This document shows, piece after piece, positions 1 to 64,000 of a DNA stretch of 64,000 bases. Under the pieces are notes generated by a model. It worked only from the letters and a program-made list of their open reading frames with translations, had not been told where the DNA came from and made no database searches. Every line of letters starts with the position of its first letter. Within the stretch, counting starts at the first letter, position 1. The translations under genes and the position numbers were made by a program. This DNA is from Amoebophrya sp. A120. Lineage: Eukaryota; Protista; Dinoflagellata. The DNA lies in NCBI GenBank assembly GCA_905178155.1, contig CAJINV010000013.1, forward strand, positions 2,972,158 through 3,036,157. Reading direction: 5' to 3'.

Positions 1-206
1 GCGTGTCATGCACTCCTGGAAAATCTGTGTTGCATGAGCAGCAAAACAGAGGCTTTCTTTGTCATGCAAAAACGCAATTTGTAATGCGTGCTAGGCATCA
101 GCAGACCTCTCAAAAACTTGTCATGCTTGGCTGCCATTGGAAGCGCTTCAATCATGCGCAATTCAGCATCTCAAGTTTCCAGACCCAGACATTTTTACAT
201 TTGATA
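1..206. mobile_element. Introner/MITE family A, right part only (truncated by window start)
   Basis: Ends TTCCAGACCCAGACATTTTTACATTTGATA at 206; CLC coding sequence resumes immediately after; internal sequence similar to 2058-2319 (inverted) and 5024-5272. Confidence 0.85.
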
Positions 207-3200
207 GCGCGGTCGGGGTGTTAATTTCCAGCATTTTTGTCGGCGTCGTGGTGTCCATGCTGGTGCCGGAGTGCAGCGGGGGCGGCACGATTTCCGTCCG
301 CGCGTGTATCGCGCTCGGGTCTTTCGTACCCGCGCACGTCGGACTGGCAAGATTTGCGCTGTCGGCGGTCTACATTGGGTTTGGCAATCCGCTCGGCGCG
401 GAGGCGCCGACGCTGCACATCTGCGCCGCGGTCAGTTGCTCGCTGTACTGGCTCTGTCAACAGTACCAGAAGATATCCGTCTACTTCCCGGCGGAGAACA
501 GAACCACGATGGTGATGTGTGATTTTGGAGGATGTGTGTAGAAGTCGTGTTTGGGTCTTGACGATGCTCTGCCTCGTGGTGCAGTCGTGTTGTGTCACGC
601 ACAAAAGTTTCATCCTGTGCATATGTGTATGAGTAGAGGATTTGGTCGTGAGTCGATTGTTCGCCGGTCCGAAATCTAAATCTTCCTTGTCGACAGGTTA
701 TCGTCGGCTGCACCTGCGGCCTCGCCGCAGCCTTTTCCGCCCCCATCGGCTCGATCCTGTATGCGATGGAGGAATTTCGGCACTCGCTCGGGGACAGCAA
801 CATGTACACCACTCTGATCACCACCGCGTCGCTTGTTGCCGTGGTTACCACGCAGTTAGTGGTCACGGGGAAGTTTTACGAAACGTGCGAGGGCGGCACG
901 AACGTCGGCAGGGGGAAGTGGGAGGTGTGCACCTGGTTGGCAGTGGCGACCCCGTTAGGGATTGCGGCAGGGTACGTCCCCTTACTCTTCACGAACTGTG
1001 TCCTGTCCCTCCGGTCGAGGTTGCGGAAATACGGGGTGATAAGGCAGATGGTGATCTCCGCCTTGACAACCACCCTGCTCGGAACCTTCTGCTACGAGGT
1101 CAGCCGGGCACTTTTGGTGGAGAAAGAGTTGTGTCCGAAGCAAAACCTCTGTGTGGACGCCGCGAGCAGTGGTGCCACAGCGTCGGCTTCGAGGGCGCTA
1201 CTAGCTGAAGATGAGCAAATAAGTACAGTAGGTACAACTTCATCCACGACGGCCGGGGAACTAGGTGCGGGTTTCTCATCAGCATCTTCCTCAAGATCAT
1301 CGCTAAGCACAATAATAGTACCCGGAAATACAGATACAACTCCCGCGTCTGGCGGCCTGTCCGCATTCTTTTCGTCCACAATAGGAACGATGAGTTCCTC
1401 ATTTTCGTCCTCAACATTTGAGAGGAGGACGCAGCAGAGCATAATAGAAGACACCGCGAGGCAGAGAATCGGTGGGATAGCAGCAGCAGGTGGCGATGAT
1501 GCAAAAATATCAGCTTCGACGAATGTATTTCCTCCAGAAACATCAGCAGGAGCTGCTCCTGCTCCGAGGAGACAACTCGCGTCGTTTGTGCCGTCTTGCG
1601 GCTGGGATGGGGTATGGGGTGCGGGTGGCAGGACGATGGAAGAAATCTTGAAACCAAGGCCGAGGCTAGACAACGACAGGTCGCTGATAATGCCCTTGTT
1701 GATTTGCTGCATCATGTTCTTTGCCTGCAAATTTATTGCGTGCCTCACGGCGGTGGCTTGCGGAGGTATAATTTAATTTGTTCACATTTTGACGACCTTA
1801 TGAAAGCAGAAGCACAGTACTTCAGCGACAATTCTCTTATCATGTCGACGCGGGCGACAAGGCAACAGAGCTGGTGCAGTGCGAGAACACGACCACCGTA
1901 GATGTAAGATACATAAAAATCACAAATAAAGGTAGCGGTGGCGTCTTTGCCCCCGCCCTGGTTCTCGGCGCCGGACTTGGCGGCGCCTACGGTGGGCTCC
2001 TCTCGTACCTTTTCGACGACGCCTACTACCAGCTGCTTTTCGTACCGGTCGGGATGGTATGGATTGCAAAAATGTCTGGGTCTGGAAGATTCTGAGACTT
2101 GTCATGCATGTTTTGCATTGGCCATGATGTCCGTGATGCATGCCCTAGCATCACAGATTTTTTGAGGGCTTCGCGATGCCTATTCCGCATGACAAATGCC
2201 CTCTCCGCGTAGCAAAAATTGCGTTCCCTTTGCTGCTCATGCAATACAGATTTTTTTAGAATCCAAGTGCAGCATCACAGGTTGCCTTCTTCCAGACCCA
2301 GACATTTTTACATTTGGTAGATGGCTGCGGTGTTTTCCGCCATGATCCGACTCCCCCTCACGTCGGTGGTCATTGTGTTCGAGATGACCATATCAAAAGG
2401 AAAAATGCCCCCTCCCCATATCGGAAGCGAAATTTGTGATGCTGTATTTGAGTACACAAATCGACTTGTATTGCTAGAAGGCCAGGAGACGCAGCTGCGG
2501 CCTGAATTGCAGGCAATTTGTCATGCTGTTTCCCACTTCCAGCTGCCTCCTGTCATGCTGGAGATGCAAGGCTTTCCCAAAGCTTGCCAGCACTACAGTC
2601 CGCATCTTTTGCCTTCTAGCATCACAAAGCTGATTTGTGACCACAAATCTGCATCACAGATTTCTGTTTTGATATGGGGAGGGGGCATTTTTCATTGTAA
2701 TAGACCAGCGTCGCGGGGTCGCAGGACTCGTCGAAATATCCTGAGTAAAAACGCCCCCATACCACAGTCAAGATTGATGGGAAATCTGCTAGACAAATCG
2801 GCCAACTTTGGTTGATTCGCATGAAGACAAGCGTGGCCTCGTAGTGTAATCCTGTTCAGCTAGTTCAGCAGCATCACAGGCCCAGCATATCATGCTATTT
2901 CTAGCGTCACAAATCCCAAGACACGACTAGAAAAGACTTCTCATGGGGCTTCGCATGAGAAACTTTTTTGGCATGCAGATTTGCATGACAGCTTCGGGGG
3001 TGGGATGGCTTTACTCAGAATACGAAACTGGTTTTCCCCATGTTGCTCTGTTCGATGATTTCCTACTTCGTCAACTCCGAGGTCCAACCCTCGACCATGT
3101 GGGATCATATGCCTTGCACGCGTTTCGGACTAGGATGGATTTTTGCATCACAGCTTTCAATATAGAAGAAAAACGGAATTGATTCGTATTGGGGGGAAAA

Positions 3201-5310
3201 GGTAGGAATAGGAAAGCAGAATTCTCTGCTTTTTTGCATTGATTATGTACTGCTGTGCTGCAAGTGATTCATCTTTCTAGTTCGATACTTTCGAGTCTAA
3301 GGCATAGAGCAGCTGATGGAGCAGGATAACATCGACCCGAAGTCTCTTCAGCAGTTTCTGAACGCCGCTTTGGAGAACCCCATCATGAGCCGCAGGTCGA
3401 TCCGGGCGAGCATTTGCAGTGTGAGTGCTGCGAACAACGACAACTTTCTTGGAGGAGGTAACAATGGCAATTTCGCCACGACCAACATGAACAATGCAGC
3501 GAACATGGGTTCATCTGCTGTCTCGGGTAACAACGAAATTGGAAATCAATTTGGGGCAGCCGCGACGAGGGTAAGCATGAGCCGAGGCATGGGCGGGGGC
3601 TTCAATCTGGAACGGTTCTCAATGCGAGGTATACTTTTTCATGTTTGTTTTCGCAAGGTCGTGGAGTCGTGTATCCATGCCGTGAAATAAGCAGATCATT
3701 GGAACACCGGGACCAGAAAGTCATTCTTCTCCTCAAACCGATCACTATCACTAATCTATCAGCATCTCTCGCCGCACCGATGAAGCGCGAGAACTCGGCC
3801 TTGAGTAGTGCGAGTTCGATTCTCCCTCGGAACTTCAGCAGCGCGAATGAGGGCGATATGACGGGAGGAATGCATCAGGACATGGTTAGAGAGGCACTGA
3901 AAAGGATTATTGCGAATCAGGTACTGAATACTATCCCTTGATGTTCTTGAGGTCGACATTAAGTTTGTCCTTGTCTCACACCAGCATGACGAGCATGAAG
4001 TTTTGATGTGCTACAGCTTCATCTAGAAGTACAGTATTTCGTGCTGCAACATCAAGGCCCACTGCGCCAAAAATAATTAAACCTGCCTTCCCAGCCCGCA
4101 GCCGCCCGCGACCAGCAAACGCTGCGGATGACGACTGGCGCGACGCCGAACGTTGCGGGGCAGAAACGGATGTCCCTGTCCAAGCCAAACGGAAACTACC
4201 AGGTCAAACAGAGCCGGTCCCAGGGGCCCTCGCGGCGCGAGTCAGCCGTGGCGTTCGTGCAGCAGAGGCTGAGCATGTATCCTGAGTAAAAACGTACCCA
4301 CGACAGAGTCAGGATGGGGATTTTGCAACACAAACCTAGGAGTTTTGTGAGTCACGCGTGACAAGTTGCACTCTGCAGTGTAGTGCAGGTTAGCAAGTGC
4401 AGCCGCATCACAGATTCATCTGCTCATCCTGTTCACAGCATCACAAATTCCAAAACACTATTGGAAATGGCTCTCATGGGGATGCGCATTACAAGTCTTC
4501 CTGTCTTTGCAAATCTGCATTACAACTCTGGCGTGGGTACGTTTTTACTCAGGATAGCATGGCCTTCGGCGCAACGTCTTCGAGCAGCGGTGCGAATAAT
4601 GGCGACGTGTCGCCGACCCAACAAGTGGACGCGATTCTGCAAAACGCGGGGCTGGTGAAGCAGCACAGCGTCACGGGGGCGATGGTTCCTCCGGGTGTAT
4701 CCTTCCTGGGCGGGGGAGGTGGCCCGGACCACCAGCAACGGGTGAGCGCCAACGGCAATTTGCCCCCGGCCTCTCCCCGAGACACGCTCACCAACGGGCA
4801 CAGCCAAACGCACATCAACTTTGAGGCGTCCATATGCATTGCAAAAGTATCGTACTCGTATAAATGCATTACAAATTTCCTCAGCGTGAGAAATAAAATT
4901 TGTAATGCGGATTTGCCTTAACAAGATGACTTGTAATGCATGACTGCAATACGAGCGCGATACTTTTGCACAGGATAGTCCACGACGAGTGCGATGCCTA
5001 TGAAATCCGTGTCCCACGCGAGCTATCAAATGCAAAAATGTCTGGGTCTGGAAGAACAACTTGTGATGCGCATTTCAGAACACAGGAAAATCTCTAATGC
5101 ATAGGCAGCAAAAGTTACCCACTATCTGTCACCAAAGTGGGGGGTTTGTCATGCGGATTCGGCATTGCGGAAGCTTCTCGAAACCTGTGATGGGAGAGCT
5201 TCCATGCCAGACCTTCTGTGTCATGCAAAAACAGCATGAGTCTTCCAGACCCAGACACTTTTACAGTTGATACGAGCCGGGAGTCGCGGACTGGCTCGTT
5301 TCGGTCCTGA
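207..5310 (+). CDS. CLC-family chloride channel/antiporter, multi-exon, 5' end outside window
   Basis: Spliced translation gives CLC motifs PECSGGGTI, GNPLGAEAPT, GLAAAFSAPIGSILYAMEE, GGVFAPAL, GMAAVFSAMIRLPLTSVVIVFEMT, LVFPMLLCSMISYFV. GT-AG introns at 512-696, 1766-1931, 3629-3762, 3921-4094 plus 8 inverted-repeat insertions. Stop TGA at 5308-5310. Confidence 0.88.
2058..2319. mobile_element. Introner/MITE family A, TSD GATGG
   Basis: About 30-bp TIR TATGGATTGCAAAAATGTCTGGGTCTGGAA / TTCCAGACCCAGACATTTTTACATTTGGTA; GATGG at 2053-2057 and 2320-2324; removal restores VGMAAVF. Confidence 0.93.
2391..2702. mobile_element. Introner/MITE family C, TSD GACCA
   Basis: TIR core GAAAAATGCCCCCTCCCCATATC / GATATGGGGAGGGGGCATTTTTC; GACCA on both sides; internal sequence closely matches 63209-63524; removal restores FEMTSVAG. 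Confidence 0.93.
2737..3022. mobile_element. Introner/MITE family D, TSD CGAAA
   Basis: TATCCTGAGTAAA ... TTTACTCAGAATA; CGAAA at 2732-2736 and 3023-3027; removal restores SKLVFPMLL. Confidence 0.9.
3108..3306. mobile_element. Aged introner, 8-bp TIR, imperfect TSD GATCA/GAGCA
   Basis: TATGCCTT ... AAGGCATA; removal of element plus 5 nt joins MW(D/E)QLMEQDN in frame. Confidence 0.75.
4278..4556. mobile_element. Introner/MITE family D, TSD GCATG
   Basis: Perfect 25-bp TIR TATCCTGAGTAAAAACGTACCCACG; GCATG on both sides; frame LSMAFGAT restored. Confidence 0.93.
4833..4977. mobile_element. Introner/MITE family E, TSD GTCCA
   Basis: TIR core TGCAAAAGTATCG..CTCGTAT; GTCCA at 4828-4832 and 4978-4982; frame EASTTSAM restored. 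Confidence 0.9.
5024..5272. mobile_element. Introner/MITE family A, TSD CGAGC
   Basis: Family A TIRs; CGAGC at 5019-5023 and 5273-5277. Confidence 0.92.
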
Positions 5311-6776
5311 AAGAACCGGAAGTCATGGAGACCATGCGCGAGAGACAGACGTCGTGGTGGTTTCCAGGGGAGGATTTTGTGTTTTCGCAGTTTGGTGTTT
5401 GCTATTCCCACTCAATTTCTTCGAGATCAGATGAAAGAATCGGTATCTCGTACTCGTTCGACAACAGGTGAATACTTTTTCATTTCAACTTTCGACAGTA
5501 CAACAGGGAAGGTATTAGACGAACAAATCTAGTGACGACGAGCAAAGTAGTGTACGTTTCGACATACTTCTAGACGAACAACATATGTTACTGTCTCCAG
5601 TATCGCAGTAAAGATTTTTCGCAAAAGTAATTAATGGTCAGGACAAGAACAAAAATGAAAATCAAAATCATACAAAAGCAGATTCAAGCAGATTATGAAC
5701 GGAGTGCAAAACTCCGGGCAACAAGTATTTAGACGCTTCTTGGTATTATGCTTTTCTTTTCAAAACAAGGTAAAGGGTCTTCAAATTTTCGGGCTGATTC
5801 ATCTCAAATCTTCCTTTCACAGACTTTCCGCGTAGTTGCAATGCGCCCTGGCACGAATCAGTGGCGAAGTAGAAAAAGGATTTCGCTAGTAGAGCAGAAT
5901 CGACGATTTGGGCACGATTTAACAACAGATTGTAGATACCCTTGCGCCAGCAGATCTTTCCGTCTCGATCTCGAGACTGAAGTTTCAGTCGAAAGAAATA
6001 TGCTTCTCATGTGTCTATTCGTCCTCGCGATAGGCTACGCGATCATTGCTGGGTGTTCTGTTTACATTTGTGTGAGACGGAATCCGCGCCTTGTAGGTAC
6101 AGAGCAGTCGGTCTCGTCGTCCTTTCTCCACCGTGCAAAAAAACGATGCAGTTTGTGTGCAGAATCTGCCGTTAGGTGTCAGTGTGCACCTCGTGCCCTC
6201 CTACGTAAACATCGGTCTTGTTCGTTCGCAAAACACGTCTGTTGCTTCCAAAGCTGCCACTCTCGGTTTTCGTACATTGTGTGCTTGCGTCGTTTTTTTT
6301 TTTTCGTGCAATCAAGGAAGATAAATATCATCGTCCGTAGCCGTACGCGTACCGGCACAGTGAAAGCTAGGTTGTCGTGTCTGACTGCGCAAAGTGGCGA
6401 GAGCCCTCTATTTCAACAAACGTTTTTTTTTTCAAATGTCCTCCTATCTGCAGTGAAAAAGGTCATTGACAACTCAGCTTACCCAAGACACTTGCTACTT
6501 ATCAATCCACTGCTGTATGGCTGCTAGAAACTTCTACGCTTCAGAAAGGCGCTCCTCCCCGTTTATAACCCATGTCTGTCTACATTTCCCTAGCAGCAGG
6601 CTATCGCTATCCCCATAAGCAGAAAAAATCCATATGAAGATGCGGATTCTGGCGTGGAGCGGCGGGCGCCTCTGGGACGATATGAATTTTCTTCCTGCCT
6701 ACAAGTGATTAGCCGAATTGGAATTACAACTTAGCAGGTTCTTTTTCCACCACGCTGACCAGGCACCCCGGGCAAG

Positions 6777-9700
6777 ATGGGTTGCTGTTCGTCCGCCATG
6801 CTTGGGGGCAAGGACGCCCTCAGTCTGCCGAAACGAACCAACAGCATGTACATGTACGACGAAAACTACGAAAAGCGGGACCAGGGTTCGTACACGCCGG
6901 CCAATTTTGACCCGAACAAAGCCAACAATTTAACCAAGAAAAAGGACAAAATTCTCATCTCCTGCGAAAAGTCCGCGCTCGTGCACGTATAATTTGCGGG
7001 TTTTTTTGTTGAAAAAAAATCATCCGACCTCTAATCATGAGTTATTACATCGAAGTAATAGTTGTACAGCCATCCTAGCATTGCGTGGGAAGAAATGTGT
7101 GAAGATTTTTTGCAATGAAAATTTTTCTTCGCCCAGAAGTACAACGACACACGCGATCCGAGTGAGACTTTTAAAAACGTACCATTTCTACTACTGATTT
7201 TACAGGTCCTGAAAACCGGGGTACTGCTGGAAGAATACCTGATCCGGAACAACGTCCGCGGGAAGCAAATCATAATTTCCTGCGTCGACGTGTCCGCGAA
7301 AGAGCCGAAGGACAGCAAGTACTACGACTACCGATGGCGCTGCAGCTCCTTCCGGTTCTTCGTCGAATCAGACGTGATCGCCTACATTCCCGTCGTCACG
7401 GACCTATCAAATGCAAAAATGTCTGGGTCTGGAAGAATGCAACTGGTCATGCTAAATCTGAAGCATGCAAAAATCTGTGTTGCATGATTACCACAAGTCG
7501 CCCAGTTTTGACCAAGTCGGGGGGGGAGTTTCTCATGCAGGATAGGCATGAGAGAGATGGCACAGAATCTGTCATGCTAGGCCCTGCATTGCAGACCTCA
7601 TGGGTCATGGAAAAGCTGCATGACAAATCGCGCATGCTTCCAGACCCAGACATTTTTGCATTTGATAGGACCGCTGGCTGAGCAAAAAGGCGACCCACTT
7701 CGAGCTCGCCTGGATATCCGAGGCGAAGATGCTCTGGCAGGCGGCGCACCTCGGCCAGGACAGTCACGACGGGGAAGATTTCGGCGATTTCGGTTCCAAC
7801 CTGTTCCCGGTCGCGATTTTGTCCCTCGCGTTGGACATCCAGGACGACGAGACGAAGGGACTGCAAAAGAAGACGAAGAAAAACAACAATAATAATCACG
7901 ACAATTCGCAAACCATTTCGAACAAAAACACCAAGGCATCCGGCGGTCGCACGGTTGGGGACGATTTGGAGAGGCGGAAGATCCTCGAGCGGTCCTCGGG
8001 CTACAACCACAACCTGCTCGTGTTGTCCTCGATCACGCAAAAGTGGGTGCGGCAGGACAAATCGAAGAGACAGCTGGGCGTCGCCGGGTTGAACCAGTTC
8101 AAGGATCCGCGATTCGTCATTTCCGGGAAGTTCACGGTGAAGACCATCGATCCGTTAGGCCGGGCGGAGAAGCCGGCCGGGAAAAACTCCGAGGAGAACA
8201 AATCGAACGACCCGGACATGTTCGCGCGGGAATTGTCGCACCACCTGCTGTTCTCCGCGTTCAAACAGGTCAGGTTAGAAAAGGTCGCGGCCGACGGGGG
8301 CGAGTACGAGCGGCAGTCGATCAAGTACCGGGCGGAAGCGGTGCGGAACGCGCTCGGGAAAAACTGCTCCGTCGACGAGGCGCACAGCGAGCCGGAGGAG
8401 GTGCTCACGTCCGCGCGAAGCCGAGGGGTGGTGAACTTCGACCTCGGGGGGGCTGGGGAGGATGAGAATGGAGAGAAAATGAAGCCGGGGTCGTCGAAAA
8501 TGCCGAAAAGGTCTGGGTCGCCGAAAATCCCCAGCATAAAGAAGAACAACTCGCTGTCAAAAGTCGTCGGCGTCGGGATCAATACGCCGAACCACGCGGG
8601 AAAAGGGATTTGCTCCGCGTCCGTGATCGGCCCCCTGGACACGGTTTCGGAGCCGAGTCCCAGAACGGATAGGTCGGTCGTTGGGGAGTTGTCGAGCTCG
8701 AGGAATAAGACGGCTGGTGTAGGGGAGAATGGTGCAGGAGGAACATCAGGAAATATTTCTAATCAGGACAAGAACCTGTTGAACTTCGAAACGCACTCGA
8801 AAATCACAGAGGAGGAGACTGCGACAACGATCACGGAGGAGGTCGCCGTGCCGGCGAACATGCCCCATTTGTACTTGAATTTCGCGGAGGCGAAGAAGCG
8901 CGGGCCGGGGAACAACAGTCCGCGCCTCAGCAAATCGCAGATTCGGGCGAGCCGCGCGGGCTCGAAGGCGAAGAGCACGGCGAGCGGGGAGGGAATGAAT
9001 GCGCAGGAAAAGGAGCAAGAACAGTCGCTGTCTGGGACGGACGCGGTGCTGAAAAGGATGTCGGAACAGATGGAGAGGGAAAAGCAGGAAAATAACGCCG
9101 TCGTTGTTGGTACACCGCCAGACCAAACAGGCACAGTAGACGAGAAAACCAATCTTAAGCCAGAGGCAGAACAAGTAGATGATCCAGCGGACCTCCAGCC
9201 CGGCAATTCGCCCCGCGACCCGAGTAAAGAAGTTCCGTTGGAGCTCAACCTCGACACCCCAGCACAAACCTCCAACCCGGCGCACTCGACCACGACGGAA
9301 CTCCAACTGGCGAAGTCGCAAAACCGCCGCCCCACGCCGCTCCGCTCCCCGCTGGGGCAGTTCGCACCGGGGGATAGACTGGTGATCCACTCGCTGGAGT
9401 CGAACCCGGAGTACAACGGAAATTTCGTGAAAGTCCTCTCTGTTCAGTCCGCCGACATGATCGAAGTTGTGGTGCCGACGCAGGGCAATGAGCGGCTGTT
9501 CATCCCACCCGCGAACCTCGCTCCGTTACAGGACCCGAAGGCGATGTTCCCCGCCTTAACGCCCTCCGCGCACGGGTCGTTGAGCCCCGTGAGCCGGCAC
9601 GTGTCCAGCCCGACGATGCGGGGATTTGGGTCCGCGCTTGACAACAAACTGTTCGCCATGAACCCGGATAGTGAGGACGACGATGACGATTTCTTCCTGG

Positions 9701-12700
9701 AGGAGTCGGATTCGGATATAGACATTCCAGAGCAATTACTCACCGAGGCGATCAATCGGGATAGATTGTACGCGGAGCGATTCGACGAGAACGGGGAGGA
9801 GGTAAAGAAGGTTCCCGATGGAAATATAAATAAAGGGATGAACAACCAGCAAAATCATCTGGAAAAGACGATGGAGGATTTTCTCCCGCCTATCTACTGC
9901 CCCATAGACATCGAGAAGCTGGCACAGCAGCTGCCGACGAATTTCGGTACACCCGTGCATTTGGGACAGAGTAAGGGAAAGAAGAAGTCTCTCGGCTCGA
10001 CCTTGTTGGAAGAGGGAGAGGAAGATGATAATAATATCCAGGTCGTTGTAGCGCAGCCACCGGGCATGCCGGTGATTCCCAAGAAGAAACTACCCGAAAC
10101 AGTACTATCGCCGGAAGTGGAAAAGGAAAAAGAGGAGGAAAAGGTTCGAGAACAGAACGCAACAAGTAAATCCAAGTACAACACTTCCGTGGCGCCGACA
10201 GCAAATAACGAGGAAGACGACGACCCGGGAGTGTCGGATCTCGACCTTTCCAACACCGCCTTAGACCCCGGGCTGGCGGATATCGACACCGGGAACTTGA
10301 TGCGGGAGCACTACCTCCGGAAGGGTTTGGAGGCAGTGTACGGAGAGAATAACGTGCCGCGGGAGCTTATCGCAAGAAAAAAGTGTTACAGTTACACATT
10401 GTGTTGCAAGAGCGGCAACACAGACAACCTTTCTCATGCAGGAAATGCTTCGGAGCCTCGTTTCCTTCCTGTTTTCCCTTATGATCTTCGCATTACAAGT
10501 TTTCTCTGCCAGGCAGAGAAAATTTGTGATGCCGAAACTCCAACAAGTGTGTAACTGTAACACTTTTTTCTCATGATAGAGCTGATCCAGGCGAGTTTGA
10601 ATGACACGAGAATGCAGCGCGGGAAGTTCTCTGTCCCCGGAGGAGCGAAGACGAACATCGGGGGACACCAGACAGCTGCAGACAGCACCATCCGGTCCGC
10701 GTCCACCGTGAACGAAAATAATGCCGAATTGAAACAGACCGGGGCGTCGTTGCCGACGAACAGTAAGTCTATGAACACCGCTTCTGGGCAGCAAGTCGCG
10801 CCGGAGGACTTCGGGTTACCGAGTCTGGCGAAGATGCAGACCACGGAGCACGCGAAGCGGCCGGTGCCGTTTCCGTTGAACCTAGGGCAAGAGACCAAGC
10901 AGGAGACGAAGAAGATGGACATGAGCCAGGTGGTGGTTTTGTCGGACACGGTCGGGAACGGGCTAGTCGGCTTGCTCGGCGCGGTCAACGAGGAAAACGG
11001 GAATTTGCAGCCAAATTTGTCCTCAGCCACCTCTCCGGTGAACGAAGAAAACGAAAACTCCGATCCGGACATCGAAGACACGATTTTGAAGCCGCTGTCC
11101 ACCGAGGAAGTCGCGAAGAGGAAGGAACTCGCTTTGCAAACGAACAAAAACCTCTTCGCGCCCATTGGGGGTGGGAAGGTCGGAACTGGCAAAACTTCGC
11201 CGCCGCAGCCGCCCAGTCCGCCGGACGAAAGCAAAGGAGTACAGCAGGAGCAAGCAACTATGCCTGGGCCGAGACTCTCCTCCGGTCGCATGGACGAGAG
11301 CCGGTCTTCGTCGAAATCCGGGTCGCAGTCCTTCACGCCGCCCAAGGCCCCGGCCGGAATCAGACCGCCGTCGTTGGGCGCGCAACATGGAGCGACGTCT
11401 CGACCGGGCAGCGCGTCTATGGACGAGCAAACCTCTTTTTCCACGCAGCAACAGAGAACTTCTACAGGATCTTCCAAGCCGAGGTCCGTCCCCTTCGCGC
11501 TCGACATGCACAACGTGAACGACCCGCGCGCGCAGTTCCTGGAGACCATCGTGGGATTGGTCGTTCGGCCGCCGATCAAGGACATGGGGTCGGAGGACCA
11601 CCGGTTCCCGTCTTCCGTCATCGACGAGACCATCGAGGACAGCAGCAGCAAGAAGCGGCACTTCTACTCCGCCTTTATCGACGGCTCCATCACCCGGGAG
11701 ATCCCGAAGCAGTTCCGCGGCAAGAACTTCCAGTGGCACTTCTTGGCGGAGCTGCGGAACTCCTTTCTGAACAAAAACATCGTCGTAAGAGAGAACGAAA
11801 AAGACACGAAGCCGGACGAGCCGGACCGGGACAAGGAGGAAACGTTCGCGACGCAGAAAATTGTCGAGAATCTGCATGAATTACTGGAAAAGGACAACAC
11901 GAAGATGGTCTGCTACAGCACGGACATTTCCAAGCGGGAGAAGTACAAGGCGCTCGAGGAGGTGGAGAAGATTTGCCAAACGTACAAAACGCTGAAAAAC
12001 TCTTTGGCCAAGCACCGCGCGGACGAGCTGGCCGGGTACTTTGGCTACGACTGGCACCCGGATAACAAGGCGAATTTGTTACTCTACTCCGAGTACATCG
12101 ACGGGGGGACGGTCCATGACCGAATTCAGCTGAAAAGACTGGCGAACCGAAAGGAGATCATGCGGAACGAGCTCGCATTTTCGAAGTTGACCAGCGACCA
12201 GCAAGCCATGTACGGTTTGAGCGAGAAGGAAGCGCACTTTATCCTGATCCGGGTGCTGCGGGGCTTGGAGCAGCTGCACTACCTCGACATTTGCCACGGT
12301 GCGCTGCGGGCGTCCAACGTCGGAATCAATCGGCGGAGTGGCCGCGTGCAGCTGTTGGACTGGGGGATGTTTGATCTGCGGAAGTACTGCAACGACGAGG
12401 GGAAAACCTGGAAGGCGAAAAATTGTCGGTGGATCGCGCCGGAGTGCCTGCCTGATTTCGGGCCGGGAAGGGGAAGCAACTTCTCGAAGGGAAGCGACAT
12501 CTGGAGCTTGGGATGCTTGGTAAAAATGATTTTTAAATTTCCTGTTTGTTTCAGTTTTGGTCATACTACGTGGCATGAAAAACATCACTCAGATCTATCG
12601 CCATGCTGCGTGTAATAGCATCAAGACATAAAGATTTTGTGCTACACTTGTTCCACGCATTTTTTTTTTACCAACAAGAAACTCACACAAACAGCTCCTT

Positions 12701-13354
12701 GAAATGGTTTCGGGCACACCGCCTTACTCCGCCATTCCGTCCATTGCTCGGCTGAACGACTTCCAAATTTTGTCCTGGCTCCAAGCTGGCAAGCACATTC
12801 CCCCAGCGCCCGAGAAAATGAACTCCGCTTCGCTCGAATTCCGCGACTTCTGCCAGATGTGCTTGATTTGGGACCACGAACAACGGCCCGATACGAAGTC
12901 GGATTCCTTCCGAAAACATCTGTACCGGAAGCCCGGGTTTCAGGTCGGCAACGAGGACGACAGCGCGGAAATTTACGAGCAGGCGGGCGCGAGCGTGACC
13001 ACCAGCAAAGAGGCGTCGGTGGGTGCGGACGCAAGAATACAGGACAAGAAGTCGTACCACGAGAAGAAGCAGTTTGTGACGGTTTCCGGGTCGAAATTAC
13101 CGATGGATCCGCGGGAATTCTTCGAACAACAGCAACGGAAAATGAACGCACAGCGAGGTGGAGGGTCAGCAACCTCTGCAGCGGGAGGAGATCAGCCGCA
13201 CGGGCTTCCGCCCCCCATGCCGCAGAGGATAAGGCCGCCCCCGCCGGGGCGGCAGTTGGATCCGGGCTATCTGCGTCCGTCCAGCGTGCATAACGTCAGA
13301 AATAACCCAAGCAGGCAACTCCGGTCTACGATGGTGCCAAAAGTCGTGGCCTAG
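6777..13354 (+). CDS. Large protein: N-terminal MGCC acylation motif, TIR-like domain, long disordered region with SH3-like motif, C-terminal MAP3K-like pseudokinase
   Basis: Exons about 6777-6986, 7206-7404, 7673-10367, 10584-12519, 12695-13354. Kinase motifs YSEYIDGG, HGALRASN, DWG, APE, DIWSLGCLLLEMVSGTPPY. TIR-like call rests on IPVVTDRWLSKKATHFELAW and is less certain. Confidence 0.8.
7405..7667. mobile_element. Introner/MITE family A, TSD GGACC
   Basis: Perfect TIR TATCAAATGCAAAAATGTCTGGGTCTGGAAG; GGACC on both sides; frame VTDRWLSK restored; homologous to 57579-57884 in opposite orientation. Confidence 0.94.
10368..10578. mobile_element. Introner/MITE family B, TSD GAGCT
   Basis: TIR core AGAAAAAAGTGTTACAGTTACAC; GAGCT at 10363-10367 and 10579-10583; joins ORFs 7729 and 10573 in frame (PRELIQAS). 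Confidence 0.93.
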
Positions 13355-14185
13355 AAGGCAAGGACTGGAGTTGTCACAGATAATAGACAGTTTCTAGTTT
13401 CTGACTGCGTTTAACGAAAAATATGCGCATTTTGTTTCTGACTGCATGATGAAGTAATTTCACAGAACTGAAGTGCTTGTGCTTTTGCGACTGAGTCGTT
13501 TGTGTTTGGTTGCTGTTATGGAGCAGTACGTGTTCAGACAATCAAAGTCACTCTTGTAAAGGTCCCTCGTGATCTCATGGATCAAAGTTATCGTTTCATC
13601 GCTCCGTGGCCCGTCAGATGAAAGTCGCTGGATGCTGAATGGTTTCGTGAACTCGCTTTGCTTTCCCGATCGCTTTGTCGTAATACGGAGTCGTAGGGTC
13701 CTCGTTGAATTTGAAAACAGGCATATGATACGTCTTCGGGGATGAGTATGTAAAGTCGTGGTAATATGGTAGTGTAATCGTAAAATCGTTCTGAAACTGA
13801 ATCGCATTCGCTCGTCGTCGCTTTCTGATTCGAAGTCGGGAAATTCGTCTGTGGTACTATAGCAATGAAGGTCCTTGCTCGCAGATCATTCTCTTGCCAG
13901 ATGAAATCGTTGCTTCCACGACCATTTTTTGGTTTTTCCTCGAAAGACGAAATAGCAAAAATTTAGACGAAAAGAATAAAAGAAGTTTACAAGTAGTATC
14001 TGCTCCACACGACGAGGTTTTGTCGGAAAAGATGTTTCTCGATCCGAAAGAGCAAGTTGCTCGGCGTGAAGCGACCTGAACTCTAGAGCACGCGATTGCA
14101 AAGCACTTCGAGGAAGGTATAACCGGTACGGGAAAAGGCGATCGGCTGTCTCGAAATCCTATCACGACCCGTCTTCCCCGACCAA

Positions 14186-16531
14186 ATGTCAGTTGGCGGT
14201 TTTCTTCCTGACCCCGATTCCCCGCCGCGCAGCGGCTTTTCGAAGCGCAAGCTCCCGGCAACTCTTCGGCGCTTTGTCAACTGGGTGCAGCTGAAGACGC
14301 AGCAGAAAACCGGGACTATCAGTAGCAGCAACCCGAGTGACTTGATTCCCGGCTGCAGTTTCGGCGAAGGTGGGCTGTACAATGACTTCGGCGGGCAGAC
14401 CTCGAAGCACGAGCCCGCCACGCCCTGGCGGTGCTTCGCGCTGGCGGGCGGAGTGCTGTTTGTCTTCTTTTTCACCTGGTTCTGCTTACTCGGAGGCGGA
14501 GGCGACAGCGACCTGAGCTCGGCGAACCTCGTGGAGGTAGGCGCGAATGGGAAACGGAAAACCTACGGGAGCAGTAGCGGTGCGGCCAGCGAAACGGCGT
14601 TGGATGGTGAGATCATGTCCGAGAGCGAAGGGTTGGTGCTCAGCGCGAGTCCGCGACAAATCTACGCCGCGCCGGCGCCCCGGATCGGCCGGCCAGTAAT
14701 TCCGGAGGGATACAAGGAACAACTGTTTTTGAACAGTGTCAGAGCGGATATGGTAAAGTCGTGTATTAGTTGTGCTGTGCGAGGGTTTGGTATCTTGATC
14801 TTCATCTCATGAATGCTGTTTTATCTTCAACATCATCGGTTCTTGCACGACGGCTTTCGGGCTGATTTGTCTGTTCTATCGACGACGGTCGATCATCAAT
14901 CACATTTCTGAAATTCATACCTGAAATCGTCGTGCACAACCACTTCTCAGTCCCGTATATGGCGTATCACGAACGAGCCGATCATGAAGCTTTCTCTCCT
15001 CGATGCCGTGTGGGCCTTCGACATGCGGGCGGAGTGGCAGGACGCGAAGCTGACCATGATTCCGCCGCCCACCTTTGGCGCAAGTAACAACAAGGCGGGA
15101 AACGGGATCATCGGGGACGCCATGGTGTCCATTGTCTCCGCGTACGCCATGTCCAACCACGCATTTTGCTGGCAACTAGCAGACGAGTACGTGGGCCGCG
15201 CTTTGTCCGTCTACAAGTCCGAGTCCGGCTACCCGCCGTTGGCCATGAACTTCCGGTCCGGAGAGCGGACCATTCGCAAGGGCGCCAGCCCGATCAACGA
15301 AATTAGCGAACTGGCAATGGGGTAAGTGCCGGTCGTTTTCCGCTTTGCCATCTGATGTTCTCCAGCCGTGTTGACAATTTGTGCTACTTGACCCACGCAT
15401 GATAATGCGAGCGTTTCAAATGCCTGAGCCTGTGCCTACACACTAGATTTAGATACCAAAAAATCTCGAACAAATACCATCAGTTTCCTTTCCGCTGGTC
15501 TGCTTCTTCACGGTGAGAACGCCTTTTTGTCAGAGGCGTGGCTCCGGTCGCTCTACACGCTTTCCGGCCTCACCGAAACACACATGCAGAAGGAAGTGGA
15601 GGTGATGCCCTCTCTGTACGAGCTGCTGCCGTCGAAGAACGTGATGGAATGGAAATCCATTTCCCCGCCGAAGCAGAACGAGAGCAGCAAGAAGGTCTTG
15701 AAATTTTACCTGAAATCAGCCACGTTCGACCGCTTGAGCTTCGCGTACTACGACTTCCTGTTGAAGGGAAGCTTGTTTTTGCGGGACGCTTGGGTCGCGC
15801 CTGGGGACCTGATGAACGGGCCGGGGTTGTGGACGAAGCTATTCGTCAAATCGGTCAAGGCACTGAAGCGGGACCGGCTGAAAGTCGCGAGCGACGGACA
15901 GATGCTCTTGATTGACCACAAGGGCGATATGCTGTATGATTCCTGTCAGGTACTACAATAGGAGAGAGTCGAGGCTCAAGTTGATTTCTTGAATGATCTT
16001 TTTTTAGCATCACCACGTTCTTCGATGTTATATTCCTGTTCCACTTGTGACAACTCACTACAGTTCGGCAGTCTGTTCATTCTCGGCGCCAGCAAGTTGA
16101 AGGACGCGATTACGCCGAGGGAACGGGAGGACTGGCTCAACACAGCAAAGGGCGTCGCGGAAACCTGTCACACGATGTTCAAGGCCAACTGCGCGGCGAG
16201 CGCGCAGATCGACCCGCTGACGAGCAAGGTGCGGCTGATCCCGAGCAAGACCGCGAAGGAGCACTGCGTGAACTACGAGATGCCGGCGGAAGCCTGGTTC
16301 CACCTGTACCTCCACACGGGTGACGTGCGCTACAAGATGTGGCTGCAGGACATGTTCCAGCAGGAGGGGTTGCGGCGGACCCCGAAAATGCTCCGGTTTG
16401 CCTACTTTTCCCACCTCCCCTTCGGCTCCGACCTGTTTGAGTACGTGAAAAACTCGGTGGTGTTGAAGTCCGGGCAGCTGATTCGACCCCCAATGACCGG
16501 AATGGCCGCGAAGTCGAATGCGCGGTACTGA
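14186..16531 (+). CDS. Glycoside hydrolase family 47 (alpha-1,2-mannosidase)-like type II membrane protein, divergent
   Basis: Single TM near the N-terminus; SFAYYDFLLKG, QFGSLFILGA, AKGVAETCHTMF, EAWFHLYLHTGDVRYKMW resemble GH47 motifs. GT-AG introns at 14753-14950, 15322-15483, about 15950-16063. Confidence 0.7.
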
Positions 16532-17719
16532 GCTGTGTTTTGTTTTTTGCAAGAACTGAGGGGGTCTAGAAAAAAAAAATAAAAAATCAACCGACAGAGA
16601 AAAGTCCAACCCGCACAGAGAAAACTTCGCAACACATAAAAAACTTCCGTCGTGCAGAGAAAACTTCCCGCGGTGAACATGGTCGCAGAACTAACCTGCA
16701 CGCGAGACACTGGCGCAGCTTCTGCACGCCTACCCTCGCGCGGTCGGCCGGCGTGCGTTTTATTGTTTTTGGAAAAACTCCGCGCCGAGCGGCATCCGTG
16801 GCTGCTTTGCGGCTTCAATACGTAGGCGCGGAGTTCCTTCACGCCTTTGAATGAAGCTAGTCCGTGTGGTGCTGTGGAAGGGTTGGCCGAGGCGGCGCAC
16901 GTGCATCCACAGGGCCGCTAGGCTTCGCCGGGGTGTGCAACCACAAAAGCGCGCGGCGGCGCCTTCAGGCTATTGGGGGCGCGCGCCGTGCTGGCGTGTG
17001 GCAGCGAGCGCGCAGGCCCGCGCGTGCGCAAATTCCTGGCGGGCTGCGTGTGTCCTGCGTGCAGGGCCGGGACATCGCCGCTATTGGCCGAAAAAATTAG
17101 TCCGCGCGCTTCGCGCGCGGTTTCGGCGGGTAACTTTTTCTGCTGGGGCCCGCCCTCCGTCCGCCGGGCCGGCCTACCCGCCCCGCCTTGGCTTTTCTTG
17201 CCGATAGAAAAATCAAACACGAAAAAGCCCCCCGGATTCCCATTTGGGGCGCTTCTCGTTCTCGTCTGGGTTGCAAAAGTTTTTTTAGGTTCGCGCGCTT
17301 TTTGTTGCTACGGCCCCGCCCGGGAAGTGGCGGACGGCAAAAACTGTCTGGGAACCGGATTCGGAGCCGGAAGCCGAGAAAAAACTCCGCGCGCGCTGCG
17401 CGCGCGAGTTAATATGGTTTCTGGTTGCTTAGGGGTAGGGCAGGCCCGTTTGTGCTAGGGCGGAGCTTTTCAAGAATGCCGGGCCCGGTACAGTGTTTCT
17501 CCTTCGCGCTCCTGTTGGGTTTTGCAATTTTGCCGGCGCGCGCCGCGCGCCTGTCTAATCCTTTCCAGGATTAGAAGCAATTTGCGTTGTCGCGCATGTC
17601 CCATGTCCATGCGCGCTCCCACCCACGCCCTTCAAAGGAAGCAAAAGCGGCTGCCTGTGTCGCCGTAGGCCATGCGAAATAATTCTTCGCGCGCGCTGCG
17701 CGCGCGATGCGGGTACCCT

Positions 17720-18065
17720 AATGCCGGCCGAGGCATTTCTACCTGGATTCCGGGCGAGGATGCCGGCTCGGGCCTTTCTGCCTACCTTGATTCTCTCTCA
17801 GTAGAAATGCTGGGCCTTGCATTTCTGCCTTGATTCCCAGTAGAAATGCCGGCTGAGGTGGTATTTCTGCCTGGATTCCCTGTAGGAATGCCAGACCTCC
17901 TGGTATTTCTGCTTCGATTTCCTGTAGGAATGCCAGGCCTGCTGGCATTTCTACTTAAATTTCCTGTAGGGATCTTCGATCTCTGGCACGAATGCCATGG
18001 CGCTTGCGCTTCTAGCTTGATTTCCAGTAGAATTGCCAGCCCTCCTGGCGTTTCTACCTACCTGG
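17720..18065. repeat. About 42-bp degenerate tandem repeat with internal hairpin, abutting assembly gap
   Basis: Units such as CTGTAGGAATGCCAGGCCTGCTGGCATTTCTACTTAAATTTC, about 8 copies. Confidence 0.8.
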
Positions 18066-18522
18066 NNNNNNNNNNNNNNNNNNNNNNNNNNNNNNNNNNN
18101 NNNNNNNNNNNNNNNNNNNNNNNNNNNNNNNNNNNNNNNNNNNNNNNNNNNNNNNNNNNNNNNNNNNNNNNNNNNNNNNNNNNNNNNNNNNNNNNNNNNN
18201 NNNNNNNNNNNNNNNNNNNNNNNNNNNNNNNNNNNNNNNNNNNNNNNNNNNNNNNNNNNNNNNNNNNNNNNNNNNNNNNNNNNNNNNNNNNNNNNNNNNN
18301 NNNNNNNNNNNNNNNNNNNNNNNNNNNNNNNNNNNNNNNNNNNNNNNNNNNNNNNNNNNNNNNNNNNNNNNNNNNNNNNNNNNNNNNNNNNNNNNNNNNN
18401 NNNNNNNNNNNNNNNNNNNNNNNNNNNNNNNNNNNNNNNNNNNNNNNNNNNNNNNNNNNNNNNNNNNNNNNNNNNNNNNNNNNNNNNNNNNNNNNNNNNN
18501 NNNNNNNNNNNNNNNNNNNNNN
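18066..18522. other. Assembly gap (N run)
   Basis: Continuous Ns. Confidence 0.99.
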
Positions 18523-19935
18523 GAGTACGAACTACAGCAAAAAACCCCCTGGGGCAAGCAGGCACAGGAAGATCTCGACTTTTACGGGATCCCGTTCCAA
18601 GTTCTGAAAGACGCCAAGCCCTCGGGCATAGCAGTTCGACAAACACTGGAGAAAAACAGAGCGGCCCAGACCCTGCAGAAGAAGCGACGAGGGGCGCCGG
18701 CAGGGCGACCCAAGACAGCAAAAAGGACCGCAATGGAGGAACAACGACGCGAACGACTGGAACAGCAGCGTGCGGAGAAAGAAGAGCAAGAGCGGAATTT
18801 ATTGCAGCAAATTTCCGGTAAGGTGTGGGAGAGGCGGCCCAGGTCCACCTACAACTACACGGCGCGAAGCGACAACGGCAGCATACTAAATTTTCGAGTA
18901 AGCAGTTTCTACTTCTGCGAGAACTCCGGCATGGAGGAGGCGGCGGTCTGTGGCACAGTGTTCCAGCAAGACCGACAGAGCAAAATCTGGGCCGCCGTTG
19001 ACCCCATGGCCTAAGGGCGAAGAGGAAAAAGAGGAGGAAATCGAGGAGCGATCCTCAGGCAAATAGATAGCAAAACACTGCACATCTAAAAGAGTTCCAT
19101 GAAAAAACGAACACGAATATACTTAGATTAAGCAGAAGTTCAGTCAGTCAGTCAGTCGAGACCCCTGCCCTGACCGGGAGCACTTCAAATTCGTGTGCGA
19201 CAGGCATACTTAATTAGGTCGCTCGTGCAACAGGCTGTGCCTGTGCCGCAGCCGCGAAGAGGTGTTTGTGTACGGCAAATATACAAAAATCACCCATAAC
19301 TGTCAACAGGAAAATCTTCGACCAGCGCCGCCCCGCGCCTGAATCCGACACAGTGGACGATATCCACAGTGATTTTTCTTCCCCCGGCCGCGACGCCATC
19401 ACCAACACCACCGACGACAGTTCCATGCTGCAAAATTACCGGGTCGGGGGATTGCCCGCACGCTCCGGACCTTCGGTGTTCAAAAAGCAGCGACACCGCC
19501 CCTGGGTTGCCTACCCGGTGGAGCCACTGTTTGCGGAGGGACGGCAGAAGTACGGGGTTTTTGTTCAATTTCTTGCAGTAGAAAAAACACTTGCTTCATG
19601 TAAGTAAGTATGATATATCGAGCTGTCCGCAGCGCCACCGTGGTAAGTAATCGTTCCACGGTGTACGAAGATCATATATTACAACCACACATTTCATCAG
19701 GTTCATGTCCAAGGCTCACACGGCGTACACGACGAACTTTCTCGAAGAAGCTGAAGATTGGACGTCAGGGAGGAAAAAGTGGGATGCGAATGAGATCATC
19801 GATAAAGATTTCATCGACTCTTTGACCAATGGCGCCGCGACCAGCAAGGAAAAAGCGCGGATGGCGGCTGCCGCCGAGGAGGCACGGAACAAAGATATGC
19901 GGGCGACTATTGCAAACCGCGGGGCGGCGGTGTGA
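18523..19935 (+). CDS. Hypothetical protein, probably multi-exon, 5' end in gap
   Basis: Open frames with coding-like composition at 18523-19014, about 19310-19555 and about 19701-19935; exon joins uncertain. Confidence 0.4.
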
Positions 19936-20174
19936 GTAGGGCGCGGAGGGCGACGAGCTTGGAATGGGATTGTGGACAATTACTTCTTTAGACTTTTTTT
20001 GTTCTTGTTGAGTTTGCATATTACGGATCCTAGTGATGCGGATAGATTGAAAAGTACAGCAAGGTCGACTTTGTTGACCTTAGGGCTGTTTCAGATGATC
20101 CACCAGTTCGACTGTTAGTTCGACTTCTTTTGACGTTTCCTTGTAAAATTCTCCACTTTGTGATATGAACGTGC

Positions 20175-21523
20175 AAAATGCAAAAGGGGTCAACCCAAAC
20201 TAAGAAGTTTTTTCGCTGTTTGGGCAAAAAAGCTTTTCACTTTCGGCCGTATTTGCTCTCGCCAGGTGCCCCTTCGCCGTGCAATATTGAATGCTGCGAA
20301 CGTATCAAGGCGCTGAAAAATGAATCTGACTGCCGCGCTCTATCTAGGTTGTCGCAGGCTTTGGCCTTGCGCGGTGCTGCAGATGAAGCGCTCCTAGAAG
20401 GTGTCTCAACAGGTGGCGCGCGAACCTATATACCGGCGCAGCTGCTTGGGAGGTTGAGGTGACACACCTCCACCGAGGCGCGCCAACTGTGTTTCTCAAG
20501 GAGCTGGCAGCTGGAGGCGCGCCAGCGTTTGCTAACACTCGAAAATGCTCTGCGCAGAGACCGCGCCGCCCAGTCTGCCGCAAAACAACTCCAGAAAGCA
20601 CCCGCGCGAAATTGCTCCTTGAGAGTGTCCAGGATCATCTCCGGACACAATACAGGTCGCATCCGCATGTGGGAAGGCGCTTATCCTGGCCAGGGGCTCA
20701 CGCCGATCACGGAGCTTGCGCGACACATTGGAGCCGACATTTCTCGCCTCCTTTCCTTCTTCGCCGAATGCCGCTCGAGGAGAAGAAACTTCTGACTTTG
20801 GGGATGTTTTTGCCGGATTTTGCCAAAACTTCGCCAAAAACCCGGATTTTGGCGAAGTTTTGGCAAAATCCGGCAAAAAAATCGCCAAAGTGAGAAGATT
20901 CGTCTCATTGAGCGGCTTTCGGCGAACGGGGAAGGGAGAGGTGAGACCTCTGCTACATCGTGTCGGGCAAGCTCCGGGATGTCCGAACCCCGGGCCAGGA
21001 TTAACCCTTTTCCGCATGTGGATGCACTCTGGCTCGCGTCCGAGAATAGCTCTGGACATTTCCCCGGCAGCCCGCGGAGCAACTCCGCAAGGGAGCTCGC
21101 TGGAGTTGCTTTGCGGTAGATTGGGCTGGCCGGTCTCTGCGAGAGGGCCGGCGCTTCGAAAATCAGATCAGGAGGCTGATGCAACTGCAGCGGCCGTCAC
21201 GCTTGACTTGCTTGAGAGGCACAGCTGGCGCGCCACGAGTGGGATGCGTCATCCCAACCGGCCAGCGAGTTGCGTCTTTAAGTTCCCGCACCACACGCAG
21301 ATGCGCGCTGCAGGATCGCGCCAGCTGTGGCACTGCGCAAGGCCTGCGACCACCTGGAACACGACAATCAGTATTGATTTTGCGCAACCTAACACGCGCA
21401 ACTCGATCCAATATCGCGCGGAGAAGGGGCAGCTGGTGCCGGCAAATGCGCCCGAAAATGAAAAGCTTTTTTGCCCAAACAACGAAAAAACTTCTCTGTT
21501 TAGGTTGACCCCTTTTGCATTTT
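20175..21523. mobile_element. About 1.35-kb non-coding foldback (whole-length imperfect palindrome) flanked by 39-bp direct repeats
   Basis: Ends AAAATGCAAAAGGGGTCAACC / GGTTGACCCCTTTTGCATTTT; perfect 33-bp central stem 20807-20839 / 20847-20879; arms alignable between; TTCTTTTGACGTTTCCTTGTAAAATTCTCCACTTTGTGA at 20125-20163 and 21522-21560. Confidence 0.85.
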
Positions 21524-22654
21524 CTTTTGACGTTTCCTTGTAAAATTCTCCACTTTGTGACGATGGTTCTCTTGTACAATCGAAAGGATATGATTTAGCG
21601 TGTTGAGGAGCCTGTCCTGAATAGTAGCCTGTACATTTCTCTTTATTCACAATTGCGTTTCTAGTCTCTCGACTTCACTTTTTCACTTTACATTGCAATA
21701 TCTACGAAAAATGCCACTTCGCCTGTACATCACAGAAATTTTTGTTGTTTCGTGTTGTATCAAAAAGATATAGCTTCGCTCTCCTGTAGCTGTAGCACGC
21801 ATACCAGTTTCGACGTAATGTAATTATTTGAAGTTTAGCATACTGGAGGTTTTCTAAATTTTTCTCTGAATCATACTACCCGAAATTCATCGCAAGTTTG
21901 TCTTGTAACATGCATCTGCCGTGGCTTTCACGTTTTGCCGCGAACAGTTTAAGATACCTGTAACAAAATTACATTGAGGAAGAGGCCGCGTCAAAATTTT
22001 CGTATACAATTGAACCTAGTTGGCTTGTGATCGGCGCTCTCCTCCTAACTTGAATGAAGTTTCTGCGCAGAACGAGTTTCTTACTTCCGTACTACCTGTA
22101 TTTCTATTTTGACAGAAAAAAGCGACTCATCTGGAAAATTGCACCTGCATTATTGGCACACAAAAGATGACGCTAGATTTTCTATTGTTGATTGGCGTGT
22201 ATACAAGATAGAATCTTCATGCAACGAGCTCGACGAAGGCAAAATAACGCTTTCTGGTGACTTTACAACGTGGTTGCATTTCTGCAACGAGCTGTTGCTG
22301 TATTTGCTTTTAAACGAGCGACGAAAGGGACTTGGGAGAGACTCCGAACCAATCATGAGTAACTTTTGTAATCACGACCAAAGTCTACTATTGAGAGTCA
22401 GAATGAGAGTGAGAGTAAGTCCACGAAGTTCTACCATCGATTTCTTTTTCCCGTTGTTTTTTCACTGCGTTTTTTCTCGTGACAAACAAACAGGCCCTCT
22501 GTGTTTTTTTTGCACCTTTTTTTAGCTCACTAAACTCACGTCGGCTCCTCTCATTCGGAGACCATTCATCTAATTCCGAATTCATAAACTAGAACTACAC
22601 GGGCAAGGAACTTCTAAGTACTCAGCCTGAGGACGGAAGCAAGCTCCGCTTTCC

Positions 22655-24607
22655 ATGGGTCTTGGTCCGTCCGTAAACCACAACGACCCTGGGCTGGTGA
22701 ACATCCAGCCCCGGGGTGGTTGCACCTCCCGACACGGGCAGTATGCGTGCTACAATCCCTGTTCCAAGCCGGAATTCGAGACGGACTACCAACTCGCGGA
22801 CCAGCGGTTGTTTCAGCCCGGCCTGCTCAGCCCGCAGCAGTACCAACACGGGCTGGAAAAGGTGAATAAGAAGGTTTACGCTGGCCACCCCTGGTTGATC
22901 ACCCACCGTTTCTGGTTCGTCCCTCTTCCGTTTTTGATCGCCGGGATCGTGTTTCTGACCATGTACGAAAAAGAGCGGCTGGAGTGCACCGCCGCAAACG
23001 GCACCTGCGATTTAATCGACAATGGGGGTAGTCGGGCGTACGACACGGGGGTAGTCGGGAGCGCGATTCCGGAAACGTTATGGATTGCAAATATGTCTGG
23101 GTCTGGAAGATTCTTACATTTGTCATGCATGTCTGACAAGACTCGAGAATCTGTGATGCATGGGCACGAAGCTGTCCTCTTACCTGTCATGCAAAAACGC
23201 AGTTTGCCATGCGGAACACGCAACATATAGGAGCCCAAAAATTTGTCATGCTTGGCTCCGTATTGCAGTGGAACTCTCATTCACTTTTAGCATTACAAGT
23301 TTCCAGACCCAGACATTTTTACATTTGATAAACGTGTTGTGCCTACTACTGCTGCGAGCGGTCGGACGAGGACCGAATTCGGCTACTGGAGGACGAGGAA
23401 AATAAAGCAGATTCGTCTTCATCATCTCGTCCCTTTGCAGCTGCGTCGACGTGGTCTCTTGCGGAAAATTCGCCATTTATTTCATCCGGCCATTTCAACG
23501 CCCGGAGCCTGGACGCTATTGACGCTCCGAATGCGCAGTGCAAAGTGATTGAGGCAACGGAGAATGCGGAATGTGATTGCAAGAAGAAAGGTAGTGGAAA
23601 AAACAAGGACAAGGAAGTTTGCAGCAAAGACACCAAGATTGTCGGTACTTTGTTTGGCGGAAGTAGTGATGTTTTGGTACGCGGTTTCTTTCTTTGTTTC
23701 CACACTGGAATTGTTGACTCAGCTTGTCATAGTTAAGTACTGGGCCAGGTTTTTGGTACTCCCTACTTTTAAGGAAGTCTTCTTCAACCCTAGGTCCTCA
23801 CAAGCGCGTCGACGCGGTCTGGTGGCCGCTGCTCATTGGTATTTTGCTGATCGTAGGTGCGGTGTTGATACCCATGATTTCGCACTTGCTGGTACGGTGT
23901 AGCGAGGGGAATGCGATCAAGGAGATATTAGAGGAGGAGTGGAACACGGGGAAACCGCAACGCCTGCAGCTACGGTTCGAATACGTGATGGGGGGCAAGC
24001 ATCACGAGACCAACTTGAAAGTGTTACCGCAAGTGAAAAAACTGAGCTAATGGTGCCCCCAATGTGTATTTTTGCGGATGTTGATGTTGATCGACTCTTG
24101 GTACAAGAGTTTTTTCCGCCATGCTCGACGACATGCAACGCAGTCGCTGCTTGTACTTTGGTTTCATTCCTTTCGCTCCTCGCGACGCATAACAGGCTCT
24201 TCATGTTATTCTTCGTCAATTTGTTCTGCTGTGCTGCATGTTGAAAATATTGGACGCTGAGACAGTTTTTTCGGTTTCTGTTTGCATAAGTGTACCTACC
24301 CGTGCAGTACACGCAACAAGGCGTGACGAACTACGGGTACCAGCAGCAAATGCCGAATCAGCAGCAGCAGTACTACCAGCAACCACCGAATGCATACAAC
24401 GAATACGGGGGACCACCAGCAGGACAAGGGAGATACAGCCAGGGTGGTCCCCAGCAGCCGCATGTCGGGCAGTTGATGCAGGGGGTGGACCCGGCGACAG
24501 GGCAGACGAAGTATTTCCGCATGGAGATCGACCCCTCCACCGGGCAGGGGGTTCCGCGGGAAATCAGCGAAACCGAGGCCAAACGGGCGTTCCAGGCGGC
24601 GGGATGA
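22655..24607 (+). CDS. Hypothetical two-TM membrane protein with Cys-rich loop and Q/G/Y/P-rich tail
   Basis: Exons about 22655-23078, 23336-23676, 23793-24024, 24294-24607; two hydrophobic segments; introner junctions join in frame after removal; the middle GT-AG junction is approximate. Confidence 0.7.
23079..23330. mobile_element. Introner/MITE family A, TSD AACGT
   Basis: Family A TIRs; AACGT at 23074-23078 and 23331-23335; frame PETCCAYYCC restored. Confidence 0.93.
24025..24288. mobile_element. Aged introner (B-like), TSD AGTGT
   Basis: TA ends, residual IR GAAAAAACTG / CAGTTTTTTC, AGTGT on both sides; frame NLKVYLPVQY restored. Confidence 0.78.
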
Positions 24608-25683
24608 GAACCGCTTCAACTACGTGGCTCAGGCTGACGCAGGGAAGTCGTGTAGATATAGGAGTACGAGAGTGGGAAATTATATTTTTTGCTACGAAAA
24701 AGTAAGACTAAGAGCAAGGTGAAGAAGTTTGATTTACGCACGAGAAGAAGCACCGTTTTCGTTTTCGCACTTTTCAAAGTCTCGCTTTCTGCAGAAGAAA
24801 GAGGGCTTTTTTGGAAGGAGAAAGGGCGGAAACGTCAATGAAGGAATTCGCTGACTTGGATGGTGTAGAATTGGAAGCAAATAGAAGTAAGTATTATCGC
24901 TGACGCAAGAAGAAAAACTCCTATCTCAGCGGGTCATAGAGCGCAGCGTGGAGATTGTGGGAACGATTTTAGTTTCTTGAACGGAATAATGGTTCTATTC
25001 TGTAAGATAGAAAGTCAATCTTTACTCTTTTTCTTCCACCGACGTTCGGTGTTTGCCGCCAACTGGGATTTCGTTGGTCGGCGAGTGTTTTGTCATCACC
25101 AGCAGGCGCCAGTCCTGGTCCGAGGTTTCGTATCATGTATCCACGATCCAATAAAAGCACGGCTCTCGATCAAATACGAATTCTTGAAAAGAATCGGTAT
25201 AGGAGGTATGTAGGGGCGGGAGGTCATGTGAGCGGAAATGGACACTATTTGAAGAGTTGAAATACTCGTCCACAACCACGACAGCTCCTGCACCAGATGC
25301 TCGCACTCCTCATTTCCCTTTGGCAGCAGAAGATTAGAGTGGATAGATCTTCTTGGCGTTTCCTTGCACCGGCGATCGTCGGTTGATTACAACTGAGCTC
25401 CATTCCAGGACCACATTGATTTTTTTCCCACCAATAAGAAGGAACAAGCTGTTTCTGCCCCCACATTAAAGAAAGATGCATTTATTTCGTCTACTGTCCA
25501 TCTCCTTCTCTGGAGACAACGCACAACAATCATCGTAAGATCCCACCAGAAGTGGACTACCAATCCAAAACACCTCTCCAAGTTGATCTTTTTCACAAGA
25601 TTTTGCTTTCCACAAATATTGACTTCCCGGATCGAGGATAAGCACCTCTGTTTGTTTCAGCCAAAAACAATTCCGGACCAAGT

Positions 25684-27549
25684 ATGACAGCTGCAGTAAC
25701 AAGAATTTCCCCCCCCTCGTCCCGCACCAGCTGCCCGAGAAAAGTTTTATCAACCTACGCCACCCGAGCCCAGCGACAGTTCCTGAGCAGTACAGCATTA
25801 AATCAGGCAAGCGCAAGGCGTCCGTCGCTCGCCTGGAACTTTTGCTACAGGAGAGAGGTGGGGGCTCCTGCATCACCACAGCGTGGAAATAACGGAGTTG
25901 ACCTCCAAGAACCTCCGTATCTCCTCGTCCGACTGCACCACGATCCGGATTTTCTTTCAGCCTCTTGGTTCTCGTCTTGGCACGACGGCGCAAATTCTGC
26001 AGTAGAAGGACCTGCAACGGCGTCGTCGAACGACCTGGCGTCGTCATCGACCTCAGTTCCCCAGTGGCGCGCCGGCCAGTTGGACCAAATTCTAGAATTC
26101 TCCCGGTCAAATAAAAAAACTGCTACCCACAATTTTTACCTCGTGACTTCTGCCAACGAGGCGCTGCTCGGCACCGCGTTTCCCTATTTCCCCCGTGGCG
26201 GGTTCCGAAACAAGGCGGGGCAGCAGGAATGGCCCAAGGACTGGCAGAAATCCTCGCACTGGTGCGGCATGGAGAGCGGTAACGGCATGGTGTATCCCGA
26301 GCAAGCGGTGGACGGGTTAGTCCACCGGACGTTTGGTTCGGCTGGTCTGGAAAAAGAACTGGAACGAGCTCGCGAGTTTTTGACCGTGGAACGGGAGCGG
26401 ATTGAGTCGGATTTGGAGTTGGAGAGGGAAAAGGAGCAGGAAAAAAAGGACAGGGAACAAGAAGCGGGCATTTCCTCTGGTATAACAAGCTCCGGTGTGC
26501 GAACTTCAGCTGCCGATGTTGATCCCAGTTCGCAAAGTAGAAGCACCTTCATCAAGGCGACAACCTTGTACCTCAACGCGGTCACGAGAATGATGAGCTT
26601 TTTGCTAAGTGCCAGCAACTTGACGGTGCCAGCAGAGAGAAATCGGGGGAAAAGTGGGGGAAAACCAGGCGGAAGCACCAGGGTAAATGGCAAGAACACG
26701 GCTGCCGGCCTGGAGAGCGAAGCAGCGCAGTTTCGCCTCTGTCCACCGGGAAACTTCGTCGTCACGGACATGGGAAGGCACGAAATGACAGAACAAGTTG
26801 GTGAAAGCCAAACTCCTACTTCCCCATTTTCCAAACTCGTGCACGCTGTCGCGCCGTACTATGATGGAAAGAGAGCGAGCCACGACAGCGCGCACAAACT
26901 TTCGGAACCGAAGATTAATGATAATGGAGCCGCAGCTTCCTGGGAAACGACGTTGAAACTTTGCTACTCGAACATGATCCGGAAAATCCTCTTTAGAGAC
27001 GTGTTTTTCGAGTTGCCCAGATCAAGTACTGAGAATTTTCGACCTGAAATGCAGCAGTCCAGCCTTTCCGACCAGGCGCTCGAACTCTCCATAGATCGAT
27101 GGAACGATAAGCACTTGCTGAATAAAGGCAAAGCAGGAGCGCAGAACACAGCTTCTGCTGAAAATATCAAAGTTAGACCCCTCATCGCACTGTTCACGCC
27201 ATTACTCGGAACGGGTGTGAAGGCCGTTCCTGTGAAGGAGGGCGCACGCTTAGCGGCAGAAGCGATCGCGGAGTTCCAACCACCCAAGTACGTTTTCACG
27301 GCGATATGTGACGAAAGTGGTACCGTCGACGGGAGCACTTCAGAATCGGGATCCACAAGAAGCACGGAGACTTTACTTCTGCGAGAGTTGAATTTTGTCA
27401 CCAATGACGCGGAAAAATTTGACGTCTGCGCAAGCGCGTTTCGAGAAGTGTTTCAGGAAAAAGAAAAAAACTTTCTTGAAGATAATAATGATGGCGCTGC
27501 TACTTTTGCGACAGAAACAAAAATTTCGATTGTTGAAGGAAAAGCGTAA
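25684..27549 (+). CDS. Macro domain protein (MacroD-like ADP-ribose binding/hydrolase) with large insertions
   Basis: LVTSANEALLG, AVDGLVHR, CPPGNFVVT, LVHAVAPYY, LKLCY, TPLLGTGV..VP..EGA match the order of macro-domain motifs. Confidence 0.75.
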   Translation: MTAAVTRISPPSSRTSCPRKVLSTYATRAQRQFLSSTALNQASARRPSLAWNFCYRREVGAPASPQRGNNGVDLQEPPYLLVRLHHDPDFLSASWFSSWHDGANSAVEGPATASSNDLASSSTSVPQWRAGQLDQILEFSRSNKKTATHNFYLVTSANEALLGTAFPYFPRGGFRNKAGQQEWPKDWQKSSHWCGMESGNGMVYPEQAVDGLVHRTFGSAGLEKELERAREFLTVERERIESDLELEREKEQEKKDREQEAGISSGITSSGVRTSAADVDPSSQSRSTFIKATTLYLNAVTRMMSFLLSASNLTVPAERNRGKSGGKPGGSTRVNGKNTAAGLESEAAQFRLCPPGNFVVTDMGRHEMTEQVGESQTPTSPFSKLVHAVAPYYDGKRASHDSAHKLSEPKINDNGAAASWETTLKLCYSNMIRKILFRDVFFELPRSSTENFRPEMQQSSLSDQALELSIDRWNDKHLLNKGKAGAQNTASAENIKVRPLIALFTPLLGTGVKAVPVKEGARLAAEAIAEFQPPKYVFTAICDESGTVDGSTSESGSTRSTETLLLRELNFVTNDAEKFDVCASAFREVFQEKEKNFLEDNNDGAATFATETKISIVEGKA

Positions 27550-27904
27550 TTTTTCTGTGGGAGTCGACGAACTCGTTCGCTGGTATAGGCAAGAAACCAC
27601 GAAGACATTTGTGGAGATTTCTTTGTACAATCTTGGGACCACCGTGTAACGATTTTAGAATTTTTTTTCAATACGAAGCTGAACTTGAACTGGAGCAAGA
27701 GAAACCAAAACACGCGATGTAATCCGTGCAAGAAAGCCTCTGGCGTTTTGCTTTTGTCACTCACAACAAAGCGACGTGTTTGACTTGATTGTAGGCGCGC
27801 CTTTGTTCTTTAGGAGAAAAACAACATTATTGCGCTTCCGAGCAAACACTTCCAGATTTTCTGATGAAGTTTCCCATTGAAATAACAGAAACATCAGATT
27901 GTAA

Positions 27905-28264
27905 ATGACGGAGCGCTCCGAGGAAGCCGCGCTGCTCGTCGCTTTCTCGCAGATGTCGACGCGTGACGAGAGTTGCAAAGCCGCGAGCTATACCGACGGC
28001 GCAATACAAACTGTCCGCCCACAAGTACTTTCCCTCTGTCGTCGGTGCAAGAAGGAGTTCGTTGTGGCGCAGAACAGCGATTCTGCGTGCGTGTTCCACT
28101 CGGAAAGCTACACGCAGGAGACGGCGCAGCGCTGGCTGGAGCCGGGGACGACGGAGAACGGGTCGCGCACCGAAAGTTTCTGGACCTGCTGTGGAAAAAA
28201 GGACATTGATGCGGAGGGGTGCTGCAGGAAGAGGCACATCTCCTACGACGATCCGGATGATTGA
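27905..28264 (+). CDS. Small Cys/His-rich putative zinc-binding protein
   Basis: CxxC..N....CxFH...WTCC......GC...H pattern (CHORD/Btk-motif-like). Confidence 0.65.
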   Translation: MTERSEEAALLVAFSQMSTRDESCKAASYTDGAIQTVRPQVLSLCRRCKKEFVVAQNSDSACVFHSESYTQETAQRWLEPGTTENGSRTESFWTCCGKKDIDAEGCCRKRHISYDDPDD

Positions 28265-29522
28265 AATGGGTGCGGAATGAGGAAGAGTAGACGAAAAAAA
28301 AAAATTGCTGCAGCGCGATTGTTTTTGTGCGAATCATGACAGTTGGATGGATACTAAAATCAATCAAAAAACGCTACTCGTTGTTGAACAGAAGGATGAA
28401 CTCGAAGCAGGACCCAAGGCATTGTCCAGTACCTACTGGTTGGCATGGAAAAATTCCGAAGTGAAGCCATCTTTTGGATATGAAGTACGATATTCAGATG
28501 AACTCGCTGCGCCTGCCGACGTTGGGGCGGGCCTAACCTTGCTCGCCGAGGCTAGGATCAGCAATACTATGACCTGCATCAACATGATCAATTCTCTGGA
28601 AGCAGTTATCGTGGAGGTTGCAACCGTCAAGGATCTGACAGATCTTGATATTCGAAAGTGAACGCGGCATATCAATTTATCGAGCAACGAGTTTGCTCCT
28701 GGTCTTTTTTTAGCTTTTGCTTGATCTCTGAATCAATAGCGGGTTGTAGTACTACTCACACATCACTCGATTTACAACAGCCTGCCTATGTATTGCTCGT
28801 TGATCCGTCAGTTTGGTCCTCGTCCTTCTACTTGAAGTAATAGTATCTACAGGCTAGTACTTTCACGGTATCTATTCTCCAGTCAGAGGATCGCCATTAG
28901 CATATATCTGCCAGGAGATCTTTCTTCATCGAAATCTAGTTCACTTAGCAAAAAGATCCTCGATCGTCTCCTTATCAAAATCCCGCTTCTTCGCGGAAAC
29001 GTAATTCTTTTCGGATCTGTGAAAACGTGGTCCGCTGCGAGGAATACGCCAATTCCATATTGAAGCGATCCACGATCGTCATCTTTCATGACCGCATGGT
29101 CATTGATCTTGATGCCGATCTTGACGTAGTATGTACGTGGACGTTGCTTTCATCTTCTGTCTTGGAGACCGAATTTCTGACACTCTCTGTTTTTCTTCCG
29201 TGCAGCCAGAAGTAGAAGTAACACTACCTTTTGAGGTGTGTCACAAAGTTCGAAGTTGTAGAGAAACGAAAAGGGACTTTTCGTGTCACTGAAATACGAA
29301 GTTCGTAAGCTGCACTAGCGGTGGTCGCACGGAGACCTATTGACGCAAATACGCAGGAACGCCAGATCACATCAAGGACAACGCTTTTTAACCCTTACGT
29401 GTGACGGAAGTAGAAATTTTCATCATCCACCCCTTCCTTCCTTCAAGGAAAGAGAGCTGTGCAACCCAGCCCTCCAGCAGCCACGACAAAAAACGCGGAC
29501 CAAGAAGAGAACGTCCACGACG

Positions 29523-32232
29523 ATGACAGGTAGGAAGCCGCGTAATATCGCCAGTGCCGCGGCGCTGGCGTTTTGCACTTTTTCCGGGCTGCATCAAGTG
29601 CACACCGTGGTTTCTGCGACGAAACTGCACCTCACTGCGGGCGTCGTGGGCAGTCGGGACCACAGCGGGGCTGGTTCATCTTCCAGTGTCACTGGTCACT
29701 CGTCCCACGTGGTGACGAAACCGCAGAAAAAGTTTCGGTTTCTGGCGGCGAAACCGACCACCTTGTCGATGAAAATGGCTTGCGCCACGACGTTTGCGGT
29801 GGCGATGTTCTGTCCGACCGGAAACTGTGCGCCGCTTGAGACGGTGCCGTTCGTGAACAAGAAGCCGCTTCTGAACCAGTCTCGGTTCATCTCTTCGTAC
29901 ACCGGCGGGCCGCTTATGAGAGTGCACAACTCCCTCTCCCCTTCATTTGTGTTGCATGAACAGCAATACAAACACCTGCAGACGTGGAGCCTGTGCATGA
30001 CAAATTCATGCGCCTAGTGTAGTACTGTTTGGGATTCCGGAATCTGTCATGCAAACAGTGCCAGAGGGAAGCACTTGGATTTGGGGTTTCCTTCGCATGA
30101 CAAATGAGTGGGAGGGGGAGTTGTGCACTCTCATACCGCTGCCAGCCGACAACTGCCCGATGTCTTATCCGTCGAAAGAAGGGGAGGAGAGCCAAATTCT
30201 GGGAATGGTGCAAGACGTATGACTAGTGAAGTCAATCGCTCCTCTTCATAGGTCACCTATTGTGCGCTTTCTATGTTGAGTGTCTAGCTTGCAGGTTGTC
30301 GGTGTGTCGGGGTAGAACGTGTGGTACTCAGTTAAGCAGGATCTTCTACAGGATCCATATGATAACCGAGCAGGTCTAGTACTGACTTCCAGCTCTTCCT
30401 GGCGCAATTTCGAAGTACTTATCATTCTGTGTTGATTTTTTCGCGCAGAAATGCAATTGGAATTGACAAAAACGGAGAAGCACATTGGTAGCTGCTAGGG
30501 GACAGAGCGATAGTATGTTTGCATGTAATAAGACGAGACTGTGACGGAAGCCGGCGCTTTTCAATCCGCGTGGCCAGCAAAGATCCTGAACGGGAAATGG
30601 TACGCGAAATTTGGAATGTAGCAGTCGGGTGGACGACGAGAAACGATGGAGAACTTTGTCATGCCAGATCGGATACTGGTGGTAGTTCCGACAACAATGC
30701 AGTTTATCGTGCAACAGGCAAAGATGAACAAAAAATGTCAGGTACGTTATCGCCGCCGCGGACGCGTTTCAACCGACGGAGGAGTACAAATGCACGCACT
30801 ACGATTACAAATTCGATCCTATGCAAAGTCACCGCGGCGTGTTGATAAAGCCTGTGCAGCGACGTCTTCGTGTTTTTCTACTTTCTTCGCATGACAAGTT
30901 GCGTGTATCGCTTTCCTTCGAAAGGGTCGTGACAACATGTACTTACTAGGGGTACAAACTTCGCGCCACATAATTGTTTGTCTGTGACGCAAAGACGCAA
31001 ACATGATGACAAAGAAAAGGACATCAGCGGCGGTCTTGTGTTGCTTTGCAATATTCCAAAATTCCGGGCTGCCGCGGGCGGTTTGGAACAGCTTCGACGT
31101 GGACAGCAAGCAGTGGCAGAAGATTCCCTTGCAAGGTTTTTTTGTTGCAGCTTTGCTTTTGCTCCTGTATCTGCATGACAGAAGCTCCTGTGTCTAGCTC
31201 TACCTGTGCAGCCGTTCCTGCATATCATCCTATACAAATCACGGCGCTACTTTGTTCTCTCAGGTGAACTGATGAAATCAACCTCCGGTACGTTGATTCC
31301 CGGGGGCTACCGAGAGACTCCGATGCGCATGGGCGAGAAGCAGGACCCGTGGTTCGTGCCCATTGTGCACTTCACGGATGATACGCGAGGGAAAGTTTTT
31401 TTAAAAGATTTGCTAGGCGTACAATCCGCATGACAACGTGCCAAGTTGCATGTTACTTGTCATGCATGCAGCCACAGGTAGGACTAGTCTAGCAGAAAAC
31501 AAAAGTTTCTCATGCATACTAGAAGGGGAGCAGCAGGACATTCTGGTCAAGTGGGGCTGCACGAAACCGCCTCAGGGAAATGTGAACTTTGTGGAGGTAC
31601 TATATTCGTACGGTGGTTTTCCTGTTAGTCTTAGTTTTGCTATGCCGAACAGATGAAAATGGCAAGGAGTGTAGTCCCCGTTCGAAATTGATAAACAACG
31701 GGCACCATTGCGAAAACGAGATGAAGTCCACTTTCTCCACCGAAAAACCTAGGTTCTTTCGCGGAAGCCGAATGTGGATTACACCGAGGTGATCGAGGCG
31801 ATTGCCCACCTGATGCAGGAAGGCCAGGAAATCACGCCAGTGATTGAGAACATGCGGCCGGTCACCCAGGATTGCCCTGACGTGGTGCCGCCGATGGCCG
31901 GGATGGATCTCTGCCGCGGCCCGGATTGCGACGAGAATCGGGCGCGGGGGAGCAGCTCCAAAGAAACGGACCTGGGGAACGAACAGCAGTTGCCGATTGC
32001 TCCTACTGGAACGCATCTCTGCCGGGGGCCGCACTGCGATGAGAATCGGAAGAGCGTGCAGTTACCGATCGAGCCGACCGGGACTCATCTCTGCCGGGGG
32101 CCGCACTGCGATGAGAATGGGAAGAGCGTGCAGTTACCGATCGAGCCGACCGGGACTCATCTCTGCCGGGGGCCACACTGCCACGAAAATGGGGTGGAGG
32201 TGGAGGATGGTGGCAGTATGGTGCATGTCTAA
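29523..32232 (+). CDS. Lipocalin-fold protein with hydrophobic N-terminal leader and C-terminal Cys/His repeats, multi-exon
   Basis: Spliced ILNGKW|YVIAAADAFQPTEEYKCTHYDY (GT-AG intron 30600-30741), ILVKWGC, VLSRKP, PVTQDC follow lipocalin conserved regions; exon boundaries near 30860-31020 uncertain. Confidence 0.6.
29915..30135. mobile_element. Introner/MITE family F, TSD CCGCT
   Basis: 25/26-bp TIR TATGAGAGTGCACAACTCCCYCTCCC; CCGCT on both sides; frame GGPLPADNC. Confidence 0.93.
30218..30530. mobile_element. Aged introner, TSD AGACG
   Basis: TAT...ATA ends, weak IR, AGACG on both sides; frame VQDETVTE leads into the lipocalin GKW motif. Confidence 0.72.
31382..31518. mobile_element. Aged introner, decayed TSD (GATGA/CTAGA)
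   Basis: Degenerate TIR TA.GC..G.GAAA.TTTT...TGCTAG.C; removal of element plus 5 nt gives TDEGEQQD in frame. Confidence 0.6.
31906..32190 (+). repeat. 72-bp coding tandem repeat (24 aa LCRGPHCDENxKSVQLPIEPTGTH)
   Basis: Unit starts at 32017, 32089 and 32161 (last partial), plus a diverged copy near 31909. Confidence 0.92.
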
Positions 32233-33591
32233 AGTAGAAACTAATGCACGAAGTCTACTCAAGTGTACTTCTACTTCATCAAGAGCCGCGCCCTTGTAAA
32301 GCATACGCAAAATAACCTATCTTTTTCCGAAGAAGTGGTGAGCTCCTGTCACTGAAATTGACAGATATCAGGCAGTGGCATGGCTGTCTGATCTTTCTAC
32401 TCACCAGGGCTGCTGCGAGGGTACTACTCGTTGTATGTAATAGTACTGACGACTACGCTTAAACTTAATGAAAGTCATACGGATATACATATACACAAGA
32501 AGAATATGCCACTTTTCCTCCTCTCATCCACTACGCATCAAGTTATGTAAATCAGTCACCACATCTAGCGATAGAGTTGCTCCTCTAGGAATTTATTACG
32601 GTACTCACACTGAAGTCGCAATAACTACTGCGGCTGCAGCGGCGATTGAAAAAAAGAAACACCAGCAGCACGATGAATGAGCCTCGTTGTGACGGTGTGC
32701 AGCAAAGCAAATGACAGCCAGCAAGTGGTTCTCTCCAAAAGAGCTAATGTTACGGAAAACGAAAGGGAAAGCCAAAGCTATCGAATTACTCGTGAATGTT
32801 GTGGTAAATTGCGCCGCGACGCCCCCTCGTCCAAATTTGAAAGTGATCCGTGAAGATTCGGTTACTTTACCACAGAATAAATCAAAAAGAAACATGATCA
32901 GTCATTAAGAAGATCCATGGTCAACTAGATTGCGCGTGAGAACATCAAAAAACGAGATCTACTTCCATGAAAAACACGAAAAAAATGCGCGAAGATCTTG
33001 GAAAGAGTAAAACGAAGCAGCAACTACTAGAGGACTCGACGAGAAAAAATCCAAATCTTCGTCTTGAGTCGGTGCAAATGCAAAATTGTACACGATTTGA
33101 GCACTCAAACGGATTTCTTTTTCATCATGCCCATCGGTCATCACCCATTTTCGGAGAAGTTGACAGTTGAAAGCAACAAACTGACATTTATCCTCACGTT
33201 CGTCGTGCTCCTCCACCTACTGCGCAAAACTTTCTTTTTGGTCTTTATACAAGGCGAATCTCTTCTCTTTCAACAAACTGTATAATTAATTTCTTTATCT
33301 TTATCTGTTAGCTGTCTCTTGAGTTGTTGTACTCTGTCATTTTCAAAGTGACAGTAGCTTCCGTGCAAATCTATCAAGATAAATCGACACTTCAAGAATT
33401 ACAAATAGCGTTGCTCCACTCCGACAACTTGGAGCTTTACTCCGACAACGACCAGCACTTTATTATCGCCCCTTACTTTCTACGTACTTGTCCTTTTCTG
33501 TGGGAATACTAAGCTTGAGTCGTACAAAACGAAACTTTTAGCTTTCGTAGCAAGAAGATCTTTAAGTTCTTTTTCTTTCTACTCAACTACG

Positions 33592-36500
33592 ATGATGTCG
33601 CTCGCCCGCGGTTTTTTGTTCGCACACTCCCTCCTTTTCTGGTCCCTGCTCCCGCGGACGGCCGTAGCAACGATCGGCGCTCGCACGTTACAGCGAGTTC
33701 CGGAAGCGCTGGGCCTCACGGATGCAGGTTGGCACTTGTTGCCTGACGCAGGACGGATTATCGCCGAAAAGCTGGCCACCGATACCCAAACCCGCCTGCA
33801 ACAGTTTGCGGCGAGGGTGAGGAGCGCCGCAGGACATGCTCACCTTGCCGCAGTGGACGAGGCGGTGGATAAGGGGAAATTGCCGACCCAGGCCCTGTCC
33901 ATCTGGGATAAGGAGTACCAAGAAACGAAGAAACAGTACTGCCAAACCAGACATGTGCGCTCGGGCTCGCGGCAGTATTTTACCCAGAAAGATAGCAACA
34001 CACTCCTCGACCCCAACGTGCACAGCTACAAACATTGGATTCCGAACAAAATGAAGCAAGCCTACTTCCTCGACTGGTGGACGTGCTACGTGGCGCGGAA
34101 GCTGCTTTATCCGCTGACGGCAGCACAACTAAAACCTGACTACGGTCACGACCAATTCGCGGAAACAGCCCTCAGGATCGCGAGCAAGTTCCTAGAGACG
34201 GCAAACTTCCCGCCAAATGTTGTTCCCATCGCCACGGCCACTGCTGGTCCTGGTGGAAGCGTGGTCCCGCCAATGCAGAATGGTATCGCTGCCGCGGCCT
34301 CCCACCAGCAACGAAATTCGTTCACAGCTTTGTTCGCCTGCCACACGACCACAGGCGACGAGGAGGTGAGTAGTGCCTCAGAGGGGGAATCCCGAAGGTC
34401 ATCCTCCGATGCAGCTGCTGCTGCACCAAGCGGTCAGCGAAGGAGCTGCAGCACAGGTCGGAGTCGGACGAAGCAAAAGAAACAGAAGCGCCGCGCCGCG
34501 AGCAAACAAGAAAAGGGCTCGGAATTATTCAGAGAGACCTGGCGAGCTTGGACGAAAGAGGGCAAGTTGGCGAGACTCCCGAGTTGTCGTTCTCTGTTTA
34601 CGGGCAAGTCTCCGGACGAGCGAGTCAAGCTGTATCGCGCGCTCTCGGCGGACTGGGTGGAGCGCCGCGCGGACACGCTCCTGGATTATCAACAGGACAT
34701 TTTTGAGGAGTTGTTTGTGGAACCGACCGCGAGGCACGTGGAAAAATTGAAGCAGGCGTTTGAGCAAATTCAAACATTCTCCCGGCTTGAGCGCCTTTCG
34801 GTCGAGGACGCCCGCACGCTGCAACGAATCTTGGCGGAGGAGAGCGCGCTTGCCAGACAGGTAGACGAGGGCGCGAAAATGTACATCCGCGCACGAAACG
34901 AGGGGACGGCGCAAATTGTCGCGGAGCAGAACGCCTTTGCCATGCTTGTCCGTGCCGGCGTGGTGGTCGACAAGACAAGGACTAAATCAGTGCGAATCGA
35001 GGAGGCGTCCCTAGAATACGTAGTGTCTCTGCAGCTCTTCCGGGAGGATACCACCGCCGCGGAGCTGCTGCAGAATTTGAAGACCGTGTTCGCGTACAGC
35101 GTTTACCGAGCCACCAGCTATCATGGCCTCGTCCTGGAAAAGTTTTGGAAGGTTGCGCCGCCGTTCCTGTACACTTTATTGATGTATGATGCCTACAAGA
35201 ACGGATACCCGGAGATGCCTGCGTTTTTAAATACTTGGTCGACGAAACCACCGCTGCAGAAGGTGGTAATGGAATTTCGCCATGCCGCGTTGTGGGTCCT
35301 CGAGGATGGGAGAAAGGCCGCACACGATAAAGTGTCGCTCATCTCCCCCACTTACCGCGCAGAGTGGGACAGAACGGACAGGTACCGGGACGGGATGCGG
35401 CAACGGCAAGCCGAGGTTCGCAAGCTGGTGGATACCGTCGTCGACACCGCAGACCCGCGTAAGGACCCGCGCCTTGCAACTACGTGGAAAGACAACGAAT
35501 TTGCTCGATCGGCAATCGACGTCTTGGTGAAGAGGAAGACAATAATTAAGCCAAAGCCTGTCGATATTAGATCAGATATTGCGAAGGGCGGCAACAGTGC
35601 CGTACTCAAGGAAAGCGACGACATTGTGCGCACCGCCAAGCACCTTCTTCGAACGGTTTACGAAGCCCAGTGGCTGCTATCGAATTTGCAAGTCCGGGCT
35701 GTGGGACTCTCCCTGGAGGAGGCATTGCCCGAAGATAACCGCGAACATCTCCGGGAGGAACTGTTCAGGAACTGGGCGGAAGCAGCAGCCAAGCTCTCGC
35801 AACGCGCTACCTTGCAGGTGCAAAAGGCTGATAGTCGTGGTGTCCCATTGCCCCCGGTCCCGGTGCCAGCCGAAGTTGCTCTGCGAGTGCGGCTGCCCGC
35901 GTCCATGGAGGGAGCTTGCCAGGAACTCCTAGAGCAGGAAACACAAACAGGCGCAGCACCAGCACCTGGGGGCCGCGCAAAAGACGAGGAGGACGAAACT
36001 CGTCAGAAATCCGAATCCGAATCCGCTGAAGAGAAAGCTTTTGACGAAGGGGCTTTGCGCTACGCCCAACTAGCGAAGTCTGAGTGGCCGAAATTTTTGG
36101 ACGAGCTGTGGGAACCCCGGAAAGGAATGATGCAGATCATGGAAAATTTTCGGAAAAAGAAAGGCAGTAAGGACGTTTTTCCGAACGGTGTCCATCCTAC
36201 TTGGGAACGAGTCAACTCTTTATCCATCTTTGCAAATGCGTCTGGTTCGCAAACAAGCTGCTTTTGATCCTGAAAATTCAACTGTGGATGAGTATAGGCC
36301 TTTTCATCCGGTTCCGGTCGTGGACCGAGGCATGACAAATCTTTTAGAGGTTTGCTCATGCGTACTACAGCGAACTTGTACAGCTGCTGTGCGTTACAGA
36401 TTACAATCTGCGTTTGTGCATGGATGTGTGCATGGATGCAACACTCAAAACGAACTGGCACTCTAGAAGTCCTCGGGCATGAGGCAATAGAGATTCTACC

Positions 36501-36679
36501 GCGATTCGAGACGCGCAATATCATCAAGGCTGCACTTGTTTTCCAGACCCAGACGTATTTTTTGCAATGCATGCACTTCGCTTGGTGGCAAGAACAGAAC
36601 CTCGGCTGTGGGGTTCTTGACAAATTTGGATGGGCATGCGCTTGCGGCCGTCAAAAGAGGACATAACTCCCTCCTCTAA
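33592..36679 (+). CDS. Hypothetical protein of about 910 aa with signal-peptide-like N-terminus
   Basis: 891-codon ORF; its end runs into a degenerate family A element, whose removal adds a short last exon ending TAA at 36677-36679. Confidence 0.7.
36221..36573. mobile_element. Degenerate family A introner, TSD CTCTT/CACTT
   Basis: Right TIR TTCCAGACCCAGAC at 36541; decayed left TIR AAATGCGTCTGGTTC; 4/5 flanking repeat. Confidence 0.7.
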
Positions 36680-38423
36680 CCGCTTTCCGGAGAAACAACA
36701 AGCCAAGCTGAAAGGCGGACGAAAATTGTCTTCTTCTCTCTTTCGGCCCGAGCTACGTCGCCGGCGCGGGCACGCAAAAGGGCCGGCCCCAGTACGCGTG
36801 TAGCCCGTGGCTCTCGACATCCCAGCGGCACGAAAATTTCTAGAAGTAGAAGAGAACGACGCGGCCGAGAGCCTTTCAGCAAAAAAAAAGTAAAAACAAA
36901 CTCATGCAGTCTATCACTCATCTCTTTGGCCAAAGGCAAAGCGAAGCCGCGTCGCAGGTGCGGCGCCTCTTGAAACAGAAATCATTTTTTTCTTCTTATG
37001 AAACTCAAACTTCTAAACCTCAAATTTACTTTTATTCACATTGCCAGATGCAGATGAGATACCTTCTAGTATGCTCAACACTTCTACTTCAAGCAATATA
37101 GTCGGATCATTCCCCTTGGGCCAACCCTCCCAGAGATTCTTCGTGATGCCGAGAAGTCGCACAAATAGACTTTTTTGTCCAGATTGTTGGACTCCAATTA
37201 GGGCCGAAAAGAAAAAGACGCATGGTTTTGGGGGAGCTCATGCTCAATCCCATGAGGCGATGCAAGAAGCGCTTCTTTGAGCAAATAAAAACGCCGACCC
37301 CGACAAATTAGCATCAAATTGTACAGATTATTGCAGAATCAATGTTGTTGTACCAAAATCAAAGAGGGATAGATATATAAACAGCGCTACGTGTATGATT
37401 TTTTGATTTATTTAAAGCTAGAAAACGTTAAGAGATAGAGTGTAAACGACATCGAGGATTTTTTTCGGATCACGTCGTACCTAGTGCGACTGTGTTTCAA
37501 AAAATCTAAATCTCGATCGGTCGATGCACGCTGGAGTTAAAATGTTCACATCAAAAGACGCAAATCTGTAATGCAAATTTCGAAGAACCCACAGCACAAA
37601 ATCGGAACAGAACTTTTTTACAAATCGTAGATGAAAATGCAACTCAAAGAAGTCGGCGCGTAGCAGAACGAAGGAAAAGCAGGATGTTGGTCTTTCGTAT
37701 GAAATCGATCGTGCAAAAAAGATGCCGCGCAGTGCTACTAAGTGTCGTTTTCTAGAGAGTTTAAAGTGCGTTTTCAAGTATTTAGCTCTTCGAAATTGTC
37801 ATACCAGGGTCGTGTCGTGCGCTTAAAGAATTCACGGTGGGCACGGTTAGACTTTACCACTCGAGCCCGTTTGTTGACAGCTCTCGAGTACATGACCCAA
37901 AAACTGCATGACAGATTTGAAAAAGACGGCGATGATGATTTAGAGACTTGAAAAAAGAAGAAAAACAAAAACAACGCCACACGATGGGGATTCGAGTTTG
38001 AAAATAGGCTTAATGTGTTTTGATTTTTGTGTTCTGCCCTTTGTACATGACCAGTAGACAGAGCAAAGGTAAGACTCTCGAGAAGTATTCCGCTGAATTA
38101 CGATCGTCAATAGCACAAGGTTTCGGAAGACAGATCTCCTCGCATACTGCTTCGTCACGCTTTTTGCAGACGAAGGGTCGGGATCGAAGGTATCATCCGA
38201 CAAATGACGATCGGTGCTGCGTGCTACGAGTGTTGTTTCATATCCTGTGTCTGTCGTGCTGCCTGCCCTTCGTGACGAAGATAAGTAGTTGTTGTCCGTC
38301 AGTAGGGGAGCGAGCGAATAATTTAGAGGCCCATTGCTAACTCTACTCCAGCAGAGCTGCTATTTTTTTGAAACTCGAAATAACTCGTCAGAAATCCGAA
38401 TCCGAAAAAGAAAATGTGTCGAC

Positions 38424-41400
38424 ATGGTCCTCGCAAACACTCCAGAGGAACAGCGTTTCCTGCAGTCTGTCGCGCGGAATCAGCTACACGTGGCAGAACA
38501 CCTGCTGCTCGGGCCGGGCGCGTGCAGGGACGAGGAAGCCGTGAAAGACAGTGAGTTGGGTAGTTTGCCACTGCGTTCGCGGTTAATACACCAGTACGAG
38601 CCCAACAATTATACCGATGCGTTGCTCTACGCGCGGGAAGTCGAGACGGGTGCCACGGCAGCCCACATTGCGGCCGAGAACGGGTTTCCGGAGATTTTGG
38701 AGCTTGTTCTCAAAGCGGCGGCGGCGAGCGAGGAAGATTCGGCCACGAAGGATCGGGATGTTGACGATGTGACGAGCAGTGAAGACTCGGTTGTACCAGA
38801 ACACGACTCTCCCTACCCAAGGCAGGACCTCCACGGAGCGGCCAGAAAACAAACCAAAAATGAACGCAGCAAAGACGCTTCCGAACTGTGCAAGCTGCGC
38901 ACCTTCCTACACGGGGAGACGCCCTTGCATCTGGCTGCGCGGTTTGGAAACAGCGACTGCGCAAGGCTTTTACTGGACTACTTTGCAGATTCCGAAGCGA
39001 AGGACCACATTTGTCAAGACACGGCTCTGTTCTCGGCGGTGCGGTACTACGGGCGGTTTTCTGCTCCTGGTGATGTTAGGCAAGACAGCGCAGCCGAAAA
39101 TATTAAAATCGACGCCACGAAAACTGCGACCGGAGCAGAAAACAAGAACGCGATCAATATCATCACGTTGCTCCTGAACCACGACTGCTCGCTGTTCGCC
39201 AATGGCACGACGGCACTGCACCTCGCCACTGCCGTTTCTGCAAGCCGGGAGGAAATGAAGCGTCTGAAAGAGGATTCTCATGGAAACGCGGAAGTAACCG
39301 CTAGAATCCACACGAACGACACGATGGAGCTGCAGGAGGACGATCACAGAGACACAGAGATCTTCGAAGCGAGCATTGTTTTGAGTAGCTGTGACGTCGC
39401 CGAAGCTCGAGACTCTTTCTCCCCGCGACCACCGGAGGCCCCTACTAGTACCGATGACTGCAGCTTTGAGCTGCTGCGGCTTCTTCTCCGCGGCAGCCAG
39501 AGAAATAACATCGAGAACAACATCGCCGACGTGGCCGACATCACGGGGTTCGCGCCGCTGCACTACGCCGCCCGGTCAGGGGCGGTGGGAGTCATGAAAC
39601 TGCTGGTCGCGGAGTTTTTTGCGGACGTAGACGTCGCGTCAATCAGCATGACGAACTTCGAACGCGCTCGCGTGCTGAGCGTGACCAGTGCGTCGCTTAT
39701 TCCCGCCCCGAGTACAACAGCTGCGGCTGCTCGTACCAGCCAAATACTCGCGAACTCGTGGACGCCGCTGCACCTCGCCGCCATGAGCGACCAGCCCGAG
39801 GCGGTGAGACAGCTGCTGCTGCTCAAGGCGGACGCTGCGAAACGGGGCGGGGACGCGGGGAACACAGCGCTGCACCTCGCCGTGCTTTACGACTGCAGCG
39901 AGTGCATTGAAGTGTTGTGCAACGGAGGGGCGAGGACTACAGGAGGACCTGCTGTTTTCGACGCGGGTGGTATGTCGGACCGCGACAGTCTGCAGCAAAC
40001 GACAAGATGGTCGGACCATTTGATGGAAGACCACGATGGTGCACATTTCCCGCCCCGTGACGAGCTGATCGAGAGTCGGATCAGTTACTTTCAGGAGAAA
40101 GCGCGCAGGTCCTCCACCGTGCAGCAACTCCCAGTTTTGCAAAACAAAAACGGGGAGTGCGCCCTGCATCTCGCCTGCCGCAAGCCGTCCGACTCGCTCA
40201 GCGACCAGAGTCTGGACGCGCTGCTCTACGGCAGTATAATGCGGTCGAGGACCTCCGAGCGGCCAAGTGGTGTTCTTGGTCCACCACACCAAACAGCAGA
40301 ATCGCCAGCCGATGCCTGGGAAGCGTTTTACGCGGAAAAACTGAAGATGCTGCGCGTGCGGACCCGGGGGCGGAAGTGGACGCCCGTGCACATCGCGAGC
40401 TCCCGAGGGAATTTGAAATTGCTGGAAAAGATGAAAGCGTTTTGCGACTTCGTCACGACGACGAGTTGTACTGTCGAAGAGAAAGCGCCAGATCGGCCAA
40501 GTGACTCAACAAGGAGAACACATCTTCGCGATACGCAGATAGGACAAGTCGCAACGGACGAGGACTACAGTGTTGGAGCGGATGATGATCCACAAGCGAC
40601 CCGCAACGACGAGGACGAGCTCCCTGGCGATCTGCCACATCAGAACTACCTTGAGCACCCCTTCTTCGCCGAAACCCTGGCTCTTCCGGCCCGGAACGGG
40701 CAGACCGCGTTGCACATCGTTGCCGACGCGGCGACGTGCAGGTTTTTGCTGGGCTGCTTGGCGGGCTTTCCCGGGATCAAAGCGAGGATTCTGCAGGCAG
40801 TGGACACGTATCACCAGACGCCGCTGTTTGCCTTATGTCAAGATGCGGAGGTGGTGAAGGAGTTTTTTGTGAGGGAAAAGGGGAATGATGTGGTTCAGGA
40901 ACATGATGATCTCGAACAGGACGCAGATTTGGAGGAAGAATTGGAAACCTACCGGAACTTATGCGCGAGGAGAGTTTTTCATTTTCTTGCCACTACCAGC
41001 AATGTTGCCACTTCATTTTCTTGCTATTTTTTCATTTTCTTGCAATGTGTCATGGGAAGTGTGCAAAATTTGTATTTACGAGGAAGTAGTTGTAGATGTA
41101 GTTCTTGCAGTTCGTGCTCGATTTCTGTAGAAGGCCTCTTACAACTGCAAACGCATGAAACATCACAGCTCGATGGATGACGGCAAGGAATCATTTTTCA
41201 TATGTACAGAATCGTATGGGCTTTGATTTTCTGCAGCACTGCGTTATGGAGGACGCGGATGAGACGGTTCGGTTTCTGTTGCAAAAACAGATGGCCAAAC
41301 GGAGAATTCTCGTCGACGCAATTGTGAGCAGGTTTTCGGAAAAACTGCAAGAGGATCTGCTGCCCGGAATGGTGATTGTGGACGAGGACGTGCTGCAATT

Positions 41401-42232
41401 GTGTTTCCACTACGAAGAAGAAGAAGACGAGAAGAGCGAGAGCGAAATTGAAGCAGAAGGCGGAACAAAAGAATCAGATAACCAAGAGCATGTATCACGT
41501 CCTGCAGCAACTACGAATAACAAACCTCCCCGCCGCAAATCCATCACGGAAGTGATCAAAGCCCACAATACAACCGGATCCGCTTTGTCGCGACACGCCG
41601 CTCGCCGGACGAACAACGCGGACGAGCTGTCACGGATGTGGCAGCAGACCCAAAACCAGGGCCGGCGGGCGACCAAGACGCAAGAGCTATCGGCGTTCAA
41701 GTTGGCGGAGCAGTTTTCGAAGTTTGTGCTCGTGGACATATTCAAAAACGTTCTCCTGGAAGACGAGACCACGTGTAGGCCCAGGATAGAAGCAATTGGA
41801 TCTGATTTATCCGCTCAAAATTTATCTAATCCTGGAAAAGCAAAAGGTCCGAAGGAGTTGCAGTTTCTCATTTCCGTTTTTCACGAAGAGGCGACTCTGT
41901 ACCTCTCGCTGGTGAAGGTGGTGAGGAAGAGGAAACAAAATGCGACAGCAGCAGGGAATAGTGTAGTAGAAGCTGGCGGGATCATGGCGACCCGCAAAGG
42001 AACGAAGGATGGCGTTGACGATCAAACCTCCGGCGAACGTGTTCGTGAGGAGCAGGAACAGGCCACCTTGATCGGTTCGTATTTCGACTGCAGCGTCGTG
42101 TACTTGCGGTTGTGTAATCTAGACGTTGGAAAACTGCAACAGAAATCTTTCGACACAGTTTACGTGCTCCGCGCAAAGGTGACCACCGAAGTAGGGTCGT
42201 GTTGCACGGAGTTTCAGATAGGTGTGGATTAG
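38424..42232 (+). CDS. Ankyrin-repeat protein
   Basis: Repeated GATAAHIAA, GETPLHLAA, GFAPLHYAA, WTPLHLAA, GNTALHLAV, GQTALH motifs; ORFs 38334 and 41177 join in frame across about 40956-41209. Confidence 0.88.
40960..41208. mobile_element. Aged introner-like non-canonical intron (flanks GAACT/GAATC)
   Basis: Residual IR TT.CTTGCC / GGCAAG.AA; join YRNRMGFDFLQH restores an ankyrin-like repeat; CAG at the 3' end, no GT at the inferred 5' junction. Confidence 0.55.
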
Positions 42233-42794
42233 CTCAGAAAAAAGGAATACATACCGTAAAAATAGAACAACGGAGAGTACTCGCGCTCGCCACTTCTGCA
42301 AAAGAGGTTGGAATAAAGGACTAAAATTGTACTATAAGCGCGGATAAAAATGGCCGAGAAAAGGCAAGATCGAAGTCGAAGTTGATTTGGAAACGCCGGT
42401 TCTTTGCGCTCAAAACGGTCTTGACCGATCTCGTTCTCGAGCACCAGGGCTTCGAGCACCAGGTTATTCTTTTCTCGTGTTCTGCACGTTATTTATCTGG
42501 CTTCGTGGTCGTCGCGCTGCTCCTTGCCCCTTCTACCACTAGTCGTGCTTGCACTTGTTTGCTTCCCTAGCTTGATGCGGTTCATCTTGGCTTATTGCGT
42601 CCACGTTGTTTCGTGATTACAGCTTCGTTCTGGATGGTAGTTCCGTGTTTGGCTATCGAACTTCTTCAGGAAAGCGAAGCTTAAGACTACCGATCCATTT
42701 TTGTGCTACTAACTCGGACTCTCAGTAGATGCAGCATTACAGCTTTTGTACACACTTCGATTAATGCGCAGCAGCATCACAAATGTCAGAAACC

Positions 42795-45700
42795 ATGAAC
42801 AACGACTCGACTCCGTCCTCTTCCTCCCGACCGCAGCGTCGGGTTCGGAACCTCTTGGCGAGCTATCTACGCATCGCAAAGGTGATCATTTTCTATGCAG
42901 CATATGCATGACAGGCGACGGCGGATTAATCAGAGTTTGTCATGCAAAAAATGGATTCCGCTAATGCTCTGTCATGCTCGAAGTTGCACGTAGAAAATTC
43001 ACTTTTTTCCCCTCGATACTCCTACGCGATCGACGATTTTCCCAGCAGTCCGGAGAAGGAACGAGAAGCTGGAGCAGCGGCCGGGGACTACAATACCAAA
43101 ACAGCCTTGTCCGGCGGCACGGCGGGTTCCTCAGCTTCCTCCAGCCAGTACAGAAATCACGATGCGAACAATCATCGCAATGGCAAACCGTCCCAAAATC
43201 CGTTTGACGAACGTGCGTTCGATGGCCATAACTTTTCCGCGGAAGCCTGGTTCCAGAGATTGATCGCGATCTCGACGTCGAATGCCGGCCGAGGAAGTAA
43301 TAGTTACACAGGCGGGACGAGCAACACCAAGATCAGTACGAGAGGTCAACAACAGCAAAACTCTTCCTCGAAGGAACTGCTGCAACTTTCGAACAAGCTC
43401 ACGTCGAAAATTCAGCAATTGAATGCCGACATCCAGACGCACGTCTACGAGAACTATTCGAAGTTCATCCGAGCGACAGATACTATCCACGCGATGAGCA
43501 ATGTGATCAGCAGTCGGCTGATTCCGGTGGATTTGGAAGACCTGAAAAAGTCGGTGAACCGAATCAGCCTGAAACAGGAGAAAACGCTGTCTGCGGGCAT
43601 TCTGGTCGTGAATGATAAAGGAGGAGTAGACCTCCAAGCCGCAACTACGCGAATGCAGCGCAACACTACTACGACTAGCGGAGAACAACAAGTCAAAAAC
43701 CCTGGTTCAAGAACAGCGTCTCGCGACGAGGATGGAGGTGAGTGGCCTGATGTATCCAACCAGAATAACCCCTCGTTGGAGCAGCAGGCGGAGCAGATTT
43801 CGGCACTACTGCTGAAGCAGGAGAAACTGGAGAAGGTTCGCATGTTGCTGAAAGTGCCACTGGTGCTGCAGGAGTGTTTGCAGCAGCGAAACTACGGGTA
43901 CTGTGCCGAAGTGTATTGCAAGACCATTCCGATCATGCGCAAGCGCCCGGATTTGTTTCGGGAAAAGATCCAGCAAATTGACAAGATCATGCTGGACTTG
44001 TGCGGGAAGCTGGAAGCGCGACTCGGCGAGACGGCGGCGACGACGAAAGAAGCCATCAACTGCGCGCAAACGTTGATCGAACTGGGCCAGGAGAAGCAGC
44101 TGGTGGCCGACAAATTTTTACTCGGGCGAAAAAACATGCTGGAGCTCGCCGTGAAGCAGGCCTGCGCGACGACTAGTACAACCGGTGCCGCAGTTTCAAG
44201 TGCTGTCGCGGCGCAGCAAGAACCGCAGGACGAGTATCAGCGGGAAAAATCCCCCCTCCCCATATTGAACGGGTATGTTTCCGAAAATTTGTGTTGCGGA
44301 TTTGCGGCCACAAGTCACGTTCGTATTGCAAGAAGAAAGGTCAAGGGCAGAGGCTTCCGCCCCGCTATGGAAGCGATTTGTCATGCTGTTTGGCCTAAAG
44401 GGGAGCCGTTTGCCATGCTGAACCACTAGACCCATACGCCCCTCCCTAGCCTGGGGACCTGGCCGCAGTGCCTCTCTGCAATACAAAGCTGATTGGTGTA
44501 GTACGCAAATCCAGCATCAGAAACTACGTTTTTATATGGGGAGGGGGGATGTTTCCATTCGATAACGAGGAGCATTTTCGGTTGTCGGTGTCAAAGCTCC
44601 TGGATCGGTTCTGTCCGCAGCTGAAGGAAGTTTTGCAGGAGTTCTGTCACTGTTTCGACTACCCGGCATTCGCCGGCAGTGTGCGGGAGATGGTGTTGGC
44701 GGTGTTGCGACTGCTCCACGAGCAGGTCCTGCAGCTGCTCGCGGCAAACAGCATCATCAACCCAAGCACTGTAAAGACGTGTATGCAGGAACTGATCACG
44801 CTATTGGAGGTGGATGTGCTCGCTCTGACGCTCGCGACGAAAACAGGAGACAGCACAAAAGACTTGAAAAGCCTCGCGGAGGCCGTGTTCAAACAGCAAG
44901 TGAAGAAGCAGTTTGTCACGGACATTTCCCTGCTCTCCGTCGCGAAAACGTTCGAGCAAGCGGGGAAGCAAATGACCACACAGCTGGTGGCATTGCACGA
45001 GGAGCTTGTGGGCGGGAAAAGCGGAGCTGGTGCAGTTTCTAACGAGGAAGCGCTTGAGAAAATCGGTAAAACCTATAAGTATCTTCACTGTTCCTTTTCC
45101 GTATCGGAATGGTAATTGCTATTGCTTCTATGCATGTAGGAGGTTCCAGATCCAGCGAAACGGGAAACATGCATTGGAAATAAAACAACATTGATACCAG
45201 GGGCCTGCGAGCACGCGATTCTTCTCGACGGGTGTTTGTCGCTGACCGACTGCCAGCCGCTGCTTGACCTGGTCGACGGCTCGAGCACTGCGAGTCTCTT
45301 GGTAGACGCTTTGGTGAAGCACGTGAAGGAATTTTTCTTGACTTTTGGCGAAGTTTGCAAGCTGTTGTGCCGGGACAAGGGCGAGAAGACACAGTCGGAC
45401 CTTACCGTTTTGCCGGTACAGAAACTGTTTGGCGTTGCCTGTTCCTTGCTCTTTTTCAATTTATTGTCATTTCGGACCAGAAGAAGCATGCATACATCAT
45501 GAGATCAGTTCTATTTGCGCGCTGCGCAATAAATGCAGCAACAGAATGAACCTATCACCAATTCACAGCCGACCGAAATCTCTCGGATTCGGGCCCTTTC
45601 CTGGAATTCCATGTTTGCGCTCGGCCTGGTCCGCCTTGGCCGCCACTTGGAGACGCGGGGGGTGACTAAAGTTTTCAACGTGGGCGCCGATTTGTTCGGC

Positions 45701-46627
45701 AAAGACTCGACGTTCGCCCAGGCCGCGGATGACAGCGCAAACAGTGCCACCGTGGAGAAGATTTTGCAGCACAATTGCCGACAGGCAGCGGCCGAGACGC
45801 TCGCGAGAGTGGTGGAGGTAGAGGGTGCTAAATTGGCGCATTTGGTACGAGACAGTCTGTACGACTTGGAGCAGATAAGTACATTCACAACGGGTGCACC
45901 AACCGATTCGTCCAACGGCAAAGCTCCATCTTCAGCAACCACGACTAAAAACTCTGCGACGACCATTCCTGCGCAAACCATCCTCGGCCCGAGGACCGCG
46001 GTGAAGAAAGTGTTGGAGAAGATGCAAGCTTTCGAATCCCAAGTCGCGACGGCACTCGGGGACAAGAAGCGCGTGGTGGGCAGTGCGACGTCGGCCCACA
46101 ACGTGCACACGTCGACAAGAAGCTTGCTGTACAACAGCAACAGTAGTACCAACGCGATCAAAAGCAGCCATCGGGGCGGGAACCACGCCGACGACCTGGA
46201 GGTGGACGTGGAGCGGCTCCTCGCCCGGTCCACCCAGATCTACGGGCAAATCGCGTTCAACCGCGCTGCCGTGATGAGCGGGGTGATGAAGATCGTGCTC
46301 CGCGGGTTCTCCGAGTATCTGCGCCAGGTGTCCGCCATAGAGGGGGCCAAGCAAGTGCACCAAATTCAGGTTGACGTGGCCTTTCTCGCGTCGGAAGCCC
46401 TGAACAGCATGTGCGACAAGGAGGACGGCAGCATTCTAGAAGGATTGTGCAAGGAGATTCTCGCCTCCGCGTGCAGTCGCGCCGCGGCGGCTCAGGGCGG
46501 AGTTCTTGAGCAGGGGTCGTCTTCTTTTGGGGGCGGTTTGCTCGCTGGCGGTGCGCCGCTCCTGGAATCCCATGTGGTGGAGAAGATTTTGCTGGACTTC
46601 AATAACAGCGCGCAGCAGGAGCACTAG
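42795..46627 (+). CDS. VPS51: Vacuolar protein sorting 51 (GARP complex subunit)
   Basis: LNADIQTHVYENYSKFIRATDTI Vps51 motif; C-terminal EYLRQ...QIQVDVAFL. Introns at about 42864-43018 (non-canonical, boundaries uncertain), 44235-44569, 45066-45200, 45416-45568. Confidence 0.85.
44235..44564. mobile_element. Introner/MITE family C, TSD ACGAG
   Basis: ATCCCCCCTCCCCATAT / ATATGGGGAGGGGGGAT; ACGAG on both sides; frame QDEEHFRL. Confidence 0.92.
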
Positions 46628-47079
46628 CGTGGTTCTCAGATGAAAACGCAGGTGGAAGACGCGCAGACGGTATGGGGAACGTGAGACTCGAAAAAAATGA
46701 AAACAGCTTCTAGATCAGACGCAAAATCATGATTAAGGAGAATCAATCCACACGCTGGTGGCTCTTGCTGTTCCCTAATGGAGCTGTTCTGAGGATGTGG
46801 CGATCAAGCGGAGCGACGAGGCAGTGCAGAGGAGAGTGTTTTTTCATCTATGAATACAGTCCAGGAAGCCTATGGGGTGGTACTACTAGCTAGTCTTCAT
46901 GATCATTGATACTACAATGCCGGTGCAAAACAACGTTGGGAGAGTCACCGCAAGAAAAAATTTAAACTTCAATTTACCGAAAAACTGTAGTTGTTTTCGC
47001 TTGATGGCGAATCTCTCCACCGGCGTTGCTGCTACTACATGAAAAGTTACCCGATCCGACCGTTCCCATTTGGATCAAC

Positions 47080-49878
47080 ATGTTGCGAACACTAAACGCG
47101 CAGCAGCATCAGCAGCAGTTTTGCGCCGCAATAGCGCGCAGCTCGCAAGCCGTATTATCGAGTTCCGGTGCGGCATCTTCCAGCTCTTCCGCTTCCGCGC
47201 GTGCGTTCGCCACGACACGCGTAATCCAAGCCGGGATGAAAAGAACGACTCTAGTCCCTTTCATGTCTGGTCGCTCGCACAGGTGTGGGCACCGGATAAT
47301 ATCAGCGGGAACGAAATCCTCCAGAAGCGCGAAGACGCAGCGCGGACTGTTGGCCGCGCCAGGACAGCTACTTTTCAGGAATGATGTGATGAGTTCTTCC
47401 CACAACCAAATCACAAATTCACTCTTCAATCGCGCGTTTAGCACCCAGCTTCCGTCTGCAGCCACGACACCCAATCCCGCAGCGACGGAAAAAGAGAGGT
47501 TGGTCATTTTAGGTTCTGGTTGGGCCGGCTACCGTTTGCTGCAAGATGTGGACCACGAGAAGTATCAGGTCAGCGTGGTGTCGCCCAGAAACCACTTTTT
47601 GTTTACGCCACTCTTGGCGTCCGCCTCGGTTGGGGGCTCGGACATCAGCAGTATTTGCCACCCTGTGCGGCCACTAGTGGCGGAAAAGGTATAGTAAATT
47701 TACTGTGGGTGCCATGGAATTCAATGCATCACAAAGTCTCGTTCCCTCCAGCGTGTCACTCCTGCATGACAAACTAATCACACGACCGGAAAATAATACG
47801 AAATAGCTCTGCATAACCATAAGTCCACAACATACAACAGGACGGGCGCTTTTACGAAGCCAGGGCGATCTCGCTGGATAAGAAGAAGAAGATGATTCAG
47901 TGCCAAACTTTGGATGGCCGGGAGTTTCCACTTGCCTACGACAAGTTGGTGATCAGCATTGGCTTCCAGGCAAACGACTTTGGGATCAAAGACTTAGGTA
48001 TGAACATAGATCAACAACCTAGGCAAGTCAATTAAGGTTAGGTGACCATAGAATCACATGACACACGACGTCGTCGTTTCCCATGCCAAGAACGCACTGA
48101 ACAAAGAGCGCACGACTGCTGATGAAAGTTGAAACCAAAACCCCACCCCTTCCCTACACAGACCAACACGCCTTTTTCATGAAGGAGACCGCGGACGCGA
48201 AGCGCGTGCACGATCACATCCTGCGTTCCTTCGAAGAAGCCTCTTTCATTCACATGCTGGACGGGGATGAGAATGTCTCGCTGGAAGAGGAGGAGCAGAT
48301 TCGCGAGGTGCTGTCCTTTGTCGTCGTGGGCGGCGGCCCCACCGGGACGGAATTTTGCGGCGAGCTCACCGACTTTTTGAAACGGGACATTGCCGTGCAG
48401 TACCCGCATTTGTCTCCCTACTGGTCCGTTCACTTGATCGACGCTCTACCGCAAATCCTGACCCCGTTTCAGAACGCGGAGCTGCAGGCACACGCGCTGG
48501 AGCACTTGCGAGAGAAGCAGGGCGTGCAAGTACACCTGTCGCAGTTTGTGGACAAGATTGAGCACCACCGGATCTACTTGAAATCCGGCATGTCGTTTCC
48601 CTTTTCCACGCTTATTACAGTGAAAAATGCCCCCCCACCCCTAAAATTGGAAAAATTTGTGATGCGAAGTTTCCAAATGAAAACTTTTTGTCATGCATGA
48701 AATGAGTTTAAATCTTTCTGCTGCAGAATCCAGGCGTACATGGTATATCGCATCAGTTGCATGACAAGCGCCGCTCTTGCTGGGGTCTTTTGCAATACGA
48801 ATCTTTGCCATTCACGGTTGGAAACCTGTGATGCTGATAGATGCAAGAGGGCGAATGTTTCATTTGGAAAGGTTTGCAATACAAATGCTCCCAAGTTCGG
48901 GGGTGGGGGCATTTTTCATTTTGATAACGCTCGTTTGGTGTGCGGGGATCAAGCCGCTGCCCTTCGTGGCGGGCTTGGACTTGGCGAAGAACGCCAAGGG
49001 AACGCAACTGTTGACGGACGCCCAGTTGCGGGTAAAGGGCGAGGAGAAGAACGGGATCTACGCGCTGGGGGATTGTGCGTCGATTGAGGTAAGTACTGAA
49101 AAACACTAAGAATGTTTCAGAAAGGATTTGCTTTTTTCATGTGGGGAACGAGCATGTGCATGACTGAATACACCTGGTGTCTTCATGCACGCCGGGAGTG
49201 TTACAGTCACTCTCACATAAGTGAGCAATTTCTTGAATCAACGGTATTCAAAAATGATTGTAAATTCGTTCTGGTCCTCCATCAATACAACACCAGACAA
49301 TGCCGATGCCGCAGACCGCGCAGATTGCGTCGCAGGAAGCTGCTTACTTGGCGAAAGCCTTGTCTCTGGACAGCCACGAGGTGCCCAACAATTTCGAGTT
49401 CAAGGACAAGGGCACCCTCGCCTACCTCGGTGGGACCAGCGCTCTGTACCGAGTGCCGTCGAATCTTCCGGTCCCCCATCTGCGCGGGCTGCTGGGCTGG
49501 TTCACGTGGCGGAGCGCCTACTGGAGCATGCAGCTGTCCATTCGAAACAAGTATAGTGCACAAGGAACTCTTGTTCTTTCCATTTGTAGTGTATTTTCTT
49601 GTTGATGCGATCATTGATTCTGTTGAACGGGACAACAGCACAATGTGCTTGTTTTGCAATGCAGAAATAACGCCATGAAAAGGTTTATGCTGGCTTGGAA
49701 CTGGATCTCCAACTACGTTTTCGGGCGGGATCTCACCCGCGTCGGCCGCCACTCTTCGCCGGTGGAGTTTCTGCTCGACCGAAAGGTATCCTCCGGGAAG
49801 AAAAAACGCAATCCCGCAAGGTCCGTGTCCCCCGAGGCCTCCAAAGCAGATCCCATTCCGGCCAGCAAGACCGCCTGA
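47080..49878 (+). CDS. Type II (alternative) NADH:quinone oxidoreductase, mitochondrial
   Basis: LVILGSGWAG, SPRNHFLFTPLL, VVGGGPTGTEFCGEL, LVWCAG, IYALGDCA, PQTAQIASQE, WRSAY, FGRD; Arg/Ser-rich presequence; four GT-AG introns plus one introner. Confidence 0.93.
48613..48926. mobile_element. Introner/MITE family C variant, TSD ACGCT
   Basis: TGAAAAATGCCCCC / GGGGGCATTTTTCA; ACGCT on both sides; removal restores the conserved STLVWCAGI. Confidence 0.92.
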
Positions 49879-50829
49879 GGTTCGGTTCCGGGGGTTGTTG
49901 TGGTCGTTTTTCATGGGCGACCTCTGCTTTAGTTCACCGTTTGCACACACCGTTTCGACACATATGCACAGTACTTCTAGGGATGATTTTGAACAGAATT
50001 CAGAAGGTAGTTTCCGTGTTTTGTTGTGCTGGTTGTGGTATTGCCTTGACCTGCTCCTGTGTAATTACTTGTCCTTATTTGCATGATGATGAGCATGACG
50101 CCTTTGACAGCACTCCTGCCGCAGGGTGAATTTTGATAGATCGTATGATTTTCCGCGTGTGAAGACCGAAGCGGCACAAAAGAAAAGATGGAAAGAAGCC
50201 ACTCTGAACAGAAGTTCTTTTTCAGATTCCTTTGCGCCTTCTGCCCCCTGCTGAGGAAAACAGACGCTCTTGCCGTGGCATAATTTGGTTGTGATTTACT
50301 GTGGTCGTAGTCGCTTTTATCTTCCGCTTAGAATGAGAAATAAACAGGACCACGAAAAATTCAATCCAAAACCACATGAGGTTTGAGTACTTACAAAAAA
50401 CAAAGAAAAACGAAACTAGGAAAAACAGTGGACTTCTCGCATAAGTGCGCGACAGGAGTTGTTACCGGGTACATCGAGCAGTTGTTGGGTCCTATGAGGT
50501 TGCTCCTTGCTCTGAAGCTCTGTGAAGATCGCCTGCTCGTTGGCCTTGCTTTCGTGCACCCGTGTCGGCGATCAGTTCTCGGGTGCGCGAGCTTTTTTCG
50601 TTCTACATCTTGACGCTTTTCGTCACTTTCTTGTTGCTCAACTTTGCCGATGTGCCTTTGAAGGGGTTCTTTATTTGCCAACGCCAAGAAGTCGATCGCC
50701 GTACCAGACAAGATCAAAACTTCGAGAAACAAACATTGTAAAAACAAACATGACCCAAATGCTGGGTCTCGACCACGAGTAGCAACTTTCCGGCACCATC
50801 ATACTTGTTGCTATCAACAAAAATAAACC

Positions 50830-51390
50830 ATGCTTCGTCGTTCCCTGCCGTCCCTCGGTCCTCCGAAAGCGCCGCGCAACTGCTTCTTCCCCTGGTTCAA
50901 TTTTGTGCTGGTTCGTTCCGGCGCCTACCTCGAACCGAACCGGATAGCGTTTCGGGTGCCGGTGCACATCACGAAGCCCGAAATTCGCGAGTACTTGCGG
51001 AAGATTTACAACATGAAAGTGATCAAAGTGAACACGTACATACACATCCCGAAGATCAAGCGCAACGCGTTCGGCGACTACATTAAGCAGGGCGGGATCT
51101 ACAAAAAGGCGATCGTGAACTGCGAAGAGGTGATCCCCGACGAGGTAAAGATGTTTGCCAACAGCCGCAAGCCGCGAATGAACCCCGCGATAACGAAATA
51201 TGACACGCCGAAGCACATCGCGCGGAAAAAATGGTGGTCGAAAAACACGGTGCGACCGGGGGTGAACAGGAGTAGCGACTGGCTCCCGAGGCATCCCCAG
51301 GCATACGCGGAGGTCATACCGACGTTGCTCCGCGGCGACGATTTTCCGCCGCCGCTGGAAACCAGCGAGAAGCTGGAGCCGCAGAGGTAA
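50830..51390 (+). CDS. MRPL23: Ribosomal protein uL23, likely mitochondrial
   Basis: FRVPVHITKPEIREYLRKIYNMKVIKVNT and YKKAIV are uL23 signatures; intronless. Confidence 0.88.
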   Translation: MLRRSLPSLGPPKAPRNCFFPWFNFVLVRSGAYLEPNRIAFRVPVHITKPEIREYLRKIYNMKVIKVNTYIHIPKIKRNAFGDYIKQGGIYKKAIVNCEEVIPDEVKMFANSRKPRMNPAITKYDTPKHIARKKWWSKNTVRPGVNRSSDWLPRHPQAYAEVIPTLLRGDDFPPPLETSEKLEPQR

Positions 51391-52094
51391 AATCATTTTG
51401 TTTCTTGCTACTGCACCAAAATGGACTTCTGGTGGAAATGCGGTAGTGATTCATGTGTTATGACTATGAGTTTTGAAAAAGATGATTGCGATTCGCAATG
51501 TCGATGCAACACAGGCACCTCCCCCACCTTCACCAAGGCGGTCCTACCCTCCCCGACAACGTTCCGTTCCAGGAATTCCCGCGTCCGGACCTGACGGTCT
51601 TACGCGGCCGGCACGAGGCTGCCAGACCCCGGACGGGGGCACAGATGCTCGACGGGCTCCGAACGCCCGCAGAATTGAGAATAAACGAGCAAACGCACGT
51701 TCTACCGCATGCAGAAAACCCGTTTGGCAAGAGGATAGGCTGAAGGAGGTTGGTTCTACATGTAGAAGTAATTTATCATGTAATGAACTTAGAGCAAAAA
51801 GAACTCAAACGAAGGCCAGCTGATTCCATGCCTGTGCTAAGGGCATTGATCCTAGGAGGTGTTCTACTTGCAAAGCCAAAGCCGAATCGGCTTCCCGGAG
51901 GTGGAAGATAGACACCACTCTCATCGTCACCAAGGCATCCAACTGCGGTTCACTGAGACGCGCGGAACAAGTGCAAATTACGTAGTCTGTCGGTACGGAC
52001 TCTCTCTCGACTTCTATAGAGCTAAAGGAATAGGAACCAACAGCACTCTGATTCCACGAATCATTGACCACGACGTGAGCTTCATTGTTCCAAG

Positions 52095-54195
<2,101 letters not shown>

Positions 54196-55077
54196 ACAAC
54201 GTTTAGACGTACGGCAGCGCCGTTTGGTCGGCCTTTTTGGTTTGCAAGTTTGAAGGAAACTACTTGTGCGGCAGCGTTGGTTTCAATCACGCAGCGCCGT
54301 AGTACGCACTGCAACTATCGGCACTGATGCGGGTTTCTTTGATGCAAAATTTGCGTTTGGCTTTGGAGTTGCGTCGTGTTGCATGAGGAATTTGTAGCAA
54401 TACTGGAAAGAATTTTGCAAATTTTGCACAGAAGTTGCGGATAGCGTTTGTCGATTCATACGTGGCCGAGGACCTTGTGAAGCAGTGCAGCCAGCAGGTG
54501 TTGTGTCGGGAAGATGTCATCTGTGCGATGCTGATCAAAGAAGTTCTTGTCATGCCTCGCAGAAACACAGCTTGAGCGAGTTTTTTCGTTTTTGACTTTT
54601 GCGGTTTTGTATGAGCTGTTGATGTCGCATGTTTGAAAGTATTAAGGAACACTGCTTTTCTCCTGAAATTCGACCGCATTTGCGATGGACCAAAATTTTC
54701 CAAAGTAGCAAGACCGAAATATGAAAATGTTGTAGATACGATGCGATGTTGGCGATCACCAGCAGTCGCAGCAGGCTTAAGCCGCCTGCTGCAAGAAGAC
54801 AGATCAGCACACGGCAGTTCTATTTTACCTCAGGAGGGGAGGAAGAGCAAGACCCTAGCTGTGAGTTTAGCTGTGGGCGACAGCCGTTGAGAGGTCAGTA
54901 GACGTACCGATGATCGAGCATGACGGAAAACAGGAGGTTAAGTCTGTGCTGCGCTGAGGCGGAGGGGACAGACACGCGGGAGCTTAAGTCGCGGCAGAAA
55001 ATGACCTTCTTGAGAACTACGCAGTAGAGCTGCACGACCCGCCGAGTCGTGAGTAAGAATAAGAGTCGATATCCAAG

Positions 55078-58000
55078 ATGCTGGCGCCAGCCGTCGTTCT
55101 CTTTGTTTCGTGTGTTTCCGTGCAGGTTTGTTCTGCACCACCAGGCACGAAAGCTCGCGCATGCGCATCTCAGTCTAGCACCGAGGATGTTGAAGAGATC
55201 GATGCGGGAGAAAAATCGAACGGCCCACAATCACCAGCTTCGCAGCTCCAACTGCCCGCAGCTGCAGGGACCACAGCGCCCCCTAAAGAAGCAGAGGCTC
55301 TTCATGAAGAGGATTTTCAGCCCGCTGAAGAGTCTTCTTGGGCCTGGCTTTGGCCTCCGCGTTGGAATTTGTTCTCCGGATGGAGCCAGAAAAGCAGTTG
55401 TGGGCAACAAGCGAAGACTTCTTTCGATGAAGCATTTGTCCAACAATCTTCTGCGGCGACTTCGGATAGCGCAAGAACTCCGACATCACTGGGGCAAGAG
55501 CAGGATACCGTGGTTTGTAGTTCAATCCTACAACAACTCTCCCCGGCGGCCAGTGGCAGTACACGAGGTGTCGTGTCCTTCACTACGAGTCCGCGCGGCA
55601 CCGGCTCTCCAACGTGCCAGGACTTTGTCAGCAGCTCAACGGCAGCTGCGATTCTTGGTGTGAATCAGAACAGTCCCTATCCGGCTTGCGTTCGTGTGGT
55701 GAGCAAATTCTTGAACATTAAGAACTCAGAGCCGACCTCGCGTGTGAAGCAGCAGGCGTTGACTGCAGCGCTTAACTCCAAACGTTTAGAGTCTGGATCT
55801 GGCTCTGCACGGTCGCACACAGCAGACGAGGCAGTACTATCTGCTGGGAGACGAGCAGCAAGCCAGCACCAGCAGCCGTGTCTCAGCCAAGCGGAGCGGA
55901 TCTGTCGAGAGCTGAAGAAAGACGTCAATGTTGGTAAGGAAATGCAGCTGGTGGCACATCAAGAATGCACAAGAACCAGAGCAGATGACGACTCTCCTCC
56001 CTCAGTCCCAGCTTCGCCGCAAGCCACTCAAGCAGCAGATTCTGTAGCCTGCCAAGAGAACTACGCGGATCGCAACGAAAAAGAGCAGAAGCACGAAAGA
56101 GCCGGGTCGTCGTGGAAGATGCGCGACGTTTTCAATAGAAACTTCCGCCTGGTTTCCTTCGCAAACGCGCTGGGTGGCCGAAAACAAGCCACAACTTTTC
56201 CGCTAACCACGACAGCGTTGCCGACGTCCCGCTTGCAGGTGGGTAGGAACAGAGCAGCAGCACTGCCTGTTCCAAAAGACCAGCTCCACGCGACTTTGAA
56301 CCGGTTTGGCTGGGGCCACTTGGCGGAGGATCTGAAGTTCCTAAGCGACCAAGATCTCTACATGCTGCGGACGTTGGCGTACACTGGGAATGGTCGTAAG
56401 CGGACCAGGTCCAGCACTGCATCCTCGAGTACGAAGGAAAACCAAAAAGCAGGAACAAAGGAGGACGATCTTCTACCGGAAGAAGATGCATATGGCATCG
56501 AAGCTCTAAACCAATTCCAATCGGCGTCTTCCTCGTCTTCGAAGCAAAAGAGCCGCGAGCTTCAGGAGTTCAAATTCAAGGCTTTGAAACAGAAACTAGC
56601 CGGCAGCACGACTTCTGCTGCCGACGAGGGAACATCTACTACACTGACAGGTGCTAGTACAACAACTTTGCCGGCCAGGGATTCCTTCATATTGAGAAAC
56701 ATCCTCATGGCGGATTACTTTTTCGGCGGCTACAACGCGAATCAATTCAATTTTGACCAAAAACAATCCGTCGCGAGGGATTTGCGGACCAGTTTGTTTG
56801 AGGCGGGTGTGTTTTCGGACTCGCAAGTCGGGGATTTGGTGCAAACGCTGAAACGCAGGGCAGAAAATTACAAAACCGATTCCACTTCAAATTCTTGTGA
56901 CGCGGGTGCGTTTCCAGCAAGTGCGTCGTCGGCCCAAGAGCTTCTTTTGCAGACGAAGGAAAACTACTGCGGTGGCTCTGGCTCGTCTTGCTGCGTCGAC
57001 AAGGATCTGCGGGCCGGGTCGGTGCTCCGACTGGCGCCTTGCGAGCCCGACGGAGATGATCAGGAAGACCATCATGGAGGAGCAGGCACCGACGAATTGA
57101 AAGCCAGCAAGCAAACGAGTGCCGGGTCGTCTGTCGGAGGACAAGAGCTGCTTCATCTACCTGACAAGAATAACAAACTGACTTCTCGGAAATCACTCGG
57201 CTCTGACAGATCAAAATCCACCACGCTATCGACCTCTGCACCGAAATTGACAAACGCGGTCTCCCGGGTGTTCCAGTCCATGCAGAAGAATTTGAAGCAG
57301 CAACTGAAAAACAGTCGGAGCAACTTGAGTCTTATGCAAGAAAAAAACTGTGTAAGTGTAACTCTGTGATGCAGAAAGGGCAAAACAGTTACACTTGTCA
57401 TGCTGGACATGCATCAGAAGCTTTTTTCGTGCGTGTTTTCACGTATTAGCCGCGCATGACAGGCTCTCTCTGTCAGGCAGAGCAAATTTGTGATGCTATT
57501 CCTCCAAGAAAGTTACACTAACACAGTTTTTTTCTTGGATAAGTCTGTTCAGCGGCCTGACCTCGTCCAGTCGGAGGATATCAAGCGCAAAAATGTCTGG
57601 GTCTGGAAAAATGTAAACTTGTCATGCAGATTTTCCATGACCACCCATATGGTCTGGAATGCGGGACCTAGGATGGCAGACTCTGTGAGGTCTCTACCAT
57701 GCCCATCCTGCATGACAAACTCCCTCCCAACTTGGTCAAAAGTGGACAGCTTTTGGCACTCATGCAGCACAGATTTTTGCATGCTTCAGATTTACCATGC
57801 ACAGATTTTTGCATGCTTCAATTCAATTCAGATTTACCATGACAAGTTGCCACCTTCCAGACCCAGACATACTTGCAATCCATAGAGGAAGCGAAAGTGC
57901 AAGAAAGATAACTTGGAGAACGACCCGGAGTTTTTTCCCAGGAAGTTTCTGCCCAAGTTCGTCTTTCTCACCGACGTCGACGACACGTTCTGGTGCAGTA

Positions 58001-61000
58001 ACAAGGAGGCGAGCGGTATCGCCGGCACGGACGAGAGCATGTCACCGGTGGCGGCGTTTGTACAACCGAGTGGCGGGGGTAGTGGAGACTACCAGGGGGG
58101 ATCATCTTCGCGACGGAATTCTAACGGAAGCGGCACTGGTACTGGTTCTTGTGAGCAAAATAAGCCCGCAAAGAAGCACGAAACGTACCCCGGTGTTGGG
58201 TTGCTCATGGCGTTCCTGAATGTGCAGAGCAGTATTTTGGGGGAGGGAGAAGATAGTTCCTCTGGGCGAAAGGAGAAGTTTTTCTACGTAGGGAGAACGA
58301 AAGTGGTTGTGCCTGCAGGAGGACAGGAGCTACTGTTTCCGCATGAAGATAAGAAAGCAGGGAAAAGAACATCAAGAATCAGTGCCGGAAGTAGAAGTGC
58401 GCTCACCGTCCCATCAGCACCTCCGCCGAGATTCCTACTAAAGCTGGACACCGAAGAGTACAAGTTGGAGAACAGCCTACCTTTCTACCCGGGCCTCCTT
58501 ACCGCCCGCCCGGGAGAACTGATGGGAACCATTAAGCTGCAGGCAGGGTCGAAATTTGGCTTTAACAAGATTTGCGACCGAGACCTCCCACCCGCGAACA
58601 GCTTTTTTGATCCGGGTCTTCTTGGTGAGACAGCAGTGGGTGCTGGCTCCCTAGTTTCTGCCGACCCTCCGGGAGATCAACCGCAAATCCCGGCGGCGCA
58701 CCAGCTGCCGTCCCTCCCATCGTCCCCGAAGAAACCGATCACGATTCTGCCCGGCGCCACCACAGTCCGACAGCTGCTTGGGAACGCGAAGGCACTGTAC
58801 AGCTACGCAAACGACAATGCGGTGACCAAGCCGGATATCAACCGGGTGTCTTCCATCGGGGAGCGGAAAGTTGAAACTTTAGAGCAGTACTTGCAGATCT
58901 TTCCCGAGTTTGTCAACCGCGTGGTGTTTATCGGGGACGACGGCCAGGCCGACATGGCCGTCGCAAAGGCCATGCTGGACAAGGCCCGCGTGGTGGCGAT
59001 CAAGCGGGTGTGGCAGAAAATTTTGGTAGGGAAAAGAAATAGCGGCGCTGCTTCCACGACGGCCGCCGGGACGAGGAGAAAGACCTTCGGGAAGACGCTC
59101 ACGCTGCCCGAAGGGGCAGTGAAAGCTGCTGTCGGCAAAACTGGGAGCGCGGGCAGCAGTACCAACAGTGACATGAACAGCAAAACTCCAGCTAACAACG
59201 ACTTCTATGCAGGAGCTGCTGCTGCAGGTGCAGCTTCTGGCGGTGGAACAACTGCTGTCGCGAACCGGTTTTCATCCTCTAACGGTGCGTCAGCAACACC
59301 AGGAGGAACTACCACCAGGAGAAACACGGCTGAGAAAAATTCGTTTCAGGAGTTGCCGAGTAAGTTCTTCGGGCGGTATTTCGAACAAGAGCCGCATTCG
59401 GTAGCAATGGAAATGAACAGAAACACCTTGCGCGCGGAGGCAGCGCGGGATGGCGCCACCATCCTTCGTGAAGAAGAAGGTCTAGCAGAAGGAGAATCGT
59501 CCGACGAGAAAAGTCGCGACTTGGTAAAGAAATCGCATCAGAAAGTGAAATTTTTCTACTTCGACCACTATGCTCCTGTGCATGAGTCGGACCCGGCGAG
59601 AGAGCGGTACGACGCCGACCTGGAGTTACCTGTGTGGGATACCGCGAACCCCTTTTCAGAGATAATCGAGTTTGCCGACGGGGCGTTCTACTTGATGGAG
59701 CAAACAACTACTGATGATGAAGGTAGTACTCCTGCCGACGATCGAGATGATAACTACACTGACGAGGAAATGTTACGAAGTACCAGCGCGCCGCGGCTGA
59801 GAAACAAGTCAATGACCAGAGTGTCTAACAGACTGCCAACGTTGATTGCTCAACTGCTGATCGCCGGTGTCATACCGGAAACGGGACGAGACAGGTACGT
59901 GCGCTTGGACGACTACTTTTGCGGGCCCACTGGTGCCAGTGGACGGTCAGCGTCCACGTCTGGGGCGCAACTTTTGCTTGGCAAAATGAACAGCTACTGC
60001 ACCGCCCTATTTCACTCAGCGGCAAGGGATAAAAACGACGAGGACGAGGACCACAATGAGCAAAGTGGTAGACCGGGAAGCAGTACCGATGGAGGTCGTG
60101 GTGAATCAAGTAGTGCGTCTGCTTTTTTCCCCCCAACTCCTCCCCCTGAAATTCGGTATTGGGACCTGGTTGCGCCCAATGTACGACCAGGGCGGGACGA
60201 AAATAAAGGAGAGGAACTCCGTTTTCGGTACACAGTGAAAGAGATCGAAGTTGGAGCGCGCTGGGTCGTGCTGCACCCCGCGGTGCCTTTGGGGTTTACT
60301 ACTGATCCAGTAGCTTCAGATGAGCGACAACCACAGCAGCCAGCTGCAGTTCTTGAGAACAGAAAGCAGGACGAAAAGAAAGATACTCAGATCATAATTC
60401 CACAAGAACATCACCAAGCACCACAGCCACGATTCTCCTTCACTGGCGGCGATGTTTCCCACAAAACCGATGAATTTGTCACGGCTCTTCAAGGTGACGA
60501 GGGACAACGCGACAGTATACGCGCCATCACTTCTGCTGAAGACGAAGACCACGAGCACGACCGGAGTACAGATTCTATCACGCCGCGAACGCAAGAGCGG
60601 CTGGACGCTGCGGTCGCAGAATCGATGTTTCTCACCGCGAAAAGCAGCAGAGCTGGAGGAGATGCGAGAAATGCGTTCAGGAACGTCGAGAGAGGTCCAA
60701 GTAGAGACGAGGAAGTCGAACTGACAACGAAAAGACTGCGGAAAAGCGGGGAACATGAACGAGAGCCGGAGTTACTTTTGGAGACAATTATGCCCCCTTC
60801 AAGTAACGACCTTGCAGCTCCGCTAGCCGGAAAAAGCGACCAGCAGCAGAATCAACAGCTTCTGCTTCCAGCTGTGATTCCACGAAGCCGTTTAGGAAAT
60901 AGACCACGAACAGACGGAGGCCTGGTGGCGGGAATAATTAACGACGCATCGGCGACGGCATCACCGCAGAGCTTTTCCCTGTTCTCGCCACTTCCGCCCA

Positions 61001-61101
61001 CCGTGCCGAACCCCCGGGGGACTCTACGAAGACAAAAACTGCAACAGAAACGCAGCATGTGGCGCGAAGCAATTGAAAGGGAAAAATCGAGGAAGGCATA
61101 G
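55078..61101 (+). CDS. Protein of about 1,830 aa with APP1-like (DxDxT, HAD-fold) phosphatase domain
   Basis: ORFs 55078 and 57913 fuse through a micro-exon (57547-57578) between two introners; motifs FLTDVDDTF, YPGV, LLTARP, FPEF..RVVFIGDDGQAD. Confidence 0.72.
57333..57541. mobile_element. Introner/MITE family B variant, TSD AGTCT
   Basis: TAT.CAAGAAAAAAACTGTGT.AGTGTAACT TIR; AGTCT on both sides; frame NLSLFSG. Confidence 0.93.
57579..57884. mobile_element. Introner/MITE family A, TSD GAGGA
   Basis: Family A TIRs; GAGGA on both sides; internal tandem duplication near 57768-57841; reverse-complement homologue of 7405-7667. Confidence 0.93.
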
Positions 61102-61943
61102 ATTTTGGCACTTTCTTTGGAAAATGAACAGGATGCATCGAGAAAATGTCCAACGTCGGTAGTATGCTAGCGATTGCCTAATGAGGCTTGTATGATGTAG
61201 ATTTTGATGATTAATAAATAGTTCTTCAAACGAATACTAGGATACTGGTCATGCCCGCCTCATGACAGTGAAAATGAGTAAATTTAAAGCAGTGCTTTTT
61301 ACTAGCGCCAGCCTCCAGGACCGACTAACTTTGATGTCTGTGAAACCGCTCACTCAGCTGAAAGTCAGGGTGAAGAAGCTGGATCAGCACAGTATTTTTC
61401 TGACGTTTGCGAAGTGTAAATTTTGATAGCTGCTTCGAAGCTTCTACCGATAAGTCAGATTTTTGACAGGGTATGATGTTGTCTACTTCTTTGACTGAGA
61501 AGATGTCGTGTGCAGCTACCGATTTTTGAAGCAGTATCGGATGCTGTTCGTGCACTCGCCTATTTGAAGATAGGCTTTGAATGAACAGAAAGCGCGCATA
61601 AAGTAGATGGCATCTTCGCAGAGAGAAAGTAGCTGTGTTGATGTCGTGATGTCGTATTCTGGAATAATGTCTGTCAATGTGGCCGGTATGAGGATCAACA
61701 GCTCGAAAGATTTGGCTCGAGGGAAGGCTACGGTTTTGTGACATCGTAGCTTTTCTTGGCGGCGCCAGTTTGTCCCTCGATGCGTTTGCCCAGTGGCTGA
61801 AATTTGACGACATGTGTACGACTAGGAGATAGATGCATAACATGTGCATGTTACGGGAGAAAGCGAAAGGAAAGACAAAGATTTGCAACAAAGCATTTAT
61901 CGCCTGTTATAAATCGTTCTTGACCAAGGAATCTAGACGCAAA

Positions 61944-64000
61944 ATGACGGACAAACAGCACGGGTGCCCTCTTCCCGCCGCCGCGGAAGAACTTAACAAC
62001 ACGGCTTCCACCGACACCAGACCTCTGGGCCGCTGGTTCCGACTAGTGCCGAGCTACCCGATGTGGAGCACATCAAACAACGTCGCCGGAGGAACAAGAA
62101 GTGGGTTATTTACCCAGGTCCCGCCAAGAAGTAGTAGATCTTCATATCGTCGCTCTTTTGTCTACAACGAGGACATCAGCAGCAAACAGCACCGTCGAAA
62201 AAACTCGAGCAGTTCCAGCTCCTCCGGCCACAGTCCCAGCAAACACCACGACCAAGAATTCATCCATGTGATGCGCACGGCGCGCGAGCTGCCGACCGCG
62301 AGCGAGATTTTCGAAGCCCTAGACGCCAACGAGGACGGCACGGTGTCGGCAAAGGAGCTGGACAAAGCGCTGCGAAAAATGGGAAAGTCGGAACGCGTGC
62401 GGGAAATCTTGCTGCAGCGAGTCTTCAGCTACCAGGGGGCGAAAGTCTCTGAGAGTGGTGGGACGAGAAATAGAGATGAATCTAGCGGTGGTATGACTTC
62501 TGGTGCAGCTGCTGGTGGTTCTACCTCTCCATCTTCTGCAACAGCAACAACCTCACCGCGCCGCTGGAGCAACAGAAAGAGGTTTCCGGACGAGCAAGCG
62601 GCGGATCATCAAGGTGATTCTGAGCCCGACCCGCCACCACTCTCTAGAAGGTTACAGAGCATCGTGAACGGTGCGGGCCCTTCTGCCGCGAGAGGACAGC
62701 AACACACGCATAATAAAACCTCAGGACAAGTACATCAAAGCGCCAATCTGGACAAGGACCACCGGAAGACCACCCCGTTGCCGCCGTCAAACGTGACGTT
62801 TGCGGAGTTCGAGCGGTACTATGAATCGAGGAAAGCGGAACTAGAGCGGGTGTACCACATGCTGACCCACCAGAACAAGAATGATTTGAATTACCCGAGC
62901 AACGCGAAGTCCACTTTGGATACGAACAAAATGCGAAAATTGCTGCAACTGGTCGGGAAAAAAGTTTCCGACGAGGAGATCCGGCTGATTTTGCACATCG
63001 CGGAAACGGAGAACAACGGAGTTTTGACCTTCACGGAGTTTGCGCATTGCTGCTTCTTTGCGCCAGACGTGAACCCCGCGGCGGTCTTCGACAACTTCGA
63101 AAAGGACACGTTTTACGAGGCGGACGACAGCGCCAGTTCGGTGCCGAGTAGGCTGGATTACGGTCTGAACAAGGTGACGAAAACGGAGACAGGGGAAGTG
63201 CTTGACAATATCGTGAGGAAAAATCCCCCCCTCCCCATATCGGAAAGGAAATTTGTGATGCTGCATTTGCGTACACAAATTAATCAGTTTGTATTGGTAG
63301 AAGGTCAACAGACGCAGTTGCGGCCTTAACTGCAAGCAATTTTTCATGCTGTTCCCCATTTCGAGTTGCCTCCTGTCATGCTGAAGATGCAAGGCTTTCC
63401 CACACCGCCCAGCACTACAGTCCACTTCTTTTGCCTTCTAGCATGACAACATGACATGTAGTCGCAAATCATGCTACACAAATCCCCTCTTTGATATGGG
63501 GAGGGGGGATTTTTCATTTGGATAGACAATCAGAGCTACGACGAAGTGGTGCGGAAGCTGCTCTGCGGCATGGTGGCGGGAGCGACCTCGCGGACCGTGA
63601 CCGCGCCGATCGAGCGCGCGAAACTGATCATGCAAGCCACGCCGATGAGCACGACGGGCGCGCGGTCGACGTTTTTGGATACGTTCACGCGCATTTACCG
63701 ACACGGGACGCTGTACGACTACTTCCGCGGGAACGGGGCGAATTGCGTGAAGATCGCGCCGGAAACGGCGCTGAAATTTCTGTTGTTCGAGAACCTGAAG
63801 AAGCGGATCGCCCAGGAAACGGAAAACCCGACCACCGTCGAGCGGTTCTTCGCGGGCGGGCTGGCCGGGGCATTAGCCGGCGCGGCGATTTACCCACTGG
63901 AGATTTCCAAAACAAGATTGACCCTCGCGCCGCCGAAAAAGTACAATGGGGTGCTGCATTGTTTGCAGAAGGTGCTCTACCAGGAGGGGATTAAGAACGG
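61944..64000 (+). CDS. Calcium-binding mitochondrial carrier (SCaMC / ATP-Mg/Pi type), runs off window
   Basis: EF-hand DANEDGTVSAKE; after introner removal AGATSRTVTAPIERAK, RGNGANCVKIAPETALKF, IYPLEISKTRL. Confidence 0.9.
63209..63524. mobile_element. Introner/MITE family C, TSD GACAA
   Basis: Family C TIRs; GACAA on both sides; near-copy of 2391-2702; frame VLDNQSYD. Confidence 0.93.

Follow-up and report, generated by a model that had tools for sequence, protein, structure and literature searches.

Inverted-repeat elements in the coding sequence of the window

The window analysed here, a 64-kb stretch of DNA from Amoebophrya sp. A120, carries genes for a CLC channel, a protein kinase, Vps51 and a protein with EF-hand and mitochondrial carrier domains, all recognized by Pfam, and an NDH2 gene identified by homologs, 52 of 53 of which have the block ungapped. 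The ADSL and NDH2 exons match proteins labelled Amoebophrya sp. A120 at 100% identity. Scanning the window yielded 15 complete TA...TA elements of 145-330 bp, each flanked by a perfect direct repeat of 5 bp, with at least 17 of 30 terminal positions complementary; under the same criteria, each of 20 shuffled windows gave none. Four imperfect elements bring the total to 19. The first-pass annotation had counted more than 20 insertions, 17 of them with perfect repeats, and both figures are thus lowered; its description of the shared design (5-bp repeat, TA...TA, inverted repeats) was borne out, and six or more end types can be told apart.

The leftmost element (1-205, in the CLC gene) has the TCTGG end type; it is cut by the window start, which leaves its repeat uncheckable, and its right end and boxes match the catalogue. 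Two intact elements follow in CLC exons, at 2058-2319 (repeat GATGG) and 2391-2702 (GACCA), and another lies at 2737-3022 (CGAAA). The element at 3108-3306 is decayed, with decayed ends and a repeat matching at four of five positions (GATCA/GAGCA). Intact copies occur at 4278-4556 (GCATG), 4833-4977 (GTCCA), 5024-5272 (CGAGC) and 7405-7667 (GGACC); the last has 30/30 complementary ends and sits in a long open reading frame toward the kinase domain, in the same gene as the element at 10368-10578 (GAGCT). Further right are elements at 23079-23330 (AACGT), in a coding-like frame, and 29915-30135 (CCGCT), with an open junction frame. A decayed copy at 36221-36573 (repeat CTCTT/CACTT, 4/5), at the end of a long open reading frame, has one end that is no longer TA, and a decayed remnant at 42864-43018, with an uncertain left end, lies close to the VPS51 start. 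The VPS51 exon holds the element at 44235-44564 (ACGAG), and that of NDH2 the one at 48613-48926 (ACGCT). The remaining copies are at 57333-57541 (AGTCT), 57579-57884 (GAGGA), oriented opposite to the related 7405 element, and 63209-63524 (GACAA), between the EF-hand and carrier domains. Pfam gave no match for the open reading frame that lies inside a palindrome at 20623-21540.

When each element was removed with one repeat copy, along with neighbouring elements, the frame was open at all 15 junctions, as the first-pass annotation had proposed. The host motifs are intact, and removing the 48613 element plus 5 nt yields a motif common to the A25 ortholog of NDH2. Its remark that only the 2058 and 4278 elements can be read as GT-AG holds for pairs right at the element ends; an in-frame GT/GC..AG pair lies within 15 nt of most window elements.

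Judged by their sequence, these elements are the A120 introners already described by Farhat 2021 (PMC7789003). The host is the same, the ends read TAT, 7 nt and at least three A residues, and the repeat falls in the 3-5 nt range; removal from transcripts is non-canonical, with no GT-AG among six joints from one sample (see below), and the families recur across the genome (at least 151 matching stretches). In run X5, depth in the element bins is far above flank depth. The earlier statement that the class is not new is therefore correct as far as it goes; organism and elements are in fact the same, beyond mere class membership.

Joints in RNA-like contigs

Contigs from four runs (X1-X4) of one sample and one study, whose RNA label is a guess, were examined for joints over positions 200-10800, which include eight intact elements and the decayed 3108 element. 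They bridge six elements, namely five of the eight intact ones and the decayed copy, and all six joints drop the element plus 5 bases: 2385>2703 and 2731>3023 (X1 and X3), 3105>3310 (X3 only), and 4271>4556, 4827>4978 and 5018>5273 (all four runs). The intact elements at 2058, 7405 and 10368 are unbridged. Outside this interval, RNA-like pieces start exactly at 44565 and at 57885, adjoining the right ends of the respective elements. Three other joints (2316>7643, 4856>4928 and 4878>4931; side 20-26) probably come from other copies and were set aside. Reads of the raw-read runs X9 and X11 gave no mapping onto exons.

In the registers that the direct repeats allow, none of the six joints is GT-AG, GC-AG or AT-AC. 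At the 4278 element, where a GT..AG pair lies right at the edges, the GT-AG reading would skip 281 nt; the observed joint skips 284 nt, bypassing the pair in all four runs. Removal of the element plus 2 nt, leaving a 3-nt footprint in a GT-AG register, accounts for none of the six joints. GT-AG introns are missing as well from the contigs that carry these joints, and one contig (X3, record 13), judged from its listed pieces and length, runs over three element joints and two GT-AG joints. The RNA-like runs show no cover over 6218-7279 and 7988-9403, which speaks against a large DNA content; contig assembly omits minor transcript forms. The outcomes that would have spoken against the first-pass annotation, retained inserts or cryptic GT-AG joints, did not appear at the bridged sites.

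The decayed 3108 element is informative in two respects. Its A-run is gone, yet its ends are still predicted to pair and it is removed; and removal is normal despite the 4/5 repeat, the left copy being retained up to position 3. Among 122 elements in coding context, 8 likewise have three or fewer matching repeat positions. The earlier proposal that hairpin and repeat are read rather than splice dinucleotides is supported, cryptic GT-AG joints being absent at the bridged sites, with the reservation that a reading of the repeat itself is only a possibility.

Features shared across 150 further loci

The survey was extended to 406 kb of further sequence comprising 150 loci, drawn from this genome or one nearly identical to it; one exon there matches an A120 protein at 100% identity, and these loci are not an independent lineage. 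The duplication is strictly 5 bp, being perfect in 213 of 256 elements, with one mismatch in 25, and extending to 6 bp in none. Relative to the gene, 60 elements have the same and 57 the opposite orientation (117 classed of 132 coding elements). Boxes spaced 31-33 bp are common to all families. In 120 of 198 cases a T-N-G motif is present on one side of the insertion, 13 to 11 bp away from the duplication; shifted offsets give 7-29. The end profile of 238 elements consists of TAT, seven variable nucleotides and an A-run, the last partly a search criterion in the 256-element survey though not in the window scan. The strict duplication, the dual orientation, the boxes and the T-N-G motif were not found in the available parts of published accounts; in those of PMC7789003, bypassed GT-AG pairs are absent as well.

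Retention of the element would stop or shift the frame in 129 of 132 coding cases. Terminal pairing is predicted for 128 of the 132, with stem positions 4-7 complementary in only 37-79%. Mismatches of the G-U and A-C types are equally frequent (123 and 131), which gives no sign of selection for pairing in RNA; this is a weak test, because inherited mismatches swap with orientation.

GT..AG pairs are at chance level. A pair in any register of element length plus 5 nt occurs in 9 of 132 elements, where 6.1 would be expected, and neither GT nor AG stands out in any one register. Like the six joints, this count does not fit the GT/GC-AG or AT-AC ends of U2 and U12 introns. There are mild excesses of AG at the 3' end of some register (81 against 64.4, P 0.002) and of G..G at the edges (21 against 12.4, P 0.01), both uncorrected for seven tests; 51 of 132 elements lack a 3' AG in every register. 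Two candidate signals were rejected: a G at repeat position 1 as an obligatory 3' AG (47 against 39.0 expected), and the box as a required branch site, since it is absent from the 5024 sense strand and, of 19 canonical introns with approximate boundaries, 1 contains it.

With terminal inverted repeats, a duplication of fixed length and no coding capacity, the elements resemble MITEs and are likely non-autonomous DNA transposons. Among 204 distinct ends (150 loci and the window), no autonomous partner or transposase was found. Five long candidates of 457-1031 bp, one of which reflects cross-pairing of neighbouring elements, contain no frame above 151 codons, and the end pattern had no matches in viral contigs. 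IS3EU/GingerRoot elements (PMC10045372) share the TA..TA termini and inverted repeats; however, they make 6-bp duplications, against 0 of 256 here, and membership was rejected because of this difference.

In the parts of it available, Farhat 2021 (PMC7789003) reports RNA-seq-supported non-canonical introns in A120, in tens of thousands of copies, with the same TAT, 7-nt and A-run ends and short direct repeats. The repeats are given there as 3-5 nt (the Fig. S19 legend has 5 bp) and the splice sites as variable; the duplication seen here is strictly 5 bp, and a join that slides within it would fit such variation. For A120, 58 introner families are listed by Gozashti et al. 2025 (PMC12130899); among 22 rows of that list, most are classed "TIR DNA, Unknown", measure 100-350 bp and have non-canonical sites in about half the cases. 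Its automated duplication calls are 2-5 bp, in contrast to the strict 5 bp found here, and family 38 has Copia/Gypsy-like ORFs within inverted repeats. The introners of Micromonas and Aureococcus, in the accounts available, are likewise inverted-repeat elements with duplications that became (spliceosomal) introns; those of Aureococcus have canonical splice motifs, which the window elements lack. Nonconventional introns of euglenids are similarly non-GT-AG, with terminal pairing and repeat-like junctions. They differ in their CAG/CTG code, in lengths of up to thousands of nucleotides and in the circles that have been shown; the elements here end in TAT...ATA, beginning TAT(C/G), and show no CAG consensus, in contrast to the euglenid CAG at +4 to +6 and CTG near the 3' end.

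Possible routes of removal

Removal probably occurs on RNA. Loss of element plus 5 nt even where GT-AG is available suggests that the paired ends are what is read, and the proposition that these short elements leave RNA through their paired ends rather than GT-AG, by cutting and re-ligation without a lariat, strikes us as evenly balanced. A DDE transposase encoded elsewhere would bind the TAT-N4-TG-Y-A-run ends and the 31-33 bp boxes, choose targets partly through the T-N-G at 13-11 bp to one side, and insert the element in either orientation by a 5-bp staggered cut. The net loss of element plus 5 nt, observed at six sites, would then take place in the transcript: the two ends would fold together and the cut would be placed by distance from the TAT...ATA ends, in which case the repeat merely renders the join seamless. 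A protein endonuclease and a ligase are candidates to replace the two spliceosomal steps, in a lariat-free reaction like that suspected for Euglena.

A relaxed U2 spliceosome, possibly U1-less, in which the hairpin joins the ends and replaces dinucleotide recognition, is quite possible, if short of an even chance. It was proposed by Farhat 2021 (PMC7789003), which, in the part available, reports for A120 83 of 89 proteins of the spliceosome but not U1; the spliceosome of Fritillaria is reported to have adapted to non-canonical ends (review PMC11282704). Canonical and element introns share transcripts, a repeat mismatch at one further locus (L030) creates GT..AG in the length-plus-5 register, and the mild excesses of AG near the 3' end and of G..G favour some spliceosomal role. 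However, the edge GT..AG of 4278 is ignored, neither GT nor AG exceeds chance in any register, many elements offer no 3' AG, both orientations occur, and the element at 5024 is removed although its sense strand lacks the candidate branch-site box.

Excision at the DNA level during the life stage that is transcribed, comparable to that of ciliate internal eliminated sequences and involving no RNA step, appears improbable. The signal is symmetric, independent of orientation and equipped with end boxes, as would suit a DNA-binding protein, and loss of the element with one repeat amounts to precise excision. Yet DNA-like contigs of single-copy depth continue unbroken out of the flank into the element (five elements in 44000-63990), the elements are present in two assemblies, and RNA-like contigs link element ends to long flanks of other loci. 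This DNA evidence possibly represents one life stage only, and an empty form could be hidden because the listed joints are all above single-copy depth. Highly improbable is template switching by reverse transcriptase across the hairpin at the short repeat, with inserts retained in the true mRNA: such structures give false introns in human data (PMC4176328), and the RNA support here and in the available Methods of PMC7789003 is all short-read RNA-seq, but retention would break nearly every frame while host motifs are intact, the NDH2 block is ungapped, copies number tens of thousands according to the part of PMC7789003 cited above, assembly follows the joined form across as many as three successive elements, and 3108 is skipped despite its mismatched repeat.

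The paired-end reading can be taken further, though only tentatively. A120 may possess a second, non-spliceosomal RNA-removal pathway that measures 5 bases in total beyond the paired TAT...ATA ends, the mobilizing enzyme being an unclassified TA..TA, 5-bp transposase that would select targets by a one-sided motif about one helical turn from the cut. The geometry of the pathway would equal the stagger of the transposase, so that any insertion of the superfamily could be undone in either orientation.

In conclusion, these results give rules for the loss of non-GT-AG introns in A120: the element and 5 nt are removed, in both orientations, with no need for particular dinucleotides and with GT-AG overridden. 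Elements whose two repeat copies differ offer a natural readout of where the cut truly falls, and the offset target motif with the spaced boxes provides a fingerprint for locating the missing transposase. If removal is spliceosome-free, A120 would be the second eukaryotic case next to Euglena, and would harbour a seamless, sequence-blind RNA excision activity.

Inverted-repeat elements in the window and at further loci

The window was scanned for TA...TA pairs that show at least 17/30 end complementarity and are flanked by a perfect 5-bp repeat. This retrieved 15 elements of 145-330 bp, against none in each of 20 shuffled windows. Counting four imperfect elements (1-205, 3108-3306, 36221-36573 and a remnant whose end is at 43018), there are 19 in all. 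The scan recovers the design described in the first-pass annotation, whose counts (17 with perfect repeats, more than 20 overall) were slightly high. As that annotation had also claimed, taking out the element and one repeat copy leaves an open frame, which was the case at all 15 intact sites. Host genes (Pfam matches for 6 of 9 queries) include a CLC channel, a kinase, Vps51 and an EF-hand mitochondrial carrier.

A further 150 loci (406 kb) were fetched with one end pattern, which skews the set: a single family accounts for 124 of 198 sites. One exon in these loci is identical to an A120 protein, so that they come from the same genome or a nearly identical one. A repeat-blind scan gave 256 end pairs (14 in the window; 3 internal false pairs). 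The 5-bp duplication was perfect in 213, matched at 4/5 in 25 and at 3/5 or fewer in 18; perfect repeats of 4, 6, 7 and 8 bp occurred 1, 0, 0 and 1 times. Among the 238 elements with at least 4/5 matches, the gene strand was confident for 155 and a coding-like frame was found for 132, of which 129 would stop or shift the frame if retained. A classifier using flanks only called 122 of the 155 elements coding, compared to 409 of 833 random sites. Repeats were perfect in 106 of the 122 coding and 22 of the 33 other elements (P 0.01); some of this gap is to be expected, since coding constraint acts on one of the copies.

Two elements at the fetched loci, L066:3319-3598 and L035:5151-5478, show one an 8-bp repeat and one a 5-bp repeat shifted by 3 nt; both keep the frame class. 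Two others are long (L073:4014-4985, 972 bp; L048:3305-3935, 631 bp). Their ends match and their 5-bp repeats are perfect, and neither contains a frame exceeding 86 codons. Elsewhere in the window, positions 20125-21560 hold an intergenic imperfect palindrome of 1.36 kb, whose nested arms are 72-86% complementary and which lies between the copies of an exact 39-bp direct repeat. It may be a fold-back element or a feature of the assembly; its 306-codon open frame had no Pfam match. The segment 16600-18066 is GC-rich and contains inverted repeats rich in CG as well as a 42-bp tandem array that extends into an assembly gap. A short coding tandem repeat is seen at a gene end at about 31990-32190.

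Probable removal from transcripts

Transcript evidence came from four contig sets of one sample, RNA by guess, placed on 200-10800. Thirteen joints were obtained: four are GT-AG introns, six correspond to elements and three were set aside. The six represent five of the eight intact elements within this segment plus the decayed 3108. Their skips (317, 291, 204, 284, 150 and 254 nt) each equal element length plus 5, and neither GT-AG, GC-AG nor AT-AC occurs in any allowed register. The claim of non-GT-AG excision, checked for retention or cryptic GT-AG joints, held at 6 of 6 joints. At element 4278, 284 nt were skipped in four of four runs, where a GT-AG reading would give 281. At 3108, whose repeats mismatch at position 3, the left base is retained (one run), placing the cut after left-copy position 3, 4 or 5. 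At locus L030, where the mismatch is at position 1, the left base is left in place according to the published gene model and conservation, rather than reads, and gives a glycine present in 19 of 19 homologs. At L030:3295-3550, a right-repeat mismatch makes GT..AG in a length-plus-5 register, a candidate step from a non-canonical to a canonical intron.

Among the 132 coding-frame elements, GT..AG in any such register stood at chance (9 observed, 6.1 expected). A 3' AG in some register (81 versus 64.4) and G..G at element edges (21 versus 12.4) were in mild excess, uncorrected for seven tests, and no single register stood out. Removal by a relaxed spliceosome is a possible but less favoured explanation. 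Excision from DNA is improbable: a DNA-like run crosses the boundary between flank and element, with a depth of 42-48, for all five elements in 44000-63990. The NDH2 empty site carries the motif of the A120 model and of the ortholog in strain A25, 52 of 53 homologs being ungapped there; a 3-nt footprint would insert one extra residue. That the joints reflect reverse-transcriptase skipping, as treated in the available text of PMC4176328, is less probable still. Separately, raw RNA run X11 gave 360 reads lying partly on 57338-57463 and none on exons; this is a related element piece in an abundant transcript, from a different sample under the same species label.

Relative to transcription and to their nearest relatives, 60 elements lie in the same and 57 in the opposite orientation (15 of 132 lack a close relative). 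Pairing was predicted for the inner ends in 128 of 132 and for positions 1-3 in 111; G-U and A-C stem mismatches were equally frequent (123 versus 131). The geometry, the net loss at six sites, the symmetry and the lack of required dinucleotides are established by these data. Removal would act on RNA, with the paired ends being read, and a ruler would take the place of repeat matching, as suggested by 3108 and by 8 of 122 coding-context elements with three matches or fewer. For the chemistry, cut-and-ligate is our candidate, at even confidence. Euglenid nonconventional introns work alike, but have a code that the present elements lack (PMC12501133, PMC11282704, as far as the available text goes).

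Internal boxes and target-site motif

All 238 elements contain a box with profile AAAYYTGT(C/G/A)ATGC, mostly spaced 31, 32 or 33 bp (120, 51 and 37 times) or 39 bp (41 times). Within the elements of the window (4.4 kb) a loose form is counted 67 times, versus 34 times in the 59 kb outside. Box clusters without recognisable paired ends (30657-31465, 42734-42977, 54548) are probably decayed copies. An NDH2 GT-AG intron at 47689-47840 has two boxes, the sole such case among 19 roughly delimited canonical introns, and may derive from an old element that became canonical.

The target profile was built from 198 clean empty sites (396 half-sites). At a distance of 13 bp from the duplication, 51% of half-sites have T (background 22%, P 9e-37); at 11 bp, 48% have G (background 28%, P 5e-17). 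The resulting T-N-G occurs at 120 sites (left only 55, right only 59, both 6, neither 78), compared to 7-29 when the offset is moved by 1-8 bp; in the window alone it is found at 6 of 15. By family, T and G were significant in two, T alone in two, and neither in the two with few sites (28 and 14), none of the flanks compared being redundant. The motif depends neither on how the element is oriented (T at -13 in 26 versus 24 of 48) nor on the direction of transcription (40 upstream, 32 downstream), which makes a DNA target signal the likely reading. Repeat starts are uneven over codon positions (24/45/63, n=132); multiplying the T and G frequencies by hand predicts about 25/46/61, which agrees in direction, while the closeness of the match is partly luck because only about 60% of sites have T-N-G.

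Relation to described introners

The TA..TA ends are shared with IS3EU/GingerRoot, whose 6-bp duplication, in the portion of PMC10045372 available, is not present here. For A120, the accessible parts of Farhat et al. 2021 (PMC7789003) describe RNA-seq-supported introners (29,850 copies) ending in TAT, 7 nt and an A-run, with 3-5 nt repeats (5 bp in the Fig. S19 legend) and inverted repeats 1-5 nt from called splice sites (Fig. S23 legend); neither U1 nor a transposase was found. Among 22 of 58 A120 families, most are left unclassified (Gozashti 2025, PMC12130899, in the text available). The literature searched, in the parts accessible, has no mention of the offset motif, spaced boxes, orientation symmetry or bypassed GT-AG, which figures S19-S25 of PMC7789003 could hold. 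Two exons of the window match proteins with the label Amoebophrya sp. A120 at 100% identity and, together with the published description, this means that the element system was already known. The elements are members of the A120 introners, a known system to which the present analysis adds useful refinements.

Follow-up and report, generated by a model that had tools for sequence, protein, structure and literature searches.

Several copies of a short word of 11 bases are arranged within nearly all introners of this DNA as a two-stranded lattice with steps of 16 and 32 bp, an arrangement for which no earlier description was found in the text searched. The elements are a known class, the A120-type introners of Farhat 2021 (PMC7789003), and the new part is the internal arrangement of the word. 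The extended form of the word is YYTGTVWTGCD and its 5' flank is A-rich. The array probably represents a set of candidate binding sites on double-stranded DNA for the transposition machinery, either a transposase or a host cofactor, as judged from sequence.

The window is the whole 64-kb stretch of DNA that was analysed. The uL23m exon has its best match in Amoebophrya sp. A25 (90% identity), and the signature of the terminal inverted repeats (TIRs) points to a host of the A120 type. Annotated genes in the window are all on the + strand. Elements were searched for as TA...TA segments with complementary ends and a flanking target site duplication (TSD) of 5 bp. This gave 15 clean TIR elements, compared with 0 and 0 in shuffles, and 5 further decayed or partial elements were added by hand, for 20 elements and about 5.0 kb in total. 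They have the properties of MITEs, i.e., they are short (median 262 bp in the larger sample below), multi-copy and non-coding with a TIR and TSD, and they sit inside exons in either orientation. A120 introners have been described as non-canonical introns of about 240 nt, in many families, with TIRs that run from TAT to an A run and with short direct repeats, given as 5 bp in the legend of Fig. S19 (PMC7789003). The window elements show the same TAT TIR, A run and 5-bp repeats.

Reading frames in the element-bearing genes are reopened once the element, one duplication and the GT-AG introns are removed; introns at 16.6–64 kb were called from this ORF restoration. Removal did not yield a resolved model for two hand-drawn genes that lack elements, one near 19.4 kb and one near 38.4 kb, and in the gene near 29.5 kb the start and the later part are in different frames. 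An RNA-like contig, whose RNA label is a guess, skips positions 10363–10578 exactly, which is the element plus one TSD. The same contig skips 7400–7667, as inferred from record offsets, and two GT-AG introns are skipped as well. Two RNA read sets have 3 and 2 matching reads, respectively. By the contig at these two sites and by the restored ORFs, introners leave transcripts without GT-AG ends. The features are as follows, where the sign after a motif position is its strand and the strand of a feature is given for the introns.

1..206, 3' part of a TIR introner with a TCTGGGTCTGG-type TIR; motif at 59+, 79+, 118+
2058..2319, introner in the CLC channel gene, 5-bp TSD; motif at 2099+, 2148-, 2187-, 2272-
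2391..2702, introner with a CCCCCTCCCCATAT-type TIR; motif at 2434+, 2518+, 2550+, 2619-, 2651-
2737..3022, introner; motif at 2871-, 2983-
3108..3306, decayed introner, TSD with 1 mismatch, frame restored by its removal; motif at 3145-
4278..4556, introner; motif at 4405-, 4438-, 4486-, 4517-
4833..4977, introner; motif at 4866-, 4900+, 4931+
5024..5272, introner; motif at 5061+, 5146+
7405..7667, introner in a kinase gene, missing with one TSD from the RNA-like contig (by offsets); motif at 7569+, 7618-
10368..10578, introner in a kinase gene, skipped by the RNA-like contig (10363–10578); motif at 10490-, 10524+
23079..23330, introner; motif at 23120+, 23151+, 23184+, 23243+, 23290-
24033..24307, + strand, GT-AG intron with a decayed element-family profile match at 24120–24273 (E 5.6e-7); exact motif absent
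29915..30135, introner; motif at 29995-, 30044+, 30095-
30600..31263, + strand, three predicted GT-AG introns (30600–30741, 30839–31027, 31136–31263) from a hand gene model; motif at 30656+, 30889-, 31173-
31382..31518, decayed introner; motif at 31428-, 31457+
36221..36573, decayed introner, TSD with 1 mismatch; motif at 36330-
42864..43018, decayed introner near the start of a VPS51-like gene; motif at 42906-, 42937+, 42969+
44235..44564, introner; motif at 44378+
47689..47840, + strand, GT-AG intron with a weak profile match (E 0.0014); motif at 47726-, 47764- (38 bp apart)
48613..48926, introner; motif at 48657+, 48688+, 48759-, 48826+
57333..57541, introner; motif at 57364+, 57395+, 57454-, 57488+
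57579..57884, introner; motif at 57619+, 57710-
63209..63524, introner; motif at 63253+, 63373+, 63441-

The 9-mer YTGTVATGC has 66 exact matches on the two strands of the whole 64-kb window, and GCATGACA is the commonest real 8-mer of the window (39 copies). A reading of the window from sequence only had listed positions for the motif, and all of these were found, three of them shifted by one base (4900, 30044 and 47726). With compartments drawn by hand and expectations taken from Markov models, the clean elements (3,955 bp) have 46 matches where 0.5–2.6 are expected, and the decayed or partial ones (1,050 bp) have 10 where 0.1–0.6 are expected. Thus the k-mer enrichment proposed as a check in that reading is present, with 56 matches in elements and at least one copy in each of the 20. 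There are 5 matches in 26 GT-AG introns (4,318 bp; 0.4–0.5 expected), none in 3 uncertain introns (646 bp), and 5 in intergenic and UTR DNA (13,675 bp; 0.65–0.8 expected). Unrelated foldback and repeat regions of the window have no matches to YTGTVATGC. The motif had also been noted as seemingly rare in exons. There are indeed 0 matches in 36,438 bp of exon, but this represents background and not depletion because only 1.1–1.3 are expected.

A larger sample was obtained with one TIR pattern, which fetched at least 143 loci from a related assembly (614 kb non-redundant) and over-samples the family of that pattern. The 143 listed loci and the window together contain 361 elements with 5-bp duplications; shuffles contain 0. 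The TSD is 5 bp in 363 pairs, 4 bp in 13 and 6 bp in 2. TIRs start with TAT in 704 of 722 ends and A is dominant at positions 11–15, so that the layout of TAT, about 7 variable bases and an A run is present in these elements. The exact word is found in 349 of the 361 elements and in 32 of 35 TIR groups. The earlier statement that it recurs in all TIR families therefore holds for nearly all groups, but 3 are without an exact copy. When profile matches are masked, the listed loci show 1,569 copies within elements compared with 88 in 471 kb outside. Thirteen families were built with 4–108 copies each; the family tests leave out 33 elements, of which 29 are singletons and the rest form two pairs. 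The top common 7- and 8-mers of the 13 family consensuses are pieces of YYTGTVWTGCD. Of 1,069 sites, 10 have a T as fifth base in the 9-mer. Inner TIRs are family-specific and do not contain the word. The shared, selected and regularly arranged word suggests that many apparently separate introner families represent one superfamily with one machinery.

Spacing was compared in the 13 consensuses with 3,000 permutations; the spacing windows were picked after viewing the histogram and the families are partly non-independent. Same-strand pairs at 30–33 bp number 23 (null 3.1 ± 1.7), opposite-strand pairs at 15–17 bp number 13 (null 3.3) and opposite-strand pairs at 46–49 bp number 11 (null 3.1), values that were unreached in the 3,000 permutations. 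Same-strand pairs at 15–17 bp (null 2.9) and opposite-strand pairs at 30–32 bp are both 0 in these consensuses. The typical distances are 31–33 bp between copies on one strand and 15–17 or 46–49 bp between copies on opposite strands. The 32-bp pair is present in 12 of 13 families. The spacing analysis that had been proposed thus reveals regular steps above the permutation null. Sites also lie at a fixed distance from the ends in 18 of 26 family ends, with an inward site that begins 32–33 or 40–44 bp in. By window, the start of the inward site is 31–34 bp from the end in 6, 40–44 bp in 12 and 35–39 bp in 0, with these windows likewise chosen after viewing the histogram. Two observations speak against a binding array for the transposition machinery. 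The array spans the entire short element and is not confined to its ends, and spacer length is conserved only a little better in lattice pairs (0.37 deviants per 100 bp compared with 0.53, and 0.59 for 16-bp pairs). A tie between secondary insertion breakpoints and the motif was considered and rejected: the motif footprint makes up 46% of the interior and holds 14 of the 38 breakpoints from insertions and 7 of the 18 from deletions.

The core of the word is better conserved than the DNA around it. Core positions depart from the family consensus in 7.2% of cells and other interior positions in 23.9% (13 families), although conserved columns are somewhat favoured since the sites were defined on consensus sequences. 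Nearest-neighbour pairs in three divergence bins differ at 4.9% of core compared with 9.6% of spacer positions, 7.1 with 17.7%, and 11.6 with 32.8%. The 11 youngest pairs are an exception, with 2.95% for the core and 4.04% for the spacers; in these pairs neither TIR nor core (2.95–4.3%) is clearly better preserved than the spacers (4.0%). Changes from C at the fifth base lead to T in 22 of 152 cases, compared with 2,100 of 4,861 in the background. With word and TIR masked, just 9 of the 78 family pairs still have similar interiors (z > 3), and spacers of adjacent units are 31% identical where random pairs are 30% identical. Core positions change at about a third of the spacer rate, and most spacers have no likeness between families, so that the word is under selection beyond shared ancestry. 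The sequence-only reading had named a shared ancestral backbone without selection as its refutation, and this is contradicted by the core conservation, the avoidance of T and the unrelated spacers. A related proposal, by which all families inherited the word as a neutral remnant from an ancestral 32-bp repeat, either tandem or palindromic, is extremely unlikely. The outer TIR features common to all families, the few pairs with related interiors, and the long decayed inverted arms of some families are what such a relic might leave, but it is opposed by a core kept about threefold better than the spacers, by the avoidance of T as fifth base, and by the persistence of both the word and its spacing where the spacers have lost all likeness.

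In older copies, as marked by a mismatched TSD, the core gains 1.6 and the spacers 4.6 percentage points of change, a comparison that older source lineages confound. A slower gain in the core of older copies is expected also under post-insertion selection. Core decay is 7.6% in 317 coding-flanked and 8.6% in 17 non-coding-flanked elements (p 0.52), a comparison of low power. Taken with the youngest pairs, these comparisons do not agree on selection after insertion.

The two strands of the word are used about equally with respect to transcription. Gene direction was obtained from a codon model for 254 of the 361 elements, and it gives 446 sense and 397 antisense copies, so that the proposed strand analysis shows symmetry, and the sense bias expected of a strand-specific RNA splicing signal is absent. 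Families are inserted both ways; the largest has 35 sense and 36 antisense insertions. Inverted partners at 16 bp show no covariation (at the fifth base, 4 compared with 5.0 expected in 13 pairs), no universal interior RNA fold was found among the families, and an Rfam search gave 0 matches. Interiors fold better than plain shuffles. Keeping the motifs fixed leaves the five largest families with a weak folding excess (z -2.6 to +0.2) and with few or no helices in their consensus interiors; an excess persists in families that have long decayed arms (z -2.5 to -6.7), where compensatory changes are few. The strand symmetry and the lack of covariation argue against an RNA signal or hairpin. It is very unlikely that the word is read in the transcript, by an RNA-binding splicing factor or as a local hairpin, with copies on the two strands serving either orientation. 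Such a reading would agree with the presence of sites on both strands in 193–216 of the 254 elements, with the slight excess of sense-only over antisense-only elements (38 and 23 at the strictest cut) and with the folding relative to plain shuffles. However, 15–23 coding insertions have antisense sites only, the 16-bp inverted partners show no complementarity at their degenerate bases beyond that of random ones, and the folding excess of the five largest families is weak with motifs fixed. Strand symmetry, antisense-only insertions, and the lack of covariation and of a common fold point to double-stranded DNA as the form in which the word is read.

The DNA helix has about 10.5 bp per turn. The 32-bp step would correspond to about three turns, and the two end registers would be about one turn apart; the spacing histogram has no peaks at 10–11 or 21 that would indicate a general 10.5-bp phasing. 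Bound protomers may align on defined faces of the helix and accumulate by avidity. The bound array might help to pair the two element ends, as do subterminal arrays in piggyBac-, Tn7- and hAT-type elements, and selection would act on the copies that later transpose. Once an element has inserted, its copies of the word would decay, and some GT-AG introns and intergenic DNA would keep relics of them.

The word had been proposed as a common binding site for a transposase, splicing factor or chromatin protein. Indirect support for a protein-binding site comes from selection, T avoidance, constant spacing and a set distance to the ends. Of the three binders, a strand-specific splicing factor is disfavoured. 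A transposase and a host DNA-binding protein are equally compatible with these data and cannot be told apart by them; the host protein fits as well because elements with differing inner TIRs have the word in common and the word does not itself repeat the inner TIR. Against the transposition reading, transposase or integrase families number 0 among 215 ORFs scanned. No autonomous cognate element is present in about 0.68 Mb (listed loci plus window), a 1.1-kb element in locus L015 has no Pfam match, and two TIR patterns have 0 matches in the viral contigs searched. Farhat 2021 likewise reported no transposase for A120 introners (PMC7789003). In a rather doubtful alternative, the lattice would be recognised by a host DNA-binding (chromatin) protein, which would label the insert for excision from nascent RNA in either orientation. 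It would account for a word shared by different inner TIRs, for elements that are without GT-AG and yet are removed exactly with one TSD, for at least one strong site in 254 of 254 coding insertions with a called direction, and for the slower core decay in older copies. It is opposed by the equal core decay of coding- and non-coding-flanked copies, subject to the low power noted above, by the little core protection in the youngest pairs and by the 22 of 26 GT-AG introns that lack the word. An equally tentative and rather unlikely extension is that the lattice may be a DNA barcode for a single protein, of the host or domesticated, that mobilises every introner family and also flags the inserts for exact, orientation-independent removal from RNA. 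If true, this would explain how introns that lack GT-AG ends can be tolerated within exons in tens of thousands of cases.

Subterminal binding arrays are a property of hAT and CACTA elements. In piggyBat and piggyBac, several short subterminal sites at set positions are read on DNA (PMC11707139), and IS1202 and Tn7 have arrays of internal sites, with 5-bp duplications made by IS1202 and Tn7-like elements (PMC10132070). The introner array is like these in having several short sites within the ends at set positions, as seen here from sequence. It differs in that IS1202 repeats its inner TIR as the internal site, whereas the introner word does not and is common to different inner TIRs; introner ends are TAT and not TGT. 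In addition, the lattice with its alternating 16/32-bp steps extends through the whole element, unlike the subterminal arrays compared. By analogy, the lattice may be regarded as a variant of the subterminal array within a known introner system. IS3EU/GingerRoot elements share the TA...TA termini and the lack of a target sequence preference, but their duplications are usually 6 bp and those of introners 5 bp (PMC10045372, PMC6839031). The introners are not assigned to IS3EU/GingerRoot, given this TSD length, and the ORFs scanned gave no integrase-like DDE transposase by which to place them. The term "subterminal" is absent from the available GingerRoot text (PMC10045372, PMC6839031).

The available text of Farhat 2021, as distinct from its figures, describes terminal repeats only; the internal word, lattice and end register are not mentioned there, and the paper leaves open how introners move and by what route they are spliced (PMC7789003). 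A120 is reported to have an integrase-like introner family with flanking TIRs (PMC12130899), and in the accessible part of Dataset S2 of that paper no matching description was found. No prior description of the word was found in the portions of literature text searched (including PMC9860276 and PMC11453091), a scope that covers text and not figures. A selected, geometrically arranged common word provides a bait for the protein and a precise target for mutation, as well as a search pattern for autonomous elements and fossil introners.

The motif had been noted in a GT-AG intron near 47727 and 47764, where it is present (47726- and 47764-), and had been proposed as a fossil tag for introns of element origin. 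Strong copies in GT-AG introns number 5, compared with 0.6 ± 0.7 in shuffles, which is a modest enrichment. They occur in 4 of 26 introns, and the intron at 24033–24307 adds a decayed family profile match (E 5.6e-7). The proposal thus applies to a minority, as 22 of the 26 have no strong copy; the tag is useful where it is present, and most canonical introns are unmarked. The 88 copies outside profile matches include 9 close pairs, of which 6 are same-strand pairs at 31–34 bp, as expected of relics.

Flanks of near-full-length introners in loci L001–L143 of the related assembly, which were chosen for element content, together with the window, were classed as coding (317), non-coding (17) or ambiguous (76). 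This strong coding bias contrasts with the non-element DNA of the window, about one third of which is non-coding. In the family alignments, copies differ by many compensatory changes in the paired positions of the terminal inverted repeats (TIRs); one family, for example, has 54 such cells. Both ends of an element therefore change together.

Two independent A-tailed inserts (L065:11024–11995 and L065:15926–16421) are found at an identical position within the largest introner family, and one of the two has a 19-bp duplication. These inserts look like retro-insertions into introners. The TIR element at L015:505–1608 is 1.1 kb in length, with an array of the word YYTGTVWTGCD at its left end. It has a foreign interior of approximately 800 bp that contains short CCTCT/GAGAGG repeats, some of which are spaced about 11 bp apart. 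A Pfam analysis of this element gave no matches.

Positions 20126–21561 of the window hold a 1.35 kb foldback with long imperfect inverted arms, and a direct repeat about 37 bp in length flanks it. The word is absent from this foldback, and its 306-aa open reading frame had no matches in Pfam. Two copies of the word are present at positions 42734–42790, directly upstream of an AG that is located a few bases 5' of a start codon. This pair may be a relic that lies within either a 5' intron or a trans-splicing outron. Positions 16532–18521 consist of repeat-like, GC-rich DNA with short tandem units and adjoin a gap of N.

Follow-up and report, generated by a model that had tools for sequence, protein, structure and literature searches.

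MITE-like introner elements of Amoebophrya sp. A120 lie in both orientations relative to host transcription and may be cut at fixed distances from their mirror-image ends

Results

Introner elements and host genes of the window

The window, a 64,000-nt stretch of the Amoebophrya sp. A120 genome, contains Amoebophrya A120-type introner elements with TAT...ATA ends and a 5-bp target duplication, a kind already described by Farhat et al. in 2021 (PMC7789003). The elements, referred to below by their first position, and the host genes are as follows.

1..206, + strand, family A introner, class X, in the CLC gene, truncated by the window start (interior alignment, CLC orthologues)
207..5310, + strand, host CLC chloride-channel gene that starts before the window and contains interspersed introners and canonical introns (Pfam, orthologues, contigs)
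2058..2319, - strand, family A introner, class Y, within the CLC coding sequence, duplication GATGG
2391..2702, unstranded, family B introner in the CLC gene, palindromic along its length, duplication GACCA
2737..3022, unstranded, family C introner in the CLC gene, duplication CGAAA
4278..4556, unstranded, family C introner in the CLC gene, duplication GCATG, contig-supported removal
4833..4977, unstranded, family D introner in the CLC gene, duplication GTCCA, contig-supported removal
5024..5272, + strand, family A introner, class X, close to the CLC coding end, duplication CGAGC
7405..7667, + strand, family A introner, class X, 263 nt, perfect 30-nt TIR, GGACC at 7400-7404 and 7668-7672
10368..10578, unstranded, family E introner, duplication GAGCT, 216 nt skipped in a contig
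23079..23330, + strand, family A introner, class X, absent from the first-pass annotation, duplication AACGT, no G[TCA]-AG border possible
44235..44564, unstranded, family B introner, duplication ACGAG
48613..48926, unstranded, TAT..ATA introner with family-B-like ends, duplication ACGCT
55063..61101, + strand, host reading frame of 57333 and 57579 (weak APP1-like match below cut-off)
57333..57541, unstranded, family E introner, 37 nt upstream of 57579, duplication AGTCT
57579..57884, - strand, family A introner, class Y, 306 nt with an internal duplication, GAGGA at 57574-57578 and 57885-57889
63209..63524, unstranded, family B introner, duplication GACAA

The left end and duplication of 1-206 are not visible because the window edge cuts the element. 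With lengths of 145-330 nt, a TIR and a 5-bp TSD, the window elements are too short to encode a transposase, and in being short, lacking coding capacity and carrying a TIR and TSD they correspond to MITEs (non-autonomous TIR transposons). A search of the window against Rfam gave no matches.

The host genes of the family A copies compared below lie on the + strand. For the CLC gene this follows from its Pfam match and orthologues; the window CLC matches an A25 protein at 64%, and loci of the wider scan described below are 60/60 and 154/159 identical to A120 gene models. Element 5024 is located in the last CLC codons and shares a contig with CLC exons. The host of 7405 has a kinase domain on the + strand, and the contig that skips 7405 also skips a +-strand GT-AG intron. 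Removal of 57333 and 57579 opens a frame of 1837 codons on the + strand, for which the Pfam match is sub-threshold.

Family A copies face opposite ways

Family A has six copies in the window, of which 1-206, 5024, 7405 and 23079 form class X and 2058 and 57579 form class Y; a wider scan yielded at least 134 copies. The first-pass annotation had described 7405-7667 and 57579-57884 as homologous but reverse-complementary, with both hosts on the + strand. Alignment of their interiors alone confirms that they belong to one family and are oppositely oriented, with a score of 233.5 reversed vs 41 in the same sense (z 50; 45 nt trimmed off each end, shuffled-sequence maxima of 36-52). Self-BLAST aligns 7432-7667 to 57819-57579 on the minus strand with 81% identity over 243 nt (E 1e-56), and global identity is 71% because about 42 nt are duplicated inside 57579. 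The claim that 1-206 and 5024-5272 run opposite to 2058-2319 within one CLC gene is equally borne out by interior scores of 110 reversed vs 39.5 same-sense for 1-206 against 2058 and of 114 vs 29 for 2058 against 5024. The coordinates first assigned were exact, with TAT..ATA ends and exact 5-bp duplications at 7405-7667, 57579-57884, 2058-2319 and 5024-5272.

Both orientations occur relative to host transcription

Among the matches listed, the host strand could be called with confidence for 56 further copies, 33 of class X and 23 of class Y (binomial p 0.23), which upholds the proposal that either orientation is tolerated. Seventeen of 48 pairs that are at least 90% alike face opposite ways, including copies 95-96% alike, and families C (5:2) and E (2:3) also occur in both orientations. 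The strand caller, which was partly self-trained, was right for 21/21 and 19/19 window tiles at a margin of at least 10 when all window genes are taken as +, and left 56 of the 112 exact-duplication copies among the matches listed unassigned; its own count at this margin over all 134 copies listed was 35:18. Pfam matches were obtained for 10 of 146 flank pieces, at 8 loci.

Ends, duplications and predicted stem

Complementarity extends over 19-30 of the first 30 positions in 14/14 window elements, and the same 14 elements, selected with at most one mismatch, all show an exact 5-bp duplication. In the wider scan, which used no duplication filter but required exact inner 18-nt repeats and for which 80 listed rows come from one assembly prefix, the duplication was exact in 112/134 copies among the matches listed and mismatched in 13/125 in-register copies listed, some of them in coding flanks. 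No base consensus was detected in the duplications of the family A scan copies or of the other families. A G at the first duplication position, seen in 8/14 window cases, was found in only 16/56 of the larger set, and this candidate signal was not retained.

The ends carry the motif TAT + 7 nt + AAA, in which positions 1-3, 11 and 12 are conserved at 246-249 of 250 ends, and all families have a run of T 11-15 nt before the 3' end. The invariant end bases would be equally expected from a transposase requirement. The terminal stem is predicted to fold on both strands, with a median of 26-29 of 30 pairs. Pairing tests covered the outer 12 positions, positions 13-30 being fixed by the search pattern, and there showed no sign of selection for RNA pairing (G-U 19 vs A-C 23); between-arm variants at positions 4, 5 and 7 assort independently (odds ratios 1.0, 1.8 and 0.9), and only position 10 covaries between the arms (odds ratio 3.1, p 0.004).

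Evidence for exact removal of the element with one duplication

Transcript contigs, assembled from runs presumed to be RNA, show exact removal of the element plus one duplication at 4278, 4833, 5024, 7405 and 10368; the two family A cases are both of class X. At 7405 the contig skips 268 nt, corresponding to the element and one duplication, at 5024 the contig arithmetic is consistent with a 254-nt skip, and at 4278 the contig fits a 284-nt exact removal and not the available 281-nt GT-AG cut. Four of these five removals permit no GT/GC/GA-AG placement.

For class Y, intact and residue-exact host proteins (CLC, RBM42-like and ABC genes) point to exact removal as well. Exact removal of 2058 gives a gap-free match to two CLC orthologues, with 83 of 102 residues identical, whereas the alternative GT-AG cut with 3 extra nt needs a gap in the orthologue alignment. 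The 1837-codon frame requires a 311-nt removal at 57579. In the wider scan, the flanks of one copy of 266 nt (L020), not a multiple of 3, reach RBM42 residue 390 on one side and continue from residue 392 on the other, a single codon being split; no AG occurs among its exact borders, and the joined product is 60/60 identical to an A120 gene model. Another (L025) splits the ABC signature, the spacing of which is kept in 120/120 homologues, and exact removal scores above every G[TCA]-AG cut; a third (L090) is collinear with an A120 model across the junction.

In a frame test with the strand fixed from the flanks, exact removal was best in 9 of 16 class Y copies, with 7 ties and none against, and in 14 of 29 class X copies, with 9 ties and 6 against. 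A model-free six-frame test was weak, with 72 of 103 for exact removal vs 55 and 68 for shifted cuts. Of four loci with mismatched duplications, one gave no match, another was matched only by a call that runs on into the element, and a third diverged past the junction; at the fourth, L090, the downstream copy was matched, in a slightly different strain.

Canonical borders are mostly impossible

GT/GC/GA-AG borders are possible in only 6/56 copies on the sense strand and 5/56 on the antisense strand among the matches listed, and G[TCA]-AG borders in 1/24 copies of other families. Restricted to GT/GC-AG, the counts are 5/56 listed copies and, under exact removal, 0/14 in the window. At least one cut would therefore lie a fixed distance away from the ends, in host sequence that shows no constraint. 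A YTRAY branch motif is present in the last 60 nt of 6 and 4 of the 134 listed copies in the two orientations.

The first-pass annotation had argued that a conventional intron could not easily account for function in either orientation. The argument is not supported in this form, since a TIR of at least 30 nt presents the same first and last 30 nt after a flip and covers donor, acceptor and the branch-point-like motifs that occur in roughly the last 25 nt of the canonical introns of the window, and since spliceosomal-type introners of Polarella and Aureococcus are reported to work both ways. The case against a conventional intron rests on the missing GT/GC/GA-AG borders and not on orientation. 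The pairs first singled out are not the cleanest cases: GA-AG borders can be placed at both 7405 and 57579, and at 2058 a GT-AG cut is available if 3 extra nt are taken.

Discussion

A signal within mirror-image ends

The elements themselves are known, as are introners that function in either orientation in general. We consider it rather probable that in A120 the MITE-like introners, situated in both orientations in coding exons between 5-bp duplications, are removed from the pre-mRNA by a machinery for which the mirror-image ends serve as the signal and which places its cuts at set distances from them. A transposase of the cut-and-paste type would insert the element with a 5-nt stagger and in random orientation, as the ends, duplications and orientation counts suggest. 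The RNA of either strand would then start with TAT-N7-AAA and end with TTT-N7-ATA, as read from the element sequence, with a predicted terminal stem of 20-30 bp. The element and one duplication would be removed, as indicated for class X and three further families by contigs and for class Y by host proteins. Because the element leaves with one duplication, the two cuts would be placed at offsets from the ends that sum to 5 nt, at least one of them in host sequence without consensus. The cutting activity may act as a ruler from the paired ends, like that of the Euglena nonconventional introns, instead of reading GT/AG. The earlier idea of symmetric recognition through the TIR stem or bidirectional motifs is supported as far as an end-based symmetry is concerned, but two tests for selection on RNA pairing over the outer 12 positions gave mostly negative results.

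The genome paper (PMC7789003) leaves open by what means Amoebophrya excises its tens of thousands of non-canonical introns. Orientation independence, the lack of a duplication consensus and the 5-nt offset narrow the answer to a signal inside the mirror ends, with distance determining the position of one cut or both, which would explain the free spread of the elements.

A tentative and bolder proposal is that A120 has a second, strand-blind splicing system, in which a non-spliceosomal nuclease-ligase uses the TAT-N7-AAA mirror ends and a 5-nt ruler, convergent with Euglena; the enzyme is possibly a domesticated transposase or a tRNA-splicing-like enzyme. If true, such a system would make these transposon insertions silent at any site, phase and orientation. 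A25 and A120 are without detectable U1 yet splice GT-AG introns, and a modified spliceosome fits equally.

Alternative explanations

A modified U2 spliceosome that removes the element as a lariat is an explanation to which we give a limited chance. The 3' arm would supply a U-run and the invariant ATA, mirrored after a flip, and the other cut would be set by distance without U1. U1 was not found in A25 and A120, in which most spliceosomal proteins are present (PMC7789003), whereas a strain with canonical introns has U1 (PMC12005148). The T-run shared by all families and the conservation of end bases as sequence, not merely as pairs, agree with this explanation, and in tunicates an altered U2 system handles non-GT-AG introns. 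However, tunicate introns retain AG-AC/AT patterns, whereas here at least one cut has no consensus base; in addition, the YTRAY motif is scarce in the listed copies and folding predictions bury the 3' arm within the stem.

Skipping before RNA processing, either by DNA excision in the growing stage or by an RNA polymerase that jumps the DNA hairpin through re-pairing of the nascent duplication, would account in one step for strand blindness, for the precise removal of a single duplication and for the lack of a G-U bias on the RNA strand, but is improbable. Contigs from DNA runs go from flank into element (184-2082, 5246-7428 and 7645-10383), so that the filled form is the main DNA form at these sites, although contigs drop rare variants. 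Transcript runs contain element sequence and element-flank junctions, with one intergenic bin at depth 0, and the mismatched duplications among the in-register listed copies, some in coding flanks, also speak against it.

We regard as very improbable that the joins arise by reverse-transcriptase template switching in the cDNA while the mRNA retains the element and the ribosome bypasses it. The data are of the cDNA type only, a hairpin between direct repeats is the classic signature of this artefact (PMC8240250), and a 5-nt duplication always contains one whole codon for take-off and landing. However, a contig of depth 61 follows the joined form across two elements, and host proteins are conserved across the sites. 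Known cases of ribosomal bypass span about 50 nt, whereas the present elements reach 145-330 nt and contain host-frame stops in 14/14 window cases.

Single copies could be ordinary spliceosomal introns whose GT/GC/GA and AG are taken from the duplication or its vicinity, as happens in Polarella and Aureococcus (7405 and 57579 with GA-AG, some copies with GT-AG after a 3-nt change, and 15% of A120 canonical introns have such a layout), but for the family this reading is largely refuted, and scarcely credible, given the border counts above, the contig-supported removals without such borders and the misfit of the GT-AG cut at 4278.

Comparison with known systems

In the accessible text of Farhat et al. 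(PMC7789003), A120 introner elements have inverted repeats starting from TAT + 7 nt + AAA, direct repeats of 3-5 nt, non-canonical borders and repeated families; a hairpin model is given, the removal mechanism is stated as open, and no transposase was found in A120. The elements studied here agree in their paired ends, border direct repeat, TAT-N7-AAA motif, repeated family and non-canonical removal (five transcript-like contigs, four without G[TCA]-AG). Beyond that report are the exact 5-bp duplication outside TAT/ATA, the count of both orientations, the rule that the offsets sum to 5 nt and the profile of the ends by position. Element orientation relative to transcription is not discussed in the available parts of its main and supplementary text, and orientation independence of Amoebophrya introners was not found in the accessible portions of the literature searched.

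Polarella glacialis classes 1, 2, 3, 6, 7, 8 and 10 and Aureococcus have TIR/TSD elements that act as introns in both orientations (10.1101/2020.10.14.339549), as do the elements studied here (33:23 of the 56 listed). In those introners GT/GC/GA and AG come from a constrained duplication or from the element end, whereas the A120 elements have no duplication consensus and mostly no such borders.

Judging from the accessible text on Euglena nonconventional introns (PMC12501133; PMC11282704), these share with the A120 elements non-canonical borders, terminal pairing (here predicted), slidable direct repeats, coexistence with GT-AG introns, a proposed MITE origin and cuts offset from the paired motif by free bases, at N3 before and N5-6 after the paired motifs in Euglena (PMC12501133). 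Euglena is an unrelated lineage, and orientation independence was not encountered for Euglena in the accessible part of PMC12501133. Its signature, N3CDG...CH'GN5-6 followed beyond the border by R, is absent from the A120 elements, the end positions 4-6 of which are C-A-A in most copies (position 6 A, 245/250); at other offsets it falls on the TAT or on the free duplication. The introns of Fritillaria and other tunicates are likewise MITE-derived, non-GT-AG and very abundant but differ in keeping an AG-AC/AT consensus, and they are assigned to an altered U2 spliceosome.

Two orientations of one element in the window

The occurrence of these elements in both orientations is real, extends beyond the window and is a property of elements already known; exact removal of class Y copies is inferred from proteins. 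A search of the window for TAT..ATA termini bordered by duplicated sequence yielded 14 complete elements, with an exact 5-bp duplication in 14/14. Five of these belong to family A, and a sixth copy is truncated at the window edge. The five stretches singled out in the first-pass annotation are indeed copies of one element of 249-306 nt. Their orientation (class X or the opposite class Y) was judged on interiors only, because the inverted ends align in both senses.

1-206, family A, class X, truncated
207-5310, + strand, chloride-channel (CLC) host gene, starting before the window
starting at 2058, family A, class Y
starting at 5024, family A, class X
starting at 7405, family A, class X
starting at 23079, family A, class X
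starting at 57579, family A, class Y

The proposed opposition of 7405 and 57579 was borne out by an interior score of 233.5 reversed versus 41 same-sense, with shuffled maxima near 40, and the remaining family A pairs were just as one-sided. The placement of the host genes on the + strand also held, each on separate evidence: Pfam and orthologues for CLC; a contig that skips 7405 together with a + strand GT-AG intron; and, for the 57579 gene, a 1837-codon frame that requires removal of both neighbouring elements and is broken by a 1- or 2-nt error.

The CLC gene carries seven elements in about 5.3 kb, and exons of only 29-66 nt separate neighbouring elements at 2325-2390, 2708-2736, 4983-5023 and 57547-57578. 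The arms of a further TAT..ATA element (29915-30135) measure 36 nt, and it apparently has a 5-bp duplication; lacking AAA at positions 11-13, it lies outside the filter.

Orientation beyond the window

A pattern scan returned at least 133 stretches with at least 134 distinct family A copies. Exact duplications flank 112 copies, and host strand was confident in 56, of which a coding model decided 41, Pfam 8 and long frames 7. The 56 comprise 33 X and 23 Y copies (p 0.23), and 17 of the 48 pairs at least 90% alike, some at 95-96%, face opposite ways. Either orientation is thus tolerated, as had been proposed, and the opposed near-identical pairs indicate that orientation is reset at insertion and not set by subfamily. 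Taken by itself, the coding model gave an X:Y ratio of 35:18 for 53 copies at margin 10; among copies whose two flanks concur the ratio was 14:11, so a mild bias is possible. Both orientations also occur in families C (5:2) and E (2:3); family D is 6:0. Family B (2391-2702, 44235-44564, 63209-63524) is palindromic end to end, leaving its orientation ill-defined.

In the scan loci a TATG-start end variant assorts independently between the two arms; at one particular end it is commoner in Y (12/23 versus 5/33 X, post hoc p 0.007). Element plus duplication is divisible by 3 in 55 of 112 copies, chiefly an effect of 262 nt being the most frequent length, and common descent may contribute.

Identity of the elements

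The elements are of a known kind, the introners of Amoebophrya A120: their ends fit the motif given in PMC7789003 (TAT, seven variable bases, then at least three A). Two host proteins from scan loci are identical to A120 gene models at 60/60 and 154/159 positions; the best named relative of the CLC protein is from A25 (64%). The window would accordingly come from A120 or a near relative. In the accessible text of PMC7789003 and its one supplement text, "orientation" is used of genes only, and the methods portion of PMC9860276 permits opposite-orientation matches. A search of literature available without subscription found no paper declaring orientation independence of Amoebophrya elements.

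Removal of class X and probable removal of class Y

Removal is exact, taking the element and one duplication copy. Contigs from runs X1 and X2, presumed to be RNA, skip GT-AG introns, and they also leave out 268 nt at 7405 and, at 10368, 216 nt, in each case the element with a single duplication copy. Another contig has 41 letters from 4827 to 5273, which is the size the exon should have once 4833 and 5024 are excised exactly. Between 3626 and 4556 it has 337 letters (335 expected, plus exon bases 3627-3628), which fits a 284-nt exact removal at 4278 and not the 281-nt GT-AG cut on offer. Among family A orientations these contigs reach class X only; for class Y the evidence comes from host proteins.

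Exact removal of the copy at 2058 would give 83/102 gap-free identities to both CLC orthologues; the GT-AG alternative inserts one residue. At locus L020 a Y copy falls between residues 390 and 392 of an RBM42-like domain; its removal would take 266 nt, and the exact borders lack AG. At L025 another splits an ABC signature, where exact removal scores above every GT/GC/GA-AG cut (120 homologues). With strand fixed, exact removal gives the best frame in 9/16 Y copies (7 ties, 0 against) and 14/29 X copies (9 ties, 6 against); a strand-free version gave a weak result. From these intact host proteins we infer that class Y copies are removed exactly too. The host gene interrupted by the L020 copy (L020:1489-1749) itself matches, by solved structure, a tri-snRNP-associated splicing protein.

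Borders and mechanism

The first-pass annotation held that conventional introns cannot easily explain symmetric recognition. Orientation alone is not unusual: the inverted repeat is at least 30 nt, and a flip therefore leaves 30 nt at either end unchanged, and several Polarella classes, with Aureococcus cited likewise, form introns both ways (Roy et al.). Those, however, use GT/GC/GA and AG, and it is the borders that are unusual here. Such borders are possible in 6/56 copies sense and 5/56 antisense, in 1/24 copies of other families and in 2/14 window elements, namely 7405 and 57579, the very pair chosen initially. Nor did the duplication show consensus or any difference between strands (p 0.11 and 0.24). 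What is lost is the element together with a single duplication copy, so cut offsets from TAT and ATA sum to 5, and at most one cut can meet a fixed base.

The signal must therefore reside in the mirror ends, as the proposal of symmetric recognition through a terminal stem or motifs had it. Folding predicts a terminal stem for either strand, with a median of 26-29 pairs out of 30 (z -9.6 and -4.6) and no energy difference by strand (p 0.57). Of 12 outer positions left free in the search pattern, eight are near-invariant (at least 245/250), three vary independently between arms and one covaries; G-U showed no excess over A-C on the sense strand (19 versus 23). Pairing is thus available, while selection for it is unsupported. 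Sequence reading of the ends by a protein fits equally well, and a transposase requirement would yield the same end profile.

The closest working model is that of Euglena nonconventional introns, where knock-in tests defined cuts separated from paired motifs by free bases; its authors make the case for a non-spliceosomal machinery (PMC12501133). By analogy, machinery would read the mirror ends in RNA and cut ruler-like at a set distance, an explanation toward which we lean slightly. Removal by a modified, U1-less spliceosome is a distinctly less probable alternative. Skipping at the DNA or polymerase level is improbable, given that contigs of the DNA-type run X5 continue from flank into element. 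We give very little credence to a cDNA artefact combined with ribosome bypass, and equally little to ordinary splicing, for which borders can be placed in so few copies of either sense. The orientation finding narrows an admittedly unsolved splicing problem and renders it testable.

Neighbouring sequence

An apparently intergenic, imperfect palindrome of 1.35 kb (20175-21523), 71% identical to its own reverse complement over its whole length and without TAT/ATA ends, is framed by an exact direct repeat of 39 nt (20125-20163 and 21522-21560); the region 20125-21560 may be a different kind of foldback element. The stretch 17100-18522 is GC-rich, with CGCG palindromes and short repeats, and lies next to a run of N marking an assembly gap (18066-18522).
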